Of a stretch of 64,000 bases of DNA, positions 1-64,000 are shown in pieces (positions within the stretch are counted from its first letter, which is position 1; each line of letters starts with the position of its first letter). A program made the translations under genes and the position numbers. The stretch is from a virus. The notes below the pieces were generated by a model. It was not told where the DNA came from and searched no databases. It worked only from the letters and a program-made list of their open reading frames with translations. The DNA lies in IMG/VR virus record IMGVR_UViG_3300046323_000234; one strand, given 5' to 3'.

Positions 1-825
1 AAAATTACTATCATCAGCATTTTTGCCAGCATAACCATGAACATGTGTTAATACAGCATTTTTTAATAATGTAAAGAATTCAACAACTTTATCACCTTTT
101 GTTAATGGATGTGTTTTTTCAACAAGTTTAAGAAAATCATCATCAGATTCAAGTATTGATTTAACTCTATTAACACCTTTATGTGATAGTAGATATACAT
201 TATCACCATATAATGTTGAATATGTATCTTGGCCATTATCAGACATCCTTAATTTGAGGTATGCTGGATTTTTTGTATTAAGTGATAGATTGTTATCAAT
301 ATCGTGTTTGCCAGCCCTCAACGTCAAATCTCTAGGCTTTAAGACCATATCAGTGTTATCTCTCCCCAATATTGCAATAATATTTGGATCTGTTGGATAT
401 AAACCTTTGGCGGATGGTATTTTCTTTACACCTTCTTTCGGATTACTTATTCTATTATCTGTTAATGATAATGCACTAAAATAATATGGGTCATTTGATA
501 ATGTTTGAAATTGTGAAATTATTGATCCCATCCAATATCTATTATTATAAGGTTTATTTGGATTTGGAATAAATACATTTACAGATTCACCAATTTTTGG
601 TAAAATATAGAAGAATTTTGGAAGCATCGGAAATACATATGGTAAATCAGCATTCTCAATCTTATTATCAATATTTGGAATTCTAACCCTAATTCGCATC
701 CCATCAAATTCATCAGTTATATCAACAACAACACCTTGTGAAAAAATATCAACTTTTTCAATTTTTGATTCGTTCTTACTAAATACATTAGTGCTTTGCT
801 GTAAATATTTTTTATCGTGCGACAT
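1..825 (-). CDS. Baseplate central spike, T4 gp5/VgrG-like OB-fold protein (3' end runs off the window)
   Basis: Not in the ORF track. Read by hand from ATG at 825: MSHDKKY...GVVVDITDEFDGMRIRVRIP...LPYVFPMLPKFFYILPKIGESVNVF...RYWMGSII, the gp5 OB-fold pattern. A THVH spike-tip-like motif lies near the window edge. Confidence 0.7.
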   Translation of the reverse strand, partial: MSHDKKYLQQSTNVFSKNESKIEKVDIFSQGVVVDITDEFDGMRIRVRIPNIDNKIENADLPYVFPMLPKFFYILPKIGESVNVFIPNPNKPYNNRYWMGSIISQFQTLSNDPYYFSALSLTDNRISNPKEGVKKIPSAKGLYPTDPNIIAILGRDNTDMVLKPRDLTLRAGKHDIDNNLSLNTKNPAYLKLRMSDNGQDTYSTLYGDNVYLLSHKGVNRVKSILESDDDFLKLVEKTHPLTKGDKVVEFFTLLKNAVLTHVHGYAGKNADDSNF

Positions 826-1044
826 TTATGATTTTCTCCAAAGGAATATTTCCATTATTAATTTATACTCTGTTTCAATTTCTTCCATTTCATCAACTTT
901 TTTAATCAAAAGTTCCTTTATCTTCTCATGTCTATCTTGTAAATCTTTTGACATTTTAAGTAATTGAACATTGGTTTTGGATTTATATCTATTTCCAGAT
1001 ATATCCACAACAGTTCTTTCGTTTTCTTGTATTAAATTTTCCAT
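826..1044 (-). CDS. Hypothetical coiled-coil protein
   Basis: ORF abuts its neighbours in an operon; charged, helical composition. Confidence 0.6.
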   Translation of the reverse strand: MENLIQENERTVVDISGNRYKSKTNVQLLKMSKDLQDRHEKIKELLIKKVDEMEEIETEYKLIMEIFLWRKS

Positions 1045-1055
1045 ATTAATAAGTA

Positions 1056-1454
1056 TTATTGCGCCACTGCATATCCAATAGTTATAATAGTTGATGCGCC
1101 AACAGTTGTAACAGGCCCTGCTGGTGATGCGCCAGCAGATACAACAGTAATCCCAGGGGGTAACGCAACTGTTATAATCATATCGGATTGGATTGCTTTT
1201 ATAATTTCTTCTATTCTAATTCTTTCCATTAATTCATCTGGACTAACTTCACCAGATGGTAAATCACCAACTGATAATCCAGCTTCAGCTTTTCTTCTTA
1301 TAACACTTGATGCTATTTTTTGTGCAGATAATCCTGGTCTTGAGGGAACACCAAACAAAATTAATGAAGGTGGAACTGGTGGAGTTACACCACCTTGAAT
1401 TTTAAATAACTTTAAAAAACCTGATGTTATATCTTTTATCGAAGTAAATGCCAT
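1056..1454 (-). CDS. Hypothetical late/virion protein
   Basis: Gly/Pro/Val-rich C-terminus; CTATTTAT motif 14 nt upstream; next to the spike gene. Confidence 0.55.
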   Translation of the reverse strand: MAFTSIKDITSGFLKLFKIQGGVTPPVPPSLILFGVPSRPGLSAQKIASSVIRRKAEAGLSVGDLPSGEVSPDELMERIRIEEIIKAIQSDMIITVALPPGITVVSAGASPAGPVTTVGASTIITIGYAVAQ

Positions 1455-1456
1455 TG

Positions 1457-1723
1457 TTATTGTTTCTTATAAATAGAATCTGGTGGAAAATTAACTCTGG
1501 CAAATATATTATTATCAAATGAGTTAATTGAATGAATATTAAATATATCACTGTCAGGATATAATATTGATATCTCGCTGTACATCATATTATCCATAAA
1601 TATTTTTGTTAAAATTTTTGATACTTCCGAACAACATACCACACCACCATATTTAAATCTAATATTGTTTGGATTTGCATATTTTAAATTATAAAAATAA
1701 TTGGTTCTAAATCTCCTACCCAT
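1457..1723 (-). CDS. CxYIxEI micro-protein family member (divergent)
   Basis: CCSEVSKILTKIFMDNMMYSEI resembles CCNYIIKIVDTIFDNMNYAEV in 62101..62322. Confidence 0.6.
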   Translation of the reverse strand: MGRRFRTNYFYNLKYANPNNIRFKYGGVVCCSEVSKILTKIFMDNMMYSEISILYPDSDIFNIHSINSFDNNIFARVNFPPDSIYKKQ

Positions 1724-1728
1724 ATGAA

Positions 1729-3009
1729 TTATACCAATCCTCTTAAAACGTTTAAATAATTATTGATTTTTTCTCTAATCAATAAAATAATTGCTGGTTT
1801 GATTATTTTCATTAATTCTGTTTTAACGATATTAAATATAAATTCGCCAAACATTTCTTTAACGGTTTCTGAAAAACATTTAATTAGTTTTTTATTTCTA
1901 GCAATTTGTTGTTCTGGTGTTTGTGATGTATCAACAGTTCCATTATTATTTAATGCTTCAACCAAGAATAATAAAAATAACATTTGTGGGGATAATGATA
2001 CACATTTCAATAAGAAATTTTCAATAGCTTTTAATAATCTCTTAAAGAAATTATCTTTAGCAACATTCTTATTATCCAATGTTGAATCTTCATTAACAAA
2101 GCTTGTATCAAATAATGAATTAAATTTTAATGATATTTGTTGTGTATTTCCACTAATGCTTGCTGCTATTTCAGATAGATTGGATACTGTAATACTATTC
2201 TCCATTAATCCACAACCCAAATCTATATAGTTCTTTCCAGATTTAATATCTTGCAACTTTTGATTAATATTATTAATATCATCTGCCGATAATGTTAAAT
2301 CCTCATCTTTGGACATTTTATCCAATAACATATTCAATCGTTGCTCATTTTCGATTTGTTTTAGAGATTTGTTTTGAGTTTTTGTTTTAATATTAAAAAC
2401 CTCATTCAACATCTCTGTTGTAAACTCTTTTTTATTAATGATTTTTAGATTGGATATAAAGCTTGTAATGAACTCACCATTGGTCTGTGAAGTATTGATA
2501 GGGGTATAAATAAAGCTGTCTGTTGCATCATTATACTTTATATAAAGGTTTCCATAGGTCACATCTGAATTAGGGGCTGAAATCGCATTATATGAGGCCA
2601 AATCAAAACTTCCTGATACATAAATTGTTTCACCCAATGCACTATTTGGATTTGTTTTAAATTTTCCGTTTGGATCAACATTCTTTGCTGGAATTGTAAA
2701 TCCATTTGAGAAATATGATGGGATAACTTGGTCTGAATTTACAACAACACTTTGTGATTGTACAGATGTTTTAATATCTGGTTCAATAGTATCTGCAAAT
2801 TCAGTAAAAAACTTCCCAAGTACAAAATCAAGCGAACCACTTCCAATTAATGTTGTTAATAAATCCAACATAAACGGAATTGGTTCGTTTTTATTATTTA
2901 ATGATGGTAGTGAATTAGATGTCTTTTTTATTTTTGAACCAAATTCAGATATGGAAGAAAAAACAGATATTTCATTCACTACATCTAGTTTATCCTTTAT
3001 AATTCCCAT
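1729..3009 (-). CDS. Hypothetical protein, probably virion-associated
   Basis: 426-aa ORF in the late operon downstream of the motif at 3414-3421. Confidence 0.6.
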   Translation of the reverse strand: MGIIKDKLDVVNEISVFSSISEFGSKIKKTSNSLPSLNNKNEPIPFMLDLLTTLIGSGSLDFVLGKFFTEFADTIEPDIKTSVQSQSVVVNSDQVIPSYFSNGFTIPAKNVDPNGKFKTNPNSALGETIYVSGSFDLASYNAISAPNSDVTYGNLYIKYNDATDSFIYTPINTSQTNGEFITSFISNLKIINKKEFTTEMLNEVFNIKTKTQNKSLKQIENEQRLNMLLDKMSKDEDLTLSADDINNINQKLQDIKSGKNYIDLGCGLMENSITVSNLSEIAASISGNTQQISLKFNSLFDTSFVNEDSTLDNKNVAKDNFFKRLLKAIENFLLKCVSLSPQMLFLLFLVEALNNNGTVDTSQTPEQQIARNKKLIKCFSETVKEMFGEFIFNIVKTELMKIIKPAIILLIREKINNYLNVLRGLV

Positions 3010-3018
3010 ATTTTATTC

Positions 3019-3396
3019 TTAGTCCAATCCTTTTAATTTACTATCTTTTATTGTTTGTTTTAGTTCTTCAGCAAATGAATACAAATCCGTGTTTTCACCA
3101 TCTGAATCTTTTTTCTCGGCTTTGCCAATCAATTTAATGTCGTTATATATAATATCTTTCATTATTTTAACAACCTCAACCTTTTTACCTAAAATCTTTT
3201 CTCTTTTATCAATCAAATCTATAATCTGTTTACCAATCATTGCAATATCACCAATTTCACTCGCCTTTGGTTTCCATTTATTTAACAATAAAATAGTATC
3301 AGTACGAATGTTGTGAGTTTCGTTATAACATTCTTGCAAAATCTCCAACATGGATTCTTTTGTAAAATCTAATTTTTTCTTTGTTATGCGTGACAT
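3019..3396 (-). CDS. Hypothetical helical late protein
   Basis: ORF with CTATTTAT 17-18 nt upstream. Confidence 0.6.
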   Translation of the reverse strand: MSRITKKKLDFTKESMLEILQECYNETHNIRTDTILLLNKWKPKASEIGDIAMIGKQIIDLIDKREKILGKKVEVVKIMKDIIYNDIKLIGKAEKKDSDGENTDLYSFAEELKQTIKDSKLKGLD

Positions 3397-3441
3397 AGCT
3401 ATTTAGTTTATATATAAATAGTTATGATTTTAATATTTGCA

Positions 3442-3657
3442 TTATATTCGAATTTGTCTAAAAATATTTTTTATTCTTAAATTATAAAATAATCTAACGA
3501 GATATCCATCATCATACTTACTAATGTAACTAATTTTATTTATTTCATCATGCAATAAATGATTTTGAAACAAATCCAATAATATCTCTTCAACATATTT
3601 GCAGAAAACAATTTTTGGATTTGTTTCTATTTTGTAATTATTCTTCATCCCTTTCAA
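3442..3657 (-). CDS. CxYIxEI micro-protein family member
   Basis: FCKYVEEILLDLFQNHLLHDEINKI. Confidence 0.7.
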   Translation of the reverse strand: MKGMKNNYKIETNPKIVFCKYVEEILLDLFQNHLLHDEINKISYISKYDDGYLVRLFYNLRIKNIFRQIRI

Positions 3658-4333
3658 AAATAAAATTTGTTTTTGTTAAATCAACATCATTTGGTATTAT
3701 ATCCTTTAATTCTTTGTATTTATTTTTTATGTTGGACATTGTTTTTATTCTATGTGCTTCTTCAATTTGCCACATTATTGTTTCAAAGGTTGAGCCAAAT
3801 ACACAAATTAATTCATTCGATAATAAATTTTTATTAATTATAACAAGAATATCTTCAACATATTTACAAGCTAAATGATGATTATTATAACATTTATTAA
3901 CATCATATTCTAATTCTATTTTATTAGATGGTGTATTTAATTTATAAGAATGTGTGATATAATAGTGGTGATTTTTTACAATATTAATACTACTATTATT
4001 ATGATAATTAGGTCGAATTTTTGATAATAACTTTCTTCTATTATAATCCAACCACATATTTTTCCAATCCAATGAATCATGTAACATATTGAATTCATCA
4101 TGTAATAAATCTTTTTTTATTAAAAACATAATATCTTCAATATATAAACATGTTGAATTATATTGGATTGGTAATTTTTCATATCTCCACGTTTCTTTAC
4201 TACTTAGATTTAGAAGAAATTCATTTCTCTTAGCAGCATATGCTATATTATGATAATCATATTCTTCTGGTAATAAATGAATGTTTATATGATTTACAAT
4301 ATCTTCAATATATTTACAAACTAAATTATTCAT
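3638..4333 (-). CDS. Three-unit fusion of the CxYIxEI family
   Basis: VCKYIEDIVNHINIHLLPEE, TCLYIEDIMFLIKKDLLHDE and ACKYVEDILVIINKNLLSNE in one ORF. Confidence 0.75.
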   Translation of the reverse strand: MNNLVCKYIEDIVNHINIHLLPEEYDYHNIAYAAKRNEFLLNLSSKETWRYEKLPIQYNSTCLYIEDIMFLIKKDLLHDEFNMLHDSLDWKNMWLDYNRRKLLSKIRPNYHNNSSINIVKNHHYYITHSYKLNTPSNKIELEYDVNKCYNNHHLACKYVEDILVIINKNLLSNELICVFGSTFETIMWQIEEAHRIKTMSNIKNKYKELKDIIPNDVDLTKTNFIFERDEE

Positions 4334-5210
4334 TATCCATATTTATCATTTTTTTAGTAAGATAATAAATTGATTTATAATTTTTAATTGAATCACGAAT
4401 ATCTTTTGTTGTTAATCTTGTTTGTTCTTTTAAGAGCAACAACATTTTATTCTTTCTAAAGTTGGATGTAGATTGTTTACCATCATTATCTTCTGTAATT
4501 TCTTCATTGAATAATGTTTTCCAGTTAAATAAAATACTTATAATAGCTTCACCGACAATAATTTCATTTTTCTTTAGAAGGGTATTGGTTTTAATTTCCA
4601 ATCTAATCTGATCAACTACTGAATTAAAGAATTTATTTTCATCTTCTTCTTGTTGATCTGATGTATCCATTTCATAAGCATAATCATATCTAGTTTCAAC
4701 TTCATCAATAAACACTTCAAAATCAAGATTTTCAATTACTTCTTTTCTTGCATCTTTTGATCTATGTCTAAAATAATTTCTAACAATAGTTCCATAGTAA
4801 GAATAGGCACTGGCTATACAGGTTCTATATTCAAATTCAATCGAACCTTGGATTTCGTTTAATTTCTTTAATTGTTCAAGTTCAGTTTTATACTTAAAAT
4901 GTTTATGCTTTTCCCAATCATCTTCTGAATTTATTCTTCTATATTCAATCAGAAATTTATTATACTTATGCATATTTTCAATTAAAAAGGATAATCCATC
5001 CATTTCAAGTTCCACAATATCATGATTGCCAATATAATTTCTATATCGCTTCAAAATAGATGGAATCATCTTTTTAAATGCTTTTTTAAGTATTAGATTA
5101 TATATTTGATTTTTCGTTTCCGAATCACCCAATAAATAATCCATTACTGCTTGTTCTTCTCTTTCTCCAAAATACGGTTCTTTTAGTTTGACACCTTTCT
5201 TCCTACCCAT
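4326..5210 (-). CDS. Phage RNA polymerase sigma factor, gp55-like (late transcription)
   Basis: YFGEREEQAV..., ELEMDGLSFLIENMHKYN...AYSYYGTIVRNYF match the sigma region-2 pattern of phage late sigmas. Confidence 0.7.
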   Translation of the reverse strand: MGRKKGVKLKEPYFGEREEQAVMDYLLGDSETKNQIYNLILKKAFKKMIPSILKRYRNYIGNHDIVELEMDGLSFLIENMHKYNKFLIEYRRINSEDDWEKHKHFKYKTELEQLKKLNEIQGSIEFEYRTCIASAYSYYGTIVRNYFRHRSKDARKEVIENLDFEVFIDEVETRYDYAYEMDTSDQQEEDENKFFNSVVDQIRLEIKTNTLLKKNEIIVGEAIISILFNWKTLFNEEITEDNDGKQSTSNFRKNKMLLLLKEQTRLTTKDIRDSIKNYKSIYYLTKKMINMDNE

Positions 5211-5255
5211 TTAAATTTTAGTACATCTATATTATATTATTTTAGGTTGAAGAAA

Positions 5256-6074
5256 TTATTGTTCGATTAGAAAAAATTCTTTAGTTTCACGTTCTGTTTT
5301 GAAATAATACTCTCTTTTGGCAATTTCAAACCAATGATGAATTTCTTTTTGAATTAATGTCATTTGATATTGATGAAACAATGAATCAACTCTATTTGTT
5401 GTATGTAGATATAACAATTTTGACATTACCATAATATCCATATTGTTAAAGGCATATCTTAATAGTAGTTCATAATTAAAAGTTAATTTAATATTGGTTT
5501 TATATTTACCAACCTCAATAAAATCTTTTGTTTTAAATGCTCCACCAGTAACCAAGAAATATGTGTATTCTGTTAATGTCTGAAGTGATAATACACCAAG
5601 TTCACCAATCTGAATAATGCTTTTAGACCATGCACCATCATTTGAGTATCTAATAAATTCGTTTTTATCAGTCACTTCAACAGTCAATGGCAAGAATACC
5701 GATGCATCTGGATATGCTTTAATATATTCATGTAAATTCTTTGTATAGGCATCAGAAAGTTGATCATCAAACTCCAATATTGTAAAATATTCAGTTTTAA
5801 TATTATCAACAGCATAATTTACTTGTGAACAATAATCATTTTTTTGTTCATTTTCCAATAGCTCGATTTTAATTCCAAAATCAGATGCTTGAATATATTC
5901 AGTTAATTCATTTTTAATATCTGAATGATAAACCAACAATAGTGTTGGAATTTGTTTTTTATCTCGTTGATTTGTTACCGATGTTATTGCTTTAACCAAA
6001 TAACCTTTTATTTCTTCAGAAAATTTATGGATTGGTATAATAACTGTTAATGTCTTTTTCATATTATTGTTCAA
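5256..6074 (-). CDS. Glycosyltransferase family 2
   Basis: LTVIIPIH, AITSV, QVNYAV, ILEFDD, YELLLR. Confidence 0.8.
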   Translation of the reverse strand: MNNNMKKTLTVIIPIHKFSEEIKGYLVKAITSVTNQRDKKQIPTLLLVYHSDIKNELTEYIQASDFGIKIELLENEQKNDYCSQVNYAVDNIKTEYFTILEFDDQLSDAYTKNLHEYIKAYPDASVFLPLTVEVTDKNEFIRYSNDGAWSKSIIQIGELGVLSLQTLTEYTYFLVTGGAFKTKDFIEVGKYKTNIKLTFNYELLLRYAFNNMDIMVMSKLLYLHTTNRVDSLFHQYQMTLIQKEIHHWFEIAKREYYFKTERETKEFFLIEQ

Positions 6075-7116
6075 TTAGATTGCTAGATAATGCGTTTTCA
6101 AATAATTTTATTCTATCTTGGATATATTTACCATAGATTTCTTTTAATTGCTTTTTAGATTCTTCAACTGTATATTTTGACACAGTTTCATCCATAGCTG
6201 TTTTAAGCACGTCTAGTGCTGGCAAATCTTGCAAGTGTGTATTAACTGCTTGTGCAAGAACATCTGGCAAATTATATAAATCATATGTCCAAAGGGCATT
6301 TGTTTCAGTTAGATAATCTGGTTGAATATCTGGAACTAATCCAACGACAATATTTCCAGATTTCATTGCTTCAATTGCAAATGTTCCAAAAGATGCGATT
6401 CTATCAATCCAAAGAGATGCAAATGATTCACCAAGTTTTTGTGCGAATTGTTCTCTTGGCAATCCAGACAAATCTTCAAATGAAATAAATCTATATTGTG
6501 GATATTTGTAATAAAACATTTTAACTACTTTTGTTAGATCATTACCATTTCTGGTTAAGAATGAAATAGTTAGTTTCTTTGGTTTATTTGATGATTTAAA
6601 ATAATCAGGAATACCAATAGAATATTTTTGAATTTCAGTACCCATACCGAATGATTCAGCAGCAATTGATTTTAATTTATCACTTGTTGTTAGAACTTTG
6701 GTTAGTCCCAAATCTTTCCAATGCATGGCTGGAACTAGTGCGTTTAGTGCATAATCATGTGAGAATGATAATACAATTTTTTCACAAGATATTTGCTTAA
6801 CTTGTTCCATAATATTTGTATAAATATCTGGAATCAATAGAAAATCTTCTGGTCTGATTGTTAATTTATGACTATCCGCAAAAATATGTGGAATATCTGT
6901 CAATGTGGCCTCAAACCAAGTTGGTTTTTCACATTGCATATTTTCCAACATCATTTGTACATCATATCCATCTTCTTTCAAGACATTCGCTTGAAAATAC
7001 ATTTCATATACAATTGCTGATGGCACTTGTATATTTGGTAAGAAGAATATAAATTTTGATTTTTTATTTACGAGATTATCGTATGTTTCCTTGATTTTTA
7101 AGAATTTATCTTCCAT
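6064..7116 (-). CDS. GT-B fold glycosyltransferase (GT4-like)
   Basis: SFGTFAIEAMKSGNIVVG corresponds to the GT4 ExFG...EAM motif. Confidence 0.75.
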   Translation of the reverse strand: MEDKFLKIKETYDNLVNKKSKFIFFLPNIQVPSAIVYEMYFQANVLKEDGYDVQMMLENMQCEKPTWFEATLTDIPHIFADSHKLTIRPEDFLLIPDIYTNIMEQVKQISCEKIVLSFSHDYALNALVPAMHWKDLGLTKVLTTSDKLKSIAAESFGMGTEIQKYSIGIPDYFKSSNKPKKLTISFLTRNGNDLTKVVKMFYYKYPQYRFISFEDLSGLPREQFAQKLGESFASLWIDRIASFGTFAIEAMKSGNIVVGLVPDIQPDYLTETNALWTYDLYNLPDVLAQAVNTHLQDLPALDVLKTAMDETVSKYTVEESKKQLKEIYGKYIQDRIKLFENALSSNLIEQ

Positions 7117-7117
7117 T

Positions 7118-7393
7118 TTATTTGTTTATGTTTTTTAATTCGTTTGTATAATTATTTAATATTTCAGTTGTTTTATCTAAAATTGTTTTAACTGATATAT
7201 ATTCCTGTTCTGTAACTAATTTTGGATTTAAACATTCTATTCTAGAATTTTCACCCCTTATTGGAATAATATATTGAATAATATTATCGTCAGGGATTAA
7301 AACACTATCATTTACTCTACTAAGATATGTTTGACAATCTTCTGGTGAGATATTACCAATATCCACATAGAAAACTAATATGATTCTATCCAT
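7118..7393 (-). CDS. Hypothetical protein
   Basis: ORF tightly coupled in the operon. Confidence 0.6.
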   Translation of the reverse strand: MDRIILVFYVDIGNISPEDCQTYLSRVNDSVLIPDDNIIQYIIPIRGENSRIECLNPKLVTEQEYISVKTILDKTTEILNNYTNELKNINK

Positions 7394-8081
7394 TTAATTT
7401 TAATGTTTTATTTAATAGTTTGTTTAATATTTTTCCATCTTTTAATTCTTCCAACTTTGAAATTTCAAAATTGGATTTGGAATTAACATTATATGGCATT
7501 TTCACCTTTATTGATTTTTTACCTTTTGGAATTATATCCAATGTCTCTGGATATGTGGTGATATAAATATCACAATTGTCCCAAATTTCTTTATTTGTTG
7601 ATACAAATTTATAGTTTCTAAGTTTTGTACTATTTTTACTTAAAAAGAATAATGTAAAAGGTATTGTTAAATTATTCTCTTTGGCTAAAATAACAAATTC
7701 AAAATCATCTCTATAATCCCTATATAATTCATTTAAATGAACAAATACATTGGTATATATCTTGCCAGTTGATGAGAATACTTCAAAAGTATAATCTTCA
7801 AATAAAAAGAATTTTAATGCCAAATCTTTTGTTATAAGTTCTTGAACTTCATCAAATTTAGCCTCATTTGATATCCAACCATTTTCATCATCCAATAAAT
7901 AAGTTACTTTTCTAATCTTATCTTCAAATTTATAATGATTTAATAGATTGGTCGTATTGATTGGTTTAGTTATAATAGCATTATCTCCAAACTCTTTCAT
8001 ATATGAATTTTCAATAGCATATAAATAAGCTCTTAAAACTTCATTAATGTCAATACCAATTATTTTTTTTCTTTTTGCCAT
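7386..8081 (-). CDS. HAD-superfamily 5'(3')-deoxyribonucleotidase-like protein
   Basis: IGIDINEVLR (motif I variant, DxN) and C-terminal PYN as in NT5C-like phage proteins. Confidence 0.55.
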   Translation of the reverse strand: MAKRKKIIGIDINEVLRAYLYAIENSYMKEFGDNAIITKPINTTNLLNHYKFEDKIRKVTYLLDDENGWISNEAKFDEVQELITKDLALKFFLFEDYTFEVFSSTGKIYTNVFVHLNELYRDYRDDFEFVILAKENNLTIPFTLFFLSKNSTKLRNYKFVSTNKEIWDNCDIYITTYPETLDIIPKGKKSIKVKMPYNVNSKSNFEISKLEELKDGKILNKLLNKTLKLNG

Positions 8082-8083
8082 AA

Positions 8084-8911
8084 TTAAAAACTATTTTCGA
8101 TTGGTTGTAAGCCGTAAATACATTCACCCTGTGCCACATAAGATCTACCCGATCCAAACATAATCCTAGCATCCAATCCATTATATTTTATTTCTTCTGA
8201 TTGTCCATTGAATAATATTAAATCACCAATCAAATCTCCGTTTGTCACGATATCCCCAAGTTTTTTATTGCTTGGAATAAATATTCCTTCACTACTGCTA
8301 TTAAATTCAATATAGTGTGAGTATATTGGATTTAAAGATTCAATTGTTAATGTGCTAACATTTGATATTAATTTTAATATAATTCTTGCACCATTTTTTG
8401 CAGAGTTTATATCAACAATATCAAGTTTATTTAATTCAATGGTAAATCCAATCTTATCATTGTCCAAGCAATATTTTTTTATTGTATCATTACTACTATT
8501 TCTAATAACATAATAAATATCACTACTTCTACAAAAATTAACATATGAATTACAAAATTTATCTCTATTGATTAATACAAAATCAGTACACAATGGTGAT
8601 GAATGTATATCTATAACAACATCTGAATTATCGATATTTTCTTTTAATGTTTCAAAAATGTCAACATTATCGGATTTAAACATTCTATTCAAATCATTTT
8701 GGATTGGCATCTCTCTGGTATTATCTCTAATACCTTGTTCATTTACAAAGTTTATAACAGTTAATTCACTATAATTTGGTGAATCTTGTGTTAAATATCT
8801 TTCCAATATAGATGCTGACATCACTGGTGTTAATTCATTTCCATGAACACCAGCAATTACTAATATTCTTTTAGTACCAGTTCCGTTGTATTTATTTAGT
8901 TGCATAATCAA
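8084..8911 (-). CDS. M14 succinylglutamate desuccinylase/aspartoacylase-family hydrolase
   Basis: AGVHGNE, DLNRMF, VIDIHS, FTIEL; C-terminal hybrid-barrel-like segment. Confidence 0.85.
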   Translation of the reverse strand: MIMQLNKYNGTGTKRILVIAGVHGNELTPVMSASILERYLTQDSPNYSELTVINFVNEQGIRDNTREMPIQNDLNRMFKSDNVDIFETLKENIDNSDVVIDIHSSPLCTDFVLINRDKFCNSYVNFCRSSDIYYVIRNSSNDTIKKYCLDNDKIGFTIELNKLDIVDINSAKNGARIILKLISNVSTLTIESLNPIYSHYIEFNSSSEGIFIPSNKKLGDIVTNGDLIGDLILFNGQSEEIKYNGLDARIMFGSGRSYVAQGECIYGLQPIENSF

Positions 8912-9665
8912 TCACTTCGTCAATTAATTCAAGTTCTTTTGCTTCATCAGCACTTAAATAATAATCACCTTCTTTCAACTTATTTTCCCACCATACTTTA
9001 GATTTATTTGATTTTGAAACCAATAAATCTAAAACACAATTGTTTAATTTCTTCAAATGTTCATAATTGATGGCCATATCTTTAAATGCTCCAAAAAATC
9101 CTCCATTGGTTTGGTGAATCATCATCCATGAGTTCTTGGACATTTTTCTATAATCACATGCAATCAAAATAAACGCACCACCAGACATTATCTGTCCACG
9201 ACCTGTACCATGTATTGGATATGGTTTTTCATTCAACAGATCAACAATTCCAAGTGTTGTATAAGCATCACCACCATAAGATGTTACAACAATATTTAAT
9301 GGTGATATTTTATCTTCTTCATATTCTGGAGATAACTTTTCAATTATTCTTATTTTTGTATCCATTTCTGATAGCGATAAATCATCAATATCAGATGATA
9401 AGTGAATCGTTTTATCACCAACATCAATTCTATGTTCCAATAATTCTTTTAATGCTACACTATATTGATTCCAAAATTCATTAGATTCCATTTCAGATGG
9501 CATCATTTCATCACCTTTTTGATCTTCTGGTGTATATGACATTTGTATTTCAATTGATGTACCTAGATGTTTCTCTAAATCATCTTTTAATTTATTATAT
9601 TTTTTGAAAAATGATTTATCATTCTTCATTTTATCTTGCAATTCCAAATATTTTACCTTATCCAT
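8892..9665 (-). CDS. clpP: ClpP-family protease subunit with N-terminal extension
   Basis: TSYGGD, GQIMSGGA (Ser), MMIHQ (His), GDYYLSADEAKELELIDEV (Asp). Confidence 0.88.
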   Translation of the reverse strand: MDKVKYLELQDKMKNDKSFFKKYNKLKDDLEKHLGTSIEIQMSYTPEDQKGDEMMPSEMESNEFWNQYSVALKELLEHRIDVGDKTIHLSSDIDDLSLSEMDTKIRIIEKLSPEYEEDKISPLNIVVTSYGGDAYTTLGIVDLLNEKPYPIHGTGRGQIMSGGAFILIACDYRKMSKNSWMMIHQTNGGFFGAFKDMAINYEHLKKLNNCVLDLLVSKSNKSKVWWENKLKEGDYYLSADEAKELELIDEVIDYATK

Positions 9666-10441
9666 TATTTTGGTTCTTTTAATGTTTTAGTATAATTTTG
9701 GAAAATAGTTTCAATATCATCAATAATTGGATTTCTAACGTTAACACCATCATCCATTTTTAATGTTCCAAATTTTGGATTATTTGAAAATAGTTTCATA
9801 GCCACTTGAAGTGAACTATCACCCTTTTGTTTTAAATCAATCTGATTTTCATCACCTAAACAAACAATCTTAGAATCTTCACCAATTCTGGTAAGTAATG
9901 TTCTTAAATTGTCAAGTGTAACATTTTGTGTTTCGTCCAATATAATAATACAGTTATCCAATGTTGCTCCACGAATATATGCAAGAGGCTGCATTTTGAT
10001 TATATTGGATTCGATTAGATCGGTTGTTCTATTTTCACCAATCAATTTATCGAGTGTTATAAAAAAACTCATCATATGTGGATATAACTTTTCTTTCATA
10101 TCCCCAGGTAAAAAACCCATCTCTTCATTTTTCAACATGATAATGGATTTAACTAAATAAATTTTTGTATACTTATTTCCAGATGATATAAGTAAGTCTA
10201 ATGCTTCAGCCAGTGCAACAAATGTTTTACCACATCCAGGTTTCCCAGAAACAAAACTAATCTCATTGGATTTGATTAATCTTATTAAATCAATTTGAGA
10301 ATCATTCTTCGCTTTTAATTTTAACTCCCTACCAAGAATTTTCTTGATTCTATCTTTATCATTTGCAATTGTTGCATCCTTTGATATTTCAAAATACTCT
10401 TCTTTTTTTTGTTTACTAGTCCTAAGTTGTTTAACAGCCAT
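9665..10441 (-). CDS. phoH: PhoH-like ATPase
   Basis: GKPGCGKT, MGFLPGD, PLAYIRGATL, ILDETQN, LLTRIGE, GDENQID. Confidence 0.95.
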   Translation of the reverse strand: MAVKQLRTSKQKKEEYFEISKDATIANDKDRIKKILGRELKLKAKNDSQIDLIRLIKSNEISFVSGKPGCGKTFVALAEALDLLISSGNKYTKIYLVKSIIMLKNEEMGFLPGDMKEKLYPHMMSFFITLDKLIGENRTTDLIESNIIKMQPLAYIRGATLDNCIIILDETQNVTLDNLRTLLTRIGEDSKIVCLGDENQIDLKQKGDSSLQVAMKLFSNNPKFGTLKMDDGVNVRNPIIDDIETIFQNYTKTLKEPK

Positions 10442-10480
10442 TTATATATTTTAAAGAAATTTTATAATTTTAAAAGTAAC

Positions 10481-10506
10481 ACCCTCTACTATATATTACG
10501 AAATTT
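10481..10506 (-). promoter_or_regulatory. 26-bp dispersed element upstream of the phoH operon
   Basis: Reverse complement aaatttcgtaatatatagtagagggt is 25/26 identical to 23638-23663 on the plus strand. Confidence 0.6.
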
Positions 10507-10604
10507 AAGGGGGTTAAGTATAAAAAATATTCATTTATTTTTAATTTAATTTAAAATGTTCTATTTAAATTAAATAAATGGCATATCATAATATGTTTTA
10601 ATCA

Positions 10605-10612
10605 CTATTTAT
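10605..10612 (+). promoter_or_regulatory. Candidate late promoter CTATTTAT
   Basis: 19 nt upstream of ATG 10632; the same motif precedes other structural genes. Confidence 0.55.
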
Positions 10613-10631
10613 GTATAATAATAGTTGAATT

Positions 10632-11210
10632 ATGTACAAATTATATTCTGACAAATCCAAAAAATTTACTTGCAATATTGATATAACTGGTGCTTCATTA
10701 AAAGAGTGTGAGGCTAGATTAGTGTTAGAAACTAATAGTGTTAATCTATTATATTATGGTAAAATTGATAGCAATGGTTTATGTGAAGTGGAGATTGATA
10801 AATTGAAGGATTTATTACCAGAAAACACCAAGGGTAAATTAAAATTAGAGGTAATTGCTGATAAACAATTTTTTACTGCGTGGGAAAGTAAATTTGTTGT
10901 TGAACAGCAAAAAACTGTTAAAATTACCGAAATGGTTGATAATGATAGTTTTGTTAACACTACCAAAAAGGTTAGTGTTATAGTTGAAGATGATGATTTA
11001 TCTGATGATTTAATATTTGAAAATACTGATAAAGTAAATAAGCAAATTGAAATTTTAGAAAGACAAATAATTACAAAAAATATAAAGGACGGTAAGAAAT
11101 TTAATCAAATATTCGAATATTATAGTGATATAATTAAGGAGAAAAAATTATTATCTGAGACTGAAATGAAAAAAATAAAAAATATTTTAATAGCAAAACA
11201 CAATTTTTAA
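10632..11210 (+). CDS. Hypothetical late protein (beta-sandwich-like N-terminus, helical C-terminus)
   Basis: First ORF of the plus-strand structural operon. Confidence 0.6.
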   Translation: MYKLYSDKSKKFTCNIDITGASLKECEARLVLETNSVNLLYYGKIDSNGLCEVEIDKLKDLLPENTKGKLKLEVIADKQFFTAWESKFVVEQQKTVKITEMVDNDSFVNTTKKVSVIVEDDDLSDDLIFENTDKVNKQIEILERQIITKNIKDGKKFNQIFEYYSDIIKEKKLLSETEMKKIKNILIAKHNF

Positions 11211-11214
11211 ATAA

Positions 11215-12861
11215 ATGGCAAAAATTACAGATCCCGATTTATTAAATGATAATAGCGTTGATAATAATACAACGGAAGTTTTTATTGATACTACAGCCAA
11301 AACGGTTAAATTAACAGAAATTGGAAACTTATCATCAGATGGTTTAACCATTAAATCATTATATTCATTTTTAAAAGAAGAATGGAGAGTTGACCCCCAA
11401 ACTAAAAATTTGGCTGCGTTTGATTTTCCAATGAATCCAATTACTGATGAATTTTTTGAATTCGTTGGTGGATGGTCACTACTTAATAGTGCAGCCATTC
11501 AATTAGTTAGAGATGGTGGATTCCTTGTTAGAAATACATCGGGAAATTTAACATCACACTTTACTGGTATTAAAACTATCGGTACAGTTGAAACAAATGA
11601 CCAAGTTTATTTTAATCAAGGAAATGGTGCTGATGATTTTGTTTATTTAGGCCCTGTTAATGAAGTTGTACAAATTATATCAGATCCAAATGGTGATGGT
11701 GCTTATGGTGATGGTTATGATAGATCAACAACATTCCAAATATTCTTGCGTGAACAAGGTCAAGTATATTCACAATCATCAATTGATGCAATTGGTGCAA
11801 CTGATTTATTAGCACCAAAGGTATTTGCATTTGCGTTAAATACATCAACCGATCTAAAAATTGATGAAACTGATGCAACAATAACTGGTTCAACACCATA
11901 TAATCAAATTAATATTAAATATTTTGACCAAGCATATACTCGTGATGTTGATTCATCAACCGATAGAAATTTTGGAATTGTTATTGACGTTGGAACACAC
12001 TCTGGTGTTGATGGTTCAGCATCAATAAATGGTAGAACATTAACAACAGCAGAAGCTGGAATTACTGGTTTATTATATACTGGTGGTACATTAACAATAC
12101 ATGAAGGTGCAAACGCTGGTATATATACCATAAGTGGTACACCAACATCAAATATTATCACTATTACAACTGCATTTATAAGTGCAAATACAAATCAATC
12201 ATTTACTCTACAAAGAGCAACTGGTGTTATTGCAACTGCTGAACAAATATATGAAAAAGTTCAATATCAATTAAGATTAAATGCCGATATTGATGCAACT
12301 GACCAATCCGTTATTGGTAAAACTGCTGACGAATTACTTAATTTCGTTGGTGATACATTGGTTTGTGGTTCAAGTATTCCAACCAATCCAAATGGTGGTG
12401 GTTCTGGTGTTATAATTGAAGGTTTCCAATCTTCTGATACAAACAGAATTCAATTTTATGATAATAGTGGTATTACTCGTACATATCCATTTGTTGCCGT
12501 TTTAACATTGAATTTTGGATCAAACTTAGTTTCCGATGCGAGTGCAAAATATTGGGTTTATTTTACCACATTACCTGGTGCTGGTAATGATTTTAACGAA
12601 GCTGGTGCATTATTAGTTGATGATAACGCTGGTGCAGATATTACTGGTAATATTTCAGGTCAAGCAACAATTGAACATACATTTAACTATGATGGTAACG
12701 TTCAAGGTGGTAGAACACCAGCTACTGATGCAGCAATTACAGTTGTGGGTATTGGATTAAGTACTGGCCAATATGTAAAAGCAACTGGTACAATTGGTAG
12801 AAGTACAACAAATAGTATATCATTGGTTGCAGCTTTGGAAAGAAATTATCAAAACGTATAA
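11215..12861 (+). CDS. Virion structural/appendage protein
   Basis: Thr/Gly/Asp-rich beta-type composition. N-terminal region (SLYSFLKEEW...FEFVGGW) resembles that of 16333..17550. Confidence 0.6.
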   Translation: MAKITDPDLLNDNSVDNNTTEVFIDTTAKTVKLTEIGNLSSDGLTIKSLYSFLKEEWRVDPQTKNLAAFDFPMNPITDEFFEFVGGWSLLNSAAIQLVRDGGFLVRNTSGNLTSHFTGIKTIGTVETNDQVYFNQGNGADDFVYLGPVNEVVQIISDPNGDGAYGDGYDRSTTFQIFLREQGQVYSQSSIDAIGATDLLAPKVFAFALNTSTDLKIDETDATITGSTPYNQINIKYFDQAYTRDVDSSTDRNFGIVIDVGTHSGVDGSASINGRTLTTAEAGITGLLYTGGTLTIHEGANAGIYTISGTPTSNIITITTAFISANTNQSFTLQRATGVIATAEQIYEKVQYQLRLNADIDATDQSVIGKTADELLNFVGDTLVCGSSIPTNPNGGGSGVIIEGFQSSDTNRIQFYDNSGITRTYPFVAVLTLNFGSNLVSDASAKYWVYFTTLPGAGNDFNEAGALLVDDNAGADITGNISGQATIEHTFNYDGNVQGGRTPATDAAITVVGIGLSTGQYVKATGTIGRSTTNSISLVAALERNYQNV

Positions 12862-12871
12862 AAAATAATTA

Positions 12872-15800
12872 ATGTCAACATTTACAATTACTAGTCCAGT
12901 TAATATTGATAGTATTACCAAATTAGGTACAAAAACAGCAGCATGGACTAGATCAACTACAACAGCAACAGTAACATTGGTTAATCATGGTATGATAACC
13001 AGTGATGTTATATTTGTAACTGCAACATCAGATGTAACTGCTATAACACTAAGTGCTAAAACAGTTACACTATTAAACGTAACTGGATTCACATTTACAT
13101 GTTTAAATGCTGGTGCAGTATCTGGTACAATTACATTTACTGCAACCGATAATTATAATATAAATGGTGGTACATTAACAATTGATCAAGATAGTAGATA
13201 TGGATTAAATCAAGATGTTGGTTCAACATATAATAATATAACACTATCTGCAACATTGGGTGGTAGTGTTGAAATTGATGCGAGAAATGTTAGATTAATA
13301 CCTTATAACGCTGGAAGTGGTACATTACCAGCATTAAATACTATTATATCTGGTGGAACAAATAATTTAGCAACTGGTAAATTGATTGGTGTATGGAGTA
13401 ATATTGCATCAGGTGCTACAGTAAGTGGTGCAACAATACCAGCAAGTGGATTAATAAAAATTAAAGAATGGAATGGTGTACCTTTTACGATTGGTGCATT
13501 ATCCAATATTACAGCTAGTGCCATAAGTGGTGATACTGCTGGTTGGATTGAAATTGTCGGTAATGAATTTGGTGTTGCAACAGTAAACCGTTTAAATACG
13601 TTTAGAATGCGTGGTGAATGGTTTAGTGTCGGTACAACAAATGGAACTAGAGCAACAATATATCAATTACCAACAAGTGGTAGTTTAATGTATTTACCAG
13701 GTGTTTGGGTTGAAACAGATGTTGCATCAGGTAGTTATGAATTTTATCCATGTGCTGGTACATTAACAGCACTTGTCGCAAATATTGCGACAGATAGACT
13801 TCGTGGTAAATTTTGTTGGATAACTGCCAATGGTGGCCATTTAAGATTTGGACACGATGGTACGAACAGTACTGGTGGTTATATACCACCAACAGGTTTA
13901 AGAATTAGAATACCAAATATTATAACACAAAATTGTGTTATTGGATTTAAAAATATAAATGTATTACCTAGTGTTACATTAGCGACTAGATATGATTTTT
14001 TAACTACTGGTGGTGGTGTAATTGAAATAGATAAAGCTGCATTAAACTGGTATCCATCATTTGCACAGCCATATTCTGTTAATATTTCAAATACTAGTAT
14101 TGCAACACAATTATTAGTATCAGAAATTGCAGCACCATTAACTTGGAATAATATTGGTGTTGGACAAGAAGCTGCAAACGCACAATTTGGACTATCAATG
14201 GCAACATGTTTTGCTGGTGGAACAATTTCTAATAGTAGATTTACATCAGCAACATTAGCTGGATCTGGTAGATATATTGGTACATTTTCTGATTTGGATG
14301 GTTTTACATTTAATAATACAGAATTTTTAGGAATGGTCGCTAGAGGTAATGCTACAACTGGTGCTATGACATTAACAAGGGTTAATAATACAGTTTTTAA
14401 TAATACAGTATTGGGTGATGGTCGTGCTTTTATGACAACATGTACAAATGTTGATTTTAATAATACAATTTATTATGATCATCCAGCAACAACAACTGCA
14501 ACAGCCAATCCAATGTACATATTTGATTTAGCGAGTAGTTGTGTTGATATTAAAATGGATGGTATTTCATTTAGTGGATTAACATTAACACAACCATATA
14601 GTGGTATATTAAACATAGGTGCTGCTGGTTGTACAAATATTAAATTAAGAAATTTAGGAACATATAGTCAACCTTTGGATTTAGGTGCGCCAAGAATTGA
14701 TAATGTTGCGTGGTCAAGAGTTACAACTGTTGGAACAATATCAGCAACATCACACAATTTAAAAGTTAACGATATTATATATGTAACCAACACCACTGAC
14801 GTATCAGCGATTGCAGTTGGTGCTAAAACTATTGCATCTGCACCAACAAATAATATATTTACATTTGCAGTGACAAATGGTGGTGCAATTAATGGTAGTT
14901 TATCATATTATCCAACAATGTCAGCATTATTGTTTGCATTAGCTGCTGGTGCAGCAGCTAATACTGTTGAACTTAAAAGATGTTATACACCACATACAAG
15001 AACAAACATATATACAGCAGATAACTCTAGTAAAAATATCGAACTTAAAAATGTCTTTGGTGATTATAATATTAACGTACCATTAACACCACAATTAAAT
15101 GGATCACAAAATGGTATTGGTGGTAGATATTCATTAGCTGCACAAACATCTGTTTATGGTACACACTGGCTTGATTATTATATTGCGCCACCAACACTAT
15201 CAGCAACAACTGTTACTTGGTCAAGAGTTACAACAACCGCAACTATTACATCACCCAAACATGGTTTGGTTACTGGTGATTTAATAAATGTAATAACATC
15301 ATCATCTGAATCTACAATTATATTAGGTAATAAAACATTAACAGTATTAAGTGGTGAAACATTTACATTTACTTGTTTAAATGCTGGTGCTACTAGTGGT
15401 ACATTATCATTTATACCACATAATGGTAGAATTGGTCTTGTTATGAATGAATCAACAACTGAAACAGTTGATCAATATACAATTGATAATGGTACACCAG
15501 CATTTACATCGGCTGGTTCGTTATTTATGCCCACCGTTAGTCAACAAATTACATTTACATCACCAGAATATATACTTGGACATAAATCATTTCCGATTGC
15601 TGAACCATTTATTATTGGTGGTTTATTAAATAATCATCATGTATTATATGCATTAGATAGAAATGATGGTAATGGTTTTAGCTCTTTTTATAATTTATAT
15701 TATAATGTAAGTGCTAATACTGGATCAAATGGTTCAACAAACGTAATAGTTCGGTCAACATCAGGTATTACAGTTGGTGATTATGTATTTGGATCAAACA

Positions 15801-16309
15801 TTGCACCAAATGCATATGTTACTGGAATTACAAATACAACAACATTTGTTGTTAATAAACCAAATATTGGTGTGGTATCTGGATTATTAAGATTTAATCG
15901 TTTACCATTCGAATCCAATATTGGTGCGTCTGGTGCTAAAATGAAAATTAGAATTACCACAATATCTGGAAATACTAATGCAATATCCGCATTATATATT
16001 CCAACATATAGTGATAATACATCTAGAGCATATCAATATCAATTAGATCCACAATTAACAATAACACTTACTGGATTGGTTAATCCAACAGAGGTTAGGG
16101 TATTTAGTGCATCAACAACAACTGAATTAGCTGGTCAAGAAACAATTACTAGTGGTGAATTTAGTTTTGAAGTCGCTAGTGGTAGCTTAATTGATATTAG
16201 TATATTATCATTAGCTTATCAAAATCTAAGATTAAAAAATTACAATGCAACAAGTGATGCCACAATACCAATCCAACAAATAGTTGACAGACAGTATTTA
16301 AATCCATAA
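12872..16309 (+). CDS. Large tail fibre/spike-like protein with a beta-helix-like segment and three ~67-aa inserted repeats
   Basis: 1145 aa, very Thr/Gly/Asn-rich. W[ST]R.TT..T....H.....D.I.V repeats at about 12938, 14705 and 15212; FNNT repeats. Confidence 0.65.
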   Translation: MSTFTITSPVNIDSITKLGTKTAAWTRSTTTATVTLVNHGMITSDVIFVTATSDVTAITLSAKTVTLLNVTGFTFTCLNAGAVSGTITFTATDNYNINGGTLTIDQDSRYGLNQDVGSTYNNITLSATLGGSVEIDARNVRLIPYNAGSGTLPALNTIISGGTNNLATGKLIGVWSNIASGATVSGATIPASGLIKIKEWNGVPFTIGALSNITASAISGDTAGWIEIVGNEFGVATVNRLNTFRMRGEWFSVGTTNGTRATIYQLPTSGSLMYLPGVWVETDVASGSYEFYPCAGTLTALVANIATDRLRGKFCWITANGGHLRFGHDGTNSTGGYIPPTGLRIRIPNIITQNCVIGFKNINVLPSVTLATRYDFLTTGGGVIEIDKAALNWYPSFAQPYSVNISNTSIATQLLVSEIAAPLTWNNIGVGQEAANAQFGLSMATCFAGGTISNSRFTSATLAGSGRYIGTFSDLDGFTFNNTEFLGMVARGNATTGAMTLTRVNNTVFNNTVLGDGRAFMTTCTNVDFNNTIYYDHPATTTATANPMYIFDLASSCVDIKMDGISFSGLTLTQPYSGILNIGAAGCTNIKLRNLGTYSQPLDLGAPRIDNVAWSRVTTVGTISATSHNLKVNDIIYVTNTTDVSAIAVGAKTIASAPTNNIFTFAVTNGGAINGSLSYYPTMSALLFALAAGAAANTVELKRCYTPHTRTNIYTADNSSKNIELKNVFGDYNINVPLTPQLNGSQNGIGGRYSLAAQTSVYGTHWLDYYIAPPTLSATTVTWSRVTTTATITSPKHGLVTGDLINVITSSSESTIILGNKTLTVLSGETFTFTCLNAGATSGTLSFIPHNGRIGLVMNESTTETVDQYTIDNGTPAFTSAGSLFMPTVSQQITFTSPEYILGHKSFPIAEPFIIGGLLNNHHVLYALDRNDGNGFSSFYNLYYNVSANTGSNGSTNVIVRSTSGITVGDYVFGSNIAPNAYVTGITNTTTFVVNKPNIGVVSGLLRFNRLPFESNIGASGAKMKIRITTISGNTNAISALYIPTYSDNTSRAYQYQLDPQLTITLTGLVNPTEVRVFSASTTTELAGQETITSGEFSFEVASGSLIDISILSLAYQNLRLKNYNATSDATIPIQQIVDRQYLNP

Positions 16310-16332
16310 CTTTGTTGATTAAACATATATAA

Positions 16333-17550
16333 ATGGCAGCAGTAGTTTCATTCGATGGAGTTAATAAAACAATTACAGTAACAGATACTGGTGATATTAA
16401 TATAACCGTTGATGAAATTTACTCTAGATGGAAAGATTGGGTATTTGATTATCCACAATATGAAGCTGCTTTTAGATTTGTGGGTGGTGACCCGACTGTT
16501 GGATTAGATAGTTTAGGTGTTACCTATTTCATTATTAATGGATGGAAGTTTAAACCATATGAAGGTAATCACGTCTTGGACATTGTTGGTAACTTATATC
16601 AAGAAGGTGGTGGTAATCCATATTTAACAACTACTGGTTATACTATTGTAATTAGACAAAACGTATCCAATATCGTTGAGATAAAAAGTGTTACAACTGA
16701 AAGTAATGAAAAAATTGAATACTTAGGTTCAATATTTTTAGATGAATCATCAATATATTCAAGTGCTATATATCCAAACGGAACAATTTCAAATCCAATA
16801 AATAATGTTGCTGGTGCGTTAACATTGGCCAATTATTATGGATTTAATACAATAAAAGTATTAACAAATATTGGTTTTTCTGGAATATCAAATACAACGA
16901 TAAGTAATATTAATTTTATTGGGCAAAATCCAAATATTCAATTAACACATTATAATAATATATTATTTAATAATGTATTATTTGATAACTTTATTATTGA
17001 TTCAGATTTTATTAATAGTGAAATAATTATTAAAAATTCGACAATTATTAATTCATTAAATATGAATGGCACTATTAATAGTTCACAATTAAAGGGTGTT
17101 ATTAAAATAGATGATAATTTAGTAATTGCAGATTCATATTCGACTAGATTAAACTCTGTTGTATTATCTCCAATCATTAATATGAATTTATCAAATACAA
17201 CAAGCCTTCAAATCAAAAATCATTCAGGTGATTTAAATATTATTAATTGTGATACTGTTAATTCATTTGCAAATATTGAATTAATTAGTGGAAATATTAG
17301 ATTGGATTCAACTTGTACTGATGGAACAATTATATTAAGAGGTTTAGGGACATTAGAAGATAATAGCGGTGTTAATATCGTAATGAATAGACGTGGTTTC
17401 TTGATTCCAGAAAAGGTTGAAGATATACACCAAATACATGGATTGGATGCTGCAAATCCAATGGTTGTTTCTAGAACAAGTAGAACTGCTGGTAATATAA
17501 CACAAACATTAGGTAATGTTGCTGATGTCGTAACAGTAACTAGAGTTTAA
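16333..17550 (+). CDS. Virion structural protein with beta-helix-like region
   Basis: IYSRWKDW...FRFVGGDP...YFIINGW N-terminus; GTISNPINNVAGAL followed by Asn/Ile-rich repeats. Confidence 0.6.
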   Translation: MAAVVSFDGVNKTITVTDTGDINITVDEIYSRWKDWVFDYPQYEAAFRFVGGDPTVGLDSLGVTYFIINGWKFKPYEGNHVLDIVGNLYQEGGGNPYLTTTGYTIVIRQNVSNIVEIKSVTTESNEKIEYLGSIFLDESSIYSSAIYPNGTISNPINNVAGALTLANYYGFNTIKVLTNIGFSGISNTTISNINFIGQNPNIQLTHYNNILFNNVLFDNFIIDSDFINSEIIIKNSTIINSLNMNGTINSSQLKGVIKIDDNLVIADSYSTRLNSVVLSPIINMNLSNTTSLQIKNHSGDLNIINCDTVNSFANIELISGNIRLDSTCTDGTIILRGLGTLEDNSGVNIVMNRRGFLIPEKVEDIHQIHGLDAANPMVVSRTSRTAGNITQTLGNVADVVTVTRV

Positions 17551-17553
17551 AAA

Positions 17554-17949
17554 ATGAACAATGTTGATCCATACTCAATTGCTACAAATGGCCTATTAAC
17601 ATCAAATACAAATAATTATTTTGTTACTGATGGTTTAGGTTATTATACTATTCAAATTTCGGAAGAAATTATTGAAATTGATGTACCTACAGTAAGAAAT
17701 GGTAATTGGGTTGGTAGATTACCTAAGAGGGGTAGAAAGCAATCTGAAAAAATCTTAGTTAAAGAAATTACTGTTACAATTAATTTAGATTCACATAAAG
17801 AATATTTTAAATCTAAAATTCAATTAACTGATGTTAATCTCACAGTAACCAATGCAATAATTAATGGTGATGAAATTACATTAACTATTCATAATCCAAC
17901 CTTAAATATTGATGAAACTAGAATAGTAAAACTGAATGTTGTTTTATAA
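17554..17949 (+). CDS. Hypothetical protein, last gene of the appendage operon
   Basis: ORF starts 3 nt after the previous stop. Confidence 0.55.
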   Translation: MNNVDPYSIATNGLLTSNTNNYFVTDGLGYYTIQISEEIIEIDVPTVRNGNWVGRLPKRGRKQSEKILVKEITVTINLDSHKEYFKSKIQLTDVNLTVTNAIINGDEITLTIHNPTLNIDETRIVKLNVVL

Positions 17950-18126
17950 AAAAACTCTGTAACTACTATATTTATATAGTTCCTTTTCAAAAACATAAAT
18001 CTCAAATCCAATAATTGTATTTGTATTATTATTTTCAAATCTAACTAAATCGTAAATAGTATTTGGTTCGATATGATTTTTAATTATATCAAAAACATAA
18101 ATGGAACATTGGATTTGTTGTTGCAT
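17944..18126 (-). CDS. Small hypothetical protein, possible divergent CxYIxEI member
   Basis: QCSIYVFDIIKNHIEPN is a weak match; same size class as the family. Confidence 0.45.
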   Translation of the reverse strand: MQQQIQCSIYVFDIIKNHIEPNTIYDLVRFENNNTNTIIGFEIYVFEKELYKYSSYRVFL

Positions 18127-18130
18127 TATT

Positions 18131-18580
18131 TTAATAATGATAATATTTATGATTTGGTAAATAATTTTTTATTACCATAATAATTCTACTTCTATCAACA
18201 TCATTACCCACATCACCACCATAACTAGTAAAATAATATGGTAAATATCTTGCAATATATAAACCAATATGATTATATTGAATTGTACTATTTATATAAA
18301 TAATTTCATAATCAATAAAAAATATTTTAATATCATTAATATAATATTCAAAATTATAATCTTCATCTATAATATTAAATTTTCCCAACTGTGCTATTTT
18401 ATTTAAAATAATTTTAAATGATTCACAATATAATGATATTCCATCACTATTTTCTATTCTATATATTTCATTATATTCATCCAAAATAAATGAATTATTT
18501 ATTATTTTTTGATAAATATCAGCAATATGATAACACATTTTAAAATCATTTATAATGTGGTTTTCTTTGTTCCAATCCAT
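18131..18580 (-). CDS. CxYIxEI micro-protein family member with longer tail
   Basis: MCYHIADIYQKIINNSFILDEYNEI. Confidence 0.65.
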   Translation of the reverse strand: MDWNKENHIINDFKMCYHIADIYQKIINNSFILDEYNEIYRIENSDGISLYCESFKIILNKIAQLGKFNIIDEDYNFEYYINDIKIFFIDYEIIYINSTIQYNHIGLYIARYLPYYFTSYGGDVGNDVDRSRIIMVIKNYLPNHKYYHY

Positions 18581-19790
18581 TTGATGTTATTTCAATAATC
18601 TCAATATTTAATTTAAATTCATTAATTGTTTTTGCGTTGGCATATGAGAAACCAGATTTGATTCCATTGGTTAATCTATTTAAATCCAATTCAGATTTTT
18701 CTTTGGATTTAAAATCAACAGTAAATTCAAATCCTTCTGGTAATATCTCCTTATTAATATTATTAACCTTATTATTCAATAATGCCATTGATTCAGATGC
18801 CATACCTCTATAATATGCCTTTATTGGATTTGATTTATTATTATGAATTTTTTCCTTATCAATAAATTGTATTTTGGTTGTTTTAAAATCGATATAATTA
18901 TTATTTATTAAATCTTCCGTATATGAATATTCATCTAAATAATGATTAACGTTTTTGGATTTGTGCTCTATGAATATTGGAGAGTTTGAATAATAATCGC
19001 CAGCAAAGAATCCACCCATCATAACAAAATCAGCCCCACAAGCTAATGCTTTTAATATATCTGATGATGTTTTAATTCCACCATCAGCAACTATATAATA
19101 ATCTTCGTTTGATAATCTATCATTGGCTATTTCTAGCAGCATAGAAGCTGCTGGACGATATATTCCAGCCACATCCGATGTGGAACACGCTGAACCAGTA
19201 GAAACCCCTACACGCACGAATTTAACACCTAAATTGACCAAGTATTCAACATGTTCTTTACATGTGACATTACCACACATAATTTCAATATTAATACTTC
19301 TATGCACAATATTTTGTTTGATATAATTTAGTTCTTTAATAACTGGTTCAACAAGAGTGTTTGATCCATTGGCTGTATCTATACAAATCAAAAAATTATA
19401 ATCTAATAGATTATCTTCCATCACCATTTTGGTAAAAGCTGTTAATCTTTCTTTATAGTCGTTAACACCAATCGAAAAACTTACTAACTTACTTGTATTG
19501 TTTTTAATTAATAATCTAATATCTGAAATCATTTCATCAATTTGATTAAATCTATGTAAAACACCTTGCTGATTATTTTTATCAAGATAATTACATAAAT
19601 CAAATCCAGATATATCAAACATCGGTGCTGAAAAGATTAAACCCATATTAATCTTATTGGATTTAATTAAACCAAACTGTATGGATTGGTTTAGATTAAT
19701 TTCATCAGAAAAACGTGATTTGATTTGTGATATTTGTCTACTGAAAAGTGAAATATCGTTATATGTTAATTCTTTTGTTATATTTTTCAT
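18546..19790 (-). CDS. IMP dehydrogenase/GMP reductase family enzyme lacking CBS domains
   Basis: CIDTANG, CGNVT, RVGVSTGSACST (catalytic Cys), ADGGIK, ALACGADFVMMGGFFAG, YRGMAS. guaB versus guaC cannot be resolved by eye. Confidence 0.9.
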   Translation of the reverse strand: MKNITKELTYNDISLFSRQISQIKSRFSDEINLNQSIQFGLIKSNKINMGLIFSAPMFDISGFDLCNYLDKNNQQGVLHRFNQIDEMISDIRLLIKNNTSKLVSFSIGVNDYKERLTAFTKMVMEDNLLDYNFLICIDTANGSNTLVEPVIKELNYIKQNIVHRSINIEIMCGNVTCKEHVEYLVNLGVKFVRVGVSTGSACSTSDVAGIYRPAASMLLEIANDRLSNEDYYIVADGGIKTSSDILKALACGADFVMMGGFFAGDYYSNSPIFIEHKSKNVNHYLDEYSYTEDLINNNYIDFKTTKIQFIDKEKIHNNKSNPIKAYYRGMASESMALLNNKVNNINKEILPEGFEFTVDFKSKEKSELDLNRLTNGIKSGFSYANAKTINEFKLNIEIIEITSNGLEQRKPHYK

Positions 19791-19812
19791 TAAAATAATT
19801 TATCATTATTTA

Positions 19813-19843
19813 CAATATTAATGAAAATAAAATTTTTAGACAA
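19813..19843 (-). promoter_or_regulatory. Bacteroidota-type housekeeping promoter for the IMPDH/GMPR gene
   Basis: Minus strand reads TTG-N20-TAATATTG, one mismatch to TAnnTTTG. Confidence 0.5.
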
Positions 19844-19851
19844 CTATTTAT
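19844..19851 (+). promoter_or_regulatory. Candidate late promoter CTATTTAT
   Basis: 36 nt upstream of the baseplate hub gene. Confidence 0.5.
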
Positions 19852-19887
19852 TATAAATAACAATAAAATTTAATAAAAATTTATAAA

Positions 19888-20694
19888 ATGAATACAAATA
19901 CAAATGTTGATTTTCATACACAATATCAACAACAGAGAGTAAATGAACAACCTGATGAATTAAAACCATTGTTTGATATTGTACAACTACCATCAAAGGG
20001 TATGTTCTATCCAAATGGAACACCATCAGAGGTTGAGGTATATTATCTAACAACAAAGGATGAGGATACGTTAACTACTCCAGGTTTGTTAGAGACTGGT
20101 AAAGTATATGACGTGTTGGTTAAAAGAAAATTAAAAGATAAATCAATTAATCCAGACACCTTATTGAAGGGCGATATTGATGCAATTCTTTTATTTTTAA
20201 GAACATCTGGTTATGGTGAAGATTATCCAGTAATTGTAACAGATCCAGATAATGGTGATGAATTTGAATCTAAAATTGATTTAACTAAATTAAAATTTAA
20301 AGAAGTTAAACATACCCCAGATGAGATGATGCAATTTAATTTTCTTTTACCGCTTAGAAAGAAAAATATTAAAGTTAGATTATTAAATTCAATGGAAGAA
20401 GATACATTGAATAGAAATATTGAAAATCAAAAGAAATTATCAAATGATCAAATTGTACATAGTGTATCTATGAGATTAAAAGCACATATTCATTCGATTG
20501 AAGGAAATACTAGTAGAGGTTATATCGATTCATTTGTTGATAATATGCCACCGAAAGATTCATTACATTTAAGAAAGTTTTTAAATGAGATTGAGCCTGG
20601 TATTGATACTTCATACGAATTTACATCGCCAAAGGGAAATACTTTTACAAGCGGATTTAGGTTTGGATTGGATTTTTTCTTCCCAAGCATATGA
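19888..20694 (+). CDS. T4 gp26-like baseplate hub/tail assembly protein
   Basis: VQLPSKGMFYP, YLTTKDEDTL, LLKGDIDAILLFLR..GYG..Y, IDLTKL; lies upstream of the tape measure gene. Confidence 0.8.
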   Translation: MNTNTNVDFHTQYQQQRVNEQPDELKPLFDIVQLPSKGMFYPNGTPSEVEVYYLTTKDEDTLTTPGLLETGKVYDVLVKRKLKDKSINPDTLLKGDIDAILLFLRTSGYGEDYPVIVTDPDNGDEFESKIDLTKLKFKEVKHTPDEMMQFNFLLPLRKKNIKVRLLNSMEEDTLNRNIENQKKLSNDQIVHSVSMRLKAHIHSIEGNTSRGYIDSFVDNMPPKDSLHLRKFLNEIEPGIDTSYEFTSPKGNTFTSGFRFGLDFFFPSI

Positions 20695-20894
20695 TCGGTG
20701 AATACAAGAATATCATAAAAGATGAGACTTTTGTATTGGTGAGACATGGTAGATTTTCAAAAAGCGACATCGATGATATGACAGTATGGGAGAGAAGAAA
20801 GTTTATTAATAGTATAAAACAAGAATTTGATGAAATAAGAAAAGAACAACAAAAACAAAGAAGTACCACAGTATCTAAACAACCTAGAAGATAA
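20691..20894 (+). CDS. T4 gp51-like small baseplate hub assembly protein
   Basis: HGRFSKSDIDDMTVWERRKFI pattern; position after the gp26-like gene. Confidence 0.65.
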   Translation: MIGEYKNIIKDETFVLVRHGRFSKSDIDDMTVWERRKFINSIKQEFDEIRKEQQKQRSTTVSKQPRR

Positions 20895-20913
20895 TTCTCT
20901 AGGTTGTTTTTAT
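20877..20913 (+). terminator. Rho-independent terminator
   Basis: aaacaacctaga / tctaggttgttt 12-bp stem followed by T-rich sequence. Confidence 0.7.
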
Positions 20914-20920
20914 TTTAAAG

Positions 20921-20928
20921 CTATTTAT
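20921..20928 (+). promoter_or_regulatory. Candidate late promoter CTATTTAT
   Basis: 20 nt upstream of the tape measure ATG, just after a terminator. Confidence 0.6.
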
Positions 20929-20948
20929 GTTTAGATTATATTTTATAA

Positions 20949-23516
20949 ATGGCAACAAGTAAATCCCAACAAATCCTAAAAGATATTGAAGAAACAGCAT
21001 TATTGATGACTGAACTCAAAAAAATTGAGGACGATTACTATAATAAATTATTTAGGAGAACTGCTATTGGTAAAAAACAACTAGAACAATCAATTAAACA
21101 CTATAAACTTGAGATTGAGCTTAGAGAGTTGATGAAAAAACAAGCTAGTTCTAATAAGCAACTACAAAAGCATTTACAAAAAATAATTGATCAGAAAAAA
21201 ATTGAATTAAATTTATCGGGTAAAATAAATAGAGCATTATCACATGAAAAAAAATTAAGATTAGCACAATTTAATGCTGATAGAAAAGCATTAAGACTAT
21301 ATATTGATGATTATAATTCTGGTATTAAAATGATTCAAGATTTTGGTACTAAATTATCTAATATTTTCACCAATACATCATCTGAATTATTAAAAATAGA
21401 TCATGAAATAAAGCAAACCATTCTTGGTATTAGTTTATCTGGTGAAAGAGCTGCTTATTTTAGAGATAATCTAAATCAAGCTGCAATATACACTAGTATG
21501 ATTGGTGTTAATGCTGCTGATTTAGCTAAAATGCAAAAATCATACGCTGATGAAACTGGTAGAGCATTAATTTTATCAAAAGAAAATTTAATAGCCGTTT
21601 CGGATTTAGCTAAAGGTACACTATTGGGTGCTGAAGGTGCTTCAAAAATTGTTGGTGCATTTGAATTGATTGGTTATGGTGCTAAAGATACTGTATCATA
21701 TTTTGAAGATGTTGTTAATTTATCACAAAAGTCTGGTGTTAATGCTGATAAAGTTGTTAAAAGAATATCAGAAAATTTTAAAAAGTCTCAGAATTATAGT
21801 TTTAGAAATGGTATAAGAGGTCTTGCTGAAATGTCGAAATATGCTGAAAAATTTAAAAATGACATTGGTAGTACATTTAGTGCAATGGATAAGGCTAGAA
21901 CACTTGAAGGTGCTATTGATATGGCCTCAAATCTTCAAGTTATTGGTGGACAATTTGCAAATTCAGATCCATTCCAATTATTACATTTATCAAGAAATGA
22001 CCCACAGAAGTTTCAAAAGATGTTAAATGAAATGACCAGAGGTGTTGCACAATTTAATAAAACATCTGGTGAAATTGAAATTACATCATTAAACTTAGAT
22101 AGATTGAGGATGGTTGCTGAAGCGACTGGTCAAGATTTTAATAATTTAGTTGAACAATCCAAACAATTTGCAAAAGTATCAACAATTGAAAGAAATTTAT
22201 TTGGATTATCGCCAGAAGATAAAGAACTAGTATCATCTTTGGCTGATATTAATAAAAAAACCATGAAATGGGAAATTGATGGTACTGATATAACAAAATT
22301 ATCAAAAACACAAATAGATTTATTAAGGGGGCATTCACAAACATTACATGAAAGAGCTGAAGCATCAATAACATTTGATAAACAAATGGTATATTTGGTT
22401 GATTCATTAAAAGCAACATTATTACCATTATTAACATATGTAAATAAAGCATTGGATTCATTTCAAGCGATGCTCAAACCTGTTGTTGATATTTTCAGTA
22501 AACATAGTGGAATATTTCAAATAGGATTTGGTATGTTAGGTGTTGTTGCTGCATTTAAAACAATTGGTGGTATAGTTGGTGCAATGACTGGTGCATTTAA
22601 ACCATTATTAACAGTTGGTAAAGAATTAATGAAAAATGGTGGCCTTGTTGCAAAATCATTAGCTGGAGTTAAAAGAGATAGTAGTTCATTTTCACCAACA
22701 ACTAGTTATGCTAATAAAAGAATAGCTGCACAGAAACGTATAAATTCTGGTGGTGGTCTTGCAAATAAAATGAAAGGCTCTGCTGGTGGAGGTGCTGGCG
22801 GTGCTGGTAAATTAACATCATTAGCTAAAGGTTCAACAGGTTCAATGCTTGCATTTAGTGCAGCAATAGTTTCTGTTGGTCTTGCAATAAATTTAGCAAC
22901 AAATGGTATTGCAAATATGGCTACAGCATTTGAAAAGTTGGATGCTAATAAAATAGATAAATTAAATGTAACATTAGGTATTTTAGGTGTTACAATTATT
23001 GGAACTGTTGTTGGTGGAATTATTGCATTAGGTAAAGCTGGTGAAATTAGTGCAGTTGGTCTTGGTATATTAGCTGCAACAACATTAGCAATTGGTGCTG
23101 GTATTGGATTAGCAACTGCTGGTATTGGTTATTTGGTTAATAGTATATCAAAATTCGGTGATCCAGCGTTTGCAACCAACATTTCAACATTAGCTTCAAA
23201 TATGACAAAAGTTGTTGGATTAGATTATACAAATACAAAAGATACCTTTGGTGTTATATCTGACGTATTGAAGAGAGAATCAGCGATGAAAGAGTTTGGT
23301 AATATGATAAATGCACTTAAAGGATTGGATAATGTTAATAATCCATTGTCAGAATTAAAAGATATGTTTAGTAAACCATTGAGGGTTGAATTTGACAATA
23401 AAAGTGTTAATCTTTCCGTTAATGTTGATATGAATCTTGATGGTGATAAAATATTTAATGATAAATTTGTAAAGAAAGTTGTTACTAGAATTGTCAATAT
23501 GAAAAATGGTAATTAA
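20949..23516 (+). CDS. Tail tape measure protein
   Basis: 855 aa, helical and Ala/Gly-rich, with hydrophobic segments; follows the gp26/gp51-like pair. Confidence 0.8.
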   Translation: MATSKSQQILKDIEETALLMTELKKIEDDYYNKLFRRTAIGKKQLEQSIKHYKLEIELRELMKKQASSNKQLQKHLQKIIDQKKIELNLSGKINRALSHEKKLRLAQFNADRKALRLYIDDYNSGIKMIQDFGTKLSNIFTNTSSELLKIDHEIKQTILGISLSGERAAYFRDNLNQAAIYTSMIGVNAADLAKMQKSYADETGRALILSKENLIAVSDLAKGTLLGAEGASKIVGAFELIGYGAKDTVSYFEDVVNLSQKSGVNADKVVKRISENFKKSQNYSFRNGIRGLAEMSKYAEKFKNDIGSTFSAMDKARTLEGAIDMASNLQVIGGQFANSDPFQLLHLSRNDPQKFQKMLNEMTRGVAQFNKTSGEIEITSLNLDRLRMVAEATGQDFNNLVEQSKQFAKVSTIERNLFGLSPEDKELVSSLADINKKTMKWEIDGTDITKLSKTQIDLLRGHSQTLHERAEASITFDKQMVYLVDSLKATLLPLLTYVNKALDSFQAMLKPVVDIFSKHSGIFQIGFGMLGVVAAFKTIGGIVGAMTGAFKPLLTVGKELMKNGGLVAKSLAGVKRDSSSFSPTTSYANKRIAAQKRINSGGGLANKMKGSAGGGAGGAGKLTSLAKGSTGSMLAFSAAIVSVGLAINLATNGIANMATAFEKLDANKIDKLNVTLGILGVTIIGTVVGGIIALGKAGEISAVGLGILAATTLAIGAGIGLATAGIGYLVNSISKFGDPAFATNISTLASNMTKVVGLDYTNTKDTFGVISDVLKRESAMKEFGNMINALKGLDNVNNPLSELKDMFSKPLRVEFDNKSVNLSVNVDMNLDGDKIFNDKFVKKVVTRIVNMKNGN

Positions 23517-24274
23517 TCGATTTTGTATAAATTCCATTAAAAATATTTTTTAAGCAAAAGTGCTTAATTTGCGTTTAAATGAGGTTTGATAAAAATAGTT
23601 GAAAAAATAAATATAACTTTCTGTACTTTTGTCATTAAAATTTCGTAATATATAGTATAGGGTATACATTTTTAACTCTATATCAACATAAAATATAAGT
23701 CTTATAATATAATATAAAGCATATGAAATAAATATAATAATATTAGATATATTAATATAAATTATAAAGTATATTCTGAATAATATTAGATATAAAAATA
23801 TATTGGAAGTACTCAACATATTATGCTTGATATTATCTACTAACATTAAATATATAACTGAATAATATAAACTTATTATATTATTTTGTCTTTTATAAAG
23901 TATATTATAAGTTGCCCATAACTATGCCCTTTTGAATTATATTCAAAATTCCACATCAAATCCAATAAATTCTTATTTAATTATAATAATAAGTTATATT
24001 CCAATCTAATAAAATTATTTAATTTATTCTTGGAATAGTAATATTACAATTTAACAAAATGTTTTATAATAAATAATAATATACTTCAATTGTAAAATAT
24101 GATAATTAATTCACTTCAACCAGCATATAGTTATAATCAATTTAATAATATATTTAGCTACCTACTTACAGGTAGGTAAGTTATAATTAACATTATTTAG
24201 TATATAATTGTAAATTATATTATTTGTGAAAAACTATTTATTATTAGATTGGTTAATATCAATTAGAATAATAG
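23517..24274. other. 758-bp extremely AT-rich non-coding region (candidate origin or ncRNA locus)
   Basis: No credible ORF. Contains the 26-bp element (23638-23663), a TACCTAC/GTAGGTA hairpin (24159-24178) and CTATTTAT at 24234. Confidence 0.5.
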
Positions 24275-27043
24275 ATGGGTAAGATTAATTCAACTGAAAC
24301 AAAACAAATTAGAGATAGATTAATATCTAGGAATTTATATACTCCAGATAGTGAATATAGTATTAGTAATTCCAAGATAACAGAAGCTATTAATGGATTG
24401 GCTAGTTTATTAGCACCAACAAATTCATTTGATTTTAAAAATAGTATTATTGGTAGACAACTAGAACCACAAACACCATTAACTAAAATTGCGAATTCTC
24501 AGTTAGCTGCACAACTTCAATATCAAATAGGTAGTAATGCAAAAAGAGAGTTAGTTCCAACAATTAGTATATCTAATTTATTGGATAAGAATAGTGATAC
24601 CAAGTTTATTAAATTAAGAAAAGATTTTACTATTACCAATGAATTATATGAATCAAGAGCATTAAATTTTATTAGTGATATAACTGGATATAGTCCACCA
24701 GTTAATCCATTTGTATATTCAACATTATATGGTTTACCAAGTACAACATCTCAAAAGTTATTTGATAAGCTTGGATCTGGTCAGAAAGATACATTAGTTA
24801 AATTATTAAATCATAATTATTATTCACCAACATTAGAGGGGTATAATAAGAATTTATCATCTTCAATCAATAGAAAGTATTTTACTACATCATTCTCTGC
24901 CACTGAAAATCGTCCAACATTGTTTGGTGATTTTTCTGAATATATAAATGAATATATTAATCTCGAACAAATTAATTTAATTAAAGAAATTGGTACTGAG
25001 TATAATATTAATCCAAAAGATGTAGATGATATATTTGGTGTAACAAATACAAAACCAAAAAAAATTAATGTTGAAGCTGATAATAATAATTATGGATTTA
25101 ATGAATATAAAGGTATTGACTATACATCGAATGAATTACATTGGGGTATTAATGATGATGATACATCATTTAAACATAAAACTGGTTTATTATATTATAC
25201 AAAAAATCTAATCAAAGCAATTGATAATAATAATATTGATCAAAGAAAAAAAGAATTTAATGATAATAAAGGTAATATAGTTGGATATAATGGTTCACCT
25301 GCTGATCCGATCAGACAGCATACCGTTCTTGACCAATATAATAGAAATTCTAAATTGATTAGATTTGAAGGAAATAAAAACTATGATGGTGATAGTAATT
25401 CAGTTATAAACAAGACAGTATTTCCAAAGATACATCCAATAATGGAAAATTGGGAAGTTAATAATAGTAATTTATTCTTTTCGATTGAAAACTTAGCATA
25501 TCAAATTAATGAAAATGGTGATATACAAGGTACAAATCATTCACTCATACTTCCAACATGCGAAAGAGGACAACAAGGTGGTAGATTAATGTGGTTTGCA
25601 CCATATGATGTACAATTTAATGAAACATCAACGGCAGGTTGGGATTCAACATCAATCATTGGTAGAGGCGAACCATTACATTCATATTCAAGCACTGAAA
25701 GAACTGGTGTATTGGCATTTAAAATGATTGTAGATTATCCACAACAAATAAAGGATATGGGATATGGTGATTTGGTACGATTCTTTGCTAAAGGTGATAA
25801 TGGCGCACCAAGAAGAGTAAAGACAACCAATATAAGCGAATTAATAAAAAGTAAAATTGATATACAAAATAATATTATTAAACCAACTAAAAACACAATC
25901 ATAAAACCAACAAATTCAACAAATGATGCTGTTGTATATTTTTTCCAAAATGCTGAATCAACAATTGATTTTGAATATGAAGATAATAGTGATAATTTAA
26001 CATATAGTGGATTAAATGCCAATTTATCAACAAAAACTGATAGTTTAATTGATATATTAAAAAATATAAATGAATCTGAATATATTAAGTTACAATTTAT
26101 TGGTTATACATCAAAATTAGCTAGTACAGAGTTTAATAACGCTCTTGGATTGGCTAGAGCAACAGAATTAAAAGATTATATTGAATCTGAATATATTTTA
26201 GCAACTGGTAAAGAATTTAGTGAATCAAATATTGAATATACATTAGAATCAAAGGGTGAAACATCGCCTGGGGCATCAGAAAAGGGTAAATTACCTGAAA
26301 ATATAAATGTAAAAGAAGTTAAAAAAGATAGAAGAGCAATTGTTAATATATTATATAATGATAAAACACCAGTAATACCAATTGGTATAAGTGCTGAAGA
26401 TCAAGCAAATAATGACGAATTACAAAGTCAACTAGCTGCTATAGATAATCAAATAAAAATTGGATCATCTGATTGTAATACATTAGATGCTCGAAAAGAT
26501 AATTTATCTGATTTTATTCCAAGAGGTTGGCAAGATAATGGTATTTTTAAACCAGCGTTTCATTCACAAACACCAGAAGATTATCATAAGAGATTAACAT
26601 TCTTGCACCAATGTACAAGACAAGGTGTGGCTATTGAAAATAATGTAATAAACTCTGTTTTCGGTAGACAACCAGTGTGCGTTTTAAGATTGGGTGATTT
26701 CTTACATACACAAATAATCATAGATTCAATCAATTTTGATTTTACCGAAGCAATGTGGGATATGAACCCAGAGGGAATGGGTATGCAATACATGACAGCA
26801 TCGATTACAATGAACATTAAGATACTTGGTGGACAATCACTAGGTGCGCCAATTTCGAGGCTTCAGAACGCATTATCTTTCAATTATTTTGCAAACTCTA
26901 CTTATTATAAAACTGGTTCAATATATGAAATGACAAATAAAGTTCAAAATGAGGAAATTGGTAATATTAATAAAATTAATACAGACAATGAAACCGCTTA
27001 TCAAAAGTCGATTAGTAGTTCAGTAAATACAACCCCAACCTAA
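24275..27043 (+). CDS. Large baseplate/tail-tube initiator-like protein with an internal OmpA-like domain
   Basis: WFAPYDVQFNETSTAGW...IIGRGEP and GRQPVCVLRLGDF...IIIDSINFDF flank FIGYTS...NNALGLARA...SKGE...DRRA (OmpA-C pattern). Confidence 0.65.
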   Translation: MGKINSTETKQIRDRLISRNLYTPDSEYSISNSKITEAINGLASLLAPTNSFDFKNSIIGRQLEPQTPLTKIANSQLAAQLQYQIGSNAKRELVPTISISNLLDKNSDTKFIKLRKDFTITNELYESRALNFISDITGYSPPVNPFVYSTLYGLPSTTSQKLFDKLGSGQKDTLVKLLNHNYYSPTLEGYNKNLSSSINRKYFTTSFSATENRPTLFGDFSEYINEYINLEQINLIKEIGTEYNINPKDVDDIFGVTNTKPKKINVEADNNNYGFNEYKGIDYTSNELHWGINDDDTSFKHKTGLLYYTKNLIKAIDNNNIDQRKKEFNDNKGNIVGYNGSPADPIRQHTVLDQYNRNSKLIRFEGNKNYDGDSNSVINKTVFPKIHPIMENWEVNNSNLFFSIENLAYQINENGDIQGTNHSLILPTCERGQQGGRLMWFAPYDVQFNETSTAGWDSTSIIGRGEPLHSYSSTERTGVLAFKMIVDYPQQIKDMGYGDLVRFFAKGDNGAPRRVKTTNISELIKSKIDIQNNIIKPTKNTIIKPTNSTNDAVVYFFQNAESTIDFEYEDNSDNLTYSGLNANLSTKTDSLIDILKNINESEYIKLQFIGYTSKLASTEFNNALGLARATELKDYIESEYILATGKEFSESNIEYTLESKGETSPGASEKGKLPENINVKEVKKDRRAIVNILYNDKTPVIPIGISAEDQANNDELQSQLAAIDNQIKIGSSDCNTLDARKDNLSDFIPRGWQDNGIFKPAFHSQTPEDYHKRLTFLHQCTRQGVAIENNVINSVFGRQPVCVLRLGDFLHTQIIIDSINFDFTEAMWDMNPEGMGMQYMTASITMNIKILGGQSLGAPISRLQNALSFNYFANSTYYKTGSIYEMTNKVQNEEIGNINKINTDNETAYQKSISSSVNTTPT

Positions 27044-27049
27044 TAAAAT

Positions 27050-27358
27050 ATGTTAGAAGATTTTGACAGATATTCGATTTATAGAACACAAGGTGATATA
27101 GAGCAAGTTCCATTCATAAAGATAAAAGAGAATGGAAGTGATAAGTATGAACAATATATTGTTGGAGAAACAAGATTTGATAAATTATCACAAAAATATT
27201 ATGGAACACCCATATATGATTTTTTTATATTAATGGCCAATCCAACATATGTTAATGAATTTGATATTGAAGATGGAACAATTATTAGAATACCATTTCC
27301 AATAGCAACAGTTAAAAATAATTATATATCAGAACTTGAAAAAACAAAGAGAATTTAA
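27050..27358 (+). CDS. LysM-like baseplate wedge protein (gp53/tail-X-like)
   Basis: RFDKLSQKYYG...ILMANP...IEDGTIIRIP. Confidence 0.75.
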   Translation: MLEDFDRYSIYRTQGDIEQVPFIKIKENGSDKYEQYIVGETRFDKLSQKYYGTPIYDFFILMANPTYVNEFDIEDGTIIRIPFPIATVKNNYISELEKTKRI

Positions 27359-27380
27359 TTAAAATAATTACAAAATTAAT

Positions 27381-27411
27381 TTGACAACTAATTTTATTTA
27401 ATTTATTTTTG
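27381..27411 (+). promoter_or_regulatory. Bacteroidota-type promoter at the start of the glycan island
   Basis: TTG(ACA)-N20-TATTTTTG is an exact TAnnTTTG match, 16 nt before the ATG. Confidence 0.6.
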
Positions 27412-27427
27412 TAAAAATATAAATTAA

Positions 27428-28942
27428 ATGAGTTTAACCGTATTCTTCAGTTCGCATCTATCCAAAAATGATAATGAAGATTTTAAACAACATGTAAAGA
27501 AAACATGTGGTGTTAATAATGTAGAGATTATCTGTTTTGAAAATAAAAATGAATATTCATTAACGCAAGCATATAACATTGGATTAAACCAATCCAAAAA
27601 CGATATTGTTGTATTCGTACATAATGATATTATATTTGAAACTCAGAATTGGGGAAAGAAAATATTAAATCATTTTAAAGAATCCAATCATGGTATTCTT
27701 GGTGTTGCTGGCACAACCGATCTAATAAATGGTCAATGGTGGGCGAGTAGAGAAAGAATGATTGGTATTGTAAATCATATTCATGATGGTAAAAAGGCTG
27801 AAAGTAAATATTCAAATTCATTCGGTGATAAAGTAATTGATGTTGTCACTATTGATGGTTTATTTATTGCTGTTAATAAACCAAAGTTAAAAGTAACATT
27901 TTATGAACGTTTTGAGGGATTTCACTTTTATGATATTCCTTTTTGTGTGGGTAATAAAGTAATGGGTGTTGAGATTGGTGTTATATTTGATGTTAGATTA
28001 ACACATAAGTCAGTTGGCCAAACCAATCAAAAATGGGAAGATAATAAATTAAAGTTTGAAGAATTATTTAAAGACTTCCTACCACTCCAAATAAAGGTTG
28101 ATAAGATTGAGATTCCAAATAAGGAATTACAAATCAAATCCAAATATCTTCCAAATCTAACAGTAGTTATTCCAACAAAAGATAATTTAAATATTTTATT
28201 TAATTGTATTAATTCCATTTTAAATAAAACCGAATATCGAAATTATGATATTATAATAGCTGATACTGGAAGTACTGATGAGAATATAAAAGAGATTCAA
28301 GAGTTTATTAAGAAATCTAATAAGATTAGATTGATTAGATATGACTATTATAATTTCGCAAAAATAAATAATGATGTTGTTAAGAATTATGTTTTGGATA
28401 AAACCAATCTATTGTTGTTCTGCAACAACGATATTCAGCTTCTAAACGATGCAATTACCAGATGTGTTGATATCTACCTAAAGAACGAAAGAACGTGTGG
28501 CACAGTGGGAATTAGACTACATTATGGTGATAATTCAATCCAACATTCTGGAATACTTGCATATGCAGACCAACAAGGAAGGGTTGGGTTATCACATATT
28601 GGACTTAGATCATATTATAATTATATAAATGAAGTTAGAACCAATACCTTTGGTAATACTGGTGCATTTTTAATGATAAATAAAAATCTATTTGATAAGA
28701 TTGGTGGTTTTAATGAAAATTATATTGAATGCCTTGAAGATGTTGAATTGAATTGTCAATGTATTATTCAAGGAAAACAAAATATATTTGTTGGAAATGC
28801 TGTAGCATATCACTTTGAATCATTAACAAGAAATTTGGACACAAACAAGAATCAAAAAATGAATGAAGACTTTAATAAAAATCTTGCACCATTTTTAAAT
28901 GAAAATATTGAAAAAATTAAAAAATATATAAAATTTATTTGA
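27428..28942 (+). CDS. Two-domain GT2 glycosyltransferase
   Basis: N-domain AYNIG...VFVHNDI...FHFYD; C-domain VVIPTK, IIIADTGS, FCNNDI, TGAFLMI, EDVEL. Confidence 0.85.
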   Translation: MSLTVFFSSHLSKNDNEDFKQHVKKTCGVNNVEIICFENKNEYSLTQAYNIGLNQSKNDIVVFVHNDIIFETQNWGKKILNHFKESNHGILGVAGTTDLINGQWWASRERMIGIVNHIHDGKKAESKYSNSFGDKVIDVVTIDGLFIAVNKPKLKVTFYERFEGFHFYDIPFCVGNKVMGVEIGVIFDVRLTHKSVGQTNQKWEDNKLKFEELFKDFLPLQIKVDKIEIPNKELQIKSKYLPNLTVVIPTKDNLNILFNCINSILNKTEYRNYDIIIADTGSTDENIKEIQEFIKKSNKIRLIRYDYYNFAKINNDVVKNYVLDKTNLLLFCNNDIQLLNDAITRCVDIYLKNERTCGTVGIRLHYGDNSIQHSGILAYADQQGRVGLSHIGLRSYYNYINEVRTNTFGNTGAFLMINKNLFDKIGGFNENYIECLEDVELNCQCIIQGKQNIFVGNAVAYHFESLTRNLDTNKNQKMNEDFNKNLAPFLNENIEKIKKYIKFI

Positions 28943-28946
28943 TTAG

Positions 28947-29942
28947 ATGAGTAATAATAAAGTGGCATTAATAACTGGAATAAATGGCCAAGATGGATCA
29001 TATCTTGCTGAACTATTATTGGAGAAAGGATATGAAGTCTGGGGAACATTAAAAAGAAATTCAGTTGCTGAAACACAAACAACAAGAATTGAACATATTA
29101 GGGAACAACTAAAACTCGAATACGCAGATATGACAGATATTAGCTCTTTAATTAGAGTTATTCAAATGTCAAAACCTGATGAGATATATAATCTAGCTGC
29201 ACAAAGCCATGTTAGAATATCGTTTGATCAACCAATTTATACAGCAAATGTAACAGCATTAGGAACACTTAATTTATTGGAGGCTATTAGATTGACTGAT
29301 GTAAATATTAAAATGTATCAAGCAAGCTCTAGTGAAATGTTTGGTAATAGTATTGATGCTGATGGATTTCAGAGAGAAACAACACCACTTAATCCAGTAT
29401 CGCCATATGGATGTTCAAAAGTATTTTCTTATAATATTATAAATAATTATAGAAAATCATATGGATTAAAAGTGTGGAACGGAATACTTTTCAACCACGA
29501 AAGTCCACGTAGAGGTACAAATTTTGTAACAAATAAAGTAGTAAAACAAGCTGTAAGAATTAAGTTAGGATTGGAGAAAGATTTATATTTGGGTAATTTA
29601 GATGCGACAAGAGATTGGGGTCACGCAAAAGATTATGTAGATGCGATGTGGGTGATGTTACAAACCGATGAACCAGATAATTATGTTTGTTCAACTGGTA
29701 TATCACATTCAGTTAGAGATTTATGTGAATACACGTTTAGTAAATTGGGATTAGATTATAAAGATTATATTAAAATGGATGAAAAATTCCTACGTCCAGA
29801 AGAATTACATAATCTAAAGGGTGATTCAACAAAAATGAGAACAAAATTAGGATGGAAACCAACATATACATTTGAAACAATGTTGGACGAAATGATTCAA
29901 TATTGGTTGGATTATTATAGTAACCAATCCAATCCAAAATAA
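28947..29942 (+). CDS. gmd: GDP-mannose 4,6-dehydratase
   Basis: ALITGINGQDGSYLAE, NLAAQSHV, YQASSSEMFG, SPYGCSK, LFNHESPRRG, RDWGHAKDYV. Confidence 0.97.
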   Translation: MSNNKVALITGINGQDGSYLAELLLEKGYEVWGTLKRNSVAETQTTRIEHIREQLKLEYADMTDISSLIRVIQMSKPDEIYNLAAQSHVRISFDQPIYTANVTALGTLNLLEAIRLTDVNIKMYQASSSEMFGNSIDADGFQRETTPLNPVSPYGCSKVFSYNIINNYRKSYGLKVWNGILFNHESPRRGTNFVTNKVVKQAVRIKLGLEKDLYLGNLDATRDWGHAKDYVDAMWVMLQTDEPDNYVCSTGISHSVRDLCEYTFSKLGLDYKDYIKMDEKFLRPEELHNLKGDSTKMRTKLGWKPTYTFETMLDEMIQYWLDYYSNQSNPK

Positions 29943-29964
29943 TTAATATAAAAATATATACACA

Positions 29965-30255
29965 ATGGAAAAATGGAATTATGAAGTCCCAGAATCGATG
30001 CTGGAACAATTATTGGATACTGCTCAATCAGATTGGAATCAAACAATAATGGGATATTTTAATCAATTATCTGATGGAATAATTGGTGAAAAAGTAATTA
30101 AAGTACCTAATAAATTTAAGAAATTAATAAATAGTTTAGAATATTACGATAGAGAATCTAATGAGATTGCTAATAGATTTATTGTTATTTTTATTGATTC
30201 TAATGAAGATATTATATATGTTGGTGAAAATAAATTAGAAATATTAAATTATTAA
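29965..30255 (+). CDS. Hypothetical protein
   Basis: ORF in operon. Confidence 0.55.
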   Translation: MEKWNYEVPESMLEQLLDTAQSDWNQTIMGYFNQLSDGIIGEKVIKVPNKFKKLINSLEYYDRESNEIANRFIVIFIDSNEDIIYVGENKLEILNY

Positions 30256-30260
30256 AATAT

Positions 30261-31067
30261 ATGAGTAAAGGAATATTAAGTTTTACAAATCTAGGTACAT
30301 ATGGACACTTAGGTAATCAGTTATATCAAATAGCATCAACAATCGGTATTGCAATGGAGAATGAAATGAATTATATGTTTCCAACATGGAAGTATGATAA
30401 ATTCTTTAAAAATCCAATTCCACAAATGAATATTGATGAATTAAAAGCAATAAAGGGTGAGTATATTGATAGAGAAGGGCCACATCATTATAAACCGTTA
30501 TTAATTCTTGAGAATGAAAAGAATTGGGATATTGGTGGATATTTACAAACTGAAAAATATTTTGACAGTAATAGAGAAGCTGTATTAAATTATTTTGAAT
30601 TTAAGGATGAATATATTGATTATCTAAGAGGTAAATATGGAAATTTATTAAATAGGGAAAATGTATGTTCACTACACGTAAGAAGAGGTGATTATTTAAA
30701 TGCACCAGCATATCATCCAACTTGTACAATGAATTATTATAATAATGCAATATCACATTTTCCAGAAGATACAACGTTTTTAGTATTTACAAATGATATT
30801 CCTTGGTGTGTTGCAAATTTTAATAGACCAAACTTTATAATTATTGATGAATGCGATAAATCAAATAATGGTGATGTAATGATGGAATTTATGTTAATGT
30901 CATTATGTAAAAATAATATAACAGCAAATAGTACATTTTCACTATGGGCTTCCATATTGAATAAAAACGAAAATAAGAAAGTAATATGTCCTTCGGTTTG
31001 GTTTGGGCCAGCAATGCCTGGGGTTATATTGTCGGATATGTATCCTAAAAATTCAATTGTACTATGA
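30261..31067 (+). CDS. GT11 alpha-1,2-fucosyl/colitosyltransferase
   Basis: GHLGNQLYQ, GYLQTEKYF, HVRRGDY, ANSTFSLWA. Confidence 0.92.
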   Translation: MSKGILSFTNLGTYGHLGNQLYQIASTIGIAMENEMNYMFPTWKYDKFFKNPIPQMNIDELKAIKGEYIDREGPHHYKPLLILENEKNWDIGGYLQTEKYFDSNREAVLNYFEFKDEYIDYLRGKYGNLLNRENVCSLHVRRGDYLNAPAYHPTCTMNYYNNAISHFPEDTTFLVFTNDIPWCVANFNRPNFIIIDECDKSNNGDVMMEFMLMSLCKNNITANSTFSLWASILNKNENKKVICPSVWFGPAMPGVILSDMYPKNSIVL

Positions 31068-31927
31068 GAAATAGTGTAGTATCTGGTGTTTGGTTTAATC
31101 TAAAAAATAGAGTAGATGAATATATTAATGTTTTAAAAACATATTATTCAGATTGTGATCACTATATTGGAATTAATCCATGTTCTGAACAAGAATATTT
31201 GATTGAGAGATTAAATCAATCCAATCTAATATTTACTTACGGAATTGTACCAGACCATTTAATAATTAAACAACATACCTCATCAACACAATTGGGTATT
31301 AAATTATTAATTGATTCAAAGAAAGAATATAATATAACACATTTTTTACATAGTAAAGGCTCATCATATAATGATTATCACTATGGTAGAGCATTTAATG
31401 AATATATTGTTGAATATTCAATGAAAAAGAAAGCCATTGAACAATTCTTGGATAATAATTTAAATTATGGTGCATTTGCTGATTATGGTGGAATTCAGAT
31501 GCAATGGTTCATTAGAGAAGGTATTAATAAATCAGATTTAAAAAGACCTTTTGAAAATGTAACAGATACGGCAGCAAGTAATTTATTAAATTATAAAAAA
31601 CCATTGGAAGTACATACCAATTTGGATTTAGGTGAATTTTATAATTTTAAATATATGCCACTTAGAACCCAATTTTTGGTTGGGGTATATTCATTTAAAT
31701 TTTTTATTATAAAAGAATTTTTTGAAGCAACATATAAAGATATATTAGAAAGAAATTTAATAACCGATCTAAAATTCGATATATATTTTTTTGAGACACA
31801 TATTGCCCAACTATCATGTAGAATGGGATATTTAAGAAAAATTAACAATTATTGGAATATTAGTTTTGGTGATAAAGAACTGGAACAAACAGTAATTGAT
31901 TTATATAAAACGGAAAACAATTTATGA
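31064..31927 (+). CDS. Hypothetical glycan-modification protein
   Basis: FLHSKG motif as seen in some GT-like proteins; cluster context. Confidence 0.45.
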   Translation: MRNSVVSGVWFNLKNRVDEYINVLKTYYSDCDHYIGINPCSEQEYLIERLNQSNLIFTYGIVPDHLIIKQHTSSTQLGIKLLIDSKKEYNITHFLHSKGSSYNDYHYGRAFNEYIVEYSMKKKAIEQFLDNNLNYGAFADYGGIQMQWFIREGINKSDLKRPFENVTDTAASNLLNYKKPLEVHTNLDLGEFYNFKYMPLRTQFLVGVYSFKFFIIKEFFEATYKDILERNLITDLKFDIYFFETHIAQLSCRMGYLRKINNYWNISFGDKELEQTVIDLYKTENNL

Positions 31928-32682
31928 TATTAGATAAACTAGCCATTAAATATAATACAGATAAATCATCATTAGATCATGATTATATTAAGCATTATTC
32001 TAAATATTTTTTAGAAGATAGAGAATTATATACTAAAGTATTAGAACTTGGTATCTATACCACAAATACTGGTGACGTGGATAAATCGGGTGCATCCTTA
32101 AAAATGTGGAGTGAATTTTTTCCAAATGCAGATATTTTTGGATTGGATATTGTTGATTATTCGTATTTGGATAAGATATATCCAAAAATAAAAACATTTA
32201 TATGTAATGCTGAATTAAGAGTTGATAGTGATATTAATAAAATCACAAATCCTTGGCTTAAACAGATATACACACAACCACAATATGGTTTAACAGGTGG
32301 TCAGATTGGAATGATAAATGCTATTAATAAATTTGGTGGTGATTATGATGTTATAATTGATGATGGGCCACATACTGTATCAAGTCAACAAATTTTTTTT
32401 GGATTTATGTTTAAATATCTTAAATCTGGTGGATATTTGGTTATTGAAGACCTACATACAAGTTTTGCAACCCAAACCGATAATACTGGTCAATTACAAT
32501 ATAATTCGTTTCCATTTACTGAATGGAATACTGTTAAAATGTTAAATCATTTTATTGAAACTGGAAAGATTGTATCTGATTTTATAACAGAAGAAGAAAA
32601 AGAATATATAGAAAATAATACAGAATTTGCAAAGATGGAGCAAGGCAAGAATTCTCCGATTTGCTTTATTAAACATAAATAA
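31924..32682 (+). CDS. SAM-dependent sugar O-methyltransferase-like protein
   Basis: TDK...HDY..HY, VLELGI, SLKMW, GLDI, DVIIDDGPH, LKSGGYLVIEDL. Confidence 0.85.
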   Translation: MILDKLAIKYNTDKSSLDHDYIKHYSKYFLEDRELYTKVLELGIYTTNTGDVDKSGASLKMWSEFFPNADIFGLDIVDYSYLDKIYPKIKTFICNAELRVDSDINKITNPWLKQIYTQPQYGLTGGQIGMINAINKFGGDYDVIIDDGPHTVSSQQIFFGFMFKYLKSGGYLVIEDLHTSFATQTDNTGQLQYNSFPFTEWNTVKMLNHFIETGKIVSDFITEEEKEYIENNTEFAKMEQGKNSPICFIKHK

Positions 32683-33480
32683 ATGATTAATATAAACATG
32701 GTAGGTGGTGGATTTCAGCATGATATATGTTCTTCCGCACATAATAAAAATAAATATGTAATTTGGTATAAAGATAATAGTGCAAATATATCAATCCATA
32801 TAGATAATTCTATATTGGATGATATTGGATTAAATAAAAATAAAAAGAGATATGCTTGGATTGCAGAATCTAGCGCAATTAATGAAAAGGTAATTAATGA
32901 TATTAAATCCAATCTAACAAAAGTTTTGGAGAATTATGAATTAATATTCACACATGATAAAAGATTATTATCATTGGATGATAAATTTAAATTCGCAATT
33001 CCAAATGCATTACCTTGGGTTAAGGATAGACGAATATTTAATAAAACCAAACGAGTATCAATGGTTGCTTCATCAAAAGTTATGTGTGAAGGACATAAAT
33101 ATAGACATACTTGGATTAGTAGATTAAAAGGCAAAGTAGATCATTATGGTTGGGGATTTAATACCTTACCAAGTAAAGATTATGCTATGAATGATTATAT
33201 GTTTTCAATAGCAATGGAAAATGATAATTATCCAGATATTTTTACTGAAAAAATAACAGATTGTTTTGCAACTGGTACTATTCCAGTATTTTGGGGAACA
33301 CCCGATATAGACAAAAGATTTAACATGGATGGTATTATATTATTAACTGAAGAGTTTAATATTAATACATTAACGGCAGAATTATACTTTTCAAAAAATG
33401 AAGCTATGTTAGATAATTTCGAAAGAACTAAATTATTGGAATCTGCTGAAGATTATATATATCTAAATTATTTAAAATAA
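32683..33480 (+). CDS. GT10 alpha-1,3/4-fucosyltransferase-like protein
   Basis: YMFSIAMEN...FTEKITDCFATGTIPVFWG. Confidence 0.88.
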   Translation: MININMVGGGFQHDICSSAHNKNKYVIWYKDNSANISIHIDNSILDDIGLNKNKKRYAWIAESSAINEKVINDIKSNLTKVLENYELIFTHDKRLLSLDDKFKFAIPNALPWVKDRRIFNKTKRVSMVASSKVMCEGHKYRHTWISRLKGKVDHYGWGFNTLPSKDYAMNDYMFSIAMENDNYPDIFTEKITDCFATGTIPVFWGTPDIDKRFNMDGIILLTEEFNINTLTAELYFSKNEAMLDNFERTKLLESAEDYIYLNYLK

Positions 33481-33482
33481 GA

Positions 33483-34577
33483 ATGGATTTCTTTTCAACA
33501 ACAATATCACCACAAGCAATAAATAATGTTAATCAAGTATTAACAACAACACATGTTTCTGCTGGAAAACAAGCCAAGAAATTTGAACAAGCCCTATTTG
33601 ATAAGTTTGGTTTTCCAAATCCAATAACGTTAAATAGTGGCACAGTTACGATGAGATTGGCATTGATTGCTGCTGGTGTTAAAGAAGGTGATGAGGTTAT
33701 ACTACCAGCACAAACATTTATTGCAACTGGACACGTTATATTGCAGTGTGGTGCTAAACCGATATTCGCTGACATTAATCTTGATGGAAATATATCTGTT
33801 GAATCAATCAAGGAAAAGATTACAGAGAGAACGAAAGCAATAATTCCAGTTCATTGGGGTGGATATCCTTGCGATATGGATGAAATAAAAAAACTAGCCA
33901 AGAAACATAATATAATTGTTATTGAAGATGCTGCACATGCAATTGGTGCGAAATATAAAAATCAATATATTGGAAGTATATCTGATTTTACATCATTTTC
34001 ATTTCAAGCAATAAAACATTTAACAACTGGTGATGGTGGTTTATTAACTTGTCAAAATCCAGAACATGCTAAACTAATCCGAAGACTTGCTTGGTTTGAT
34101 ATTGATAGAGAAGATTCGAAAGTTGGAATATTAGGAGAAAGAGAATATGATGCAACAAATATTGGATATAAATATCATATGAACGATATTGCAGCCTCTA
34201 TTGGATTGGGAAATCTTGAAGCATTAGATAATAAATTAAAAAGGATTAAAGATATTGCCAATATTTATAACAATGAATTAAAAAATGTTGGTGGAATTAG
34301 ATTAATGAATTATAAATCAGATCGAGAGTCATCATATTGGTTGTATCCAATATTTGTAGAAAATAGAATTGATTTTATTAATAAATTAAAACGAAATAAT
34401 ATACCAACATCGGTTGTACATTTGGGTATTGATAAAAATACAATATTTGGTGGAAAAGATTATTCATTGGTTAATCAAAGATATTTCGATGATAATCAAA
34501 TACATCTACCGATAAATGATTCATTGACTGATGATGATATAAATAATATAATTAAAACAATTAAACAAGGTTGGTAG
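33483..34577 (+). CDS. DegT/DnrJ PLP sugar aminotransferase (perosamine synthase-like)
   Basis: NSGT, IIPVHWGG, IEDAAHA, SFQAIKHLTTGDGG with the catalytic Lys. Confidence 0.92.
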   Translation: MDFFSTTISPQAINNVNQVLTTTHVSAGKQAKKFEQALFDKFGFPNPITLNSGTVTMRLALIAAGVKEGDEVILPAQTFIATGHVILQCGAKPIFADINLDGNISVESIKEKITERTKAIIPVHWGGYPCDMDEIKKLAKKHNIIVIEDAAHAIGAKYKNQYIGSISDFTSFSFQAIKHLTTGDGGLLTCQNPEHAKLIRRLAWFDIDREDSKVGILGEREYDATNIGYKYHMNDIAASIGLGNLEALDNKLKRIKDIANIYNNELKNVGGIRLMNYKSDRESSYWLYPIFVENRIDFINKLKRNNIPTSVVHLGIDKNTIFGGKDYSLVNQRYFDDNQIHLPINDSLTDDDINNIIKTIKQGW

Positions 34578-34596
34578 TAGTCTATTTATATATAAT

Positions 34597-35970
34597 ATGA
34601 TAAAAACAATAATTTTCGATTTAGATGGTGTTTTAGCTGATCTAAAAGATTGTCACTATAATTCACTAAATAAAGCATTATCTGAAATAGATGATAAATT
34701 TATAATAACACAAGAGGAACATTTATCATTATATGATGGTCTGCCCACCAAAGATAAGTTAAAATTATTAACAATAAATAATGGTTTATTATTAAGTGAT
34801 TATGAATTCATTTCAGAAAGGAAACAGTATTATACTATAAATTATATTCAAAATAATATTAATATAGATAATAATTTAATAGAAGTATTATCCAATCTAA
34901 AAAAAGAAAATTATAAAATAATCGTTGCATCAAACTCAATAAAAAATACAATATACACATTTTTAGTTAAAGCTGATATTATACATTATATTGATGTGGT
35001 TTATTCAAATCAAGATGTAATATATTCAAAACCAAATTCAGAAATATATTTAAAAGCTATACAAAAATTTGGAAATACACCCCAAGAATGTTTAATTATT
35101 GAAGATTCACCACATGGTATAACTGCTGCATTGAATAGTGGTGCAAATGTTTTAAGAGTATCAAATCCAAATGGGTTAACATTAACTAAAATAATCAGTA
35201 AAATAGATGAAATTAATAATAATAAATTAAAAAATATGTGGGATGGTAGTGAATATAATATATTAATCCCAATGGCTGGTGCTGGAAGTAGATTTCAAAG
35301 GGCTGGATTTGATTTACCAAAACCATTAATAAATGTTAATGGTAAACCAATGATTCAATTGGTTGTTGAAAATTTAAATATAAAAGCTAATTTTATTTAT
35401 GTTGTACAAAAAGAACATTATAAAAAATATAATTTAGAGTATATTTTAAATTTATTAACACCAAACTGTAAAATTATACAGGTGGATAGTTTAACAGAGG
35501 GTGCTGCATGTACAACATTACTAGCAAAGGATTATATAAATAATGATAAACATTTAATAATTGCAAATTTGGATCAATTTATTGAATGGGATTCTAATTG
35601 GTTTTATTACAATTGTGAAAATAATAATATTGATGGTTCAATAGTAACGTTTCATGATAATAATCCTAAATGGAGTTATGCAAAGGTAGATGATCATACA
35701 AATAATGTTATAGAAGTTGCTGAAAAAAACCCAATAAGTAATAACGCCACAGTTGGTATTTACTACTATAAACATGGTTATGATTATGTAAAATATGCTG
35801 AACAAATGATAAATAAAAACATTAGAGTTAATAATGAATTTTATGTGTGTCCAATATATAATGAATTTATATTGGATAATAAAATAATAAAAACTTATAA
35901 CATAAAAAAAATGTGGGGAATTGGTATACCCGAAGATTTAAAATATTATTTAGAAAATTATAAAAATTAA
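34597..35970 (+). CDS. HAD phosphatase fused to a nucleotidyltransferase
   Basis: FDLDGVL, SKP, IEDS..G in the N-half; IPMAGAGSRF, PKPLI, TEGAACT, EVAEK, NNEFYV in the C-half. Confidence 0.88.
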   Translation: MIKTIIFDLDGVLADLKDCHYNSLNKALSEIDDKFIITQEEHLSLYDGLPTKDKLKLLTINNGLLLSDYEFISERKQYYTINYIQNNINIDNNLIEVLSNLKKENYKIIVASNSIKNTIYTFLVKADIIHYIDVVYSNQDVIYSKPNSEIYLKAIQKFGNTPQECLIIEDSPHGITAALNSGANVLRVSNPNGLTLTKIISKIDEINNNKLKNMWDGSEYNILIPMAGAGSRFQRAGFDLPKPLINVNGKPMIQLVVENLNIKANFIYVVQKEHYKKYNLEYILNLLTPNCKIIQVDSLTEGAACTTLLAKDYINNDKHLIIANLDQFIEWDSNWFYYNCENNNIDGSIVTFHDNNPKWSYAKVDDHTNNVIEVAEKNPISNNATVGIYYYKHGYDYVKYAEQMINKNIRVNNEFYVCPIYNEFILDNKIIKTYNIKKMWGIGIPEDLKYYLENYKN

Positions 35971-35974
35971 AAAA

Positions 35975-36601
35975 ATGGTTGAAATAGAAACAAATAGTTA
36001 CAATACAAATTGGCAAATATGTAGAATAAAATTTATTCTGAATAAATATCCAGAGGAATTTTGGTCTGGAAAGACAGTTTTAGAATTAGGTTCATATAAT
36101 GGTGTTATTGGCAATCATTTTAGAAAGTTAGGTGCAAATGTTACATCTGTTGAGGGTAGAATTGAAAATGTGAATAATATAAAACAACAGTTTAATCAAT
36201 TAAATGTATTACAATCTAATTTAGATACAAATAAATGGGAATTTGGTAAATTTGATATAATAATTAATTTCGGATTAATATATCATTTAGAATATTATCA
36301 TAAAGAACACATTATTAACTGTATAAATAATGCTAATCTAATATTTATGGAAACTGTTGTATATGATTCAAACGATGATTTTTATTTTCGAAATGAAGAT
36401 GGATTAGATCAATCATTATCTGGACGTGGTGGAATACCAAGTAGAAAATATATTGAAAATATATTTAAAGAATATAATATAAATTATGAACTACACAACA
36501 ATATCGAATTAAATGCAGATGGACACGTATATGATTGGGTTGATGAAAATAATAATACCACAACTGGTGGTAATAGAAGATTTTGGATTTTAAATAAATG
36601 A
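35975..36601 (+). CDS. Class I SAM methyltransferase
   Basis: VLELGSYNG, VEGR, FDIIINFGLIYHL. Confidence 0.85.
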   Translation: MVEIETNSYNTNWQICRIKFILNKYPEEFWSGKTVLELGSYNGVIGNHFRKLGANVTSVEGRIENVNNIKQQFNQLNVLQSNLDTNKWEFGKFDIIINFGLIYHLEYYHKEHIINCINNANLIFMETVVYDSNDDFYFRNEDGLDQSLSGRGGIPSRKYIENIFKEYNINYELHNNIELNADGHVYDWVDENNNTTTGGNRRFWILNK

Positions 36602-37071
36602 TATTTATTTCGCATAGGGGTAATATAAATGGAATAAATAATATTGATGAAAATAAACCAGAATATATATTAAATACAATAAATAGTGGATATGATGTTG
36701 AGTTTGATTTATGGGTTATAAATAATAAATTAATGCTTGGTCATGATTTTGGTCAATATGAAATTAGTTTGGATTGGTTAAAAAGTATTAATACATATTC
36801 TTGGATACATTGTAAAAATTTGGATGCACTTTCATTATTATCTGAATATAATATGTTTAATTATTTTTTTCATAATACTGATGATTATATACTAACATCA
36901 AAGGGTTATATATGGGCATATCCAAATAAATTAACGAATAATAAATGTATATCAGTAATGCCTGAAATAAATAATACAAACACTAATAATGTATTTGGTA
37001 TTTGTAGTGATAATATATATTTTTACAAAAAAAAATATGAAAATAGCAATACTACTATCGGGATCAATTAG
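36598..37071 (+). CDS. Glycerophosphodiester phosphodiesterase-like small protein
   Basis: ISHRGN, EN.P, DVEFD, LGHD, WIHCKN. Confidence 0.75.
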   Translation: MIFISHRGNINGINNIDENKPEYILNTINSGYDVEFDLWVINNKLMLGHDFGQYEISLDWLKSINTYSWIHCKNLDALSLLSEYNMFNYFFHNTDDYILTSKGYIWAYPNKLTNNKCISVMPEINNTNTNNVFGICSDNIYFYKKKYENSNTTIGIN

Positions 37072-37792
37072 ATGTTTAGAATATACATTTAATTATTTTC
37101 AAAATAATTTAATAAATAAATTAAAACAAGATGGGCATGAGCCACATATATTCATTAATACATATAATGATAAATATATGTTTAAAATAAGAAAATACAT
37201 AGAAGATTTTTCAAATGATATAAAAAATATAAAAATATTTGAAAATATAAATTATGATGATGAATTTATGAATATGATATCATCAAAAAGAATTGGTGGA
37301 CATTATAATAATTATAAACATTTTCTAGGACAGTTTAAAGGTATTGAAGATACAATTAAATTAATGATTGAATATGAAAAAAATAATTCATTTGAGTATG
37401 ATTTAGTAATTAAAATGAGACATGATATAATAAATTTAGTGCCAATTCAATTGCCTGATATAATAAAATTAAATACAATATATGTTTTACCATATGATAG
37501 ACAGAATGGATATAGTGATAAATTTTATTTCGGAGATAGAAGTTCAATGTGTAAATTATGTTTTTTTATAGAAAACTTAAAACAAAATATGTCTGATCAT
37601 GATTTTCTATCTGGTGAATATTTTTTAAAAAAAAGTATTGAATTAAATAATTTATCTGTGGAAGAGTTTTATAATCTAGTTTGTTTAGTTAGAGATTATG
37701 GTGACGAATTTCCACCATCAGAACGTGGTTGGTATAGTAATCAAATAATTGGTGGTATAACAATTGATAATTTAATTAAAACAGAGATTTAA
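37037..37792 (+). CDS. Putative glycosyltransferase-like protein
   Basis: Likely start at 37037 (MKIAILLSGSIR); YDLVIKMRHD and SDKFYFG motifs are typical of polysaccharide-cluster proteins. Confidence 0.6.
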   Translation: MKIAILLSGSIRCLEYTFNYFQNNLINKLKQDGHEPHIFINTYNDKYMFKIRKYIEDFSNDIKNIKIFENINYDDEFMNMISSKRIGGHYNNYKHFLGQFKGIEDTIKLMIEYEKNNSFEYDLVIKMRHDIINLVPIQLPDIIKLNTIYVLPYDRQNGYSDKFYFGDRSSMCKLCFFIENLKQNMSDHDFLSGEYFLKKSIELNNLSVEEFYNLVCLVRDYGDEFPPSERGWYSNQIIGGITIDNLIKTEI

Positions 37793-38383
37793 ATGGACGA
37801 AAATATATTTTTTGATAGATCAAAACTAAAATACTGTGGTGAGAATGTTATAATTGGTAAGACAGTTAGAATAAGAAAGCCCGAAGAATGTAGTATTGGT
37901 GATAATACAATTATTGATGATTTTACATATATATCATGTCCAATCCAAATAGGCAAGAATTGTCATATATCATCAAATATAAATATATCAGGTGGTGCTG
38001 GTTATTTTGAAATGGATGATTATTCAACATTATCATCACATGTATCAATACATACATGTTCATCTGATTACATAAATTTATCATTGGATTTACCATCAGT
38101 ACCAGAAGAAATGAGAACTGGTGGAGAGATTGGATTGGTTAAGATTGGTAAATTTGTAACTGTTGGTTCACATTCTGTTATACTACCAAATGCAATATTG
38201 CAACATGGAACATCATTTGGTGCATTTTCATTAATTAAAGATATAGATTATAAACAATTTACATTATATATTGGAAATCCTGTTAGAATATATGCGACAA
38301 GAAATTATGATGATTTATTAAAAAATAATTTATTTTCGGAAGAATTTTTTGAAAATCTAAAAAATAATATTATATTGCGTTGA
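37793..38383 (+). CDS. Left-handed beta-helix acetyltransferase
   Basis: Hexapeptide repeats IGKTVR, IGDNTI, IGKNCH, IGKFVT; GNP. Confidence 0.9.
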   Translation: MDENIFFDRSKLKYCGENVIIGKTVRIRKPEECSIGDNTIIDDFTYISCPIQIGKNCHISSNINISGGAGYFEMDDYSTLSSHVSIHTCSSDYINLSLDLPSVPEEMRTGGEIGLVKIGKFVTVGSHSVILPNAILQHGTSFGAFSLIKDIDYKQFTLYIGNPVRIYATRNYDDLLKNNLFSEEFFENLKNNIILR

Positions 38384-38384
38384 G

Positions 38385-39245
38385 ATGAAAATACTTTATA
38401 ATTTTGCACATAACAGATTTATAAATGCACAAGAAAAATGTGCAGTAACTGCTGTTAGTGTCGGTGGTTTTGATAAAACATATAAATATAGAATGTCTGA
38501 TATTGATGCAACATTTTATAATAAAAATAGACATATCTTAGATCAACCTAGAGGTGGTGGATATTGGCTTTGGAAATATTATTTTGCAGTTAAATTATTA
38601 AATGATATTAATATTCCAGAAGATAGTTATATTTTTTATTGTGATAGTGGTGCTCATTTTGTTGAAAACATTGATAAAATGATTGAGGTTATGGAAAAGC
38701 ATAATGAAAGTATTATGACATTCAGACAAACCCATTCAGCATATGTTTGGACAAAAAGAGATACATTTATATTAATGAATGCTGATGAACCTAAATATAC
38801 ACAAACTGGACAAAGAGTTGGTGGATTTTTCTTATTTAAGAAAAATAATTTATCAAGAAAATTCTTTAAAGAATGTTTGGAATATGGTGAAGATTATAGA
38901 ATTATAACTGATGCACCAAACCAATTAGGTGTTCCAAATTATGCTGGATTTAGAGATCATAGGCATGATGAATCATTAATATCCATTATGGCAAAGAAAT
39001 ATGATTTATTTCCATATAGAAACCCATGTCAGTTTGGATTTGAAAACGATGTAAATTATACAAATAATAGATACGATCAAGAGGGATATAATTTAATGAT
39101 TGAGAAATTTGGGCCAATGAGTGATTGGATAAATAAATATGGATGTTATTTTCATGGTGAATCAATTAAACAATATCCAGAAATTAACGTGGATGATAGG
39201 TCAACCTATCCCACTATTATAGATTTAACTAGGGATGGAAGATAA
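38385..39245 (+). CDS. Putative GT-A glycosyltransferase
   Basis: RGGGYWLWKY, FYCDSG, WTKRD, DHRHDESLIS. Confidence 0.65.
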   Translation: MKILYNFAHNRFINAQEKCAVTAVSVGGFDKTYKYRMSDIDATFYNKNRHILDQPRGGGYWLWKYYFAVKLLNDINIPEDSYIFYCDSGAHFVENIDKMIEVMEKHNESIMTFRQTHSAYVWTKRDTFILMNADEPKYTQTGQRVGGFFLFKKNNLSRKFFKECLEYGEDYRIITDAPNQLGVPNYAGFRDHRHDESLISIMAKKYDLFPYRNPCQFGFENDVNYTNNRYDQEGYNLMIEKFGPMSDWINKYGCYFHGESIKQYPEINVDDRSTYPTIIDLTRDGR

Positions 39246-40173
39246 AAAGAAAATATTAGTATTAGGTGGTAATGGATTTATGGGCATGAATATCCAATCC
39301 TATACAAAAAGAGATGATTCAATATTTTATTTTAAGAGTAGAAGAAATGGTATTGACTTACTGTTTCAGGATGGATTATTTAATTTTATTCAAGCGAATA
39401 ATATTGATATTATAATCAATTGTGCAGCAGTAGTTGGAAGTGTACATTTTGTTTCTTCAAATAAAGAAAAAATTATTCACGACAATACTCAAATATATTT
39501 GAATCTATATGATGTAGTAAAAAAATATACTGACGTATATAAAAGAAAGATTAAGATTATAAATCCAATATCTAACTGTTCATATCCTGGGGATACGAAG
39601 ACACAAATTGAAAGTGAATGGTGGAACGGTAAACCACATGATTCAGTATTTTCATATGCTATGTCAAAAAAGACATTGATTGGACTTGCAGAAACTTATG
39701 AGGGTGAATATATAACATCACATAATTTTATTATGCCGAATGCTTTTGGTGTGTTTGATTATACCGATCCAAATAGAGTACATGCATTAAATGGCCTGAT
39801 TATACGCATGATACAAGCACAAAAAGCTGGTGATAAGCAGTTCACCATCTGGGGTAGTGGAGAGCCTATTAGAGAGTGGATTTTCATGGAAGATGTGGCT
39901 AAGTTCATCAATATATTAATTGATGAAGATAAAAAACATCAGATGTTTAATTTGGGTCAAAATAAAGGATATTCAATACTTGAATCAGCCGAACTAATAA
40001 AAAAACATCTTGACTATGATGTTGAATTTGTTTTTGATAGAACCAAAATAGATGGTGATAAAATAAAAATAATGAATAATGATAAGACCAAAGAATTATA
40101 TCCAGATTTGGTATTTACTAAATATGATGATGGAATAAAAAAAACAATTGACTATTATCTAAGAATTTTATAA
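39235..40173 (+). CDS. GDP-L-fucose synthase-like NAD(P) epimerase/reductase (copy 1)
   Basis: GGNGFMG, CAAVVG, SNCSYP, YAMSK, HALNGLI, WGSGEPIREW. Confidence 0.85.
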   Translation: MEDKKKILVLGGNGFMGMNIQSYTKRDDSIFYFKSRRNGIDLLFQDGLFNFIQANNIDIIINCAAVVGSVHFVSSNKEKIIHDNTQIYLNLYDVVKKYTDVYKRKIKIINPISNCSYPGDTKTQIESEWWNGKPHDSVFSYAMSKKTLIGLAETYEGEYITSHNFIMPNAFGVFDYTDPNRVHALNGLIIRMIQAQKAGDKQFTIWGSGEPIREWIFMEDVAKFINILIDEDKKHQMFNLGQNKGYSILESAELIKKHLDYDVEFVFDRTKIDGDKIKIMNNDKTKELYPDLVFTKYDDGIKKTIDYYLRIL

Positions 40174-40174
40174 T

Positions 40175-40846
40175 ATGGATTTAACTTTAATACTCTGCAT
40201 TCACAGCAAAACAAAACTACATGATGATTTATTCATCAGATGTTTAACTGCATTAAGTAATCAAACAAAAAAAGATTTTATATTATTGATTAATTTCGAT
40301 GATTGTCATCCATCAACATTCGAATTGTTTAAAGACAAGATTCAAAACAATGAATTACAGTTCACCAATTATCAAGTTGTAATTTCAAATGAAAAGGCAA
40401 TTGGACATGCAAATGCAAAAAATAAACTTATACCACATATAACAACAAAATATACTGCGTTTCAAGATGCTGATGATTTTTCAGACGTTTTTAGATTGGA
40501 GAAACAATATAATTTTATGTTGGAAAATCAAGATGTTGATTTATTGGGTTGTTTAGGATATAATTTTGTTGATAATAATCTTGATGTATTAAATGAGGTA
40601 TATCCAACAAATAAATATACAACCGATAGCGACATTAAAAATATTATCCATAGAGAAAATTGTATAATTAATGGATCTGTTATGTTAAAAACAGATGTAT
40701 TACATAAATTAAATGGTTATAATATTAATCTAAAATATGGTGAAGATTGGGATTTTTGGCGCAGAGGGGCATATTTGGGACTTAAATTTCATATTTTGCA
40801 AGAAAGATTATATTATTATAGTATTGGCACAACAACAAGTTTTTAA
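40175..40846 (+). CDS. Glycosyltransferase family 2
   Basis: FDDC, FQDADD, RLEKQ, GEDWDFW. Confidence 0.88.
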   Translation: MDLTLILCIHSKTKLHDDLFIRCLTALSNQTKKDFILLINFDDCHPSTFELFKDKIQNNELQFTNYQVVISNEKAIGHANAKNKLIPHITTKYTAFQDADDFSDVFRLEKQYNFMLENQDVDLLGCLGYNFVDNNLDVLNEVYPTNKYTTDSDIKNIIHRENCIINGSVMLKTDVLHKLNGYNINLKYGEDWDFWRRGAYLGLKFHILQERLYYYSIGTTTSF

Positions 40847-40857
40847 ATATTAATAAA

Positions 40858-41778
40858 TTGAAAGAGAAAATAGTAGTAACAGGTGGTAGTGGTTTGATTG
40901 GTAAAGAATTACAAAAAATTGTAGGTAATAAAGATATTTTTTATTTTTTGTCTTCAAAGGATTATAATTTAACCAAAGAATTGGATGTTATTAAATTATA
41001 TTATGAATTAAAACCAACAAAGGTTATTCATTTGGCAGCCAGAGTTGGTGGTATATTGGATAATATGAATAATCAAACATTATATTTTAATGATAATATT
41101 TTGATGAATACATTGCTTGTTAAATATGCACATTTACATAATGTTAAATATTTCTTGGGCATAGCATCAACATGTGCATATCCAGATAAGGTAGAATCAT
41201 ATCCAATGGTTGAATCTGATTTCTTCAATGGAACACCAACCCAAACCAATTTCGCTTATGCATATGCTAAGAGATGTCAAGCTATTCAGATTGAAGCGTA
41301 TAGAGAGCAATTTGGTGTAAACTATGGATACATCATTCCAACAAATCTATATGGTATTGGTGATAAAAATGATGTAAATAAAAGTCATTTTGTAACAGCA
41401 TTAGTAAAGAAAATAATTGATGCCAAAAGAAATAATCAAGATGAAATAACATTGTTTGGTGATGGAACACCAATTAGACAATTTCTATTTGCTGAAGATT
41501 TGGCAAAAATTATATTGCATTATGTAAATAACGATATAACCGAAAGTGTAAATATTTGTAATGATGAAACATATACAATAGATCAAATAGCGAGAATAGC
41601 ATTGTTGGCAACTGATAGCTCCAACATAAAAATAAAATACGACAATACCAAACCAAACGGACAGTATAGAAAAGATGTAAGTAATCAAAAATTTAAAAAT
41701 CTATATCCAGATTTTAAATTTACATCACTATATGATGGTATTGAAAAAACATTTACTGAAGAATGCAAAAACCTATAA
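40858..41778 (+). CDS. GDP-L-fucose/colitose synthase (Fcl/ColC-like, copy 2), TTG start
   Basis: TGGSGLIG, HLAARVGGI, STCAYP, YAYAK, PTNLYG, SHFV, FGDGTPIRQF, KPNGQ. Confidence 0.9.
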   Translation: MKEKIVVTGGSGLIGKELQKIVGNKDIFYFLSSKDYNLTKELDVIKLYYELKPTKVIHLAARVGGILDNMNNQTLYFNDNILMNTLLVKYAHLHNVKYFLGIASTCAYPDKVESYPMVESDFFNGTPTQTNFAYAYAKRCQAIQIEAYREQFGVNYGYIIPTNLYGIGDKNDVNKSHFVTALVKKIIDAKRNNQDEITLFGDGTPIRQFLFAEDLAKIILHYVNNDITESVNICNDETYTIDQIARIALLATDSSNIKIKYDNTKPNGQYRKDVSNQKFKNLYPDFKFTSLYDGIEKTFTEECKNL

Positions 41779-42920
41779 AACTAGTATCCGATACAATTAA
41801 TAGAGATGATATAAACAAATTAATAGATTGGTTAAGTCAAGATCCTATACCAAAACTAAGTAAGGGTATTATAACAATTGAATTTGAAAAAAAGTTTTCA
41901 GATTATATTGGAACAAAATATTCTGTATTTGTAAATTCTGGTTCATCTGCTATATTAATGATGCTTTACGCATTATTAACAAAAAATAGACTAAAAAATA
42001 AAAAGGTAGTAGTTCCAAATATATCTTGGGTAACCGATGTAACTCATCCAATCCATATAGGATTAACACCACTATTATGTGATTGTAATTTAACTGATTT
42101 ATCTGTTGATTTAAATCACTTGGAAGAGTTATTTAAAACTGAACAACCATCAGCATTATTATTGGTATCAGTGTTGGGATTAACACCTGATATGGATAAA
42201 ATTGTTGAATTGTGTAATAAATATGGTGTTATATTATTGGAAGATTTTTGTGAAAGTTTAGGTAGTGAATACAACAATAAAAAAATAGGTACATTTGGAT
42301 TGATGTCTTGCACCTCTACATATTATGGTCATACAATGGCCACAATTGAGGGTGGAATAATATTTACAGATGATTATGAACTGTATAACCAACTTAAAAT
42401 GATTAGGTCACATGGTTGGGATAGAGACTTGGATAAACAAGCCCAAGATGATTTAAGATCGGAATGGAATGTTGATGATTTTAAATCATTATACACCTTC
42501 TATACCACTGGATTTAACCTTAGATCAACTGATTTACAAGCATTTATAGGTATATCACAACTGGATAAATTGGATTCTTTCATTAAAAAAAGAAACAAAA
42601 ACTTTCTATTGTATAATAATTTAATTAAAAATAATGAGATTAAAATTGACATCAGCCAATATATCTCTAATTTTGCATATCCAATAATCAATCCAAACAG
42701 AAAAGCAATTGTTAAAGATTTAATGGATAATAATATTGAAGTTAGGCCATTAATATCTGGCTCTATGGGCAAGCAACCTTTTTGGATTGAATTATATGGT
42801 GAAGAAAGATTTTTTAATTCAGATAAAGTGGATGAATTTGGTTTTTATGTACCAAATCATCAGGATTTAAATGAAGAAGACATTATTAGGATTTGTGAAA
42901 TAATTAATAAAAATATTTAA
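41763..42920 (+). CDS. ColD-like GDP-4-keto-6-deoxymannose 3-dehydratase (His-type PLP enzyme)
   Basis: VNSGSSA, LEDFCESLG, STYYGHTMATIEGG with His at the position of the aminotransferase Lys, RSHGW, GFNLR. Confidence 0.8.
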   Translation: MQKPIKLVSDTINRDDINKLIDWLSQDPIPKLSKGIITIEFEKKFSDYIGTKYSVFVNSGSSAILMMLYALLTKNRLKNKKVVVPNISWVTDVTHPIHIGLTPLLCDCNLTDLSVDLNHLEELFKTEQPSALLLVSVLGLTPDMDKIVELCNKYGVILLEDFCESLGSEYNNKKIGTFGLMSCTSTYYGHTMATIEGGIIFTDDYELYNQLKMIRSHGWDRDLDKQAQDDLRSEWNVDDFKSLYTFYTTGFNLRSTDLQAFIGISQLDKLDSFIKKRNKNFLLYNNLIKNNEIKIDISQYISNFAYPIINPNRKAIVKDLMDNNIEVRPLISGSMGKQPFWIELYGEERFFNSDKVDEFGFYVPNHQDLNEEDIIRICEIINKNI

Positions 42921-42982
42921 CATTTATTTTGTTTTTTTTTTTTGACTTTTCGATAATCTTTACATATTTATGTTAAAAGATT

Positions 42983-44083
42983 ATGAAATTTAACGGAGTA
43001 GTTAGGAGTGCTGTTCAGCAAAAAAGCAGCGAATTTATATGTGTTGGTGATTTCACCACATATAGTTCAGATGCATCTAGCGGTGAAACCAAAAATAGAA
43101 TTGTTAGATTATATAGTGGTGGCACTATTGATTCAACTTTTAAGACTGGCACTGGATTTAATGTCGCAGTACATACAGTATTGTTGCAACCAAATAATAA
43201 AATAATTGTTTCTGGTAATTTTACACAATATAGTGGACTTACCAAAAATAGAATTGTTAGATTGGAAGCAAATGGAACTGTTGATGAAACATTAAATATT
43301 GGTACTGGTTTTAATAATTTAGTTAATAGTACGGCATTACAATCTGATGGTAAATTAGTGTGTGGTGGTGCTTTCACAACATATGATGTTTTTTCTAGAA
43401 ATAGAATTATTAGATTATCATCTGGTGGTACTGTTGATAGTACATTCCAAATAGGGAGTGGATTTAATAGTACTGTACGAGGGATTACTATTCAAAAAAA
43501 TGGTAAAATACTTGTTGGTGGTGATTTTACATCATACAGTGGTGTAACTAGAAATAAGATGGTTAGATTAAATTCAGATGGTTCAATAGATGGAAATTTT
43601 CTAATGGGTACTGGAATATCTGGTGGATTAAATTATGTTTATAATTTCTATGAACAAACAGATGGAAAAATATTGGTTGCTGGTAGTTTTACATCATATA
43701 ATGGAGTTTCTAGAAATAAACTTGTTAGATTAACATCTGGTGGTACTGTTGATAATACATTCCAAATAGGAACTGGATTTAACACTGGTGCAACACATAT
43801 TAATTGTGTACAATCAAATGGAAAGATATTAATTGGTGGTAGCTTCACATCATACAGTGGCGTAACCAAAAATAGAATTGTTAGATTAGACTTTACTGGT
43901 GCAACTGATAATTCATTTGGCGTAACAAGTGGAACAACTGGATTTAACACTGGAGCACCATTTGCTGGATTAATAACGTTAAATAATAAAATTTTAATTG
44001 CTGGTAATTTTACAACATATAATGGTGTACCAGCAGGTGGTTTAATTATATTAAACGATGATGGTTCGATTTATTTAAGTTAA
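42983..44083 (+). CDS. Delta-60-type repeat beta-propeller protein, probably virion-associated
   Basis: About seven repeats of Q.DGKI..GG.FT.Y....NR.VRL...G..D..F..G.GFN; late-type motif ATATTTAT upstream and a terminator downstream. Confidence 0.85.
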   Translation: MKFNGVVRSAVQQKSSEFICVGDFTTYSSDASSGETKNRIVRLYSGGTIDSTFKTGTGFNVAVHTVLLQPNNKIIVSGNFTQYSGLTKNRIVRLEANGTVDETLNIGTGFNNLVNSTALQSDGKLVCGGAFTTYDVFSRNRIIRLSSGGTVDSTFQIGSGFNSTVRGITIQKNGKILVGGDFTSYSGVTRNKMVRLNSDGSIDGNFLMGTGISGGLNYVYNFYEQTDGKILVAGSFTSYNGVSRNKLVRLTSGGTVDNTFQIGTGFNTGATHINCVQSNGKILIGGSFTSYSGVTKNRIVRLDFTGATDNSFGVTSGTTGFNTGAPFAGLITLNNKILIAGNFTTYNGVPAGGLIILNDDGSIYLS

Positions 44084-44106
44084 ATATTTAATTATTTTAA
44101 TGAAAA

Positions 44107-44140
44107 GCCCCATATAAAATTTGTTATATGGGGTTTTTTA
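44107..44140 (+). terminator. Rho-independent terminator
   Basis: ccccatataa / ttatatgggg stem followed by T6. Confidence 0.8.
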
Positions 44141-44175
44141 TTTTAATTTGTATTTCTAATAATAGAACACATACA

Positions 44176-44376
44176 ATGAAAAACAATATAATAAATTTCT
44201 TTAAAAGAATTTGGAACTTCATATTAATAACAATTGATCCAGATGATGTAAAACCTAGATCAAAAAAGAGAATAAAATCCAATCCAAAAAAATCAACCAA
44301 TAAAGTTGTTAAATCTAAAAAGCCAAAGGTTAATTCAGCATCACAAAAATCTAAAAGAAAGAATCAAAACCTGTAA
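44176..44376 (+). CDS. Small Lys-rich protein with hydrophobic N-terminus
   Basis: The track start at 44128 lies inside the terminator; ATG 44176 is more plausible. Confidence 0.55.
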   Translation: MKNNIINFFKRIWNFILITIDPDDVKPRSKKRIKSNPKKSTNKVVKSKKPKVNSASQKSKRKNQNL

Positions 44377-44384
44377 TATTTTAA

Positions 44385-44711
44385 ATGATAAAACTAATTA
44401 CAAAAACGGATATTATAAAAAATGTTCCAGTAAAATATAGGAAAGCATATCCAACAAATTATGAATTTTTTGATGGTACATTCAGTGATGATGTTTATAA
44501 TCAATTAATTAATAATATGGTGTCAACAGAAGATGAAATTACTAAAATAATTGGTAATGATAGTTGGACAAGAAATGCTTGTGACGAATGCAATCAAGAT
44601 GTGTTTACAGCAATTCAATTAGGCGAAGAAACTGATTGGGAATCGAACACATTTAAGATTTGTCCAGATTGCTTAAATAAAACTAAAACGTTATTTGATA
44701 ATAATATATGA
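44385..44711 (+). CDS. Hypothetical protein with CxxC...CxxC zinc ribbon
   Basis: CDEC...CPDC. Confidence 0.65.
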   Translation: MIKLITKTDIIKNVPVKYRKAYPTNYEFFDGTFSDDVYNQLINNMVSTEDEITKIIGNDSWTRNACDECNQDVFTAIQLGEETDWESNTFKICPDCLNKTKTLFDNNI

Positions 44712-45367
44712 ATATAAACGAACAATTTAAAAACAAAATATGTATCAATCTTGATAGAAGATTGGATAGGTGGGAGACTGTACAAGCAGAATTTCAAAAA
44801 CATGATATACAAGATGTTGAACGTTTTTCAGCAACAGATGGATCATTATTAACTGATATTCAACAATTCGGGAAATCATATCAAGCTGAATTTGGTGGAA
44901 CATTAAGCCATTATAATGCAATTAAATATGCAAAACAAAATAAGTTTAAGAATATTGTTATATTTGAAGATGATGTTATTTTTATAGAAAATTTTAATAG
45001 TTTATTTGATTGGTTTATAGAAAACCCACCAGCAAAATGGGATGTTATATTTTTTGGTGGAAATCATACAGGTGGATTTACAAAATATAATGATTTCTAT
45101 AATAAGATATTTAGAACATATGCAATACATGCTTATATAGTCAATTCAACTGCATATGATAAAATACTTGCACATTTGGAAAAATCTATTGAACTTGTGA
45201 AGAATTCAACAGAAAAATTAATGCCATCTGTAGCTGCTGATTATTTTCTAGCACAAATCCAACCAGATATGAATTTTTATTCATTTAGCAAACACTTGGC
45301 TTGGCAATCTGAATCATTTTCAGATATCCAACAAACAGTTGTTAATTATGATTTTTTGAAGAATTAA
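44708..45367 (+). CDS. Glycosyltransferase family 25
   Basis: CINLDRRLDRW, RFSATDG, GGTLSHY, IFEDD, HAYIVN. Confidence 0.88.
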   Translation: MNINEQFKNKICINLDRRLDRWETVQAEFQKHDIQDVERFSATDGSLLTDIQQFGKSYQAEFGGTLSHYNAIKYAKQNKFKNIVIFEDDVIFIENFNSLFDWFIENPPAKWDVIFFGGNHTGGFTKYNDFYNKIFRTYAIHAYIVNSTAYDKILAHLEKSIELVKNSTEKLMPSVAADYFLAQIQPDMNFYSFSKHLAWQSESFSDIQQTVVNYDFLKN

Positions 45368-45378
45368 ATATTATAATC

Positions 45379-46668
45379 ATGGAAAAAGAAATAGTAAATG
45401 AAATTATTGATTTTTTAAATAATAGAAAAGGATTTGATGATTGGTGGGGTGATATTGATGATGATATTAAAAACGAAATTAAACAAGAATTAGAGAATAT
45501 TGTCAAATCTAAACAAATTAAGGTATTAAATAATTTAGATGATAAAATTAAATCATGGGATGATGGTGGTTGTTCAACAGGTTTAAATGAAGATTAATAT
45601 AATTATGGATAATAAACAAAAAGATAAAATATCTCTTGTTAGGGGAGAGTTGAAGTTAAAAGTATTATCAACAATTTTTACATTCGAATCTAAAGAAGTG
45701 TCTGAATATGGTAATATAACTGATGAGGATATTATAAATGTACTATCATCAATAATAGCTAAAAGAACTGAGAAATAATACTATGTTTAACATATTCAAA
45801 TCCAAAGAAGATAAATTAAAATTGAAAATAAAACAAGAAAATCTTGATTTATTGGATATTGACGAAGTAAATGATAAATATTATTTACAAAAATTATTGG
45901 ATTGGCAAGAAGAATATGATTATTTGGATTGGATAGAATTTAAAGATTATTGCAACAGTTATGATAATAATTTTTGTATTTGTTATGCTCGAAATTAAAA
46001 TATAATATATATGGACGATAGAGATTATGAAGCGATGAACAAAAGAGCCAATTTTGATTGGGATAAATTTGCCATTGCATTAAGAGATAAATTTGGTAAA
46101 TCTTTAATTAGTGAATCATTAATTAATGAAGATGGTGATGAAGATAACCCATATAATTGGTGGCTCGAAGATGTAAAAGTTTCCGATATTGTTGACTTTG
46201 TAATGAATCATCGACAAGATGGTAATTAATATGGAAGATAAAAACATAAAAATAAAATTAACAGAATATGGTCATCATTGTGGTGATGGCTGTTGTTACA
46301 ATTATGGAACTATTACATCTGTTAATGGTGTAGAATTACCCTCCCATAATCAAGATGCTGAAACAATAGTTAAACAAATATTGGAACATTTAGGTTATAG
46401 TGTTGAGATTGAATACGATGAAGATATTGATTAAATGAAAACAAAACTAGAAATATTTATTAATAGGTTAGAAAAAATCAATATTAGATTGGATTTGTTC
46501 TCAAACTATCCTTGGATTTATATTAATAAAATAAATGATAAGGTAGTAAAAGAAAAATATCAATCCGAACATGGATTTACAATAGCATATTATCCAATCC
46601 AAAAAGATCAAGAATTTAAGTTTACTGACTTAAAACAAATATTTGAATTAATAAAAAAATATAAATAA
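45379..46668 (+). CDS. Run of six small hypothetical ORFs (45379-45597, 45587-45778, 45783-45998, 46011-46229, 46219-46434, 46435-46668)
   Basis: Co-oriented, abutting 63-77 aa ORFs typical of phage accessory regions. Confidence 0.6.
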
Positions 46669-46671
46669 CAT

Positions 46672-47445
46672 ATGAAATTAGGTATATCCTACAATCTATT
46701 TGATTGTGAAGAATTATTAGAGCCATCGATATTGGCAATTAGAAATAATGTTGATTATATCTCTGTGGTATATCAAACAGTATCCAATTTTGGAAATCCA
46801 GCATCGGAAGATTTGGAAGAGATATTGGAATCATTAAAATATGATAAAATAATTGATGACTATATTAAATACACACCAAAGTCATATGGTGGACATTTTA
46901 ATGAATTAACAAAAAGAAATCTAGGTCTTGAATTATCCAAGAAGAAAAAATGTACACATCATTTATCATTAGATTCTGATGAATTTTATTTATCAGAGCA
47001 ATTTGATAATGCAAAGAAGTATATTGAGCAAAACAATATAGATACGTCATTCTTGCAGATGAGAACCTACTATAAAGACCAGATATATCAATTAGATCCA
47101 CCAGAAGATTATTATGTATCGTTTATACATAAATTAGAAAAAGATACACAATATGTATTTAATGGTCAATCACCAGTATTGGTAGATCCAACCAGAAGAC
47201 CAAGTGGTGTATTTAACTATAAAATATTTTCAAGAGAAGATATTGAAATGCACCATATGTCAGGCATAAGGGATGACTATAGAAAAAAATTGGAAAATTC
47301 ATCAGCAAATGTTAACTTTATGCAACATATAGATTCACTTGTTGAATATTATGAAAAATGGCAATATCCAAATGCAGCCTTATGGCCAGGATTGCCACCA
47401 AAACTGCAAAATATTATTAAAGTGGATAAATTATTTGATTTTTAA
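46672..47445 (+). CDS. Putative GT-A glycosyltransferase
   Basis: ELLEPSI..IR..VDYISVVYQ, KRNLGL, LSLDSDEFY (DxD), MHHMS. Confidence 0.7.
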   Translation: MKLGISYNLFDCEELLEPSILAIRNNVDYISVVYQTVSNFGNPASEDLEEILESLKYDKIIDDYIKYTPKSYGGHFNELTKRNLGLELSKKKKCTHHLSLDSDEFYLSEQFDNAKKYIEQNNIDTSFLQMRTYYKDQIYQLDPPEDYYVSFIHKLEKDTQYVFNGQSPVLVDPTRRPSGVFNYKIFSREDIEMHHMSGIRDDYRKKLENSSANVNFMQHIDSLVEYYEKWQYPNAALWPGLPPKLQNIIKVDKLFDF

Positions 47446-47448
47446 ATT

Positions 47449-47574
47449 ATGGAAAAATTTATAATACCTATTGGAATATTTATAATATTATTAACAAATC
47501 TAATAAGTTTATATCTATGTATTGGATTGACTATTGGTAGTTTAGGACAAAAATTGGATTGGTGGAATAAATAA
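47449..47574 (+). CDS. 41-aa membrane peptide
   Basis: Read by hand: MEKFIIPIGIFIILLTNLISLYLCIGLTIGSLGQKLDWWNK. Confidence 0.5.
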   Translation: MEKFIIPIGIFIILLTNLISLYLCIGLTIGSLGQKLDWWNK

Positions 47575-47612
47575 CAAAACATACATACTTCTTTATAAAC
47601 AGTTTATTTGAT

Positions 47613-48089
47613 ATGGAAATAAGAGAAATGATTAATAAGATGAAGAACTTTGGTACAACAAAAGTATACACATGTGTTGATGGTATTTACGATAAAAATA
47701 AAAAAACTTTTGATTATTTTGCTGTTAATTTAGAATATGCAAAACACTTTGGCGATAATTGTTATATGGTGACTTTAAATACATCAAAGTTTAAAGTATT
47801 AGAATTTGGGATGTGGAATATAATGTATACAGAAAAAACTGGTTTAAATGGTAATAAATATAATCGAAATCAAGGTATTTTTGTAGTTGGAGAACAAAAT
47901 TTATTAACCAATTATGAAGAGCCTGTCACTAGATTCAAAGAAGCGTTAGGTGATGAAATTACTAATAAGTTTTTAGATGAACTAAATAATTGTGACGCTG
48001 TTTATGGTGAAGATGCTGGATATGTTGATGAATTTGTTTTTGCAGTAAAAAATAAAGATATGGTGATTAAAATCGAAGCACTATCGTAG
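47613..48089 (+). CDS. Hypothetical protein
   Basis: 158-aa ORF. Confidence 0.6.
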   Translation: MEIREMINKMKNFGTTKVYTCVDGIYDKNKKTFDYFAVNLEYAKHFGDNCYMVTLNTSKFKVLEFGMWNIMYTEKTGLNGNKYNRNQGIFVVGEQNLLTNYEEPVTRFKEALGDEITNKFLDELNNCDAVYGEDAGYVDEFVFAVKNKDMVIKIEALS

Positions 48090-48153
48090 TATTGTACGAT
48101 GAACCAATCCAAAAGTTAGTAAAATTATAATTAAAAAAATTGAAATGTAGAAA

Positions 48154-48327
48154 ATGGAAATATATTTAGGTGAAAAAGTAAGACACAAAGAAATTTACAA
48201 TGGTAAAGAAATAGTTGAAGTTATTGGATTGAAAAGGGGTGAAGTGTTGCTTAAAGGTGATTTTTCTGGTGGAACTCACGCTGTTGAACAGGAAAGTTGG
48301 ATGCCGATTAAGGGATTAATTAGATAA
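48154..48327 (+). CDS. 57-aa hypothetical protein, SH3/KOW-like pattern
   Basis: Read by hand: MEIYLGEKVRHKEIYNGKEIVEVIGLKRGEVLLKGDFSGGTHAVEQESWMPIKGLIR. Confidence 0.55.
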   Translation: MEIYLGEKVRHKEIYNGKEIVEVIGLKRGEVLLKGDFSGGTHAVEQESWMPIKGLIR

Positions 48328-48430
48328 AATATGTGGGGAGCATGGATTGACCCTGATGATAATTTCTTTGAAAGGATTACTAAAAATGCTGGCCCACGTG
48401 ATTAAATAAATTATATAAAATTTATACAAT

Positions 48431-50121
48431 ATGGAGAAAACAACAAAAGATGAACTTATTAAAAAGTGGGAGGATAGTGGAATATTAGATGGACTTACTA
48501 AAATGGATGAAAATAGTAAAATTGTTAAATTATTTGAACCTAATTTAACACAAAAGATTTTTGAGAAAACAATACCCAATGATGATAAAAAAATCGAATT
48601 AACAACTGATGAGTTACTTAATTTACTAAAGGAGGCATATAGAAACGGCTATTCAACATATGAAATGGTGGATGCTGGATTAGAGCATTACGATGCTGAT
48701 GGTTATGCAAGGTGGGTGCTTTTTGGATTGAAACAGTAATTAAAATACAATGGCAGATCAGAAACTAATTGATAAATATCTTAAAGAATTTTATGAGGTA
48801 CAAAGATTGAAAGTACCAATAGAATTAAATAGTTATCTTCATAGAATGATAGATGAAGCTTTACATATACATGGTGTTAACATTTTGATTTGTGAAAAGT
48901 GTAATAAAAATGAACAATACGTAGAAGAAAATCCACTATGTTTAACATGTTTATTAGAAATTTATGATAAACAAAATAATAGTTAATAGATATATAAAAA
49001 TTAGTTTATACCTATGAAATACGAAGCACTTAGAAAAGAATATTATGCGGTTTATGAAAAAGAACCAGCACATCAAAACGAGAAAAATGGTGTGATATTA
49101 GCACCATATAATACAAAAGAAGAAGCTGAAAAAGCGAGAGTTAAATATGGATATGGTAATAATAACTATTATGTAGATAAACTCATAAATTAATTTTTAT
49201 TTAAAACGAAAATATTATGAATAACGAAAAAGTTGAAAATTTAGATATTAGCAGTAATAAATTACTTTTATCTGGCGTTAGTAGTACACTTACATTAAGT
49301 GGTGTGTTAAATATTAATGCAACTTCAAATGTAACAACTAAAATAAGTGGATGGTTTAGTGATAATTACAAGACTTATTATGTTGATGAAAGTGGTAAAA
49401 AGCATTACAATTAATGTTTACAAATATATAAAACTTAATTATTATGGATGAATTAAAATTTGACAAAGAAACAGCAGTAGCACTTTATCGTATATTCTGT
49501 GGATTAAGTACAAGTTGTTATCAAAATGCAGAAGTATATGATAAAGCAAAACCTAATATGAAAACTGCATACGATAAAGTGATTGAATGGGGTAGGAAAA
49601 ATTGTGATAATATTCATGGAAATTAAATTTATTGAAAGCCATAGCTTTGTGGGTGAATCTATGTATATGGTGGTAAACGAAAATTCACATAGTTTAGAAA
49701 TGGATAAAAACCAAACATATGCACAACATGCGATAAAGCTGCTAAAAGATATTTATAATATTGATAAGAAAATAGAAGATATTGAATTTGTGTGGGATGG
49801 TACTCTTTAATGGAGCAAACTTTAAATAAATACAAAATGAACTGGACAACAATTTTTAAAAGGGAAAAACCAACTGCGATAATGCCTGAACCAAAATTTG
49901 AAGATAATTGGAGGCAAGAACGTTATGAACAAAATGTAAAAGATGGTGTTTTATCTTTACAGAAAGGTAAAAGTATAAAAATAATGGATGATGGTAGAGG
50001 ATATGAATTAGCATTGGAAATAAAACACCGCTTTATGTTAGAATACCAAAAGCAATTGTCAGAAAAAATAAAAATTAATGGTAGAGATACAATTACAGTG
50101 TCGTTCCAAAATGGCATATAA
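48431..50121 (+). CDS. Run of small hypothetical ORFs (48431-48739, 48750-48986, 49014-49193, 49217-49414, 49444-49626, ~49616-49810, ~49810-50121)
   Basis: Co-oriented mini-ORFs; 49014-49193 read by hand. Several carry degenerate attC-like right arms. Confidence 0.6.
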
Positions 50122-50184
50122 CGGCTGCGTGTATGAAACGTAATGGATTATAACCACGAAACTTAATACGAAGTAGAAACGTAG
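50114..50184 (+). repeat. attC-like site, left arm only
   Basis: GCATATAAC overlaps the stop codon of the upstream ORF and is followed by a GC-richer arm with no matching right arm. Confidence 0.45.
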
Positions 50185-50189
50185 CATTT

Positions 50190-50279
50190 GATATAACGGT
50201 TGTGGATATGAGAAAAGAAAAAATACCAAATTCAAAAATAGAAAAAGATTTTTTACTTTCTTATATCCGTTGTTATCGG
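50190..50279 (+). repeat. attC-like site (complete imperfect palindrome)
   Basis: ATAAC-ggttgt-GGATATgAGAAA..AAAAAAT ... ATTTTTT..TTTCTtATATCC-gtt-GTTAT. Confidence 0.65.
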
Positions 50280-50353
50280 TCTGTAAAATTTCAATAATTA
50301 TTTTTTTTGAGGGGAGGAATTAATCAATTTAATGTTTTAATAAAAACAACAAA

Positions 50354-50443
50354 ATGGAAAATATATTTGTGAATTACGAAATAGCAAAACAACTAATGAA
50401 ATACGGATTTGCTGAAAAATGTGTGGCTTTGCACATACTTTAA
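50354..50443 (+). pseudogene. Probably truncated ORF fused into a partial attC-like site
   Basis: MENIFVNYEIAKQLMKYGFAEKCVALHIL stop; the last codons are part of the tgtggct/agccaca stem. Confidence 0.45.
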
Positions 50444-50494
50444 AATTATAGATAAATTTATTTAGCCACATTACTTATACACTTTGTTATAGGT
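50418..50494 (+). repeat. attC-like site lacking its outer left end
   Basis: tgtggct (50422) / agccaca (50464) stem, then ttacttatacacttt-GTTATAGG. Confidence 0.5.
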
Positions 50495-50516
50495 ATGTAA
50501 AATAAAACGGATTAAT

Positions 50517-50729
50517 ATGAACAATAAAATAAATAACAAAATGAATAAGGAAACAAGAAGTTTTATTTGGGGCTTAATTTTAGTCCTAATCTGTGGAAGC
50601 GGATTTGTTGTTCACATAATCGAAATTAAAATCGGGAAGCCAAGAGATTGGTATGATTGGACATTAATGGTATTAACTCTTTACGGATTAATCTCTGGTG
50701 GATGGCGTGTCTTTCGTGCTATCGATTAG
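50517..50729 (+). CDS. Two-TM membrane protein (cassette-like gene)
   Basis: Two hydrophobic helices; bounded by GTTATAGG upstream and CCGATAAC downstream. Confidence 0.7.
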   Translation: MNNKINNKMNKETRSFIWGLILVLICGSGFVVHIIEIKIGKPRDWYDWTLMVLTLYGLISGGWRVFRAID

Positions 50730-50733
50730 GGTT

Positions 50734-50832
50734 GCCGATAACGTTTTGCGTATATACGAGGTACGCCTTAACGAAATTTTACATTATAAACAAATGCTTG
50801 TAGGCGTATCTTGTATATACGCTGTTATAAGC
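50734..50832 (+). repeat. attC-like site (best copy)
   Basis: GCCGATAAC...GTTATAAGC ends; 21-bp inner stem gcgtatatacgaggtacgcct / aggcgtatcttgtatatacgc with 19/21 Watson-Crick pairs and 2 G-T pairs. Confidence 0.75.
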
Positions 50833-50848
50833 TGTAAAAATTACGATT

Positions 50849-50995
50849 ATGGCAACAGTTTACAAAGTAGAAGTAGTATCTCATTGGATTAGCTACTCAA
50901 AGGAAGAACTCGAAAAGATACTGACAGAAGCAGTAAAGGAGATTGAACGTGAAAAAGGAAATGAGATACAGATTAGAGTGGAAGAACGTAAGTAA
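50849..50995 (+). CDS. 48-aa cassette-like gene
   Basis: Read by hand: MATVYKVEVVSHWISYSKEELEKILTEAVKEIEREKGNEIQIRVEERK; flanked by 21-bp inverted repeats. Confidence 0.65.
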   Translation: MATVYKVEVVSHWISYSKEELEKILTEAVKEIEREKGNEIQIRVEERK

Positions 50996-51118
50996 TTTTT
51001 ATTGCTTATAACGATTATATATAAGCAATAAAATATAAAGTATTGAAAATTAATATTTTACAACACGAAAACTACTGACTATTACGAAATTTGTAAACAA
51101 AAATTGAAATATTAACAC

Positions 51119-51730
51119 ATGTTATCAAACCTAGCAAATATCATCTCAGATGATTCATTATTTAATTATAGTAATATCCCCTATATAAACTATTATAGTT
51201 CAACAGACACAATAATAGATACTAAATTACCAACACTAATAATTGGTTATAAACTAGCAAAACAAATATACAATTCTGGGATTGATATATTAAATAAGGT
51301 TGTTGCACCAAACCAAAAATATTGGACTTTTACAGCTGAGGAAAGAAATTTAGATTATATAAAAGATACCAAGCATTTTGTTGATAATGTAATAGGATAT
51401 TATCAATCCAATCAGAAATATATCAATTATGATCCATTATTTGCAAACAGTAAATCAATATATGATTTTATTGATTATATAAAAAATAAAGAGATAAAAT
51501 CATATAAGAATAAATATTCATTATATATAAAAACTGAAGATACAATTTTTGGATTTGATATGAGAATAATAGATAAATACTATCCAAATAACAATTTAAT
51601 AAATATTATATCAAACAAATCCAATTATTATCTTGATGATAATAATCTTATATTAAGCAGTTGTATAAAAAAATATGGAAATGAAATAAGTAATTGTAAA
51701 AAAATAATTGTTAATCTAATATCTGAATGA
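51119..51730 (+). CDS. Hypothetical protein
   Basis: 203-aa ORF (LPTLIIGY, YWTF..EE). Confidence 0.65.
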   Translation: MLSNLANIISDDSLFNYSNIPYINYYSSTDTIIDTKLPTLIIGYKLAKQIYNSGIDILNKVVAPNQKYWTFTAEERNLDYIKDTKHFVDNVIGYYQSNQKYINYDPLFANSKSIYDFIDYIKNKEIKSYKNKYSLYIKTEDTIFGFDMRIIDKYYPNNNLINIISNKSNYYLDDNNLILSSCIKKYGNEISNCKKIIVNLISE

Positions 51731-51974
51731 AACAACATATTATAAAAGACTATAAACTAAAAGTCCAACATGATTTTCTCGTACTAGAGGCGGTATTTAT
51801 ATCATCACAAATTCAAAATATTTGGATTCAATATTAAATGAAATTGTTTTTAATAATTTCACAAAAGAAGAATATATTGAGATGTTATCAAATATGCGTG
51901 AAAATCCAAATGAACAGACTTCAAGTTATAAAACGGCTATTAATGGTTTATTCGTTAACGTTTTAAAATTATAA
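51727..51974 (+). pseudogene. Frameshifted CxYIxEI-family member
   Basis: The ATG 51727 frame stops after 36 codons. The -1 frame encodes IYIITNSKYLDSILNEIVFNNFTKEE, homologous to IYIQLSTNSLYLDEILRMILNNLTNEE in the next gene. Confidence 0.6.
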
Positions 51975-51975
51975 T

Positions 51976-52680
51976 ATGGTACTTAGAATTATTAAATGTA
52001 ATAATATATTGTTAAAATCAATATCTGGGATTATTCCTAGTGATATTTTAAGTCCAAATGGTAAATTTATTTATATTCAGTTATCAACTAATAGTTTATA
52101 TTTAGATGAGATTTTACGGATGATTTTAAATAATTTAACCAACGAAGAAAATTCGGATTTGATGGGGTGTATAAAAACATATAAGTTTATTAGCGAAAAT
52201 AATCATTATCAAAAGAGATTACTACATGGTTATTATTGTAAAATAATTGAATTGTAATATATTACCAGATGATAAAAATAGTTAATAATTGCTCAAGTTA
52301 TTTAAATCCAATCCTAAATCAGATTCAAGATTCGTTATTACCAATTGAAATATTTGATTATATTGGTTATGAAATTTATATGAAAATTGGAAAACAGTTG
52401 TTAAATGTAAATGGTGGTAAAATATATTTAGAAACAGCTAGATATTATATAATAAATGATTTGATATATGTTAAATGCGTTTTAAATGAATAGTTTAAAT
52501 GTTGATATTAAATTTAAGTGCTGTAAACATGTTCAAGATATTATTATATTGATAGATAAAAACCTTTTAATAGATGAAAGATCAGATTGGTTTGATGTTA
52601 CCAGAATCTATTATCGTGAAAAATTAGAAAATAAATTCAATGTGATTGGAGATTTAATTTATTTGGAAATAACCGATTAA
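51976..52680 (+). CDS. Three CxYIxEI-family micro-proteins (51976-52257, 52269-52493, 52486-52680)
   Basis: NSLYLDEILRMILNNLTNEE; CSSYLNPILNQIQDSLLPIEI; CCKHVQDIIILIDKNLLIDE. Confidence 0.7.
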
Positions 52681-52701
52681 ATAATATTTTCTAACTAATT
52701 A

Positions 52702-52709
52702 CTATTTAT
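52702..52709 (+). promoter_or_regulatory. Candidate late promoter CTATTTAT
   Basis: 18 nt upstream of ATG 52728. Confidence 0.6.
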
Positions 52710-52727
52710 ATAAAATATATTAGTAAT

Positions 52728-52910
52728 ATGGAAAATATAAATGACAAACTAAGTGCATTTTTGGGAAAAAAAGATGTAAAGAAATCCAGAAAGAATATTA
52801 ATAACGATAATGGTACAAAGATAATTCAAGAAAAGGATGGCTTGCTTGAGCGTATTGATGTAAAATTCATTACAGAAGATGGTAAACAATTACTTACCGA
52901 AGTTTATTAA
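52728..52910 (+). CDS. Small late protein
   Basis: DGLLERIDVKFITEDGKQLLTE; late motif upstream. Confidence 0.65.
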   Translation: MENINDKLSAFLGKKDVKKSRKNINNDNGTKIIQEKDGLLERIDVKFITEDGKQLLTEVY

Positions 52911-52936
52911 TATTTAACATAAATCCAAAAAACATT

Positions 52937-53623
52937 ATGAAAAAAAGAAACGAATTATCGGATTTCAAAAAGAAATTTGGATATATATTAGAATATAAAA
53001 TCAACAACGAATCCAATCTAATGAGAGAGGATTTCGATGATGATACTATTGCTGGCCAAATGAATAGTATTGAAGAAGCTGATGAAACACCAGCAGAACC
53101 AAAACCTGATGCGTCTGGTGGTGATGTTAAACCAGCACCAACCGTTCCAGCACCAGAAAAGCCAAAACAAGAGATTAAACCAGATCCAATGGCTGAACCA
53201 CCAACATCTGTTGGAAATGAACCACCACAAGGGCCACAAGGCGAAGTTATGGGTAATGGTGAACCAGTTGAAAATCCACAAAATGATTTAATGAGAGATC
53301 AAGTATCATTTATGGAGAAGTTTGTAACAACATTGCAATCAATTGACAGTAACATGTCTCTAATGAATCAAAAAATGGATAAATATCAACAAGAACTCAA
53401 TAAGATGAGATTGGATGTTGAAGAAGTTAGAGAACCATCTGATGAAGAGAAACTTGAGATGCAAAGCTTAAAAGCTTATCCATATAATCAAAAATTAAGT
53501 GATGTGTTTGGTGATAAATTTAGAAATGATGATCAAAGCGTAAAGAAAGAATTTTCAACGGAATTTATTCCAAATGTAAATATTCAAGATAAAACAGTTT
53601 CAGATAGTTTTAACGATTTTTAA
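52937..53623 (+). CDS. Acidic Pro-rich coiled-coil protein (prohead core/scaffold-like)
   Basis: Pro/Glu low-complexity linker, coiled coil, EEKLEMQSLKAYPYNQKL. Confidence 0.55.
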   Translation: MKKRNELSDFKKKFGYILEYKINNESNLMREDFDDDTIAGQMNSIEEADETPAEPKPDASGGDVKPAPTVPAPEKPKQEIKPDPMAEPPTSVGNEPPQGPQGEVMGNGEPVENPQNDLMRDQVSFMEKFVTTLQSIDSNMSLMNQKMDKYQQELNKMRLDVEEVREPSDEEKLEMQSLKAYPYNQKLSDVFGDKFRNDDQSVKKEFSTEFIPNVNIQDKTVSDSFNDF

Positions 53624-53624
53624 T

Positions 53625-54077
53625 ATGTCTAAGAATAAACAAAAATTATTTGAAATGATGAGTAAGATTGATTCATCATTTAAAAGACCAATTAATGAAG
53701 CTGTTGATTTAAACGTTGTTAGAAAACAAATCGAACAATATTATTCCAAATTTAAAGAATTGGAGAATAAGTTAAATCAACATTCAACAGATGAATTAAT
53801 AAATAATTATATATTCAGTGAGGTTTTTGATGAAGTGACAAAATTAAAAGAGTCTTTCAATAATATAGATACTGCATTTTATAACGATTTTAATCAGATT
53901 GGTGATGATACACCAGAAGAATCAACTATATATGATGAATATTCAGAAGTTGATAATGAATTAGGTAAATTTAAAAATCTGGTTGATAATTTTTATGATG
54001 ATTTGGAAACGATGAAAAGTGCATTTGATATGCTTGGTGATTTATCTAGAGGAACAAGATATTTTAATCCGAGATAA
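53625..54077 (+). CDS. Acidic helical late protein (possible internal head protein)
   Basis: Basic leader ending INE, followed by an acidic helical body. Confidence 0.5.
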   Translation: MSKNKQKLFEMMSKIDSSFKRPINEAVDLNVVRKQIEQYYSKFKELENKLNQHSTDELINNYIFSEVFDEVTKLKESFNNIDTAFYNDFNQIGDDTPEESTIYDEYSEVDNELGKFKNLVDNFYDDLETMKSAFDMLGDLSRGTRYFNPR

Positions 54078-54102
54078 ATAACAACATTAAATAATAATAT
54101 TT

Positions 54103-54132
54103 AAGGCTACACATTAATTTATGTAGCCTTTT
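54103..54132 (+). terminator. Rho-independent terminator
   Basis: aaggctaca / tgtagcctt stem plus T tail; immediately followed by CTATTTAT at 54133. Confidence 0.7.
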
Positions 54133-54158
54133 CTATTTATATATAAAGAAAATATAAT

Positions 54159-55535
54159 ATGTCATTCCACAGATCCTATTTTGAGAAAAATAATACATTA
54201 ATTTACCGAAATGTAACTAATAATGGAAAAAATCCAGTAACCGAAATATTTTATGGTGGAAGAGTGGATGATATTAATTTCAGTAGGTTTATATTTAAAC
54301 CCAATCTAACAGATTTAACACATAAAGTAACTGGTGATACATTATTGCAAACAAATATAACATCACATAAGTTAAAAATATTCAATACAATATCCTATAG
54401 ACCAGATTTGATTGGTGGATTATTTTCAGACCAAATAACAAAAAGAGCATCAAGCTTTAAATTAATACTGTTCAAGATAAACCAAGAATGGGATGAAGGT
54501 AATGGATTTGAATTCTATTATGATACAACAACATTACAAGGAATAATTTATAGTGGACATTCAAACTGGTTCTATGCAAAAAACTATATTGCTTGGAGTG
54601 GTGAAGGTGTATATAATTTTACACCAGAGATTATAACCACATTGGATTATGATAATGGTGATGAAAATATCGATGTAGACATATCAAATTATGTTAATAA
54701 TGTATTATACTCTGGTGCTACAAATTATGGCATTGGAATAGCGTTTTCATCATCCACTGAGCAAATTATAACCACACAAAGATATGCCGTTGGCTTTCAT
54801 ACAAAATATACAAATACATTCTTTGAACCATATGTTGAAACAACATTCAATGATAATGTAACTGACGATAGAAACTTCTTTTATTTAGATAAAGCAAATA
54901 AACTGTATCTAATACCAAGATTCGGTAATTCATTATCAGATGTAACAGTTAATTCAGTAACTATATACGATTTTAATGATTTAGTTATTGATACATTAAC
55001 TGGTAATTCAATTAATAGATTATCAAAAGGAATCTATAATATAGATTATTCAGTATTATCAGCAGACTATCCAGATGCTGTTATATTCAGAGATGTGTGG
55101 AATGTTACATATAATAATATAACAAAAGACATAGAACAAGAGTTTTATTTGATAGATCAATTTAATTATTATAAATTTAATGATAATAAAATATCTAACG
55201 AAAGAAATTATTCAGTATCGTATTCTGGAATCGCAGATGATGAATCAATAAGGCCAAATGGTGTTAGAAAAATAAAATTATATATAAAACAATTCTATCA
55301 ACATAATAATCTACCTTTTGAAATAGATTATAGAATATATGTTAAACAAGGTGATAATATACATATTGATGTAATCCCCTTTACAAATGTTAATAGATTG
55401 GGAAACGATTATTGGTTTGACCTAGATACTAACTGGCTAATCCAAAATACATACTTTATCGAACTTAGATTAAAATTGGATGGACAATATTTTATAAAAT
55501 CACCAATCAAATTTAAAATAGTCGGCAATAAATAA
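54159..55535 (+). CDS. Virion structural protein (beta-sandwich domains)
   Basis: FSRFIFK, WDEGNG, FHTKYTNTFFEPY; own late motif 18 nt upstream. Confidence 0.6.
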   Translation: MSFHRSYFEKNNTLIYRNVTNNGKNPVTEIFYGGRVDDINFSRFIFKPNLTDLTHKVTGDTLLQTNITSHKLKIFNTISYRPDLIGGLFSDQITKRASSFKLILFKINQEWDEGNGFEFYYDTTTLQGIIYSGHSNWFYAKNYIAWSGEGVYNFTPEIITTLDYDNGDENIDVDISNYVNNVLYSGATNYGIGIAFSSSTEQIITTQRYAVGFHTKYTNTFFEPYVETTFNDNVTDDRNFFYLDKANKLYLIPRFGNSLSDVTVNSVTIYDFNDLVIDTLTGNSINRLSKGIYNIDYSVLSADYPDAVIFRDVWNVTYNNITKDIEQEFYLIDQFNYYKFNDNKISNERNYSVSYSGIADDESIRPNGVRKIKLYIKQFYQHNNLPFEIDYRIYVKQGDNIHIDVIPFTNVNRLGNDYWFDLDTNWLIQNTYFIELRLKLDGQYFIKSPIKFKIVGNK

Positions 55536-55596
55536 TTTATTATATTTAATAATAAAATATTTTTCTAACTATTTATATTAGAATAAACGTGAATGT

Positions 55597-55640
55597 AATA
55601 AATCTAAAAATATTATAAGAAAAATATTTTTAGATTTATT
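55597..55640. repeat. Perfect 18-bp inverted repeat
   Basis: aataaatctaaaaatatt (55597-55614) / aatatttttagatttatt (55623-55640). Confidence 0.8.
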
Positions 55641-55650
55641 CAAAATAAAA

Positions 55651-55681
55651 TTGACAACTGAATTAATATAGATGATATTTG
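55651..55681 (+). promoter_or_regulatory. Bacteroidota-type promoter for the SSB/UvsX operon
   Basis: TTG(ACA)-N20-GATATTTG, one mismatch. Confidence 0.55.
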
Positions 55682-55763
55682 TGTCATCAAGTAATGAAAA
55701 ACATTCGAATGTAACAAACTTGAAAATTAAAATAAACAATTATAAACAAAACGTGCTAAACAA

Positions 55764-56876
55764 ATGGAAAACGAATTTGAAGACTCATTGGATGAATTAT
55801 TAGATCATTATAATTCAACACATGAAAAAAAGGGATCAGGTGTAATCCCAAGAGAAGAACTAATGAAAAAGTTCTTTGTACCACAAAATGCCACAGAAGA
55901 ATTTAGAGTGGTTAAACAACCATCTAAAGACGGTGATAAACTTTCATACACCGAGACTGCTCACTTTCACGAAATCAAAGTAGGTGAAAAATATAGAAAA
56001 GCTTATTGCTTTAAACACAATGATGACACCAGATGTCCAATGTGTGAAATGGAAGGATTTCTTTTAGGTAAACAATTGAAAAAGAAGTTTGCTGACATGA
56101 CTCCAGAAGAAAAAGAAAAAAATGATAAGATTTATAAATTGTCATTAAAATTCAAAGCAAAAAAATTCTATATCATCAAAGGTCTTGATAGAGGTCAAGA
56201 AAAAGATGGTGTTAAATTCTGGAGATTTAAACACAATTATAAAATGCAAGGTGTTTATGATAAACTGGTAGCAGCAGTTAAATTTTCAAAACAAGAAAAT
56301 AATATCATTTATACTGATGTACTTAATGGTGTCGATCTACAAATTAATGTAGCTGATGATAAAATGCCAAACGGCAAAAAATTCAAAACAGTTACATCAA
56401 TCATGGCCAAATCCAAAACATCTCCTTTAAGTTTGGATGATGCAAAACAAAAAGCATGGTCAACAGACACACTAAAGTGGACAGATGTATTTAAACCATT
56501 GAAAGCACCACATGTGGATGAAATTAAGTTCCTAGAACTTGCAGCTAAAGGTGTAGCACCATTCTATGATGAAAAAGTTAAAAGATGGTATGCACCAGAA
56601 AATCCAGATTTGGAAGCTAAAATGAACGAAAGAACTCAAAATCTTGAAGCCAAAGAAGAAGAATCATCTTTTGGTGGTGATAATGAGTTTGAGGATGAAA
56701 TTAGTCAATTAATGAACGATAAAAAAGCTGCATCAAAAACTGCTGATATTGAATCAATGCCAACATCACAAGTCGCAACCAAAAAAGCATCAACCAAAGA
56801 AGCAGTTAAAGAAACTGTTAAAACTCTGGATGATAATGATGGTCTAGGCTTTGATGATGATGACCTACCGTTCTAA
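55764..56876 (+). CDS. T4 gp32-like single-stranded DNA-binding protein
   Basis: HFHEI...CFKH...CPMCE zinc site, VKFWRF, D..NGVDLQI, acidic tail ending DDDDLPF; upstream of the recombinase. Confidence 0.8.
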   Translation: MENEFEDSLDELLDHYNSTHEKKGSGVIPREELMKKFFVPQNATEEFRVVKQPSKDGDKLSYTETAHFHEIKVGEKYRKAYCFKHNDDTRCPMCEMEGFLLGKQLKKKFADMTPEEKEKNDKIYKLSLKFKAKKFYIIKGLDRGQEKDGVKFWRFKHNYKMQGVYDKLVAAVKFSKQENNIIYTDVLNGVDLQINVADDKMPNGKKFKTVTSIMAKSKTSPLSLDDAKQKAWSTDTLKWTDVFKPLKAPHVDEIKFLELAAKGVAPFYDEKVKRWYAPENPDLEAKMNERTQNLEAKEEESSFGGDNEFEDEISQLMNDKKAASKTADIESMPTSQVATKKASTKEAVKETVKTLDDNDGLGFDDDDLPF

Positions 56877-56891
56877 TCCAAAATAACCCCT

Positions 56892-56954
56892 AATCCATCT
56901 ATTTCATAATTTAGTTATATTATATAATTAGAGAGTGAAGTAGATGGATTTTTT
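56892..56954 (+). terminator. Hairpin/terminator after the SSB gene
   Basis: aatccatcta / tagatggatt stem with a long loop and T tail. Confidence 0.5.
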
Positions 56955-56969
56955 ATCCCTATTAAAAAA

Positions 56970-57497
56970 ATGAAAACTTTTAAAAATAAAGATGATTTTA
57001 AAACCAATATAATCAAATATATTTTGATTGGTATTGAAAATAATACTTTTAAAGTAGAATTTGATTATCCAAGTGGTAACCTATTAAATTTATCAAATGA
57101 TTATATATTCAGTTGTAACTTTTATGAATATGATGATCATTCATTTAACATTCAATATACTTTTTCAAATATTGCAGATTGTTTAAATCTAACAAAAGAT
57201 GAATATAATTTAATCATGTATGCTTGCTATGAACATACCTATAGTAACGATATAATGAATGGATTATTGGATTTGATTAAAGAAAATGAAGATAATTCAC
57301 ATTTTGATGATTCATTGAATAATGATGATGACTTATTAAAAATGGTTGATCTTATTGATAATAAATGGAATGAATATAGAAATATTACTAATAATAATGA
57401 TGCTTGGACTTTTAAAGAGTGGTTAAAAAGTAAATACGATAATAGGAATGACGTTTTTGGATTGGATGAAGCAAAGGATGATGACTTGCCCTTTTAA
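56970..57497 (+). CDS. Acidic hypothetical protein with SSB-like tail DDDLPF
   Basis: C-terminus EAKDDDLPF. Confidence 0.65.
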   Translation: MKTFKNKDDFKTNIIKYILIGIENNTFKVEFDYPSGNLLNLSNDYIFSCNFYEYDDHSFNIQYTFSNIADCLNLTKDEYNLIMYACYEHTYSNDIMNGLLDLIKENEDNSHFDDSLNNDDDLLKMVDLIDNKWNEYRNITNNNDAWTFKEWLKSKYDNRNDVFGLDEAKDDDLPF

Positions 57498-57527
57498 AAT
57501 AATAAAAAATATAAACAAATAAATACA

Positions 57528-58586
57528 ATGACAACAGTACGTGGAGCAGTAAAAAAGAAAGAGTTTTCCCTTGGTGATTATAAGAAAACAAAGGGAATTG
57601 ATAAAACAATGAGAAATAAGCCAGATAGGTGGATACCAGCATCAAAGGCATTTAAAGAGATAACTGGCTTACCAGGAGCGATTTATATGTCTGGATCGCA
57701 CTTTATATTCGGCTATGAAAATTCTGGGAAAACGACTTTAATCCTAGAAGCGGCTATATCAGCCCAGAAAATGAATATACTCCCAGTATTCTTAATGACC
57801 GAACAAAAACATAAATGGGATCATGCAAAGACGATGGGTTTTGAAGTTAATGAGATTGTTGATGCAGATGGTGTTGTAAGCTATGATGGATTTTTTTTAT
57901 ATTATGATAGACATAATTTTAGTACAGTTGAAGAACTTGCTAAAGTTATTCATGGTTTAATTGATGACCAAGAAGCTGGTAAATTACCATATGATTTATT
58001 GTTTCTCATTGATAGTTTTGGAAAATTAAACTGCGATAAGGGGGTAAAAAATAAGAACCAATTCAACCCTCAATGGATCAGTTCTTCCATTGCACACGAA
58101 TTTGGAGCTAGTGTAATTCCAAGAATTAATATGAGTATTAGTGAAAAATCTCAATATACAAACACACTTGTTCAAATTATTCAACCTTGGACTGAACTAC
58201 CAGATGTATATGGTGCTTTACCAAAGTTAACGCCAAAGGGTGGTAAATCATTACCACAAGATTCATCAATTGGATATAAATTTGGATCTAATACAAATAG
58301 TGGCACTTCAAGTATGAAGTTGAAAAAGAAGGGTCGTGAAATTGTTTGGGGTACTAGAACCAAAGTTGAGGTTGTGAAAAATCACATCACAATGTTATCG
58401 ACTAAAGGTAAATTAATCGCAACACCACATGGTTTTATTCTTGAAGATGAAGAAAAGGAGTATCTAGCAAAACATGCTGAATATTTTCTAGCACAATTAA
58501 ATACAGATAGTTTTGATGATGTGGAATTTTTTGAAGAAGATAATTCAGATGATGAACCAACCACAATAGAAGATATACTTGATTAA
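57528..58586 (+). CDS. uvsX: RecA/UvsX-like recombinase
   Basis: Walker A GYENSGKTT, TEQK, Walker B FLIDSFG, TPKGG, VVKNH. Confidence 0.88.
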   Translation: MTTVRGAVKKKEFSLGDYKKTKGIDKTMRNKPDRWIPASKAFKEITGLPGAIYMSGSHFIFGYENSGKTTLILEAAISAQKMNILPVFLMTEQKHKWDHAKTMGFEVNEIVDADGVVSYDGFFLYYDRHNFSTVEELAKVIHGLIDDQEAGKLPYDLLFLIDSFGKLNCDKGVKNKNQFNPQWISSSIAHEFGASVIPRINMSISEKSQYTNTLVQIIQPWTELPDVYGALPKLTPKGGKSLPQDSSIGYKFGSNTNSGTSSMKLKKKGREIVWGTRTKVEVVKNHITMLSTKGKLIATPHGFILEDEEKEYLAKHAEYFLAQLNTDSFDDVEFFEEDNSDDEPTTIEDILD

Positions 58587-58590
58587 AATT

Positions 58591-58634
58591 AATATATTGG
58601 ATTTGACCAAACCAATCAAATCCAATATATTTTT
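58591..58634 (+). terminator. Perfect 16-bp hairpin (terminator or translational operator of the endonuclease)
   Basis: aatatattggatttga / tcaaatccaatatatt with a 9-nt loop, 13 nt upstream of ATG 58645. Confidence 0.7.
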
Positions 58635-58644
58635 CACAATTTAA

Positions 58645-59865
58645 ATGGAAGATAATATAATATACAAAATTTATGGATTATATGCTTTAGATGATGAATC
58701 TAAAATAATTAGATATGTTGGATATACAAAAAGAACGATTAAAAAAAGATTATCATCACATATTCACCAATCCAAAGAACGTGATACACATAAAGATCGA
58801 TGGATAAGAAAAAATAATCGTAATATTGATGTTATATTAATTGAAGATAATATAAATACGTATGAATTGGTTTTAGAACGTGAAATATATTGGATTGATT
58901 ATTATAAGAAAATTGGGAATGATTTAGTAAATAGTACTGCTGGTGGTGATGGCACTAAAGGTAGATCACCATCAATGGCTGAACGTGAGCGTTCTAGAAA
59001 GTTAAATTTAGGTAAAAAATTATCTGAAGAACATAAAGCTAAAATAGGTAAGTCACATAAAGGTAAAATACTATCATTAGAACATAAGCAAAAATTAAAA
59101 GATAAAAAACAAAATGTTAGTGATGAAACCAAACAGAAAATGTCGATTATGGCCGTTAGGAGATTTTTGAGAGAGAAAAATATATTTGTTGATGATTTAT
59201 TAAATGATGAAATAGTTCACATAAAACAATTAATAATTGAATATGATAATTTAATAAAACAATTGGTAAAAACCCCAAATGATGATATCGAGTTTTATAA
59301 AAATAAGAATTTTGAAAATAAATTAAATTATGAATTAAAAAAATCCGAAGAGTATAAATTAGGAATTTTAACAAATAATGCAATAGCAATAAAAATAAAA
59401 GAAGATAAATTAAATATAATCAGAGAGAGAGAATTAAAAAAGAATTTTTTAATTCAAGAAAAAATTAATAAACAGCAATTAATTAAAACCGAAAGAGAAT
59501 TAAAGAAACAAAAAGAATATGAATCCAGACAAAAATTAATTGATTCGGGTGATCTATATCAAATGGTTAATTCACTTGGTAAATTGATTTGGGTTAGAAA
59601 AACGTCTGAACAAACCAAACAAAAACTTAGAGAAGCTAATCTTGGTAAGAAATATAGTGAAGAAACAAAAAGAAAACATTCTGAAACCAATTTTAGGATT
59701 AGAAATGGTAAAAAGGGTGTAAAATTAACCGAAGGTGATATTAGAGAAATTAGAAGATTATGCGATAATGAGAAAACAACTAAAGAATTGACAGAAATAT
59801 ATAATATGGATTATTCAACAATCAGAAAAATAGTCCTAAGAAAATTATGGTCAGACATTAAATAA
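58645..59865 (+). CDS. Free-standing GIY-YIG (Seg-like) homing endonuclease with NUMOD3 repeats and C-terminal HTH
   Basis: IYGL...YVGYT...RL..H, EREIYWI, NSTAGGDG; GKKLSEEHKAKIGKSHKGK repeats; KLTEGDIREIR...YSTIRKIV...W. Confidence 0.88.
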   Translation: MEDNIIYKIYGLYALDDESKIIRYVGYTKRTIKKRLSSHIHQSKERDTHKDRWIRKNNRNIDVILIEDNINTYELVLEREIYWIDYYKKIGNDLVNSTAGGDGTKGRSPSMAERERSRKLNLGKKLSEEHKAKIGKSHKGKILSLEHKQKLKDKKQNVSDETKQKMSIMAVRRFLREKNIFVDDLLNDEIVHIKQLIIEYDNLIKQLVKTPNDDIEFYKNKNFENKLNYELKKSEEYKLGILTNNAIAIKIKEDKLNIIRERELKKNFLIQEKINKQQLIKTERELKKQKEYESRQKLIDSGDLYQMVNSLGKLIWVRKTSEQTKQKLREANLGKKYSEETKRKHSETNFRIRNGKKGVKLTEGDIREIRRLCDNEKTTKELTEIYNMDYSTIRKIVLRKLWSDIK

Positions 59866-59866
59866 C

Positions 59867-62862
59867 ATGCAATCAAATATAATTTGGCTCAACACAATAC
59901 ATTATGAATGGTATTCACAGCTTGTTCCAACAAACATTGAATCATGTGATTATGTGAAAGATATTTTAACTGTAATTATAAATGATAACTTTGAATATAA
60001 AGAACTCCAACAATTATCTTATTTTGAAAAGATTAATTATTCTAGGGGGTGTAGATTTATAAATAAATCATTAAATTTCTATATAAATGCAATATAACAT
60101 AGCTTGTAAATATATATTGGATATACATCAATTAATAATTAATAATCTAACAGTTGAAGAAATTGATTTGTTTGAAGATGATTATCAACCCGATGGTAAA
60201 TATAAATATTATCCATTTTTTACAATTTCTAAAATATTGTATAGTGAACATACCTATTATGCTGGAATGCAGACAACATATATATTTAAATTATATGATA
60301 TAGAATGAAGAAGCCTTGTAAATATATATTAGAAATTCATCAATTAATTGTTGATAATCTAATAGATATTGAAATATTTGGATTGGATGAAACACTGGAT
60401 AAATATTATTTATCCTCAAGTGAATTACCATCAATCCATATAAGCAATATTGAATATATATGGAAATTTAATAATGGCATCTATTTAGGTGTTAAACAAA
60501 AATAAGAACATGAAGCCTTGTAAATACATAATAGACATACATTCAAATATCGTTACTAATCATTTCATTGATGAAGAATTTATTGGCATTAAAAATAAAT
60601 ATCATTGGGTAGAAGATCAAATTATTTGCGATTATATTTTTGATTGTGGAATAATATATAGATATAATTGGACAACGAATGAATTAACATTAACAACATA
60701 TGAATAAAGTTTGTAATCACATATTAATAATACACTCTACAATTGTAAAAACATTTTTGCAAGATGATTTTAAGGAATTAAAATGCAACAGTGAAACATA
60801 TTACGATATGAACATAAAATCAATTGTCGTTAATTATTGGTTTAAATCATTGGATATAAGATATAAATATTATTACAACAGCGAATTAGTTTCACTAAGA
60901 TCACCAGATATTATAAAATGATAAACAACATAGAGAAAACAATATATATGAAACATTCTCATAATTCAAATCTAAGATTGCACATGGAATCTGAATGTTG
61001 TTTTTATGTAAATGAAATTTTGCCAAATATATTAAAAAATATTACATTTATGGAATTGTCTGATTTTACATATTATAAAAATCATGCATATAAAAGATAT
61101 ATGAATAAATTAATTTATATTTATTAGTTATGAAACTTAAACCATCTTGTGATTATATATTAGAAATTCATGGTATTATTGTTAAAAATATAACAACAGA
61201 GGAATTATTTGATTTTGTTGACATAATATCACCAATCCTATATAGTCCAAATGATTTTGGATTAATTAAAAAATATTATTTTATGAAAATTGGATTAGTT
61301 TATGATAGAGAATTTGATTATGGTTAAACCATGTAATCATATATTAGAAATACATCAGTTAATTATTAATACATTATTAGATGATGAAATAAATGAATTA
61401 GCGGATGCACATTCACCAATCATAAATAATCCATATTTAAAAATGAATTATTGTTATTTCTTTTTCACAAAGTTTTATATCAAATACAGTAGAGAATTTA
61501 TATTTTAACAATGCAATATCAGGATAGACCATCGCAATATATTAAAGAAATTCATGATATGATTTATGGAAATCTAACCAAAGATGAATTATATGATTGG
61601 ATAAAATTATTAGAAACTGATCCAAGTTATTATGTACTGCCAATGTTTCAAAATGCAATTGATATTTATATTTTAAAATGTGATCATTTAGTATAACCAA
61701 TGAAACCAGCTTGTAAATATATATTAGAAATTCATCAATTGATTGTTGATAATTTATTGATTATTGATGAAGTATTACCACTATTTGATGGTAATTATAT
61801 TGGCGACTATAAATATTTAACATCAATTAGTTCAATCAAATATATAATATTAATTATTCCTTCAAGGAAATATATAATATACCAAACGAATGAATATTAA
61901 ATCAGCTTGTAATTATATATTAGAAATACATCAACAAATTATTGATAATATAACTATTGATGAGGTTAAGGAGATATGTACGATATTGAATGATGATATT
62001 CAGGTTACTAATTTTATATTAAAAGCCTATTACATCGAGATTTATCCAATCCAATATAGATTTAGTTGGAGAACGTTTAACTATAAACAACAATAAAATA
62101 ATGAGTAAATCTAGATTAATATACAAGTATTATTATTATGAGCATGAAACATGTTGTAATTATATAATTAAAATTGTTGATACTATTTTTGATAATATGA
62201 ATTATGCTGAAGTTAATGAACTTGTTCAAGAACGTAGATTATTAATGGATTGGGACATAACAAAAGAGAATGTATTTTTGATTTGTTATTTGCGTTATAT
62301 AGAAACAACATATCCGTTTTAATATGAAAGTTGCTTGTGACTACATATTGGAAATACATCAATTAATTGTCGATAATTTAACATCTGGCGAGATAGTATT
62401 ATTTATGTCAAGATTGGAAAAGATAAATGCTATTCAAAATCGGATATTATTATATCCAATCCAATATAAATATTTTTCACTAATTTCAGTGACAAATCAA
62501 AAAATTAAGATTGAATATGTTAAGACATTAATATATTAAACAAAATGCAATATAACATACCTTGTAAACATATATTAGAAATTCATCAATTAATTGTTGA
62601 TAATTTAACTGGTGATGAAATTTATAAAATAGCTGATGATGGTATTGAAATTCGTTTAGGGCAAAAACATTCATCAATATCATTAACAATAAATAATATA
62701 TATTATATTCCAGATAGTGTGTTTTGTAATTATGCAAAACAATTTAATATTAAAACCATAACAAATGAAGAAGAACAAAACAAAAACATTGCTGGTGGAT
62801 GCCACATATTTATTAAAAAGGTCATTAACTGGTTCAAAAAACACATACGTTGGTGGAGATAA
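59867..62862 (+). repeat. Tandem array of 14 CxYIxEIH micro-genes with ~200-bp period (starts 59867, 60087, 60305, 60510, 60700, 60918, 61130, 61320, 61511, 61700, 61890, 62101, 62324, 62545)
   Basis: Every ORF carries a variant of C-x-[YH]-[IV]-x-[ED]-I-[HL]-x-x-I-x-x-N-[LIF]-x-x-x-E. A 44-bp DNA core is nearly identical at 60315, 61710 and 62561. Confidence 0.92.
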
Positions 62863-63826
62863 TAATGTTGGTATTTATACATTCATAACTACATTAAGAA
62901 AATTAATTAATGAAACCAAAGTAAATAGGGTTGTATTATGTTGGGATGGTGAGAATTCTGGGAAGCGCAGATATTTGATTTCTAGCGACTACAAAGCCAA
63001 TCGAAAGGGAAAGAGTTGGTATAATAAAATTCAGTTAACTGAGGCTGAAATTAAGTACCTAGAAAGGGATAAACAATCAGAGCTATATCAAAAAGTTAGA
63101 ATACAAAACTATTGTGAGGAATTATTCATTAGACAAGTTGAGATTGACGAAGTTGAAGCTGATGATATGATTGCACAATACGTAATAAATTTTTCAGAGA
63201 TAGAAGATATTATTGTATACACAAATGATAAAGATTATATTCAATTATTAGATTATAACATATCTGTATATCTTAATTTTATTGGTTTAATAATTGATAA
63301 AAATGATTTCTTCATGCATTTTCCATATCATTATAAAAATTCATTAACCATTAAAATAATGTGTGGTGATAGTGGTGATAATGTAAAGGGAATTAAAGGA
63401 TTTGCTGAACCAACATTCATGTCTTTATTTCCAGATGCAAAAGATAAGCATTTAATGGTAAAGGATGTTATTAGATTGGCCAAACAAATCCAAAAAGATA
63501 GAATTGATAATAAGCAAAAACCATTAAAGGTTATTGAGAATATAATAAACGGAAAAGATATTTATATTTTAAATAAACAATTGGTGGATCTATCATCACC
63601 ATTATTAAATGAAGATGAGAAGAATATTATATTAGATTTAGCATTGCCATTAGATTCTGAAAATAGAGGTTCAAAAAATTTAATTAGATTAATGAATGAA
63701 GATAAATTTTTATCAAATTACAATGGAAATAGATCTGATTTCGCTTCATATGTTGAGCCATTTTATATTATAATCTCAAGTGAGAAAAAATTATTTGAAG
63801 AATATTCAAAAAATATAAAATATTAA
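62765..63826 (+). CDS. 5'-3' exonuclease/flap endonuclease (T4 RNase H or PolI N-terminal-like)
   Basis: LLVDA, CWDG, YKANR, EVEADDMIA, TNDKDYIQL, CGDSGDNVKGIKG. Confidence 0.93.
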   Translation: MKKNKTKTLLVDATYLLKRSLTGSKNTYVGGDNNVGIYTFITTLRKLINETKVNRVVLCWDGENSGKRRYLISSDYKANRKGKSWYNKIQLTEAEIKYLERDKQSELYQKVRIQNYCEELFIRQVEIDEVEADDMIAQYVINFSEIEDIIVYTNDKDYIQLLDYNISVYLNFIGLIIDKNDFFMHFPYHYKNSLTIKIMCGDSGDNVKGIKGFAEPTFMSLFPDAKDKHLMVKDVIRLAKQIQKDRIDNKQKPLKVIENIINGKDIYILNKQLVDLSSPLLNEDEKNIILDLALPLDSENRGSKNLIRLMNEDKFLSNYNGNRSDFASYVEPFYIIISSEKKLFEEYSKNIKY

Positions 63827-63827
63827 A

Positions 63828-63858
63828 TTGCGAGTTATATTAAAGTAGATTAGATTTG
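63828..63858 (+). promoter_or_regulatory. Bacteroidota-type promoter
   Basis: TTG-N20-TAGATTTG, exact TAnnTTTG match. Confidence 0.6.
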
Positions 63859-63890
63859 TATTATTAATTAAACCTATAAACAAAACAACA

Positions 63891-64000
63891 ATGTTACCAT
63901 TAACAAAAAGAGTAGAAAATAATTTTAAATTAGGAATTTATCTAGTAAACGAATCTGATTCTAACATTTCATCGGAAACAATTACGGAAAGAATTTTTTG
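63891..64000 (+). CDS. Partial ORF running off the window
   Basis: MLPLTKRVENNFKLGIYLVNESDSNISSETITERIF... stays open to the edge. Confidence 0.55.
   Translation, partial: MLPLTKRVENNFKLGIYLVNESDSNISSETITERIF

Follow-up and report, generated by a model that had tools for sequence, protein, structure and literature searches.

Multigene families are well known from large DNA viruses, among them the MGFs of ASFV, the ankyrin/BTB families of poxviruses and the paralogue expansions of giant viruses. In tailed phages, morons and hyperplastic regions consist of extra genes between neighbours that lie side by side in relatives; these co-oriented genes stand at operon ends, and the cargo at a given junction differs among relatives. 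Integron gene cassettes form rows of small, co-oriented, promoter-less genes. The internal proteins (IPs) of T-even phages (IPI, IPII, IPIII and the polymorphic ip loci) join a conserved N-terminal segment to highly diverse bodies at variable loci, and have been interpreted as a repertoire co-evolving against host defences (PMC3012670).

We analysed a 64,000-nucleotide stretch (the window) of an uncultured, very AT-rich large phage that carries dozens of tiny genes belonging to one private family. As in the families of large DNA viruses, the members are lineage-specific paralogues that shift in copy number between close relatives and diverge rapidly, in the manner of birth-and-death evolution, but those families concentrate at genome ends, whereas the units described here are far smaller (~60 aa) and occupy internal junctions of a bacteriophage. 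They share the moron features listed above; unlike morons, a single family occupies many sites and expands in tandem. Consensus scans for promoters or terminators of its own gave hits at the level of chance in AT-rich DNA, none of them placed at cluster borders. The likeness to integron cassettes extends to gene size and orientation but not to attC-like hairpins, which are absent between and around the family genes. Like the T-even IPs, these are small phage proteins with one conserved segment, otherwise diverse bodies and variable loci. In contrast to the IPs, which occupy one ip locus, the window family comprises dozens of copies at many junctions and is known here from its genes; its module is ~25 aa long, is predicted to be folded, stands at a variable distance from the N terminus and may be repeated within one protein.

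A tandem array defines the family

The family was defined from an array that directly follows an endonuclease gene:

58645-59865, plus strand: GIY-YIG-type homing endonuclease gene (phrog_314, E 6.7e-22), directly upstream of the array
59867-62862, plus strand: reference array of 14 tandem genes encoding 61-105 aa

Each array gene encodes the module C-K-Y-I-L-E-I-H-Q-L-I-V-D-N-L-T-x-x-E-I, which a linker of variable sequence connects to an I-x-Y beta motif. The genes are tightly packed, and their starts and stops are coupled by ATGA/TAATG overlaps. The module copies are 60-84% identical in DNA, with synonymous changes in Ile/Leu/Val codons, and codon position 2 was the least variable. The pN/pS of the array module (0.62) is a weak sign of constraint, and the fast divergence could mean relaxed rather than diversifying selection. 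We also found a second array of seven members on L052, which comes from the same samples as the window; L052 and two sister contigs were each assumed to be parts of single genomes. When the array profile was searched among 5.8 and 1.84 billion proteins, only this phage population was found, and the family had no match in Pfam, PHROG, PDB or BFVD. Judged from sequence, these ORFs are probably real protein-coding genes of one fast-evolving, lineage-restricted mini-protein family.

Structure prediction suggested a unit of ~60 aa in which the conserved module forms two short helices and is joined through a variable linker to a beta hairpin. An array member was predicted with helices at residues 8-19 and 23-32 and strands at 48-51 and 54-57, and the junction B member 3442-3657 (AF2 with 56 sequences) with helices at 20-33 and 36-42 and strands at 43-48 and 51-56. 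The helix-helix-hairpin core was thus predicted alike for both, at moderate confidence (pLDDT 61 and 70, respectively).

Dispersed members at four further junctions

The preliminary description had placed further members at at least four other gene junctions, bringing the family to about 23 ORFs and 25 modules. An ORF is present at each of these positions:

1457-1723, minus strand: junction A gene, 88 aa, probable divergent member, between core genes 1729-3009 and 1056-1454
3638-4333, minus strand: junction B gene 1, 231 aa, three fused family units (residues 1-56, 57-150 and 151-231)
3442-3657, minus strand: junction B gene 2, 71 aa, member, separated by 20 nt from CTATTTAT (3414-3421), which precedes core gene 3019-3396
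18131-18580, minus strand: junction C gene 1, 149 aa, N-terminal module-like segment MCYHIADIYQKIINNSFILDEYNE
17944-18126, minus strand: junction C gene 2, 60 aa, last gene of its unit, convergent with 17554-17949
51727-51975, plus strand: junction D gene 1, module NSKYLDSILNEIVFNNFTKEEYIEML in ORF 51774-51971
51976-52257, plus strand: junction D gene 2, 93 aa, module at residue ~40 with Ser/Leu in place of Cys
52269-52493, plus strand: junction D gene 3, 74 aa, divergent module NNCSSYLNPILNQIQDSLLPIEIFDY
52486-52680, plus strand: junction D gene 4, 64 aa, separated by 21 nt from CTATTTAT (52702-52709), which precedes core gene 52728-52910

The window contains 746 stop-to-stop ORFs, all of which were searched with an HMM built from the array alone; in a control of 10x shuffled ORFs, the best score was 12.4 bits. 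The matches were 3641-4342 on the minus strand (E 1.7e-6, 24 bits), 52486-52677 (E 1.4e-5), 51967-52254 (E 1e-3), 3445-3675 on the minus strand (E 1.4e-3), 51774-51971 (E 0.015) and 52251-52490 (E 0.087). Among the same 746 ORFs, 1460-1759 (E 2.8) and 17947-18168 (E 3.2) did not reach significance, and 18134-18586 was missing from the match list. With a profile of the array plus the second array (ARR+SEC; best decoy 12.0 bits), 3638-4333 scored 32.6 bits and 3442-3657 scored 21.6 bits; the three units of the former also resemble one another (E 5e-5 to 5e-8). The junction D gene 51976-52257 scored 17.7 bits with the module HMM and 19.3 bits in the profile comparison that gave the ARR+SEC scores, in which 52486-52680 scored 22.3 bits. 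These four genes reached membership by array profiles; 51774-51971 did so via ARR+SEC (16.7 bits), and the profile of the sister array gave it 12.7 bits; no decoy reached either score. The borderline gene 52269-52493 is weak by itself (10.6 bits), and is flanked by two confirmed members with which it has a C-terminal motif in common.

The array-derived profiles missed 1457-1723, 17944-18126 and 18131-18580, three of the nine dispersed ORFs, while recovering the rest; without these three, our census falls short of the earlier figure of about 23 ORFs and 25 modules. Their ties to the family are weak, running through transitive, near-threshold links. With the wider A2 profile, the junction A gene scored 12.5 bits, which 2 of 20 shuffled databases also reached (empirical p ~0.1); it matched a gene at the same junction of a sister phage (L055 9430-9822; BLASTP E 1e-4), the A+sA profile matched the sX, sC and sD clusters above decoys, and the sA profile likewise reached other clusters. 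We regard it as a probable divergent member on the strength of these sequence comparisons. The same grade is given to 17944-18126, which showed no signal with array-derived profiles but matched L073 1974-2141 at the same junction of the sister (BLASTP E 1e-4); the sister junction C profile (sC) matched the sD and sX clusters above decoys. The weakest and least certain assignment of all is 18131-18580. Its module alone scored 10.0 bits, matched or beaten by five hits in 20 shuffled databases; the 138-aa sister gene at the same site (L073 1388-1801) was found at a BLASTP E of only 0.1, and hhalign gave a 1% probability for A2 versus A3, from a poor alignment.

Family genes occupy the ends of transcription units

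The arrangement of the clusters was as first described: all are co-oriented with the upstream core gene and follow it with spacers of 0-47 nt or with overlaps. The junction A gene fills its gap, with 5 nt and 2 nt to core genes 1729-3009 and 1056-1454, and 3638-4333 overlaps the stop of core gene 4326-5210 by 8 nt. The overlap of 18131-18580 with the stop of 18546-19790, an IMPDH/GMP-reductase-like gene, measures 35 nt. Members occupy the 3' ends of transcription units, and three clusters stop just ahead of the conserved promoter-like motif CTATTTATA; at junction A, CTATTTAT lies within the last codons of the family gene, as had been noted:

3414-3421 (minus strand), 1469-1476 (minus strand) and 52702-52709 (plus strand): promoter-like CTATTTAT(A) directly after family clusters

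Ten of the 14 motif matches in the window were co-oriented, nine of these 8-40 nt upstream of a gene start, and the motif is kept upstream of orthologous genes in the sister phage and partly in relatives G1 and G3. Of the remaining clusters, one marks the convergent end of its unit, and the other is flanked by genes for a RecA-like protein and a 5'-3' exonuclease.

Comparison with the sister phage and distant relatives

All five junctions, including the array site, are occupied by the family in the sister phage, so the sites themselves show no presence/absence polymorphism between the two phages, while copy number within sites differs. The window and the sister carry 1 and 2 family-like genes at junction A (the sister also has a 190-aa gene of no assigned family), 2 and 2 at B, 2 and 7 at C, 4 and 12 at D, and 14 and 5 at the array site. 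The flanking core genes (n=29) had a median identity of 74.6% to the sister, versus at most ~40% over partial lengths for family members, which relate to those of the sister at the protein level only; BLASTP gave a significant sister orthologue for 3442-3657 alone (42% identity, E 2e-5). Family divergence is thus far faster than that of the flanking genes, which is compatible with the earlier suggestion of a strongly selected effector family. Family-to-family best matches in the sister fell at the same junction in 12 of 16 cases. In a tree, labels grouped by location (12 changes versus 15.7 in shuffles, with 0 of 200 as low), but the clusters were not reciprocally monophyletic.

Profile searches detected the family in this phage and its sister only, in agreement with the proposed lineage-specific expansion. 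Seven narrow and broad profiles compared against decoys revealed no detectable member in two complete distant relatives (366 and 266 kb) or in a relative at 63% identity. Synteny bore out the expectation of empty sites: junction A is a gap of 14-28 bp in G1, G3, L005 and L006, junction B a gap of 40-60 bp in G1, L005, L006, L007 and L074, and the array site a gap of 54 bp in G1, so that each of the three is reduced to 14-60 bp in at least one relative. Elsewhere the cargo is unrelated, with a 105-aa gene at junction A in L074 and a phosphoesterase-like gene plus a 67-aa ORF at the array site in G3. The same genes hence do not occupy these positions in all relatives, the junctions being tight or differently filled in the more distant ones. 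The polarity of gain versus loss depends on three outgroup lineages, which are 30-63% identical.

Origin and spread of the family

The repeated DNA itself might have another role, for instance as binding sites or recombination repeats, with the reading frames merely left open. The ~69-nt repeat unit of the array module and its identity between copies would suit such a role, which we find scarcely credible given that all units share a single frame and orientation with start/stop coupling, that the invariant Ile and Cys residues are retained through synonymous codon changes, with codon position 2 the least variable, that DNA-level repeats were detected within the array only while dispersed members hold the protein pattern without detectable DNA similarity, and that sister members are related only as proteins. 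A more restricted doubt concerns 1457-1723, 17944-18126 and 18131-18580, which could be unrelated orphans in general accessory-gene hot spots, their module-like segments reflecting an amphipathic Ile/Leu/Asn pattern common in an AT-rich proteome. The failure of array profiles to find them, scores inside the range of shuffled controls and the hhalign result are what such orphans would give, and the unrelated cargo at junction A in L074 and at the array site in G3 suggests that these junctions take up cargo of any kind. We nonetheless judge this unlikely, because two of the three have positional homologues in the sister and because sister A- and C-type profiles match other family clusters and almost nothing else, with scores above every decoy.

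The preliminary description had also raised the possibility of a selfish mini-element inserting at transcription-unit boundaries. In such a scenario each micro-gene, or each cluster, would move as a unit, with help perhaps from the adjacent homing endonuclease or from an integron-like system of the phage. Members are scattered over six or more sites found empty in distant relatives, the GIY-YIG gene adjoins one cluster, attC-like hairpins occur ~1 kb upstream of cluster D, and the clusters lack reciprocal monophyly, all of which could be taken to favour it. However, words shared between cluster boundaries were no longer than expected by chance, at 7-8 nt in direct orientation (p 0.34-0.66) and 6-9 nt in inverted orientation (p 0.10-0.96). 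The pattern ATAAC N60-90 GTTAT was not found in any cluster, and the only such hairpins of the window (50193-50276 and 50738-50828) neither lie inside nor flank one. No mobilising gene was found tied to the copies: the endonuclease gene adjoins the array only, and the sister array site holds five family genes and no endonuclease. Since neither the sister nor the relatives have that gene at this site, it had no part in the spread of the family. Near-identical copies were not seen at different loci. Moreover, only 0-47 nt of the inserted segments are left over by the family genes, too little to accommodate recombination sites, and because both phages have the same sites filled, with best matches running site to site, any movement ended long ago. 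In the absence of target-site duplications, terminal inverted repeats, attC-like hairpins and a shared mobilising gene, ongoing insertion by a selfish element is unsupported and in our view very improbable. A fast-evolving accessory family accounts for the evidence better than a jumping element does, and the family genes are not autonomous mobile elements.

In our best reading, which we consider reasonably probable, operon-end sites were seeded long ago and their clusters then turned over by birth and death. Tandem duplication does not account for the first arrival of copies at at least six separate sites. Copies would have been put into permissive, moron-type operon-end sites in a few old events before the split of the window and sister phages. 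After the split, clusters would have changed by local tandem duplication and deletion; this turnover may have included gene fusion, as suggested by the three-unit protein of 3638-4333, and decay, as suggested by the frameshifted gene at 51727.

Possible functions

The constant module might act as a scaffold or handle for a constant partner while the variable tail meets a changing target; such a combination would point, tentatively, to a repertoire of host-interaction or counter-defence proteins. A more specific and speculative version, to which we assign a small chance, is a combinatorially diversifying phage repertoire of ~60-aa binders, in which the two-helix handle docks one fixed phage or host partner, the hairpin tails recognise many host targets, and members are renewed by birth and death in operon-end nurseries. 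If so, candidate host targets would be defence or surface-remodelling proteins, the nurseries would be sited so that each major transcription unit co-expresses some members, and the family would be a bacteriophage counterpart to the multigene families of large eukaryotic DNA viruses.

Alternatively, the proteins could be packaged in the virion in the manner of T-even IPs; the module would then serve as a tag for capsid targeting or processing, and the body of variable sequence would be injected to act in counter-defence. The prohead protease of T4 cleaves at (L/I)xE sites, which the I-L-E of core-type modules resembles, but many divergent members have D, N or S instead of E; moreover, no T4-type prohead protease was identified, and a ClpP-family gene lies nearby instead. 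The pairing of a constant N-terminal segment and a hypervariable body, encoded at polymorphic loci, does recall the T-even IPs (PMC3012670), and three clusters lie just upstream of promoter-like motifs ahead of probable structural genes. The module is not always N-terminal, however, its Cys/Ser falling at residues 4-40 and three modules lying within 3638-4333, and a segment of ~25 aa predicted as two helices packed on a hairpin is more like a folded core than a leader. We therefore regard packaging of this kind as improbable.

The first gene of junction D is out of frame: its ATG at 51727 is offset by one base from the module ORF (51774-51971) across a T run (51774-51777). The gene may be a pseudogene, the offset may come from an assembly error in the homopolymer or mark a slip site, or a truncated product may start from TTG 51822.

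Family membership at the dispersed junctions

In the reference array (59867-62862), 14 genes of 61-105 aa run in one direction, and each encodes an N-terminal module, C-K-Y-I-L-E-I-H-Q-L-I-V-D-N-L-T-x-x-E-I, with a variable stretch and then an I-x-Y motif behind it. The preliminary description had assigned nine dispersed ORFs to this family, at junctions here called A (1457-1723), B (3442-3657 and 3638-4333), C (18131-18580 and possibly 17944-18126) and D (51727-52680, four genes). When an array-only HMM was searched against the 746 stop-to-stop ORFs of the window, each at least 30 aa long, with a decoy ceiling of 12.4 bits set by ten-fold shuffled ORFs, six of the nine were matched, and these six were confirmed with module-only and enlarged profiles.

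Dispersed ORFs matched by the array-only HMM
3641-4342, minus strand, junction B, E 1.7e-6
3445-3675, minus strand, junction B, E 1.4e-3
51774-51971, junction D, E 0.015
51967-52254, junction D, E 1e-3
52251-52490, junction D, E 0.087
52486-52677, junction D, E 1.4e-5

The same profiles did not reach the other three, 1457-1723, 17944-18126 and 18131-18580; their best scores (12.5 bits, none and 10.0 bits, respectively) fall within the decoy range. Strict iterative profile searches, in which a hit had to reach E < 1e-3 or outscore every 10x decoy, stalled at 23-26 ORFs and excluded the divergent clusters. An hhalign match of 81% probability between the wider family alignment (A2) and alignment A4 was discarded because two sequences are common to both, and comparisons using A3, the alignment containing 18131-18580, were uninformative because this ORF is mis-registered in it. 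The ORF after the IMPDH-like gene of G3, a complete distant relative, was not supported as an orthologue of 18131-18580 (E 0.55). We also searched the pooled ORFs, alongside 10x decoys, with one profile per cluster. Of the above-decoy matches that lay beyond the query's own cluster, nearly all belonged to other family clusters, and these profiles linked the A-type and C-type genes of a sister phage (loci L055, L073 and L071, assumed to be one genome) to other family clusters above decoys. Same-junction sister genes were matched at E 1e-4 for both 1457-1723 and 17944-18126, and 18131-18580 reached E 0.1 at best.

The first of the four genes at 51727-52680 (51727-51975) is broken: its ATG ORF (51727-51834) and its module ORF (51774-51971) lie in different frames, which differ by one base across a four-T run at 51774-51777. 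Possible causes of the split are decay into a pseudogene, a homopolymer error and a slip site. The 231-aa protein of junction B (3638-4333) consists of three fused units, with mutual matches of E 5e-5 to 5e-8.

Start/stop overlaps and the substitution pattern argue for family members being translated genes: within the module the invariant Ile and Cys are kept via synonymous changes, codon position 2 is the least variable, and pN/pS is 0.62. AlphaFold2 models of an array member (pLDDT 61) and of the junction-B gene 3445-3657 (pLDDT 70, 56-sequence alignment) have the same predicted core, in which two helices formed by the module precede a beta hairpin. We found no relatives of the family in Pfam, PHROG, PDB or BFVD, and its fold had no match in Foldseek against PDB, in a wide VIA-align search (best Z 2.9) or in a BFVD fold search (best E 0.68). 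A homodimer prediction for an array member scored 0.01, which is uninformative in either direction. The proteins are aromatic-rich, their isoelectric points lie between 4.1 and 9.8, and the module begins 4-40 residues from the N-terminus.

Position of the clusters and a promoter-like motif

The family contributes about 20-23 of the ~100 genes of the window (26% G+C; source contig of 171,483 bp), and further members lie outside it. Phage-like genes in the window include a GIY-YIG homing endonuclease, a 5'-3' exonuclease, an IMPDH/GMP-reductase-like gene and large fibre-like proteins. A nucleotide search of a phage collection gave no match for a core segment or for the array; core proteins identified large phages of 266 kb (G3) and 366 kb (G1) as relatives. 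One 548-aa protein (11215-12861) of the fibre-like module (10632-17550) is 78% identical to a G1 protein at 216.7-218.4 kb, while other genes common to the window and G1 are 30-50% identical and located elsewhere in G1, a pattern that looks like host-range module exchange.

As had been described, every cluster is co-oriented with its upstream gene, and adjacent genes either overlap or are separated by no more than 47 nt. The clusters had also been described as usually lying at an operon end or just before a late-promoter motif. The motif CTATTTAT does follow clusters A, B and D, falling within the last codons of 1457-1723 at A; cluster C instead ends a unit converging on 17554-17949. There was no overall enrichment of CTATTTAT in the window (14 matches vs 10.7 expected), and 10 of the 14 matches are co-oriented, nine of these with a gene start 8-40 nt downstream.

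Positions of the (A/C)CTATTTATA motif 8-40 nt upstream of gene starts
1469-1476
3414-3421
10605-10612
19844-19851
20921-20928
24234-24241
34582-34589
52702-52709
54133-54140

In the sister phage CTATTTAT is conserved ahead of the corresponding genes, as it partly is in G1 and G3, and it therefore behaves like a promoter element; (A/C)CTATTTATA, likewise conserved, is probably a phage promoter element. Sigma-70 promoter and terminator scans gave results at chance level.

Distribution and turnover of the family

In collections of 5.8 billion and 1.84 billion proteins, the array profile matched this phage population only. Two extra matches sit on a 9.2-kb contig, L052, which comes from the same samples and has the same G+C as the window. 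It carries a second array (2477-4576) of seven family members, flanked by genes for a KTSC-domain protein and an RlaP-type nucleotidyltransferase and broken by an unrelated 229-aa gene at 3061-3750. Seven narrow and broad family profiles found nothing above decoys in the two complete relatives, G1 and G3, nor did they in L074, whose 132-aa marker is 63% identical.

Family junctions in distant relatives
Junction A, flanks 1729-3009 and 1056-1454: gap of 14-28 bp in G1, G3 and two further relatives (L005, L006); unrelated 105-aa gene in L074
Junction B, flanks 4326-5210 and 3019-3396: gap of 40-60 bp in G1, L005, L006, L007 and L074
Junction C, after the IMPDH-like gene: synteny breakpoint
Junction D, flanks 51119-51730 and 52728-52910: 998 bp in the window; BLAST matches ~190 bp apart in G1, where called genes leave only ~20 bp
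Array junction, flanks RecA-like gene and exonuclease: gap of 54 bp in G1; unrelated cargo of about 1.07 kb in G3

Empty sites were found at A, B and the array junction, which are tight in some relatives; C lies at a breakpoint. In the sister phage (JGI sample 3300050711), whose core proteins have a median identity of 74.6% to those of the window (29 genes), family-like genes are present at all five junctions. A metagenome scan with the exonuclease missed this phage.

Family gene copies at each junction
A: window 1; sister 2 family-like, plus a 190-aa gene outside the family assignment
B: window 2; sister 2
C: window 2; sister 7
D: window 4; sister 12
Array: window 14, with endonuclease; sister 5, without endonuclease
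Sister further array (L055 14026-15885, mapping beyond the window start): 10 genes, module S-P-H-C-x-I-I-N-x-I-L-L-D-I; site empty in L074

For 12 of the 16 window members whose best sister match is a family gene, that match lies at the same junction, and only 3442-3657 has a BLASTP-significant sister orthologue. The comparison shows turnover directly: the same sites hold other copy numbers and almost no orthologues, among neighbours ~75% identical. Elsewhere in the sister, an ART-PolyVal (ADP-ribosyltransferase-like) gene (L055 10412-10966) follows the 132-aa gene, where the window neighbours are 11 bp apart (1044/1056), and a resolvase gene with a Cas12f1-like/TnpB gene (an IS607-like pair; L071 1-1777) adjoins the glycosyltransferase region.

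We conclude that this is a genuine family, confined to a narrow phage lineage and sited at operon-end junctions. Junction placement and narrow distribution support the lineage-specific expansion at transcription-unit boundaries that had been proposed. We infer that seeding of the sites postdates divergence from the 63%-identity relatives and predates divergence from the sister, and that the changes visible after that are gains, losses, fusions and decay of family genes within sites, together with very fast sequence change.

Selfish element or selected repertoire

The expansion had been attributed to either a selfish mini-element or a selected effector family. A search for target-site signatures of the former yielded no direct or inverted words common to the cluster boundaries beyond chance, DNA similarity between copies at different loci was undetectable, and no attC-like hairpins were found in or around the family clusters in the window. 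A poorly resolved tree of the 27-column module groups labels by location, but the window and L052 arrays interleave. A currently selfish element is therefore unsupported, and "colonised junctions" need not mean a mobile element; a selected accessory repertoire fits.

The nearest analogy for placement is with morons and, for dynamics, with multigene families in large DNA viruses. Tailed phages do not commonly carry large paralogous families. A literature search on jumbo-phage paralogue families retrieved nothing relevant. T-even internal proteins, which follow a constant-tag, variable-body logic (PMC3012670), are the nearest analogy in that respect, although their tag features, where tested, do not hold here. 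The family offers a clean natural setting in which to study how repertoires of variable small proteins arise and persist in phages, and where in the genome they are tolerated.

The only two attC-like hairpins in the window (50193-50276 and 50738-50828; 84-91 nt, imperfect, ATAAC start and GTTAT end) lie ~1 kb upstream of cluster D, unassociated with family genes. The GIY-YIG endonuclease gene (58645-59865) adjoins the array and is absent from the sister and all relatives examined; it is a separate, later arrival. A 41-nt near-perfect palindrome (58591-58631; 19 pairs, 3-nt loop) separates it from the RecA-like gene (57528-58586), which is 33% identical to its sister copy, compared with 74-84% for flanking genes, suggesting allele replacement at this hot spot.

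Follow-up and report, generated by a model that had tools for sequence, protein, structure and literature searches.

The 64,000-nucleotide stretch of viral DNA analyzed here (64 kb, hereafter the window; IMG/VR record IMGVR_UViG_3300046323_000234) contains, within a run of small ORFs, a series of hairpin sequences and gene units that all lie on the + strand (Table 1). A first-pass annotation, made from the letters of the sequence, had described at this place two complete imperfect palindromes bounded by TAAC and GTTA. Both were confirmed, in the sequence itself and by a covariance model (R1) trained on 30 sites from phages and bacteria, all taken from records other than the window. R1 matched site B with 52.6 bits (E 1.3e-9) and site A with 28.4 bits (E 2.5e-4), both on the + strand and about 440 nt apart; they were the sole matches in the scan of the 64 kb, the next best reaching 12 bits (E 0.9). 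The two arms of site B (50748-50768 and 50802-50822, 21 nt each) are 90% complementary, and the fold of the site as single-stranded DNA is more stable than that of its shuffles, with a z of -4.9 on the + strand and -3.3 on the - strand. For site A the same comparison gave moderate values, -2.0 on the + strand and -0.8 on the - strand. The sequence also bears out the exact complementarity of GTTATCGG (50272) to CCGATAAC (50735).

Table 1. Gene units, sites and site relics of the array and its edges, in window coordinates.
Feature	Position	Strand	Details
Upstream-edge gene, 94-103 aa	49810..50121	+	Stop TAA 50119-50121 inside the first TAAC box, 50119-50122; from the ORF list
Site 5'-half relic	50116..50136	+	ATATAACGGCTGCGTGTATGA, without partner arm; agrees with site A's 5' end (50191-50211) at 17/21 positions
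Site A	50182..50287	+	TAAC 50194-50197, G, 5' bulge, AT-rich stem, loop, stem, GTTA 50272-50275, then TCGG
Decayed unit	50272..50489	+	Begins GTTATCGG; 29-aa ORF only (50354-50443, MENIF...); 3'-half relic at its end
62-aa membrane-type protein gene unit	50486..50742	+	Gene 50541-50729; unit end ...GGGTTGCCGATAAC
Site B	50727..50839	+	TAAC 50739-50742, G, TTTT bulge, 21-bp stem, 33-nt loop, T, GTTA 50824-50827
48-aa gene unit	50824..51012	+	Gene 50849-50995; terminal TAAC 51009-51012
Array end	50997..51033	+	Last TAAC, then the perfect complement of its own flank: 14-bp stem, 9-nt loop, without inner hairpin

The gene at the upstream edge has homologs in nine viral contigs (62-83% amino acid identity), in which the neighboring genes differ and none other within 6 kb is shared; with the window, too, these contigs have this gene alone in common. 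The left-arm remnant that had been noticed over its stop codon is real as a similarity to site A, the TAA lying inside TAAC, and the segment around it (50105-50195) does not fold (z +0.3). Single small ORFs had been described between the sites, which is correct for the 62-aa and 48-aa units and fails for the unit at 50272-50489, where a 29-aa relic is all that is left and no + strand ORF exceeds 31 aa. This decayed unit ends in a 3'-half relic of a site (about 50470-50489, terminating in CACTTTGTTA at 50489), at the position where, ahead of the 62-aa gene, five relatives carry a complete site. The right-arm remnant that had been placed at 50418-50494 stood in part: its last ~20 nt resemble the 3' end of a site, whereas the segment does not fold (z +0.4) and is left unscored by R1. 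Another ORF beginning with MENIF occurs in an intact unit of a viral contig (L011, 2947-3159) and may be related.

The start of the 62-aa gene at 50541 (M9) was set by its five protein relatives. For the 48-aa unit we confirmed the 21-nt inverted repeat reported to bracket its ORF, with 19 of 21 positions complementary between 50824-50844 and 50992-51012. The hairpin at the array end (50997-51033) folds with a z of -4.2 and may be an empty site or a terminator. For the gene of 203 aa that lies beyond it (51119-51730), no relative was found among the viral contigs; a blastn search of 49000-52500 against 50,697 phage records returned no match, and no tRNA genes were found in the window.

Sites A and B belong to a family whose members are built as TTG-NN(N)-ATAAC-G-[4-6-nt bulge]-stem-loop-stem-[1-2 nt]-GTTAT-NN(N)-CTG. 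The TAAC and GTTA boxes are nearly invariant in the 30 aligned sites (four of which have GTTG), and both window sites carry TAAC and GTTA. Twenty-one base pairs could be followed through the alignment, 12 of them with compensatory changes on both sides; 92.8% of the cells are paired, a share that drops to 78.3% in shuffles and to 35-59% once the partners are shifted relative to each other, and none of 500 shuffles reached the observed pairing. The family is also strongly strand-biased, in that G·T fills about 87 cells and A·C only 3, and an invariant G·T closes the TAACG/TGTTA helix. No conserved single-base bulge is present on the GTT-side arm of the consensus, which has 5-6 unpaired nt by TAACG and 1-2 nt before GTTA, and the strand asymmetry comes from the AAC-side bulge together with the conserved G·T pairs. 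The further claim that the start of a cassette complements its own end was upheld beyond the 48-aa unit: in relatives, the 62-aa unit has the two ends GTTATCGGCTGCCC and GGGTTGCCGATAAC, which are complementary at 8 of 10 positions beyond the core, and in a chromosomal array of Olleya at least 8 of 10 positions are complementary in 9 of 25 units, a level that none of 27 hairpins reached when its own two flanks were compared.

The cassettes were looked for elsewhere, a check that had been suggested together with the first-pass annotation. The 62-aa gene is present in six unrelated viral contigs of 27-42% GC with about 95-97% DNA identity; this identity ends exactly at TAAC, and the hairpins on both sides of the gene differ among the contigs. 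Two contigs (L014 and L015) have a hairpin and a gene in common and differ in the sequence 5' of TAAC, and two others (L174 and L175) contain site B from ATAAC to GTTA only (50738-50827), 100% identical and with both flanks different. Assembled metagenome contigs compared at the array break at 50735-50739 and at 50821-50827, so that their loose ends cluster at the boxes, and they have the two ends of the 48-aa unit in common with different content between them. The end sequences of this unit also bracket a different gene, of 102 aa, in L011 (3252-3600), which holds an array of 8 sites with single genes between them; by their sequences, its cassettes appear to include DNA methyltransferases, one with an NPPY motif, and such enzymes appear to be frequent among the cassettes of the relatives. 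In L174, a 730-nt circle or tandem unit had been suspected and proved to be a direct repeat of ~186 nt whose copies lie 730 nt apart.

At all these break points the sequence in common amounts to just ~5-11 nt (TAACG, GTTA and short flanks). The comparisons place exchange points at both boxes, given that site B recurs alone and the 62-aa gene recurs with different hairpins, and exchange at both boxes is not predicted by the one-strand, one-cut reaction of integrons. The evidence supports the hairpin sites as a real, strand-specific and covarying family that bounds mobile gene units. Since the array of the window is small and partly decayed, its value is that of a further clearly bounded example, whose break points come out sharply in the comparisons.

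That no integrase lies in the window was borne out by tblastn, which found no tyrosine recombinase in six frames over the 64 kb (best E about 1), and by a family-library scan of about two thirds of the window ORFs of at least 150 aa, which found none either. Five related viral contigs, including one that is 96% complete, lack PF00589 as well. The host is likely a Flavobacterium-like member of the phylum Bacteroidota, judging by the UvsX-like protein of the window (45% identical to that of Flavobacterium phage vB_FspM_immuto phages), and it is in chromosomes of this phylum that the same sites, here ~126-150 nt long, form arrays. One end of such an array is occupied by the gene of a tyrosine recombinase, downstream of which the sites follow; on the Olleya chromosome the array comprises at least 27 sites in 40 kb, all on one strand, and the cassette genes have the same direction as the recombinase gene. 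In five genomes, four of the five recombinase homologs scoring above 180 bits sit 0.9-5.9 kb from a site, and because sites and the 6 kb around them make up at most 4.6% of these genomes, such proximity would arise by chance with a probability of roughly 2e-5. The enzyme, present in Olleya and Pedobacter (gene at L075 6552-7589), is XerA-like (NF040815 at 226 bits), and its best solved relatives are archaeal XerA structures (4a8e and 5hxy). It matches IntI models in two pieces only and leaves positions 193-252 of the IntI1 model unmatched, hence it appears to be without the IntI-specific insertion. Searching the viral contigs with this recombinase gave three loci, and the model detected no site up to 6 kb from any of them. 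As just one of 40 site-bearing viral loci (L141) encodes a recombinase, action in trans is an assumption on our part.

The family resembles several known systems. Like classical attC sites, its members are imperfect palindromes with AAC...GTT boxes, a variable apex and single-strand asymmetry; like integron cassettes, the units form arrays of one orientation, mostly consist of single promoter-less genes, and have a start that complements their own end. Classical attC sites are reported (Bouvier 2009, Nivina 2016) to possess a near-symmetric spacer and, on the arm that faces the cleaved AAC box, extrahelical bases which set the choice of strand, whereas in this family the bulge takes 4-6 nt on the AAC-side arm and 1-2 nt on the other and is on the arm opposite to that of the classical extrahelical bases. 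The extended boxes of the window, GTTATCG and GTTATAA, do not fit the classical GTTRRRY. In classical cassettes the gene precedes the site and the folding strand is antisense, whereas in the phage members of the family the gene follows the site and lies on the folding strand; the classical layout is encountered in the bacterial loci. Finally, classical integrons exchange at one box and this family at both, as far as the break points indicate, and the window is unlike a complete integron in having no adjacent intI.

Another parallel is offered by the CALINs (clusters of attC sites lacking an integrase) of phages, which also stand in phages without an integrase and in which DNA methyltransferases are a frequent cargo. 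With two sites close together and no recombinase found in its 64 kb, the window has the arrangement by which a CALIN is defined (at least two such sites no more than a few kb apart), the sites being called here by the family-specific R1 and not by a curated attC model. A CALIN was reported in Polaribacter phage P12002L (Qi et al. 2023, PMC9892861). According to R1 this phage carries six sites of the family, one of which (29996-30068) is the P12002L_attC1 of Qi et al. 2023; it was called by HattCI only (PMC9892861), it gave no verified product or junction with IntI1 (Qi et al. 2023, PMC9892861), and it is the sole member of the family to have been assayed in the literature. The bacterial arrays are reminiscent of sedentary chromosomal integrons (for example the Vibrio repeats) in being long and uniform, with antisense genes and a recombinase gene at one end, and depart from them in that the recombinase is XerA-like, not IntI, and the array is downstream of its gene. 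IntegronFinder 2.0 recorded almost no integrons in Bacteroidetes (PMC9024848).

From these observations, we consider that 50116-51033 is probably a short, partly decayed integron-like cassette array carried by a large phage of myovirus type that infects a Flavobacterium-like freshwater host (Bacteroidota). The TAACG...GTTA strand, once single-stranded, would fold in such a way that the AAC and GTT boxes meet in a short duplex, at which a tyrosine recombinase would cut and exchange strands; genes together with their sites could in this manner be excised, captured and reshuffled between co-infecting phages. The recombinase would most likely come from the host, as the XerA-like enzyme that adjoins long arrays of the same sites in Bacteroidota. 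Because the same site family stands beside a tyrosine recombinase in the likely host phylum, a recombinase acting in trans is the best reading, and we infer from it both the action of the XerA-like enzyme on phage DNA and the chemistry of recombination at the sites. The initial idea that the phage acquires cassettes through a host or distant recombinase thus keeps its mobile units, its end complementarity and, now, a link between recombinase and array; it loses several classical attC features and the IntI-type enzyme.

A different origin of the array is suggested by the PeSLs (promoter-early stem-loops) of T4-type phages, which are likewise found between the small accessory genes that large phages keep in plastic regions and for which modular shuffling has been proposed (PMC2839356, PMC4122927). 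The hairpins would then be regulatory motifs between early genes, brought into new combinations by the homologous recombination of the phage (UvsX-like) without any site-specific enzyme. The window does encode the UvsX-like protein, its run of small ORFs resembles the hyperplastic regions of T4-type phages, neither the window nor the five related viral contigs yielded a site-specific recombinase, and exchange at both hairpin ends is expected from any two motifs in common. We nevertheless regard this explanation as unlikely, with so few nucleotides of homology at the break points. Unlike PeSLs, the family has no promoter module: a mere 21 nt separate GTTA from the ATG at 50849, in which no promoter fits, and sigma-70-like promoter matches are not enriched (67 against 62 expected). 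What is conserved is two 4-5-nt boxes and a structure, as opposed to a sequence of ~50 nt. In addition, the family is also found in bacterial chromosomes, in long arrays linked to a tyrosine recombinase and in bacteria without such phage machinery, and its strict single-strand asymmetry and G·T bias are unnecessary for homology between double strands.

That genes in phage arrays are oriented oppositely to those in bacterial arrays was not expected, and any mechanism will have to explain this rule. In phage loci, including the window, every informative flank (24 of 24 and 51 of 51) has the sense of the folding strand; in bacterial loci, 98 of 113 flanks are antisense to it. Considered alone, the phage flanks (75 of 75 sense) would agree with a role of the hairpins in the mRNA, as processing sites, attenuators or presenters of translation starts, with the cassette pattern as a by-product, and so would the tolerance of RNA for G·U pairs and the location of the next gene's start codon in the loop of long sites. 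This role is very unlikely as the main explanation, given that the strand-biased sites of bacterial arrays are antisense in most flanks, and the reversal of gene orientation argues for a common constraint on DNA, not on mRNA. The stems also lack the T-run that marks two other hairpins of the phage, shaped like canonical terminators (44094-44147 and 54087-54146), and a scan for terminators (short GC-rich stem plus T-run) reported none at A or B. Rfam has no match to the hairpins at gathering thresholds and, in E-value mode, returns for them only sub-threshold look-alikes of microRNA precursors, which we took as generic hairpin matches. Moreover, an mRNA role leaves the own-end complementarity and the exchange at the boxes unexplained. 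A secondary RNA role of the hairpins may exist in phages.

It is also highly improbable that the units are MITEs, moved by a transposase through their terminal inverted repeats. They do carry such repeats of 14-21 nt, site B exists in several copies and is found unchanged in other contigs, and a census of MITEs common to Bacteroidota and their viruses exists (PMC11602168). Against this, the sites of the arrays all have one orientation and alternate regularly with single genes, the boundaries compared are invariant boxes with no target-site duplication, the enzyme associated in bacteria is a tyrosine recombinase, and a non-exhaustive look near the arrays examined noticed no transposase. Chance palindromes, although weak inverted repeats abound in DNA of 26-28% GC and site A alone goes only modestly beyond its shuffles, are ruled out by the R1 E-values, nothing besides A and B falling below 0.8 in the 128 kb search space, and by exact and near-exact copies elsewhere, among them the identical copies of site B.

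Returning to the integron-like cassette array, we tentatively propose, as something quite possible if short of probable, that it is part of an integron analogue of Bacteroidota and their phages. This analogue would combine a XerA-like recombinase without the IntI insertion with an attC-like family of its own, both boxes of which would be competent for exchange, and the phage arrays would be its recombinase-less clients, which the host enzyme rearranges during infection. The reversed phage cassettes, with the gene on the folding strand and the start codon often in the site loop, would keep the phage and bacterial pools apart. Integrons are regarded as mainly proteobacterial and are defined by IntI, and from phages very few attC clusters without an integrase are known; an integron-like system of Bacteroidota and their phages is barely described. 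If the site family works in this way, the Bacteroidota, which in water, soil and gut are among the most abundant bacterial phyla, would own together with their phages a machinery for cassette exchange, and standard tools would largely have missed it. It would also provide a concrete, testable mechanism for the exchange of small accessory and anti-defence genes between lytic phages, whose base-pair precision has long been a puzzle.

The two palindromes bounded by TAAC and GTTA that the first-pass annotation had read as integron attC-like sites are both present (sites A and B, listed in the table below). The arms of site B are 21 nt each and 90% complementary, and it folds far better than shuffled sequences (z -4.9 on the plus strand, -3.3 on the minus strand); the gain for site A is modest (z -2.0 and -0.8). 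The inverted repeat bracketing the 48-aa ORF was correctly described (19/21), as was the complementarity between GTTATCGG and CCGATAAC. As to the half-sites, the left one matches the beginning of site A at 17 of 21 positions and overlaps a stop codon, and what stands of the right one is a 3' end of ~20 nt, with no fold. The array copy in the window is short, and part of it has decayed. At the array edge stands a 94-aa gene that is found in nine viral contigs with nine different neighbourhoods, adjoining a tRNA-like sequence in L002; only in the window have its final codons been remodelled, which brings the stop within a TAAC box.

Both sites belong to a wider family. The pattern of its ~126-nt long subfamily matched 40 stretches in viral contigs and 97 in bacterial contigs sampled at one genome per species, nearly all Bacteroidota; for the bacterial set, we calculated that about 9 would be expected by chance. 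An alignment of 30 diverse sites gave 21 consensus pairs, of which 12 show compensatory changes. Of the cells at these pairs 92.8% are paired; shuffled alignments gave 78.3%, and sliding the partners gave 35-59%. Since G·T occupies about 87 cells and A·C only 3, the folding strand is the one reading TAACG...GTTA; an invariant G·T closes the TAACG/TGTTA helix. The covariance model trained on this alignment, all of whose 30 sites come from outside the window, is family-specific and not a curated attC model. In the window it retrieved only site B (52.6 bits, E 1.3e-9) and site A (28.4 bits, E 2.5e-4), both on the plus strand, the next-best match having an E of 0.9; the covariance check proposed in the first-pass annotation thus supports both sites, by a family-specific model.

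One ~126-nt variant (TAACGTTTTTCGGCTTGGCGATGTGGCGGAT...GCCGCCATATTGCCAAACCGATGTTAGCGG) is almost identical across dozens of species of different Bacteroidota families (Chitinophagaceae, Flavobacterium, Pedobacter, Chryseobacterium, Runella, Hymenobacter). This conservation, far above expectation for a fast-evolving recombination site, suggests that the variant spread recently or is under some additional constraint. The loops of long sites carry two conserved AGCAC copies in direct orientation (A3 columns 48-56 and 108-116), possibly accessory protein-binding sites.

Comparison of contigs located the exchange points. The small membrane-type gene, whose true start is at 50541 (62 aa), is found in six viral contigs (27-42% GC) at about 95-97% DNA identity, which in all cases stops exactly at ...GCCG(A/C)TAAC. 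It mostly lies between hairpins sharing the base TAAC-G-bulge-stem...stem-N-GTTAT, with differing inner stems. Viral contigs L014 and L015 have the upstream hairpin and this gene in common and diverge immediately 5' of the TAAC of the hairpin. Two further viral contigs that otherwise have no match to the window carry site B (50738-50827) at 100% identity. Alignments of metagenome contigs to the region terminate at 50735-50739, 50821-50827 and 51010, and one metagenome run covers site B several-fold more deeply than its flanks. One relative, L011, whose phage is also represented by a 68.9-kb contig that is 96% complete, holds eight sites in one orientation with single genes between them, which appear to include DNA methyltransferases, one with an NPPY motif; there the ends of the window's 48-aa unit bracket another gene, of 102 aa. 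Homologous shuffling of the type proposed for promoter-early stem-loops (PeSLs) of T4-type phages ranks below a cassette array as an explanation, and so do MITEs and chance.

At some unit ends a hairpin-less sequence, TAAC-TCAYYGCTAACCGAACCTTTATATCG...CTAACCAAACTTAAAAA, recurs directly after TAAC and could be the terminal site of the array or a promoter of the phage; in the viral contig L174 it belongs to a ~186-nt direct repeat with copies 730 nt apart. The same contig has a 29-nt "empty unit" (GTTATAAAATCGTTTTAATGTTTTATAAC) between two sites, with two boxes and complementary flanks and no gene.

Location of the sites and associated features
Feature	Location	Detail
Site A	window 50194-50275	TAAC to GTTA
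Site B	window 50739-50827	TAAC to GTTA
Left half-site	window 50116-50136	
Right half-site	window, ending 50489	
94-aa gene	window 49837-50121	
Near-identical ~126-nt variant	L029-L107, e.g. L031:641-800, L046:6721-6880, L075:4257-4416	Bacteroidota loci
Hairpin-less post-TAAC sequence	L013, L015; L174:5830-5885, 6559-6614	in L013 and L015, downstream of 62-aa gene
"Empty unit"	L174:6200-6240	
Long phage sites with next-gene ATG in loop	L011:4132-4256, 6571-6698, 7005-7130	
Site with 15-aa relic	L010:5199-5325	
Sugar-nucleotide/glycosyltransferase block	window 27428-44083	GDP-mannose 4,6-dehydratase, two DegT-type aminotransferases, epimerases, HAD/nucleotidyltransferase, family-2 glycosyltransferases, DUF5122 beta-propeller protein
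IMP dehydrogenase/GMP reductase-like gene	window 18546-19790 (-)	
Homing endonuclease	window 58645-59865	PHROG 314, HNH tail, NUMOD3 motif

Around the bacterial sites, 98 of 113 informative flanks have their genes antisense to the folding strand, which is the classical integron arrangement, whereas in phage loci the genes are sense (24/24 and 51/51), and the loop of long phage sites contains the ATG of the gene that follows. Because the strand-biased structure is kept whatever the gene direction, the conserved function of the sites is at the DNA level; a primary RNA function of the hairpins ranks lower, which leaves room for an RNA role only as a secondary one. In the long sites of L011, the 3' arm and GTTA box encode an N-terminal peptide (..VSPxFGxxVLPA..) common to proteins that otherwise differ; in the viral contig L010 the equivalent frame is closed by the TAG within GTTAG, and a 15-aa relic remains.

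The window (22-34% GC, densely packed genes) encodes a PhoH-like protein, a baseplate hub, a UvsX-like recombinase, a 5'-3' exonuclease and a homing endonuclease, and it has a large cluster of sugar-nucleotide and glycosyltransferase genes. The UvsX-like protein has its nearest counterpart (45% identity) in the 160-kb Flavobacterium phage vB_FspM_immuto phages, and the matching sequencing runs are freshwater metagenomes. On these grounds the window is a portion of a large myovirus-type phage, for which we infer a Bacteroidota host. The ~17-kb sugar block is unusual phage cargo, the IMP dehydrogenase/GMP reductase-like gene lies amid plus-strand structural-looking genes, and the homing endonuclease is free-standing, directly 3' of the UvsX-like gene.

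ORF scanning and tblastn found no tyrosine recombinase in the 64-kb window, in agreement with the first reading, nor was one present in the five related viral contigs searched; among the 40 viral loci with sites, a single one carries a homolog of the bacterial enzyme. In bacterial loci a tyrosine recombinase is the sole recurrent neighbour of the sites. It passes the cut-off for NF040815 ("site-specific tyrosine recombinase/integron integrase"); IntI models match it only in two pieces, leaving IntI1-model positions 193-252 unmatched, and among proteins of solved structure archaeal XerA is nearest to it. Five genomes were searched whole: of the five homologs that score above 180 bits, four are 0.9-5.9 kb from a site, and ordinary Xer paralogs (at most 107 bits) show no consistent site adjacency of this kind, though one is ~4 kb from a lone site. 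On the Olleya chromosome an array of at least 27 sites begins within 1 kb after the recombinase gene and spans 40 kb on one strand.

The architecture in the window equals that of an integron cassette array without integrase, that is, a cluster of attC sites lacking an integrase (CALIN). Seventeen CALINs have been described in phage genomes, one in Polaribacter phage P12002L (Qi et al. 2023, PMC9892861). In that phage our model finds six sites, including one at 29996-30068 that is their attC1, predicted by HattCI alone and with no verified IntI1 junction (PMC9892861). The family departs from classical attC in spacer and bulge geometry and in the extended box consensus, its phage loci depart in gene orientation, and IntI itself is not present. 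Moreover, the one-strand, one-cut integron reaction does not predict exchange at both boxes; we speculate that occasional use of the other strand could produce it. Taken together, the comparisons show the site family, its exchange points and its link to a recombinase in bacteria. An integron-like, recombinase-less cassette array is the best explanation of the window array, and a probable one, with catalysis on the phage sites presumably provided in trans.

Follow-up and report, generated by a model that had tools for sequence, protein, structure and literature searches.

The window analysed here is a 64,000-nucleotide stretch of a 171,483-bp contig from an uncultured, lytic phage of ~171 kb and low GC content, whose UvsX, DnaB, PhoH and ClpP genes are those of a bacterial phage. 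On the + strand between 59867 and 62862 lie exactly 14 ORFs of 61–105 amino acids, bordered by a gene for a GIY-YIG/NUMOD homing endonuclease and one for a 5′-3′ exonuclease (Table 1). A first-pass annotation, made from the letters and their ORF translations, had described 14 abutting or overlapping ORFs with a period of about 200 bp between these two genes. Both the arrangement and the flanks were borne out, with a mean period of 214 bp and PHROG matches for the two neighbours. The same annotation spoke of a jumbo phage, a label that the length of the contig does not support.

Table 1. Members of the micro-protein family and neighbouring genes, in window coordinates
Feature	Coordinates	Strand	Description
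Weak candidate member	1460..1759	-	88-100 aa frame; HMM E=0.004
Family member	3442..3657	-	71 aa; directly downstream of three-module gene
Three-module protein P0008	3638..4333	-	231 aa; three tandem modules; HMM E=2.9e-35, three stretches
ClpP homologue	8892-9665		Between PhoH and AstE/AspA-like gene
Second array, four members	51774..52680	+	51774/51822-51974, 51976-52257, 52269-52493, 52486-52680
UvsX/RecA-like recombinase	57528..58586	+	Conserved upstream flank of insertion site; 43% identity to L001
GIY-YIG/NUMOD homing endonuclease	58645..59865	+	Abuts unit 1; phrog_314 at 7e-22
Unit 1	59867..60097	+	76 aa, divergent; 26-aa N-terminal extension; module CDYVKDILTVIINDNF; leave-one-out HMM E=0.0019
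Unit 2	60087..60308	+	73 aa; 11-nt overlap with unit 1; leave-one-out E=7e-14
Unit 3	60305..60505	+	66 aa; ATGA overlap with unit 2
Unit 4	60489..60707	+	72 aa from GTG, or 65 aa from ATG at 60510 (public gene call)
Unit 5	60700..60921	+	73 aa
Unit 6	60918..61127	+	69 aa, divergent; 27-aa N-terminal extension; ATGA overlap with unit 5; leave-one-out E=1.3e-6
Unit 7	61130..61327	+	65 aa
Unit 8	61302..61508	+	68 aa; tail weakly alignable to unit 7 tail (score 40)
Unit 9	61511..61696	+	61 aa; module Cys replaced by Ser
Unit 10	61700..61900	+	66 aa
Unit 11	61890..62096	+	68 aa
Unit 12	62101..62322	+	73 aa, divergent; 18-aa N-terminal extension; leave-one-out E=2e-4
Unit 13	62324..62539	+	71 aa; member used for AF2 model
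Unit 14	62545..62862	+	105 aa; last 98 nt overlap exonuclease gene in another frame
5′-3′ exonuclease	62765..63826	+	Conserved downstream flank; phrog_107 at 2e-29; 55% identity to L001

From one gene to the next the spacing is −26 to +5 nt, with an ATGA overlap in two cases, and 13 of the 14 ORFs start with ATG. ORFs of at least 55 amino acids cover 99.4% of the + strand of the array, against a mean of 1.8% and a maximum of 21.5% in 1000 shuffles, which yield 0.28 such ORFs on average and never more than three. On the − strand of the region ORF coverage is 7%, and GC3 is lower than GC1 in the array, as in the neighbouring genes. By these sequence measures the units are real protein-coding micro-genes. 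The array contains neither gaps nor terminators, and its genes would share a single polycistronic transcript with the replication genes around them, their translation proceeding by coupling or re-initiation. Shine-Dalgarno sites were found upstream of none of the 47 long genes and none of the 14 array genes, so that an array lacking ribosome-binding sites is normal for this genome. The array region is 100% identical among all public copies; the phage is present in JGI 3300046096 and 3300046314 and in SRR35435329, SRR35436109 and SRR35436658.

The encoded proteins vary widely in pI (4.6–9.8) and net charge, so that no shared physicochemical trait, DNA mimicry for instance, characterises them. 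Their GRAVY values are close to 0 and no transmembrane segment was found in them. A lipobox or signal peptide at the conserved cysteine was ruled out by reading, the residue lying 4–10 positions from the initiating methionine with no hydrophobic leader.

What the units have in common is a module of ~22 amino acids (C-K-Y-I-L-E-I-H-Q-L-I-V-D-N-L-T-x-x-E-I), which had been noticed in the initial inspection and is indeed present in all 14. With a leave-one-out profile HMM, the array modules are recovered at E values from 7e-14 to 0.0019, the weakest being those of units 1, 6 and 12, and all 28 family domains are recovered at E ≤ 0.0033. The module opens with C-[KND]-[YH] and begins at residue 4–11 in most members (in 11 of the 14 array units at residues 5–11, directly after M-K-x-P); in units 1, 6 and 12 and in the member at 51976 it is preceded by 18–38 residues, the extensions of the three array units measuring 18–27. 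Its codons differ synonymously between units, which places the conservation at the protein level. Comparison of substitution rates demonstrates purifying selection on the module: the closest paralogue pair gives a dN/dS of 0.06/0.41, or ~0.15, and in a core subset pN is 0.18 against a pS of 0.47.

Two explanations that place the conservation in the nucleic acid were rejected. As an RNA or DNA structural element the module has a mean folding z of −0.15, with predicted structures that are inconsistent between units, and as a promoter it fares no better, since sigma-70-like matches number 74 in the region against a shuffled expectation of 72.3. An AF2 model of unit 13 instead places helices at residues 6–17 and 21–38 with a pLDDT of ~90, falling below 50 in the tail. 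According to this model, the module is an amphipathic alpha-hairpin of helix-turn-helix form, in which helix 1 runs from Y-I-L-E to V-D-N-L of the consensus and a T/S-x-x-E capping box begins helix 2. A homodimer prediction for unit 13 using the family alignment scored 0.02, with the partner fold uncertain, and is neutral with regard to oligomerisation.

The module is followed by tails of 35–50 amino acids that are rich in Tyr, Ile, Asn and Lys and poor in Cys, Ser and Thr. The initial view that most tails cannot be aligned is correct: local BLOSUM62 alignment of tail pairs scores 22.6 on average, against 21.4 after shuffling, and only 9% of the pairs lie above the 95th percentile of the shuffled tails. 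They are not featureless, however, as an [ILV]-x-Y motif is retained in at least 90% of members (one alignment). Relationships among the tails through frameshifts or hidden DNA similarity were sought and rejected. The AF2 model of the tail is unreliable in unit 13, with a pLDDT below 50, and in a three-module family member (see below) the tail is modelled as a helix, so that even one fold for all tails is doubtful.

For the two closest paralogues, tail dN/dS is 0.38/0.35, or ~1.1, a value that comes from this one pair alone (6.5 synonymous and 30.5 non-synonymous changes). The tails of this pair have thus changed about as fast as synonymous sites, and yet tails are kept open and at similar length across members. 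A ratio near 1 suits relaxed constraint and diversifying selection equally well. With the module under purifying selection and the tails open and fast-changing, the constant-plus-variable architecture that the first-pass annotation had read as an adaptor or inhibitor repertoire stands, as architecture. The combination of a conserved start and fast-changing ends looks like a repertoire directed against a varying target, as judged from the sequences.

In one rival reading only the hairpin would have a function, perhaps the titration of a single host protein, and the array would be an amplification for dosage (a “genomic accordion”) with the tails as drifting filler. A tail dN/dS near 1, tails that are statistically unrelated, strong conservation of the module, head-to-tail repeats with recombinogenic cores and one copy that has apparently lost its start codon all agree with such a scheme. 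Base composition speaks against it: at 22% GC a random codon is a stop in about 9% of cases, so that in the absence of selection 27 genes would not all have kept tails of 35–50 codons open. Unit lengths are also narrowly distributed (61–76 amino acids in 13 of 14), the tail motif persists, and the copies are old, with module pS reaching saturation, rather than recent identical amplicons. We consider dosage amplification improbable, though it deserves more weight than the adaptor and peptide-precursor explanations discussed below.

Traces of how the family may have expanded are present in the DNA. A 69-nt repeat occurs in nine copies, and non-adjacent units can have cores that are 90–92% identical next to unrelated tails. 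For example, units 3 and 10 have 26 nt that are 100% identical, and the 48-nt core of unit 3 matches the cores of both unit 10 and unit 14 at 92% identity. Among these three cores pS is 0.18–0.29, and the low pS between some cores may stem from a very strong AT bias in the codons instead of gene conversion. Growth of the family would have proceeded by tandem duplication and unequal recombination, with the ~50–70-nt module-coding repeat serving as homologous substrate.

Using the profile HMM, we found family members at three more loci of the contig. The family comprises at least 27 genes and 29 modules at four loci, a count that covers the window, ~1.8 kb of sequence past its start (L017) and a separate 9-kb piece of the contig (L015), where the fourth locus lies. 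One of these loci is a second array, whose first member lacks an in-frame ATG before the module, the ATG at 51770 being one base out of frame; this gene may be a decaying copy. Another encodes P0008, which by its three tandem modules, two of them internal, is a fused form of the family. AF2 modelling of P0008 gave a mean pLDDT of 56 from an alignment covering the third repeat only and is uninformative on how the modules pack against one another. A module-like stretch in the GIY-YIG protein (59183–59238; repeats D5, D8 and D14) was discarded, having no HMM support.

The genes around both arrays in the window are conserved ones for replication and recombination. In L001, the nearest relative phage, the flanking genes are syntenic and 31–64% identical, whereas both array positions are empty or differently filled, with the position of 51774–52680 empty. 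The GIY-YIG/NUMOD gene also has no match in the corresponding locus of L001, and the complete 265-kb genome of the relative contains no family match at E ≤ 1. Tails conserved one-to-one among relatives with constant copy number would have argued against a diversifying repertoire; the nearest relative instead lacks the arrays.

This distribution is reminiscent of the hyperplastic regions of T4-like phages, which are described as variable small ORFs of unknown function between conserved core blocks, present or absent in relatives, with short conserved DNA motifs as recombination sites (PMC4122927, PMC2839356). In conserved flanks and in presence or absence relative to L001, the arrays correspond to such regions at the sequence level. 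The hyperplastic regions hold unrelated genes, which are shuffled by way of intergenic PeSL promoter/stem-loop cassettes, whereas here there is one paralogous family, the repeat lies inside the coding sequence and there is no intergenic space.

Searches beyond this phage indicate that the family is lineage-specific, with no relatives in the databases searched. Neither Pfam nor PHROGs contains a family matching the micro-proteins, and a sequence-profile search of the PDB and a Foldseek comparison of the structure model with the PDB found nothing, so the possibility, raised at the outset, that the module belongs to a characterised domain has not materialised. No relatives emerged from a word-indexed search of 5.8 billion proteins, from IMG/VR by protein, from JGI metagenome contigs, from the 185,579 species genomes of GTDB or from cultured phages (blastn), and the sole non-window match from HMMER against 1.84 billion protein representatives is on the same contig. 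Several weak matches were dismissed. A ParM-like helix, the best PDB profile match, reached a whole-sequence E=1.5e-4 with a duplicated fusion construct and 0.06 with the native protein and was judged a chance match; RelA/SpoT-like matches in the ESM Atlas are meaningless, the model there having a pLDDT of 0.47; and four matches to a degenerate DNA pattern in IMG/VR are chance 8-mers.

The first-pass annotation had also remarked that the module loosely echoes the F-box helix pattern. The resemblance in spacing is real: in F-box, F-box-like and poxvirus PRANC domains an amphipathic helix with the pattern E-I-x3-I-[LV]-x2-L-x3-[DE]-[LI] lies next to variable partner-binding regions, and direct reading of the module as E-I-x3-I-[VL]-x2-L-x3-[DE]-[ILV] gives the spacing of F-box helices 1–2. 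Large viruses of eukaryotes often carry domains of the F-box/PRANC type in expanded multigene families. The micro-proteins could by this analogy be degradation adaptors, with the module docking on protease or ubiquitin-like machinery (F-box-like, NblA-like or by way of the phage ClpP) and the tails selecting substrates. The presence of a ClpP homologue in the phage is compatible with such a role, as is the appearance of NblA, a helix-loop-helix Clp adaptor, among tied weak structural matches (Z 2.4–2.5).

Membership in any of these families is contradicted by most of the data. None of F-box (PF00646), F-box-like (PF12937), PRANC and NblA (PF04485) matches the 24 members searched (14 + 10 proteins) at E ≤ 1, and no F-box chain appears in the PDB profile search at E ≤ 10. 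Foldseek returned no match, and the best VIA-align wide score, Z 2.9, is tied among many unrelated generic helical hairpins, with no F-box listed; the NblA score is likewise tied with unrelated hairpins. F-box domains have an L-P motif and a third helix with a Trp, whereas there is no L-P opening helix 1 of the module and no conserved Trp after it, and the AF2 model has two helices and a low-confidence tail in proteins of 61–76 amino acids. The host is a bacterium, and to our knowledge bacterial hosts have no Skp1; the ClpP gene lies 50 kb away and nothing found here favours it as a partner. We regard degradation adaptors as very unlikely.

A constant leader followed by a hypervariable C-terminal part in many paralogues is the hallmark of RiPP precursor families such as the prochlorosins (e.g. 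ProcA), and class II bacteriocins are built on a similar plan. The array family has the corresponding layout of many short tandem paralogues, and its L-T-x-x-E-[IL] bears a superficial resemblance to L-S-x-x-E-L in double-glycine leaders, so the modules might be leaders for one maturation enzyme. However, no GG/GA cleavage motif follows the module, the tails lack a bias toward modifiable residues, and no radical-SAM, LanM, YcaO or C39-transporter gene, nor other maturation or export gene, was recognised beside the clusters examined. The T-x-x-E is explained by the modelled capping box at the start of helix 2, and the setting is a lytic phage replication gene block, unlike that of RiPP precursors. 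Of all the explanations weighed, this one strikes us as the most far-fetched.

The closest analogy is with the internal proteins of T-even phages. T-even Ip1, Ip2, Ip3 and the products of polymorphic ip loci are small non-essential proteins, several per genome and encoded at variable hotspots, that have an N-terminal segment alone in common and otherwise unrelated bodies, a diversity attributed to an arms race in which the restriction enzymes of the host vary (PMC3012670, PMC12373910). By this precedent, the only well-studied one for such an architecture, the array proteins might be packaged and injected, the module acting as a capsid-targeting signal on the scaffolding core and the variable bodies being ejected with the DNA to act against host defences. 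The position of the module immediately behind M-K-x-P in 11 of the 14 units agrees with such a role. The T4 prohead protease cuts [LI]-x-E sites, and the I-L-E triplet of the module resembles them.

Nonetheless, there is no sequence relationship between the two sets of proteins, and they differ in several respects. The T-even leader, a capsid-targeting sequence, is ~10 amino acids long and cleaved, whereas the conserved part here is 22 amino acids, folds in the AF2 model into a hairpin that has a capping box, stands well inside four members with N-terminal extensions and is internal twice in P0008. Copy number is at least 27, compared with 3 in T4 and about 10 reported across relatives. The arrays lie within a replication and recombination gene block, and neither near them nor elsewhere in the window could a head gene or a T4-type prohead protease be recognised, the ClpP homologue not being in a head module. 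Packaging and injection is for these reasons an unlikely but serious contender. If the module is a signal for packaging or docking, the T4 internal-protein strategy would have been invented twice independently, and the module might be of use as a cargo-loading tag.

The reading we favour, tentatively and at a little below an even chance, is that the phage has a lineage-specific coding family at several loci, with the array as its largest cluster, in which a shared dock or scaffold carries diversifying tails as a repertoire for host takeover or counter-defence. Its least certain steps concern function: the constant hairpin would serve all members as a scaffold or as the surface that docks on a single partner, the tails would supply many alternative surfaces, and an arms race would have shaped the whole into a diversified repertoire. 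Purifying selection on the module together with fast-changing open tails in single proteins of 65 amino acids is the signature expected of a repertoire against a variable target, and its role would probably lie in host takeover or counter-defence. Should the tails act as specific inhibitors, many new anti-defence proteins could be drawn from the family.

A more elaborate version of this repertoire reading, which we think possible but doubtful, is that the units are self-diversifying cassettes. The module repeat would then act as a recombination handle that duplicates, converts and reshuffles units at several sites, giving perhaps 50 or more micro-proteins that address one partner, such as the capsid core or a host hub protein, with different anti-defence tails. 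Were this true, the phage would possess an equivalent of the multigene variation families known from eukaryotic parasites and large DNA viruses, resting on a protein fold without known relatives. Paralogous expansions are rare in tailed phages, where the capsid limits genome size; in this 171-kb genome a single ORFan family occupies at least 5.5 kb. Its members are small, modular and easily synthesised.

Exactly 14 plus-strand ORFs, 61-105 aa long, fill the interval between the gene for a GIY-YIG homing endonuclease (58645-59865) and the 5'-3' exonuclease gene (62765-63826). They cover 59867-62862 end to end; neighboring units meet at -26 to +5 nt, twice as an ATGA overlap, and a gap of only 1 nt separates the first unit from the GIY-YIG gene. 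The last, unit 14 (105 aa), shares its final 98 nt (62765-62862), read in a different frame, with the beginning of the exonuclease gene. With the public exonuclease call (343 aa), whose start lies 30 nt further on, the overlap is 68 nt. Chance cannot account for the tiling at the ~22% G+C of the array: ORFs of at least 55 aa occupy 99.4% of this strand, whereas 1000 shuffled versions averaged 1.8% and never exceeded 21.5%. ORF coverage on the opposite strand is 7%, and G+C by codon position (0.30/0.21/0.16) follows the same pattern as in long genes nearby.

No Shine-Dalgarno motif precedes any of the 14 array starts, and the window's 47 long genes likewise all lack one. The regions 5′ of the starts are merely A/T-rich, as in phages whose hosts initiate translation independently of this motif, for example Bacteroidota, and Flavobacterium and Maribacter phages are among the closest cultured-phage hits to the exonuclease (identity ≤28%). 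The host is probably one with such initiation, for instance a member of the Bacteroidota. The window contains no tRNA genes, most of its large proteins have no PHROG match, and the phage represents a very divergent lineage. Since the array has neither terminators nor intergenic space, and stops and starts overlap, its units would share one polycistronic transcript with the replication genes and undergo coupled translation.

All 14 proteins carry the module C-[KND]-[YH]-I-L-E-I-H-Q-L-I-V-D-N-L-T-x-x-E-[ILV]. In leave-one-out HMM searches each unit was recognized from the others (E from 7e-14 to 0.0019, scaled to the six-frame ORF set of the window), with units 1, 12 and 6 the weakest. Module codons vary synonymously (TTA/TTG/CTA, ATA/ATT, GTT/GTC/GTA, GAA/GAG and TAT/TAC) and pN is 0.18 versus a pS of 0.47 among the seven best-conserved units; the module is therefore conserved as protein. 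RNA folding of the module region was inconsistent (mean z -0.15), and promoter-like sites were not enriched there. AlphaFold2, given a 28-domain family alignment, predicts helices at residues 6-17 and 21-38 (pLDDT about 90). Hydrophobic positions C1, I4, H8, I11 and L15 fall on a single face of helix 1 (divergent members have L, V, M or I in place of H8), and T/S-x-x-E at the modelled start of helix 2 would form a classic capping-box arrangement.

The first-pass annotation had noted an echo of the F-box helix. The helix spacing is indeed shared, but the family does not qualify as F-box: it has no HMM match, no LP motif and no third helix. As this spacing is the one point in favor of an adaptor role, whether of F-box, NblA or ClpP type, we regard such roles as very improbable.

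The family reaches beyond the 14-gene array reported in the first-pass annotation: with the members added by a family HMM and by the fourth locus, it comprises at least 27 genes with 29 modules in four loci (see table). Among 1.84 billion protein representatives, the matches were the proteins of this phage and one 61-aa protein outside the window, which belongs to the seven-member cluster. An unrelated 229-aa ORF (L015 3061-3750), with no Pfam or PHROG match, divides that cluster into three and four units; behind it lie RlaP-like nucleotidyltransferase, AAA and DUF2201 genes.

Family members outside the 14-gene array. L015 is a 9-kb piece of the phage's own 171,483-bp contig.
Feature	Position	Strand	Source
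Second array, four members	51774-52680	+	family HMM
71-aa member	3442-3657	-	family HMM
231-aa protein, three modules in tandem	3638-4333	-	family HMM
Weak candidate member	1460-1759	-	family HMM
Seven-member cluster, fourth locus	L015 2477-4576		171,483-bp contig

In unit 1 of the second array (51770-51974) the single canonical start in frame, TTG at 51822, follows the module rather than preceding it, and the ATG at 51770 is out of frame by one base; this unit may be a decaying copy or use an unusual start. By eye, a module-like stretch (C-Y-H-I-A-D-I-Y-Q-K-I-I-N-N...D-E-Y) is also visible in a 149-aa ORF at 18131-18580 (-), and a weaker one in its neighbor at 17947-18168 (-). Neither reaches the family HMM threshold, although both ORFs, which lie beside an IMPDH/GMP-reductase-like gene, may be very divergent members.

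The tails behave differently from the module. Their mean pairwise local alignment score in the array is 22.6 versus 21.4 for shuffled sequences, just 9% of pairs score above the 95th percentile of the shuffled set, and no hidden kinship through frameshifts was found, DNA similarity not extending beyond words of 12-16 nt. Of the duplicate pairs available, the youngest (L015 3937-4152 and 4152-4352) has a dN/dS of 0.06/0.41 for the module and 0.38/0.35 for the tail, a contrast that bears out the first-pass description of a constant module plus hypervariable tail. A tail omega of about 1 from this single pair is compatible with both relaxed constraint and diversifying selection, and cannot separate them. 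Nonetheless, the tails are not free of constraint, because their lengths are narrow, one [ILV]-x-Y motif is retained, and reading frames stay open where about 9% of random codons at the array's base composition would be stops. Amplification for dosage would account for tail drift, but leaves the open state and fixed length of 27 tails unexplained, and we consider it distinctly unlikely.

Module-coding DNA forms a dispersed direct repeat of nine 69-nt copies that are 65-84% identical. Units 3 and 10 share 26 nt at 100% identity, and the non-adjacent units 3, 10 and 14 share a 48-nt core at 90-92% with a pS of only 0.18-0.29 and unrelated tails. The module may have served as the homologous handle through which unequal crossing-over and gene conversion enlarged the array. 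These identities are only suggestive of such exchange, since strong AT codon bias also lowers pS.

No family match was found in Pfam, PHROGs, PDB sequences, a word-indexed set of 5.8 billion proteins, IMG/VR, JGI metagenome contigs, 185,579 species genomes or cultured phages; the three other public contigs with the array match the window at 100% identity. Having no detectable relatives, the family is itself new. The nearest relative phage found (L001/G001) is represented by a complete contig of 265,845 bp that carries terminal repeats, and shares with the window an ordered set of genes for 203-, 60-, 228-, 458- and 370-aa proteins, UvsX and the exonuclease (31-64% identity). Its UvsX and exonuclease genes are separated by just two ORFs, one of 67 aa and one of 230 aa that is phosphoesterase-like. 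Nothing occupies the second-array site, the locus that corresponds to the position of the GIY-YIG gene lacks a match to the endonuclease, and a search of the whole genome at E ≤ 1 gave no family member. Because the array positions are empty or differently filled there while the flanks are syntenic, the two arrays represent lineage-specific fillings of variable slots among conserved replication and recombination genes.

As the searches yielded no functional handle, we infer a mechanism from anatomy and precedent. Tentatively, and at somewhat less than even odds, the genes may constitute a diversified accessory repertoire in which the hairpin serves as common scaffold or dock and the fast-evolving tails offer alternative interaction surfaces for host takeover or counter-defence. 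T-even internal proteins are the closest precedent, and the design, a common N-terminal element joined to unrelated bodies at phage hotspots, has a known analogue. The putative adaptor or inhibitor repertoire originally proposed is partly supported, in that its architecture, the contrast of module and tail, holds. That the module is itself a packaging signal is rather unlikely: it is long and folded in character, N-terminal extensions and internal module copies exist, and the genomic setting of the arrays is unfavorable. RiPP precursors are scarcely credible, there being no cleavage motif, modifiable residues or maturation genes. The scale of expansion, clean selection contrast and ease of testing make the family worth following up.

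Several neighboring features were observed. The 58-nt gap between the UvsX-like and GIY-YIG genes contains a 41-nt hairpin (58591-58631; 19 paired positions, loop of 3); it may be a terminator, or else an element of the mobile endonuclease involved in processing or marking its insertion site. The endonuclease (406 aa) has NUMOD3-like repeats and an HTH-like C-terminal end; an internal stretch at 59183-59238 (...IFVDDLLNDEIVHIKQLII...) is module-like in DNA and peptide, but is not significant by the family HMM. A 455-aa TnpB/IS605 OrfB-like gene (L017 11795-13162), which matches Pfam OrfB_IS605 and, faintly, a Cas12f1-like TNB, precedes the window start by about 0.4-1.8 kb on this phage contig. 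Three auxiliary genes, encoding PhoH, a ClpP homologue and an AstE/AspA-like desuccinylase, are neighbors at 8084-10441 (-), distant from any recognizable head module, and the ClpP homologue bears an N-terminal extension of ~100 aa.

Follow-up and report, generated by a model that had tools for sequence, protein, structure and literature searches.

A 44-bp coding core in a phage array of fourteen micro-protein genes has more synonymous identity than codon bias predicts and a history apparently discordant with that of the tails

Results

A tandem array of paralogous mini-genes

The window, by which we mean the whole 64,000-nt stretch of DNA that was analysed, is part of a 171,483-nt contig from an AT-rich uncultured phage (~171 kb) with a G+C content of about 26% and genes of the large-myovirus type. 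The genes of its 54-64 kb stretch are listed in Table 1. The recombinase encoded there is 45% identical in amino acids to that of the Flavobacterium 'immuto' phages, the only cultured relatives by this protein. The homing endonuclease, whose gene lies at the array's edge, belongs to a type that makes double-strand breaks.

The 14 units of the array overlap by a few bases or lie 1-5 nt apart, and they look intact and translationally coupled. All 14 align as one family and are recovered by a single profile with HMM matches running end to end. Their layout consists of a constant N-terminal motif, a variable middle part and, towards the C terminus, an [I/L]-x-Y...aromatic motif that is weakly conserved. 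An IHQLI-type core is present in seven of them (units 2, 3, 8, 10, 11, 13 and 14). About 25 copies of the family, some of them weak matches, can be recognised in three clusters of this one 171-kb genome, the array accounting for 14. A further cluster lies on contig L004, which is assigned to this 171,483-nt genome since the longest contig recorded for its proteins is the same one.

Table 1. Genes, array units and core copies in the 54-64 kb stretch (positions are those of the window)
Feature	Position	Strand	Remarks
458-aa ORF			First in the gene order of the stretch, before the SSB gene
gp32-like SSB	55764-56876
175-aa acidic ORF			Between SSB and recombinase
RecA/UvsX-like recombinase	57528-58586		Pfam RecA
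GIY-YIG/NUMOD3 homing endonuclease	58645-59865		Directly 5′ of the array
Array of 14 paralogous mini-genes (61-105 aa)	59867..62862	+	From ORF list, translations, alignment and profile search
Unit 1	59867..60097	+	Divergent; motif internal, after a 26-aa extension
Unit 2	60087..60308	+	IHQLI-type core
Unit 3	60305..60505	+	IHQLI-type core, triad member; tail pairs best with adjoining unit 4
Core copy, unit 3 (reference)	60315..60358	+	End of Pro, then C-K-Y-I-L-E-I-H-Q-L-I-V-D-N
Unit 4	60510..60707	+	IHS-type core; tail closest to that of unit 10
Unit 5	60700..60921	+	Divergent IHS-type core
Unit 6	60918..61127	+	Divergent; internal motif
Unit 7	61130..61327	+	Non-IHQLI core; tail clearly homologous to unit 8 (protein z 5.6)
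Unit 8	61320..61508	+	IHQLI-type core, unit-7-like tail; candidate chimera (MaxChi P=0.003)
Unit 9	61511..61696	+	Divergent core, Ser replaces Cys
Unit 10	61700..61900	+	IHQLI-type core, triad member; unit-4-like tail; candidate chimera (MaxChi P=0.0035)
Core copy, unit 10	61710..61753	+	One synonymous Leu difference (TTA/TTG), breaks the dyad
Unit 11	61890..62096	+	IHQ-type core; 16-nt tail patch in common with unit 13
Unit 12	62101..62322	+	Divergent; internal motif
Unit 13	62324..62539	+	Core peptide as in the triad save Asp for Lys at +1; four synonymous differences
Unit 14	62545..62862	+	IHQLI-type core, triad member; frame enters the RNase H gene by 98 nt
Core copy, unit 14	62561..62604	+	One non-synonymous difference (Tyr to His)
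5′-3′ exonuclease/RNase H	62765-63826		3′ of the array

The first-pass annotation of this DNA had singled out a 44-mer of unit 3 that recurs in units 10 and 14. Both near-copies are indeed there with one mismatch each, and 100 dinucleotide shuffles yielded no match. We refer to these three cores, which lie in non-adjacent units and begin 10-16 nt inside each ORF, as the triad; weaker copies of the core are found in at least nine units. Two 16-mers reported as duplicated were also recovered, each exactly twice. One is located at 60086 and 62544, in each case one position upstream of the start codon (60087 and 62545), and the other at 62043 and 62453, within units 11 and 13. Units 2 and 14 have their first 16 nt in common and are 80% alike over the first 98 nt.

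The core as coding sequence

What the 44-bp core encodes is a constant amphipathic helix at the N terminus, the defining feature of this phage-specific micro-protein family. The AlphaFold model of unit 13 (mean pLDDT 74) has a helix at residues 2-17 (pLDDT about 90), after which come another helix and a beta hairpin, and the low-confidence model of unit 10 (pLDDT 57) likewise begins with a helix and continues with beta strands. No match to the models was found with Foldseek in the PDB and BFVD or in a wide VIA-align search (best E 0.2, best Z 3.8). A homodimer prediction for unit 13 scored 0.02, which we counted neither for nor against dimerisation. A Cys-x6-His metal site was considered and rejected because helix positions i and i+7 were judged too far apart to chelate one metal.

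Selection on the core at the protein level, as proposed earlier, is borne out by a near-identical peptide for which unit 13 and the L004 copies use other codons. Among units with the same core peptide there are 4-5 synonymous changes, and in L004 there are more; between the triad and the L004 copies 6/10 to 8/11 codons are in common, which is the level given by codon bias. Each triad member is 0-1 synonymous step away from the family consensus. The Ile at +3 is encoded by ATA in 11 of 12 units and also in 6 of the 7 outside copies that have Ile there, and something besides conversion must therefore also act on synonymous sites.

The 10-bp dyad that had been described as part of the core occurs three times in the window (units 3, 13 and 14) where 0.71 are expected. 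Within the triad it is present in units 3 and 14. In unit 10 the lone mismatch of the core falls within it, and this copy is not palindromic. A role for the dyad is at odds with its loss from one of three triad copies and with the inconsistent folds described below; it is a by-product of the Q-L-I-V codons.

Synonymous sites of the core could also be constrained by a signal in the nucleotide sequence itself, be it a promoter inside the gene, an operator to which a phage regulator binds, or an RNA fold through which translation of the coupled genes is controlled. The ATA preference at +3 would be compatible with this, as would an imperfect palindrome of 29 nt with the dyad at its centre in unit 3 and a weak sigma-70-like sequence (9/12 matches to a consensus that may not be the host's) within the core of units 3, 10, 11, 13 and 14. 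However, sigma-70-like promoters in the region are at the chance level (64 against 61.9 ± 8.6 expected, again with a consensus that may not apply to the host), the palindrome is absent from units 10 and 14, and the same peptide tolerates the synonymous changes mentioned above in other units and still more of them in L004. RNA and DNA folding of five cores gave differing structures with z-scores from -1.6 to +1.1 and no stable stem-loop in common. A terminator-like site was not detected inside the array, nor was an intergenic element or short-range inverted repeat common to the units, which leave no intergenic space. We consider such a signal highly improbable.

Synonymous identity versus codon bias

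Most of the 44-bp match is trivial. Codon usage, determined from 41 long ORFs of the window, is strongly A/T-ending, and with this usage two units encoding the same 15-residue peptide are expected to agree in 9.2 codons and about 39 of 45 nt, so that the identical peptide and codon bias together predict the greater part of the match. What exceeds this prediction can be seen in each pair of the triad. Units 3 and 10 have 15 codons for identical amino acids, of which 13 are identical against 9.2 expected (P=0.024), while for the pairs 3-14 and 10-14 it is 13 of 14 codons against 8.3 expected (P=0.0046 each). When all 14 cores were simulated 3000 times with fixed peptides and codons drawn at random according to usage, a single pair reached at least 43/45 in 2.5% of the runs (P=0.025), but a triad, or three pairs, at this level never appeared (0/3000). 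Summed over all unit pairs there are 519 identical codons, compared with 428 ± 25 expected (P about 3e-4).

A more conservative null model took position-specific codon frequencies from the family itself, including the triad's own codons. A single pair then ceases to be unusual (P=0.14), while the triad retains P=0.0015, a statistic that was picked after the data had been seen. At third positions the triad members agree at a rate of 0.96 within the core and of 0.49-0.57 directly downstream of it, 0.36 being expected from composition. The synonymous identity of the core thus exceeds the codon-bias expectation, a check that had been called for, and because of the triad excess and the downstream drop at third positions AT and codon bias alone do not account for the match. 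The excess is real, though small, amounting to about 4 nt per pair.

These numbers bear on the simplest alternative, which does without recombination. The triad would have retained an ancestral core through peptide constraint, AT-biased codons and 5′ codon preferences, and the tails would have diverged through fast diversifying selection and indels. It can draw on the ~39/45 nt that codon bias gives by itself, on the fact that one pair at 43/45 is not unusual (P=0.025-0.14), on the proximity of all triad members to the consensus (0-1 synonymous step), and on the ATA preference at Ile +3, which extends across clusters and phages and indicates a site-specific codon constraint. It has difficulty with the triad as a whole, which remains exceptional even against position-specific codon frequencies (P=0.0015), and further difficulties arise from the tails.

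Core and tail histories

The regions flanking the core had been called unrelated. In the triad the tails show no detectable similarity, neither in DNA (z 0-1.9 against codon-shuffled tails) nor in protein (z -0.6 to 1.5). The term is nevertheless overstated because all 14 units are full-length homologues: the HMM matches extend from end to end, the C-terminal motif is common, and an N-terminal helix followed by beta strands is seen in both models.

Two adjacent copies on L004 (at 3937 and 4152) provide an internal clock from the same genome. They have 5 synonymous differences in their first 54 nt and tails that are 73% identical (z=18). The triad cores have fewer differences, and by this clock their tails should be more than 75% identical, yet they are found at background. 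The same pair shows that synonymous sites in the core change about as fast as the tails (5 in 54 nt versus 27%), which means that 5′ synonymous sites are not generally frozen. Both observations are difficult to reconcile with an ancestral core kept without recombination, and so is the pairing of the tails of IHQLI units with those of non-IHQLI neighbours, which we describe next. Taking all this together we regard the explanation without recombination as unlikely.

Tail similarity is correlated with proximity in the array (Mantel r=0.19, P=0.03; pairs 3-4, 4-5, 6-7, 7-8 and 8-9), a noisy neighbour signal obtained with weak tail alignments, whereas core identity is not (r=-0.02). The tails of the seven IHQLI units are no nearer to one another than to those of other units (P=0.30), and in four of the seven the best tail partner is a non-IHQLI unit. 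Units 7 and 8 have clearly homologous tails (protein z 5.6) but cores that are identical at just 32/45 positions. Breakpoint analysis had been suggested as a check. Of 12 MaxChi triplets, two passed the Bonferroni threshold, namely those with unit 10 (left part 3-like, right part 4-like, P=0.0035) and unit 8 (left part 14-like, right part 7-like, P=0.003), and the other ten were not significant after correction; MaxChi can be misled by lineage-specific constraint. These tests point to discordant histories of the core and the tails. Since tail similarity tracks the array neighbourhood, the tails look resident and it is the core that looks like the part that moved. This gives no support to the proposal that tails are swapped between units.

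Assemblies, relatives and distribution of the family

Other contigs encoding these proteins came from four samples, and the three readable ones (three samples) match the array region of the window at 100% identity. For eight of nine unit proteins looked up in a 15-billion-protein collection the 90% cluster contains that protein alone, unit 8 with its short start being the ninth and absent from this collection, and there are thus no chimeric unit forms on record. The suggestion of ongoing rearrangement finds no echo in these assemblies and clusters. Contigs L002 and L003 have their first base within the core of unit 3, and the last base of L002 falls within that of unit 10. We rejected these ends as biological junctions; assembly-graph breaks are to be expected there, since the identical run common to these two cores is exactly 31 nt long, assumed to equal the de Bruijn k-mer size. 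Nor do we attribute the core identity to faulty assembly, the repeat being shorter than a read and four assemblies agreeing base for base.

The order 458-aa ORF, SSB, recombinase, RNase H, helicase and RNR is syntenic in relatives, and what varies is the interval between recombinase and RNase H. It is empty in L013 and L017, contains an unrelated 67-aa gene and a metallophosphatase in L015 and L016, and holds five small genes in L011 (RNase H 75% identical), the last two of which are clear family members of the IHS type; in the present phage it accommodates the homing endonuclease and the fourteen units. This variable content marks the locus as a hyperplastic spot, and the view that units are gained or lost is supported by the differing gene numbers (none in L013/L017, five small genes in L011 and 14 here). 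These relatives, at most 75% identical to this phage in amino acids, are too distant for breakpoint mapping. The adjacent recombinase, SSB and exonuclease had been named as possibly serving such exchanges. Their genes form the same syntenic block in relatives that have no array, and they adjoin it here because of this conserved synteny and not because of the array.

Within the family, the IHQLI-type core is confined to this genome; L011, the sole other carrier, has no IHQLI-type units. The 8-kb region had no Megablast match among 50,697 phage records, Pfam and PHROGs scans of ten units gave nothing under E=0.04, and a word-indexed protein search together with a full HMM search of 1.84 billion representatives returned own-genome copies only. 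No related locus was found in a search of viral and metagenome contigs, and these protein and contig searches brought up no genome closer than L011. A degenerate DNA pattern for the core peptide matched four times in IMG/VR, in all cases out of frame and by chance. Databases have no earlier entry for this micro-protein family, but the way in which it evolves is familiar.

Discussion

The excess synonymous identity of the core and the apparent discordance between core and tails make recombination or gene conversion confined to the core the best explanation. We lean, with a little better than even confidence, towards a combination of purifying selection on the helix and short-tract gene conversion of the core, the tails having diverged in place. 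The peptide would be kept by purifying selection, and the A/T-ending codons would make any two copies of the same peptide alike at ~39/45 nt. On this basis the cores of units 3, 10 and 14 would have been homogenised between misaligned units by gene conversion, in tracts no longer than about 55 bp, or else by template switching, and more weakly the same may hold for all seven IHQLI-type cores. Such events could take place during the phage's recombination-dependent replication, with tracts that do not reach beyond the roughly 45-55 bp of homology, while the hypervariable tails would keep the older record of tandem duplication between neighbours. Conversion over short patches is commonplace in tandem gene families. 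The core would then be a passive homology patch, upheld by protein constraint and reinforced by conversion, and the same patch might be used for unequal crossovers that change the copy number. Conversion as the mechanism, and its direction, are what we infer from the patterns described.

The first-pass annotation had gone further and suggested that the core may be a recombination or conversion handle. The excess identity, the discordant histories and the varying copy number support part of this, while the swapping of tails, the role of the dyad, the link to the neighbouring genes and ongoing rearrangement are not supported. In its strongest form the core would be a selected handle, the coding counterpart of the PeSL (promoter-early stem-loop) cassettes in hyperplastic regions of T4-type phages, with which a recombinase excises, duplicates and re-joins modules and so diversifies the repertoire. 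The 31-44 nt of identical patch come close to the homology of less than 50 bp which suffices for T4-type recombination, as cited in PMC2839356. The recombinase-RNase H locus is hyperplastic among relatives, units 8 and 10 are candidate chimeras, and a homing endonuclease that makes double-strand breaks is encoded at the edge of the array. On the other hand, the other cluster of the same genome conserves the core as peptide and not as DNA, and the array has no intergenic element or stem-loop signal, with promoter-like matches at the chance level. Unit 10 has a disrupted dyad, relatives devoid of the array possess the syntenic recombinase/SSB/exonuclease block as well, the compared assemblies contain no variant arrays and the record no chimeric proteins, and the tails look resident and not swapped. 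A selected handle is distinctly improbable on this evidence, and we do not regard the core as a dedicated recombination site or shuffling device. It is equally doubtful that the helix-coding patch doubles as the homology with which the phage's RecA-like recombinase duplicates, deletes and re-joins modules. If it did, double-strand breaks made by the homing endonuclease might stimulate the re-joining, and the phage population might possess a fast-changing micro-protein repertoire with one docking helix and many target-binding tails.

PeSL consist of an intergenic sigma-70 promoter and a terminator hairpin flanking unrelated ORFans, and the formation of mini-circles has been shown experimentally (PMC2839356, PMC4122927). 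Like PeSL, the array has repeated patches of ~50 bp among small ORFan genes in the replication/recombination part of a large myovirus genome, its gene content varies between relatives, and general phage recombination on short homology is proposed for both. Unlike in PeSL, the repeat lies inside the coding sequence of abutting or overlapping paralogues and not between genes, there is no hairpin, and promoter-like matches are at the chance level with a consensus that may not be the host's. PeSL shuffling is the nearest phage phenomenon that has been described, but the array fits better with a tandem multigene family in which a conserved segment evolves in concert. If the array were to rearrange at a measurable frequency, homology-patch shuffling of the PeSL kind would extend from regulatory to coding DNA.

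Examples of multigene families whose conserved parts evolve in concert by gene conversion are the conserved blocks of Neisseria pilE/pilS, the Borrelia vls cassettes and the Plasmodium var genes, where silent donor cassettes and one expression site serve to vary an antigen. As in these systems, the array has a constant segment with little synonymous divergence beside hypervariable segments, and conversion tracts would end where homology does. Trees of constant and variable parts disagree in such families, and the tail comparisons point the same way for the array. The array differs in that it consists of 14 intact-looking, coupled genes with no sign of programmed switching. Its units are tandem paralogues of common descent, and one segment has a synonymous identity above both the codon-bias expectation and the flanks, as is characteristic of concerted evolution. 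A resemblance to integron cassettes, whose attC sites are intergenic folded hairpins cut by the integrase, is limited to the rows of small promoter-less genes of varying number, since the array has neither intergenic space nor a conserved hairpin.

The analysis separates trivial identity, resulting from the same peptide in an AT-biased code, from a real but small synonymous excess that is accompanied by apparently discordant histories, and it provides a worked example of concerted evolution within a hyperplastic phage locus. More intriguing than the core repeat is the micro-protein family itself, a database orphan present in ~25 copies in this one genome and elsewhere in one related phage only.

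Codon usage and contig ends in the core

In the 44-bp coding repeat (the core) shared by units 3, 10 and 14 of the array, as at the equivalent place in the other units, the third codon after the Cys (+3; e.g. 60326-60328) stands out. Where the array units encode Ile at this position, it is written ATA in 11 of 12, and the same holds for six of the seven copies with Ile at +3 that are found on L004, another contig of the same 171-kb genome that lies outside the window, and L011, the contig of the closest relative. The genome-wide share of ATA among Ile codons is only 38%, and the synonymous sites neighbouring the +3 Ile are scrambled. The ATA at this position is a site-specific codon preference.

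Two short contigs from other samples, L002 and L003, have ends that fall within cores. Biological junctions were considered as an explanation and rejected in favour of breaks in the de Bruijn graph at the 31-nt identical run, which is how we read these ends.

Features in and around the array and in related contigs (window coordinates unless L004 is indicated)
Feature	Position	Description
Contig L002	60329-61739	Starts in unit-3 core, ends in unit-10 core
Contig L003	60343-61277	Starts in unit-3 core
Inverted repeat	58591-58631	Perfect, 16 bp, 9-nt loop; directly 3′ of recombinase stop codon
gp32-like SSB	55764-56876	D-D-D-L-P-F tail
Acidic ORF	56970-57497	175 aa, unrelated to SSB; D-D-D-L-P-F tail
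GIY-YIG/NUMOD3 homing endonuclease	58645-59865	Free-standing; between recombinase and array
Second family cluster	51822-52680	Degenerate; of its four small ORFs, three match the HMM weakly (E 0.01-0.1)
Third family cluster	L004 141-4576	Four clear and three weaker members

Genes flanking the array

The homing endonuclease is missing both in L011 and in the more distant relatives, and this absence makes a recent mobile insertion probable. The inverted repeat preceding it is probably a terminator that ends the recombinase transcription unit; at the equivalent place after the recombinase, L011 carries a hairpin followed by a T-run (8931-8980). Sigma-70-like promoter matches also overlap the inverted repeat.

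At the other end of the array, the frame of unit 14 enters the RNase H gene for 98 nt (62765-62862) and reaches 105 aa, versus ~70 aa in the other units; the last unit in L011 overlaps RNase H by 4 nt only. The long unit 14 frame looks like the result of a lost stop codon.

Further upstream, the SSB and the acidic ORF that follows it share a C-terminus resembling the tail of bacterial SSBs. The positional counterpart of the acidic ORF in L011 is 111 aa long and lacks this tail.

Further clusters of the family

A 60-aa gene sits downstream of the degenerate cluster. Its L011 homologue comes after a row of ~11 small genes that carry degenerate motifs of a similar kind. The L004 cluster is broken up by a 229-aa ORF without a Pfam match. 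Also present are three proteins of ~100 aa, whose N-terminal Cys-helix motif is distantly similar; the cluster adjoins RlaP-like nucleotidyltransferase, AAA and DUF2201 genes.
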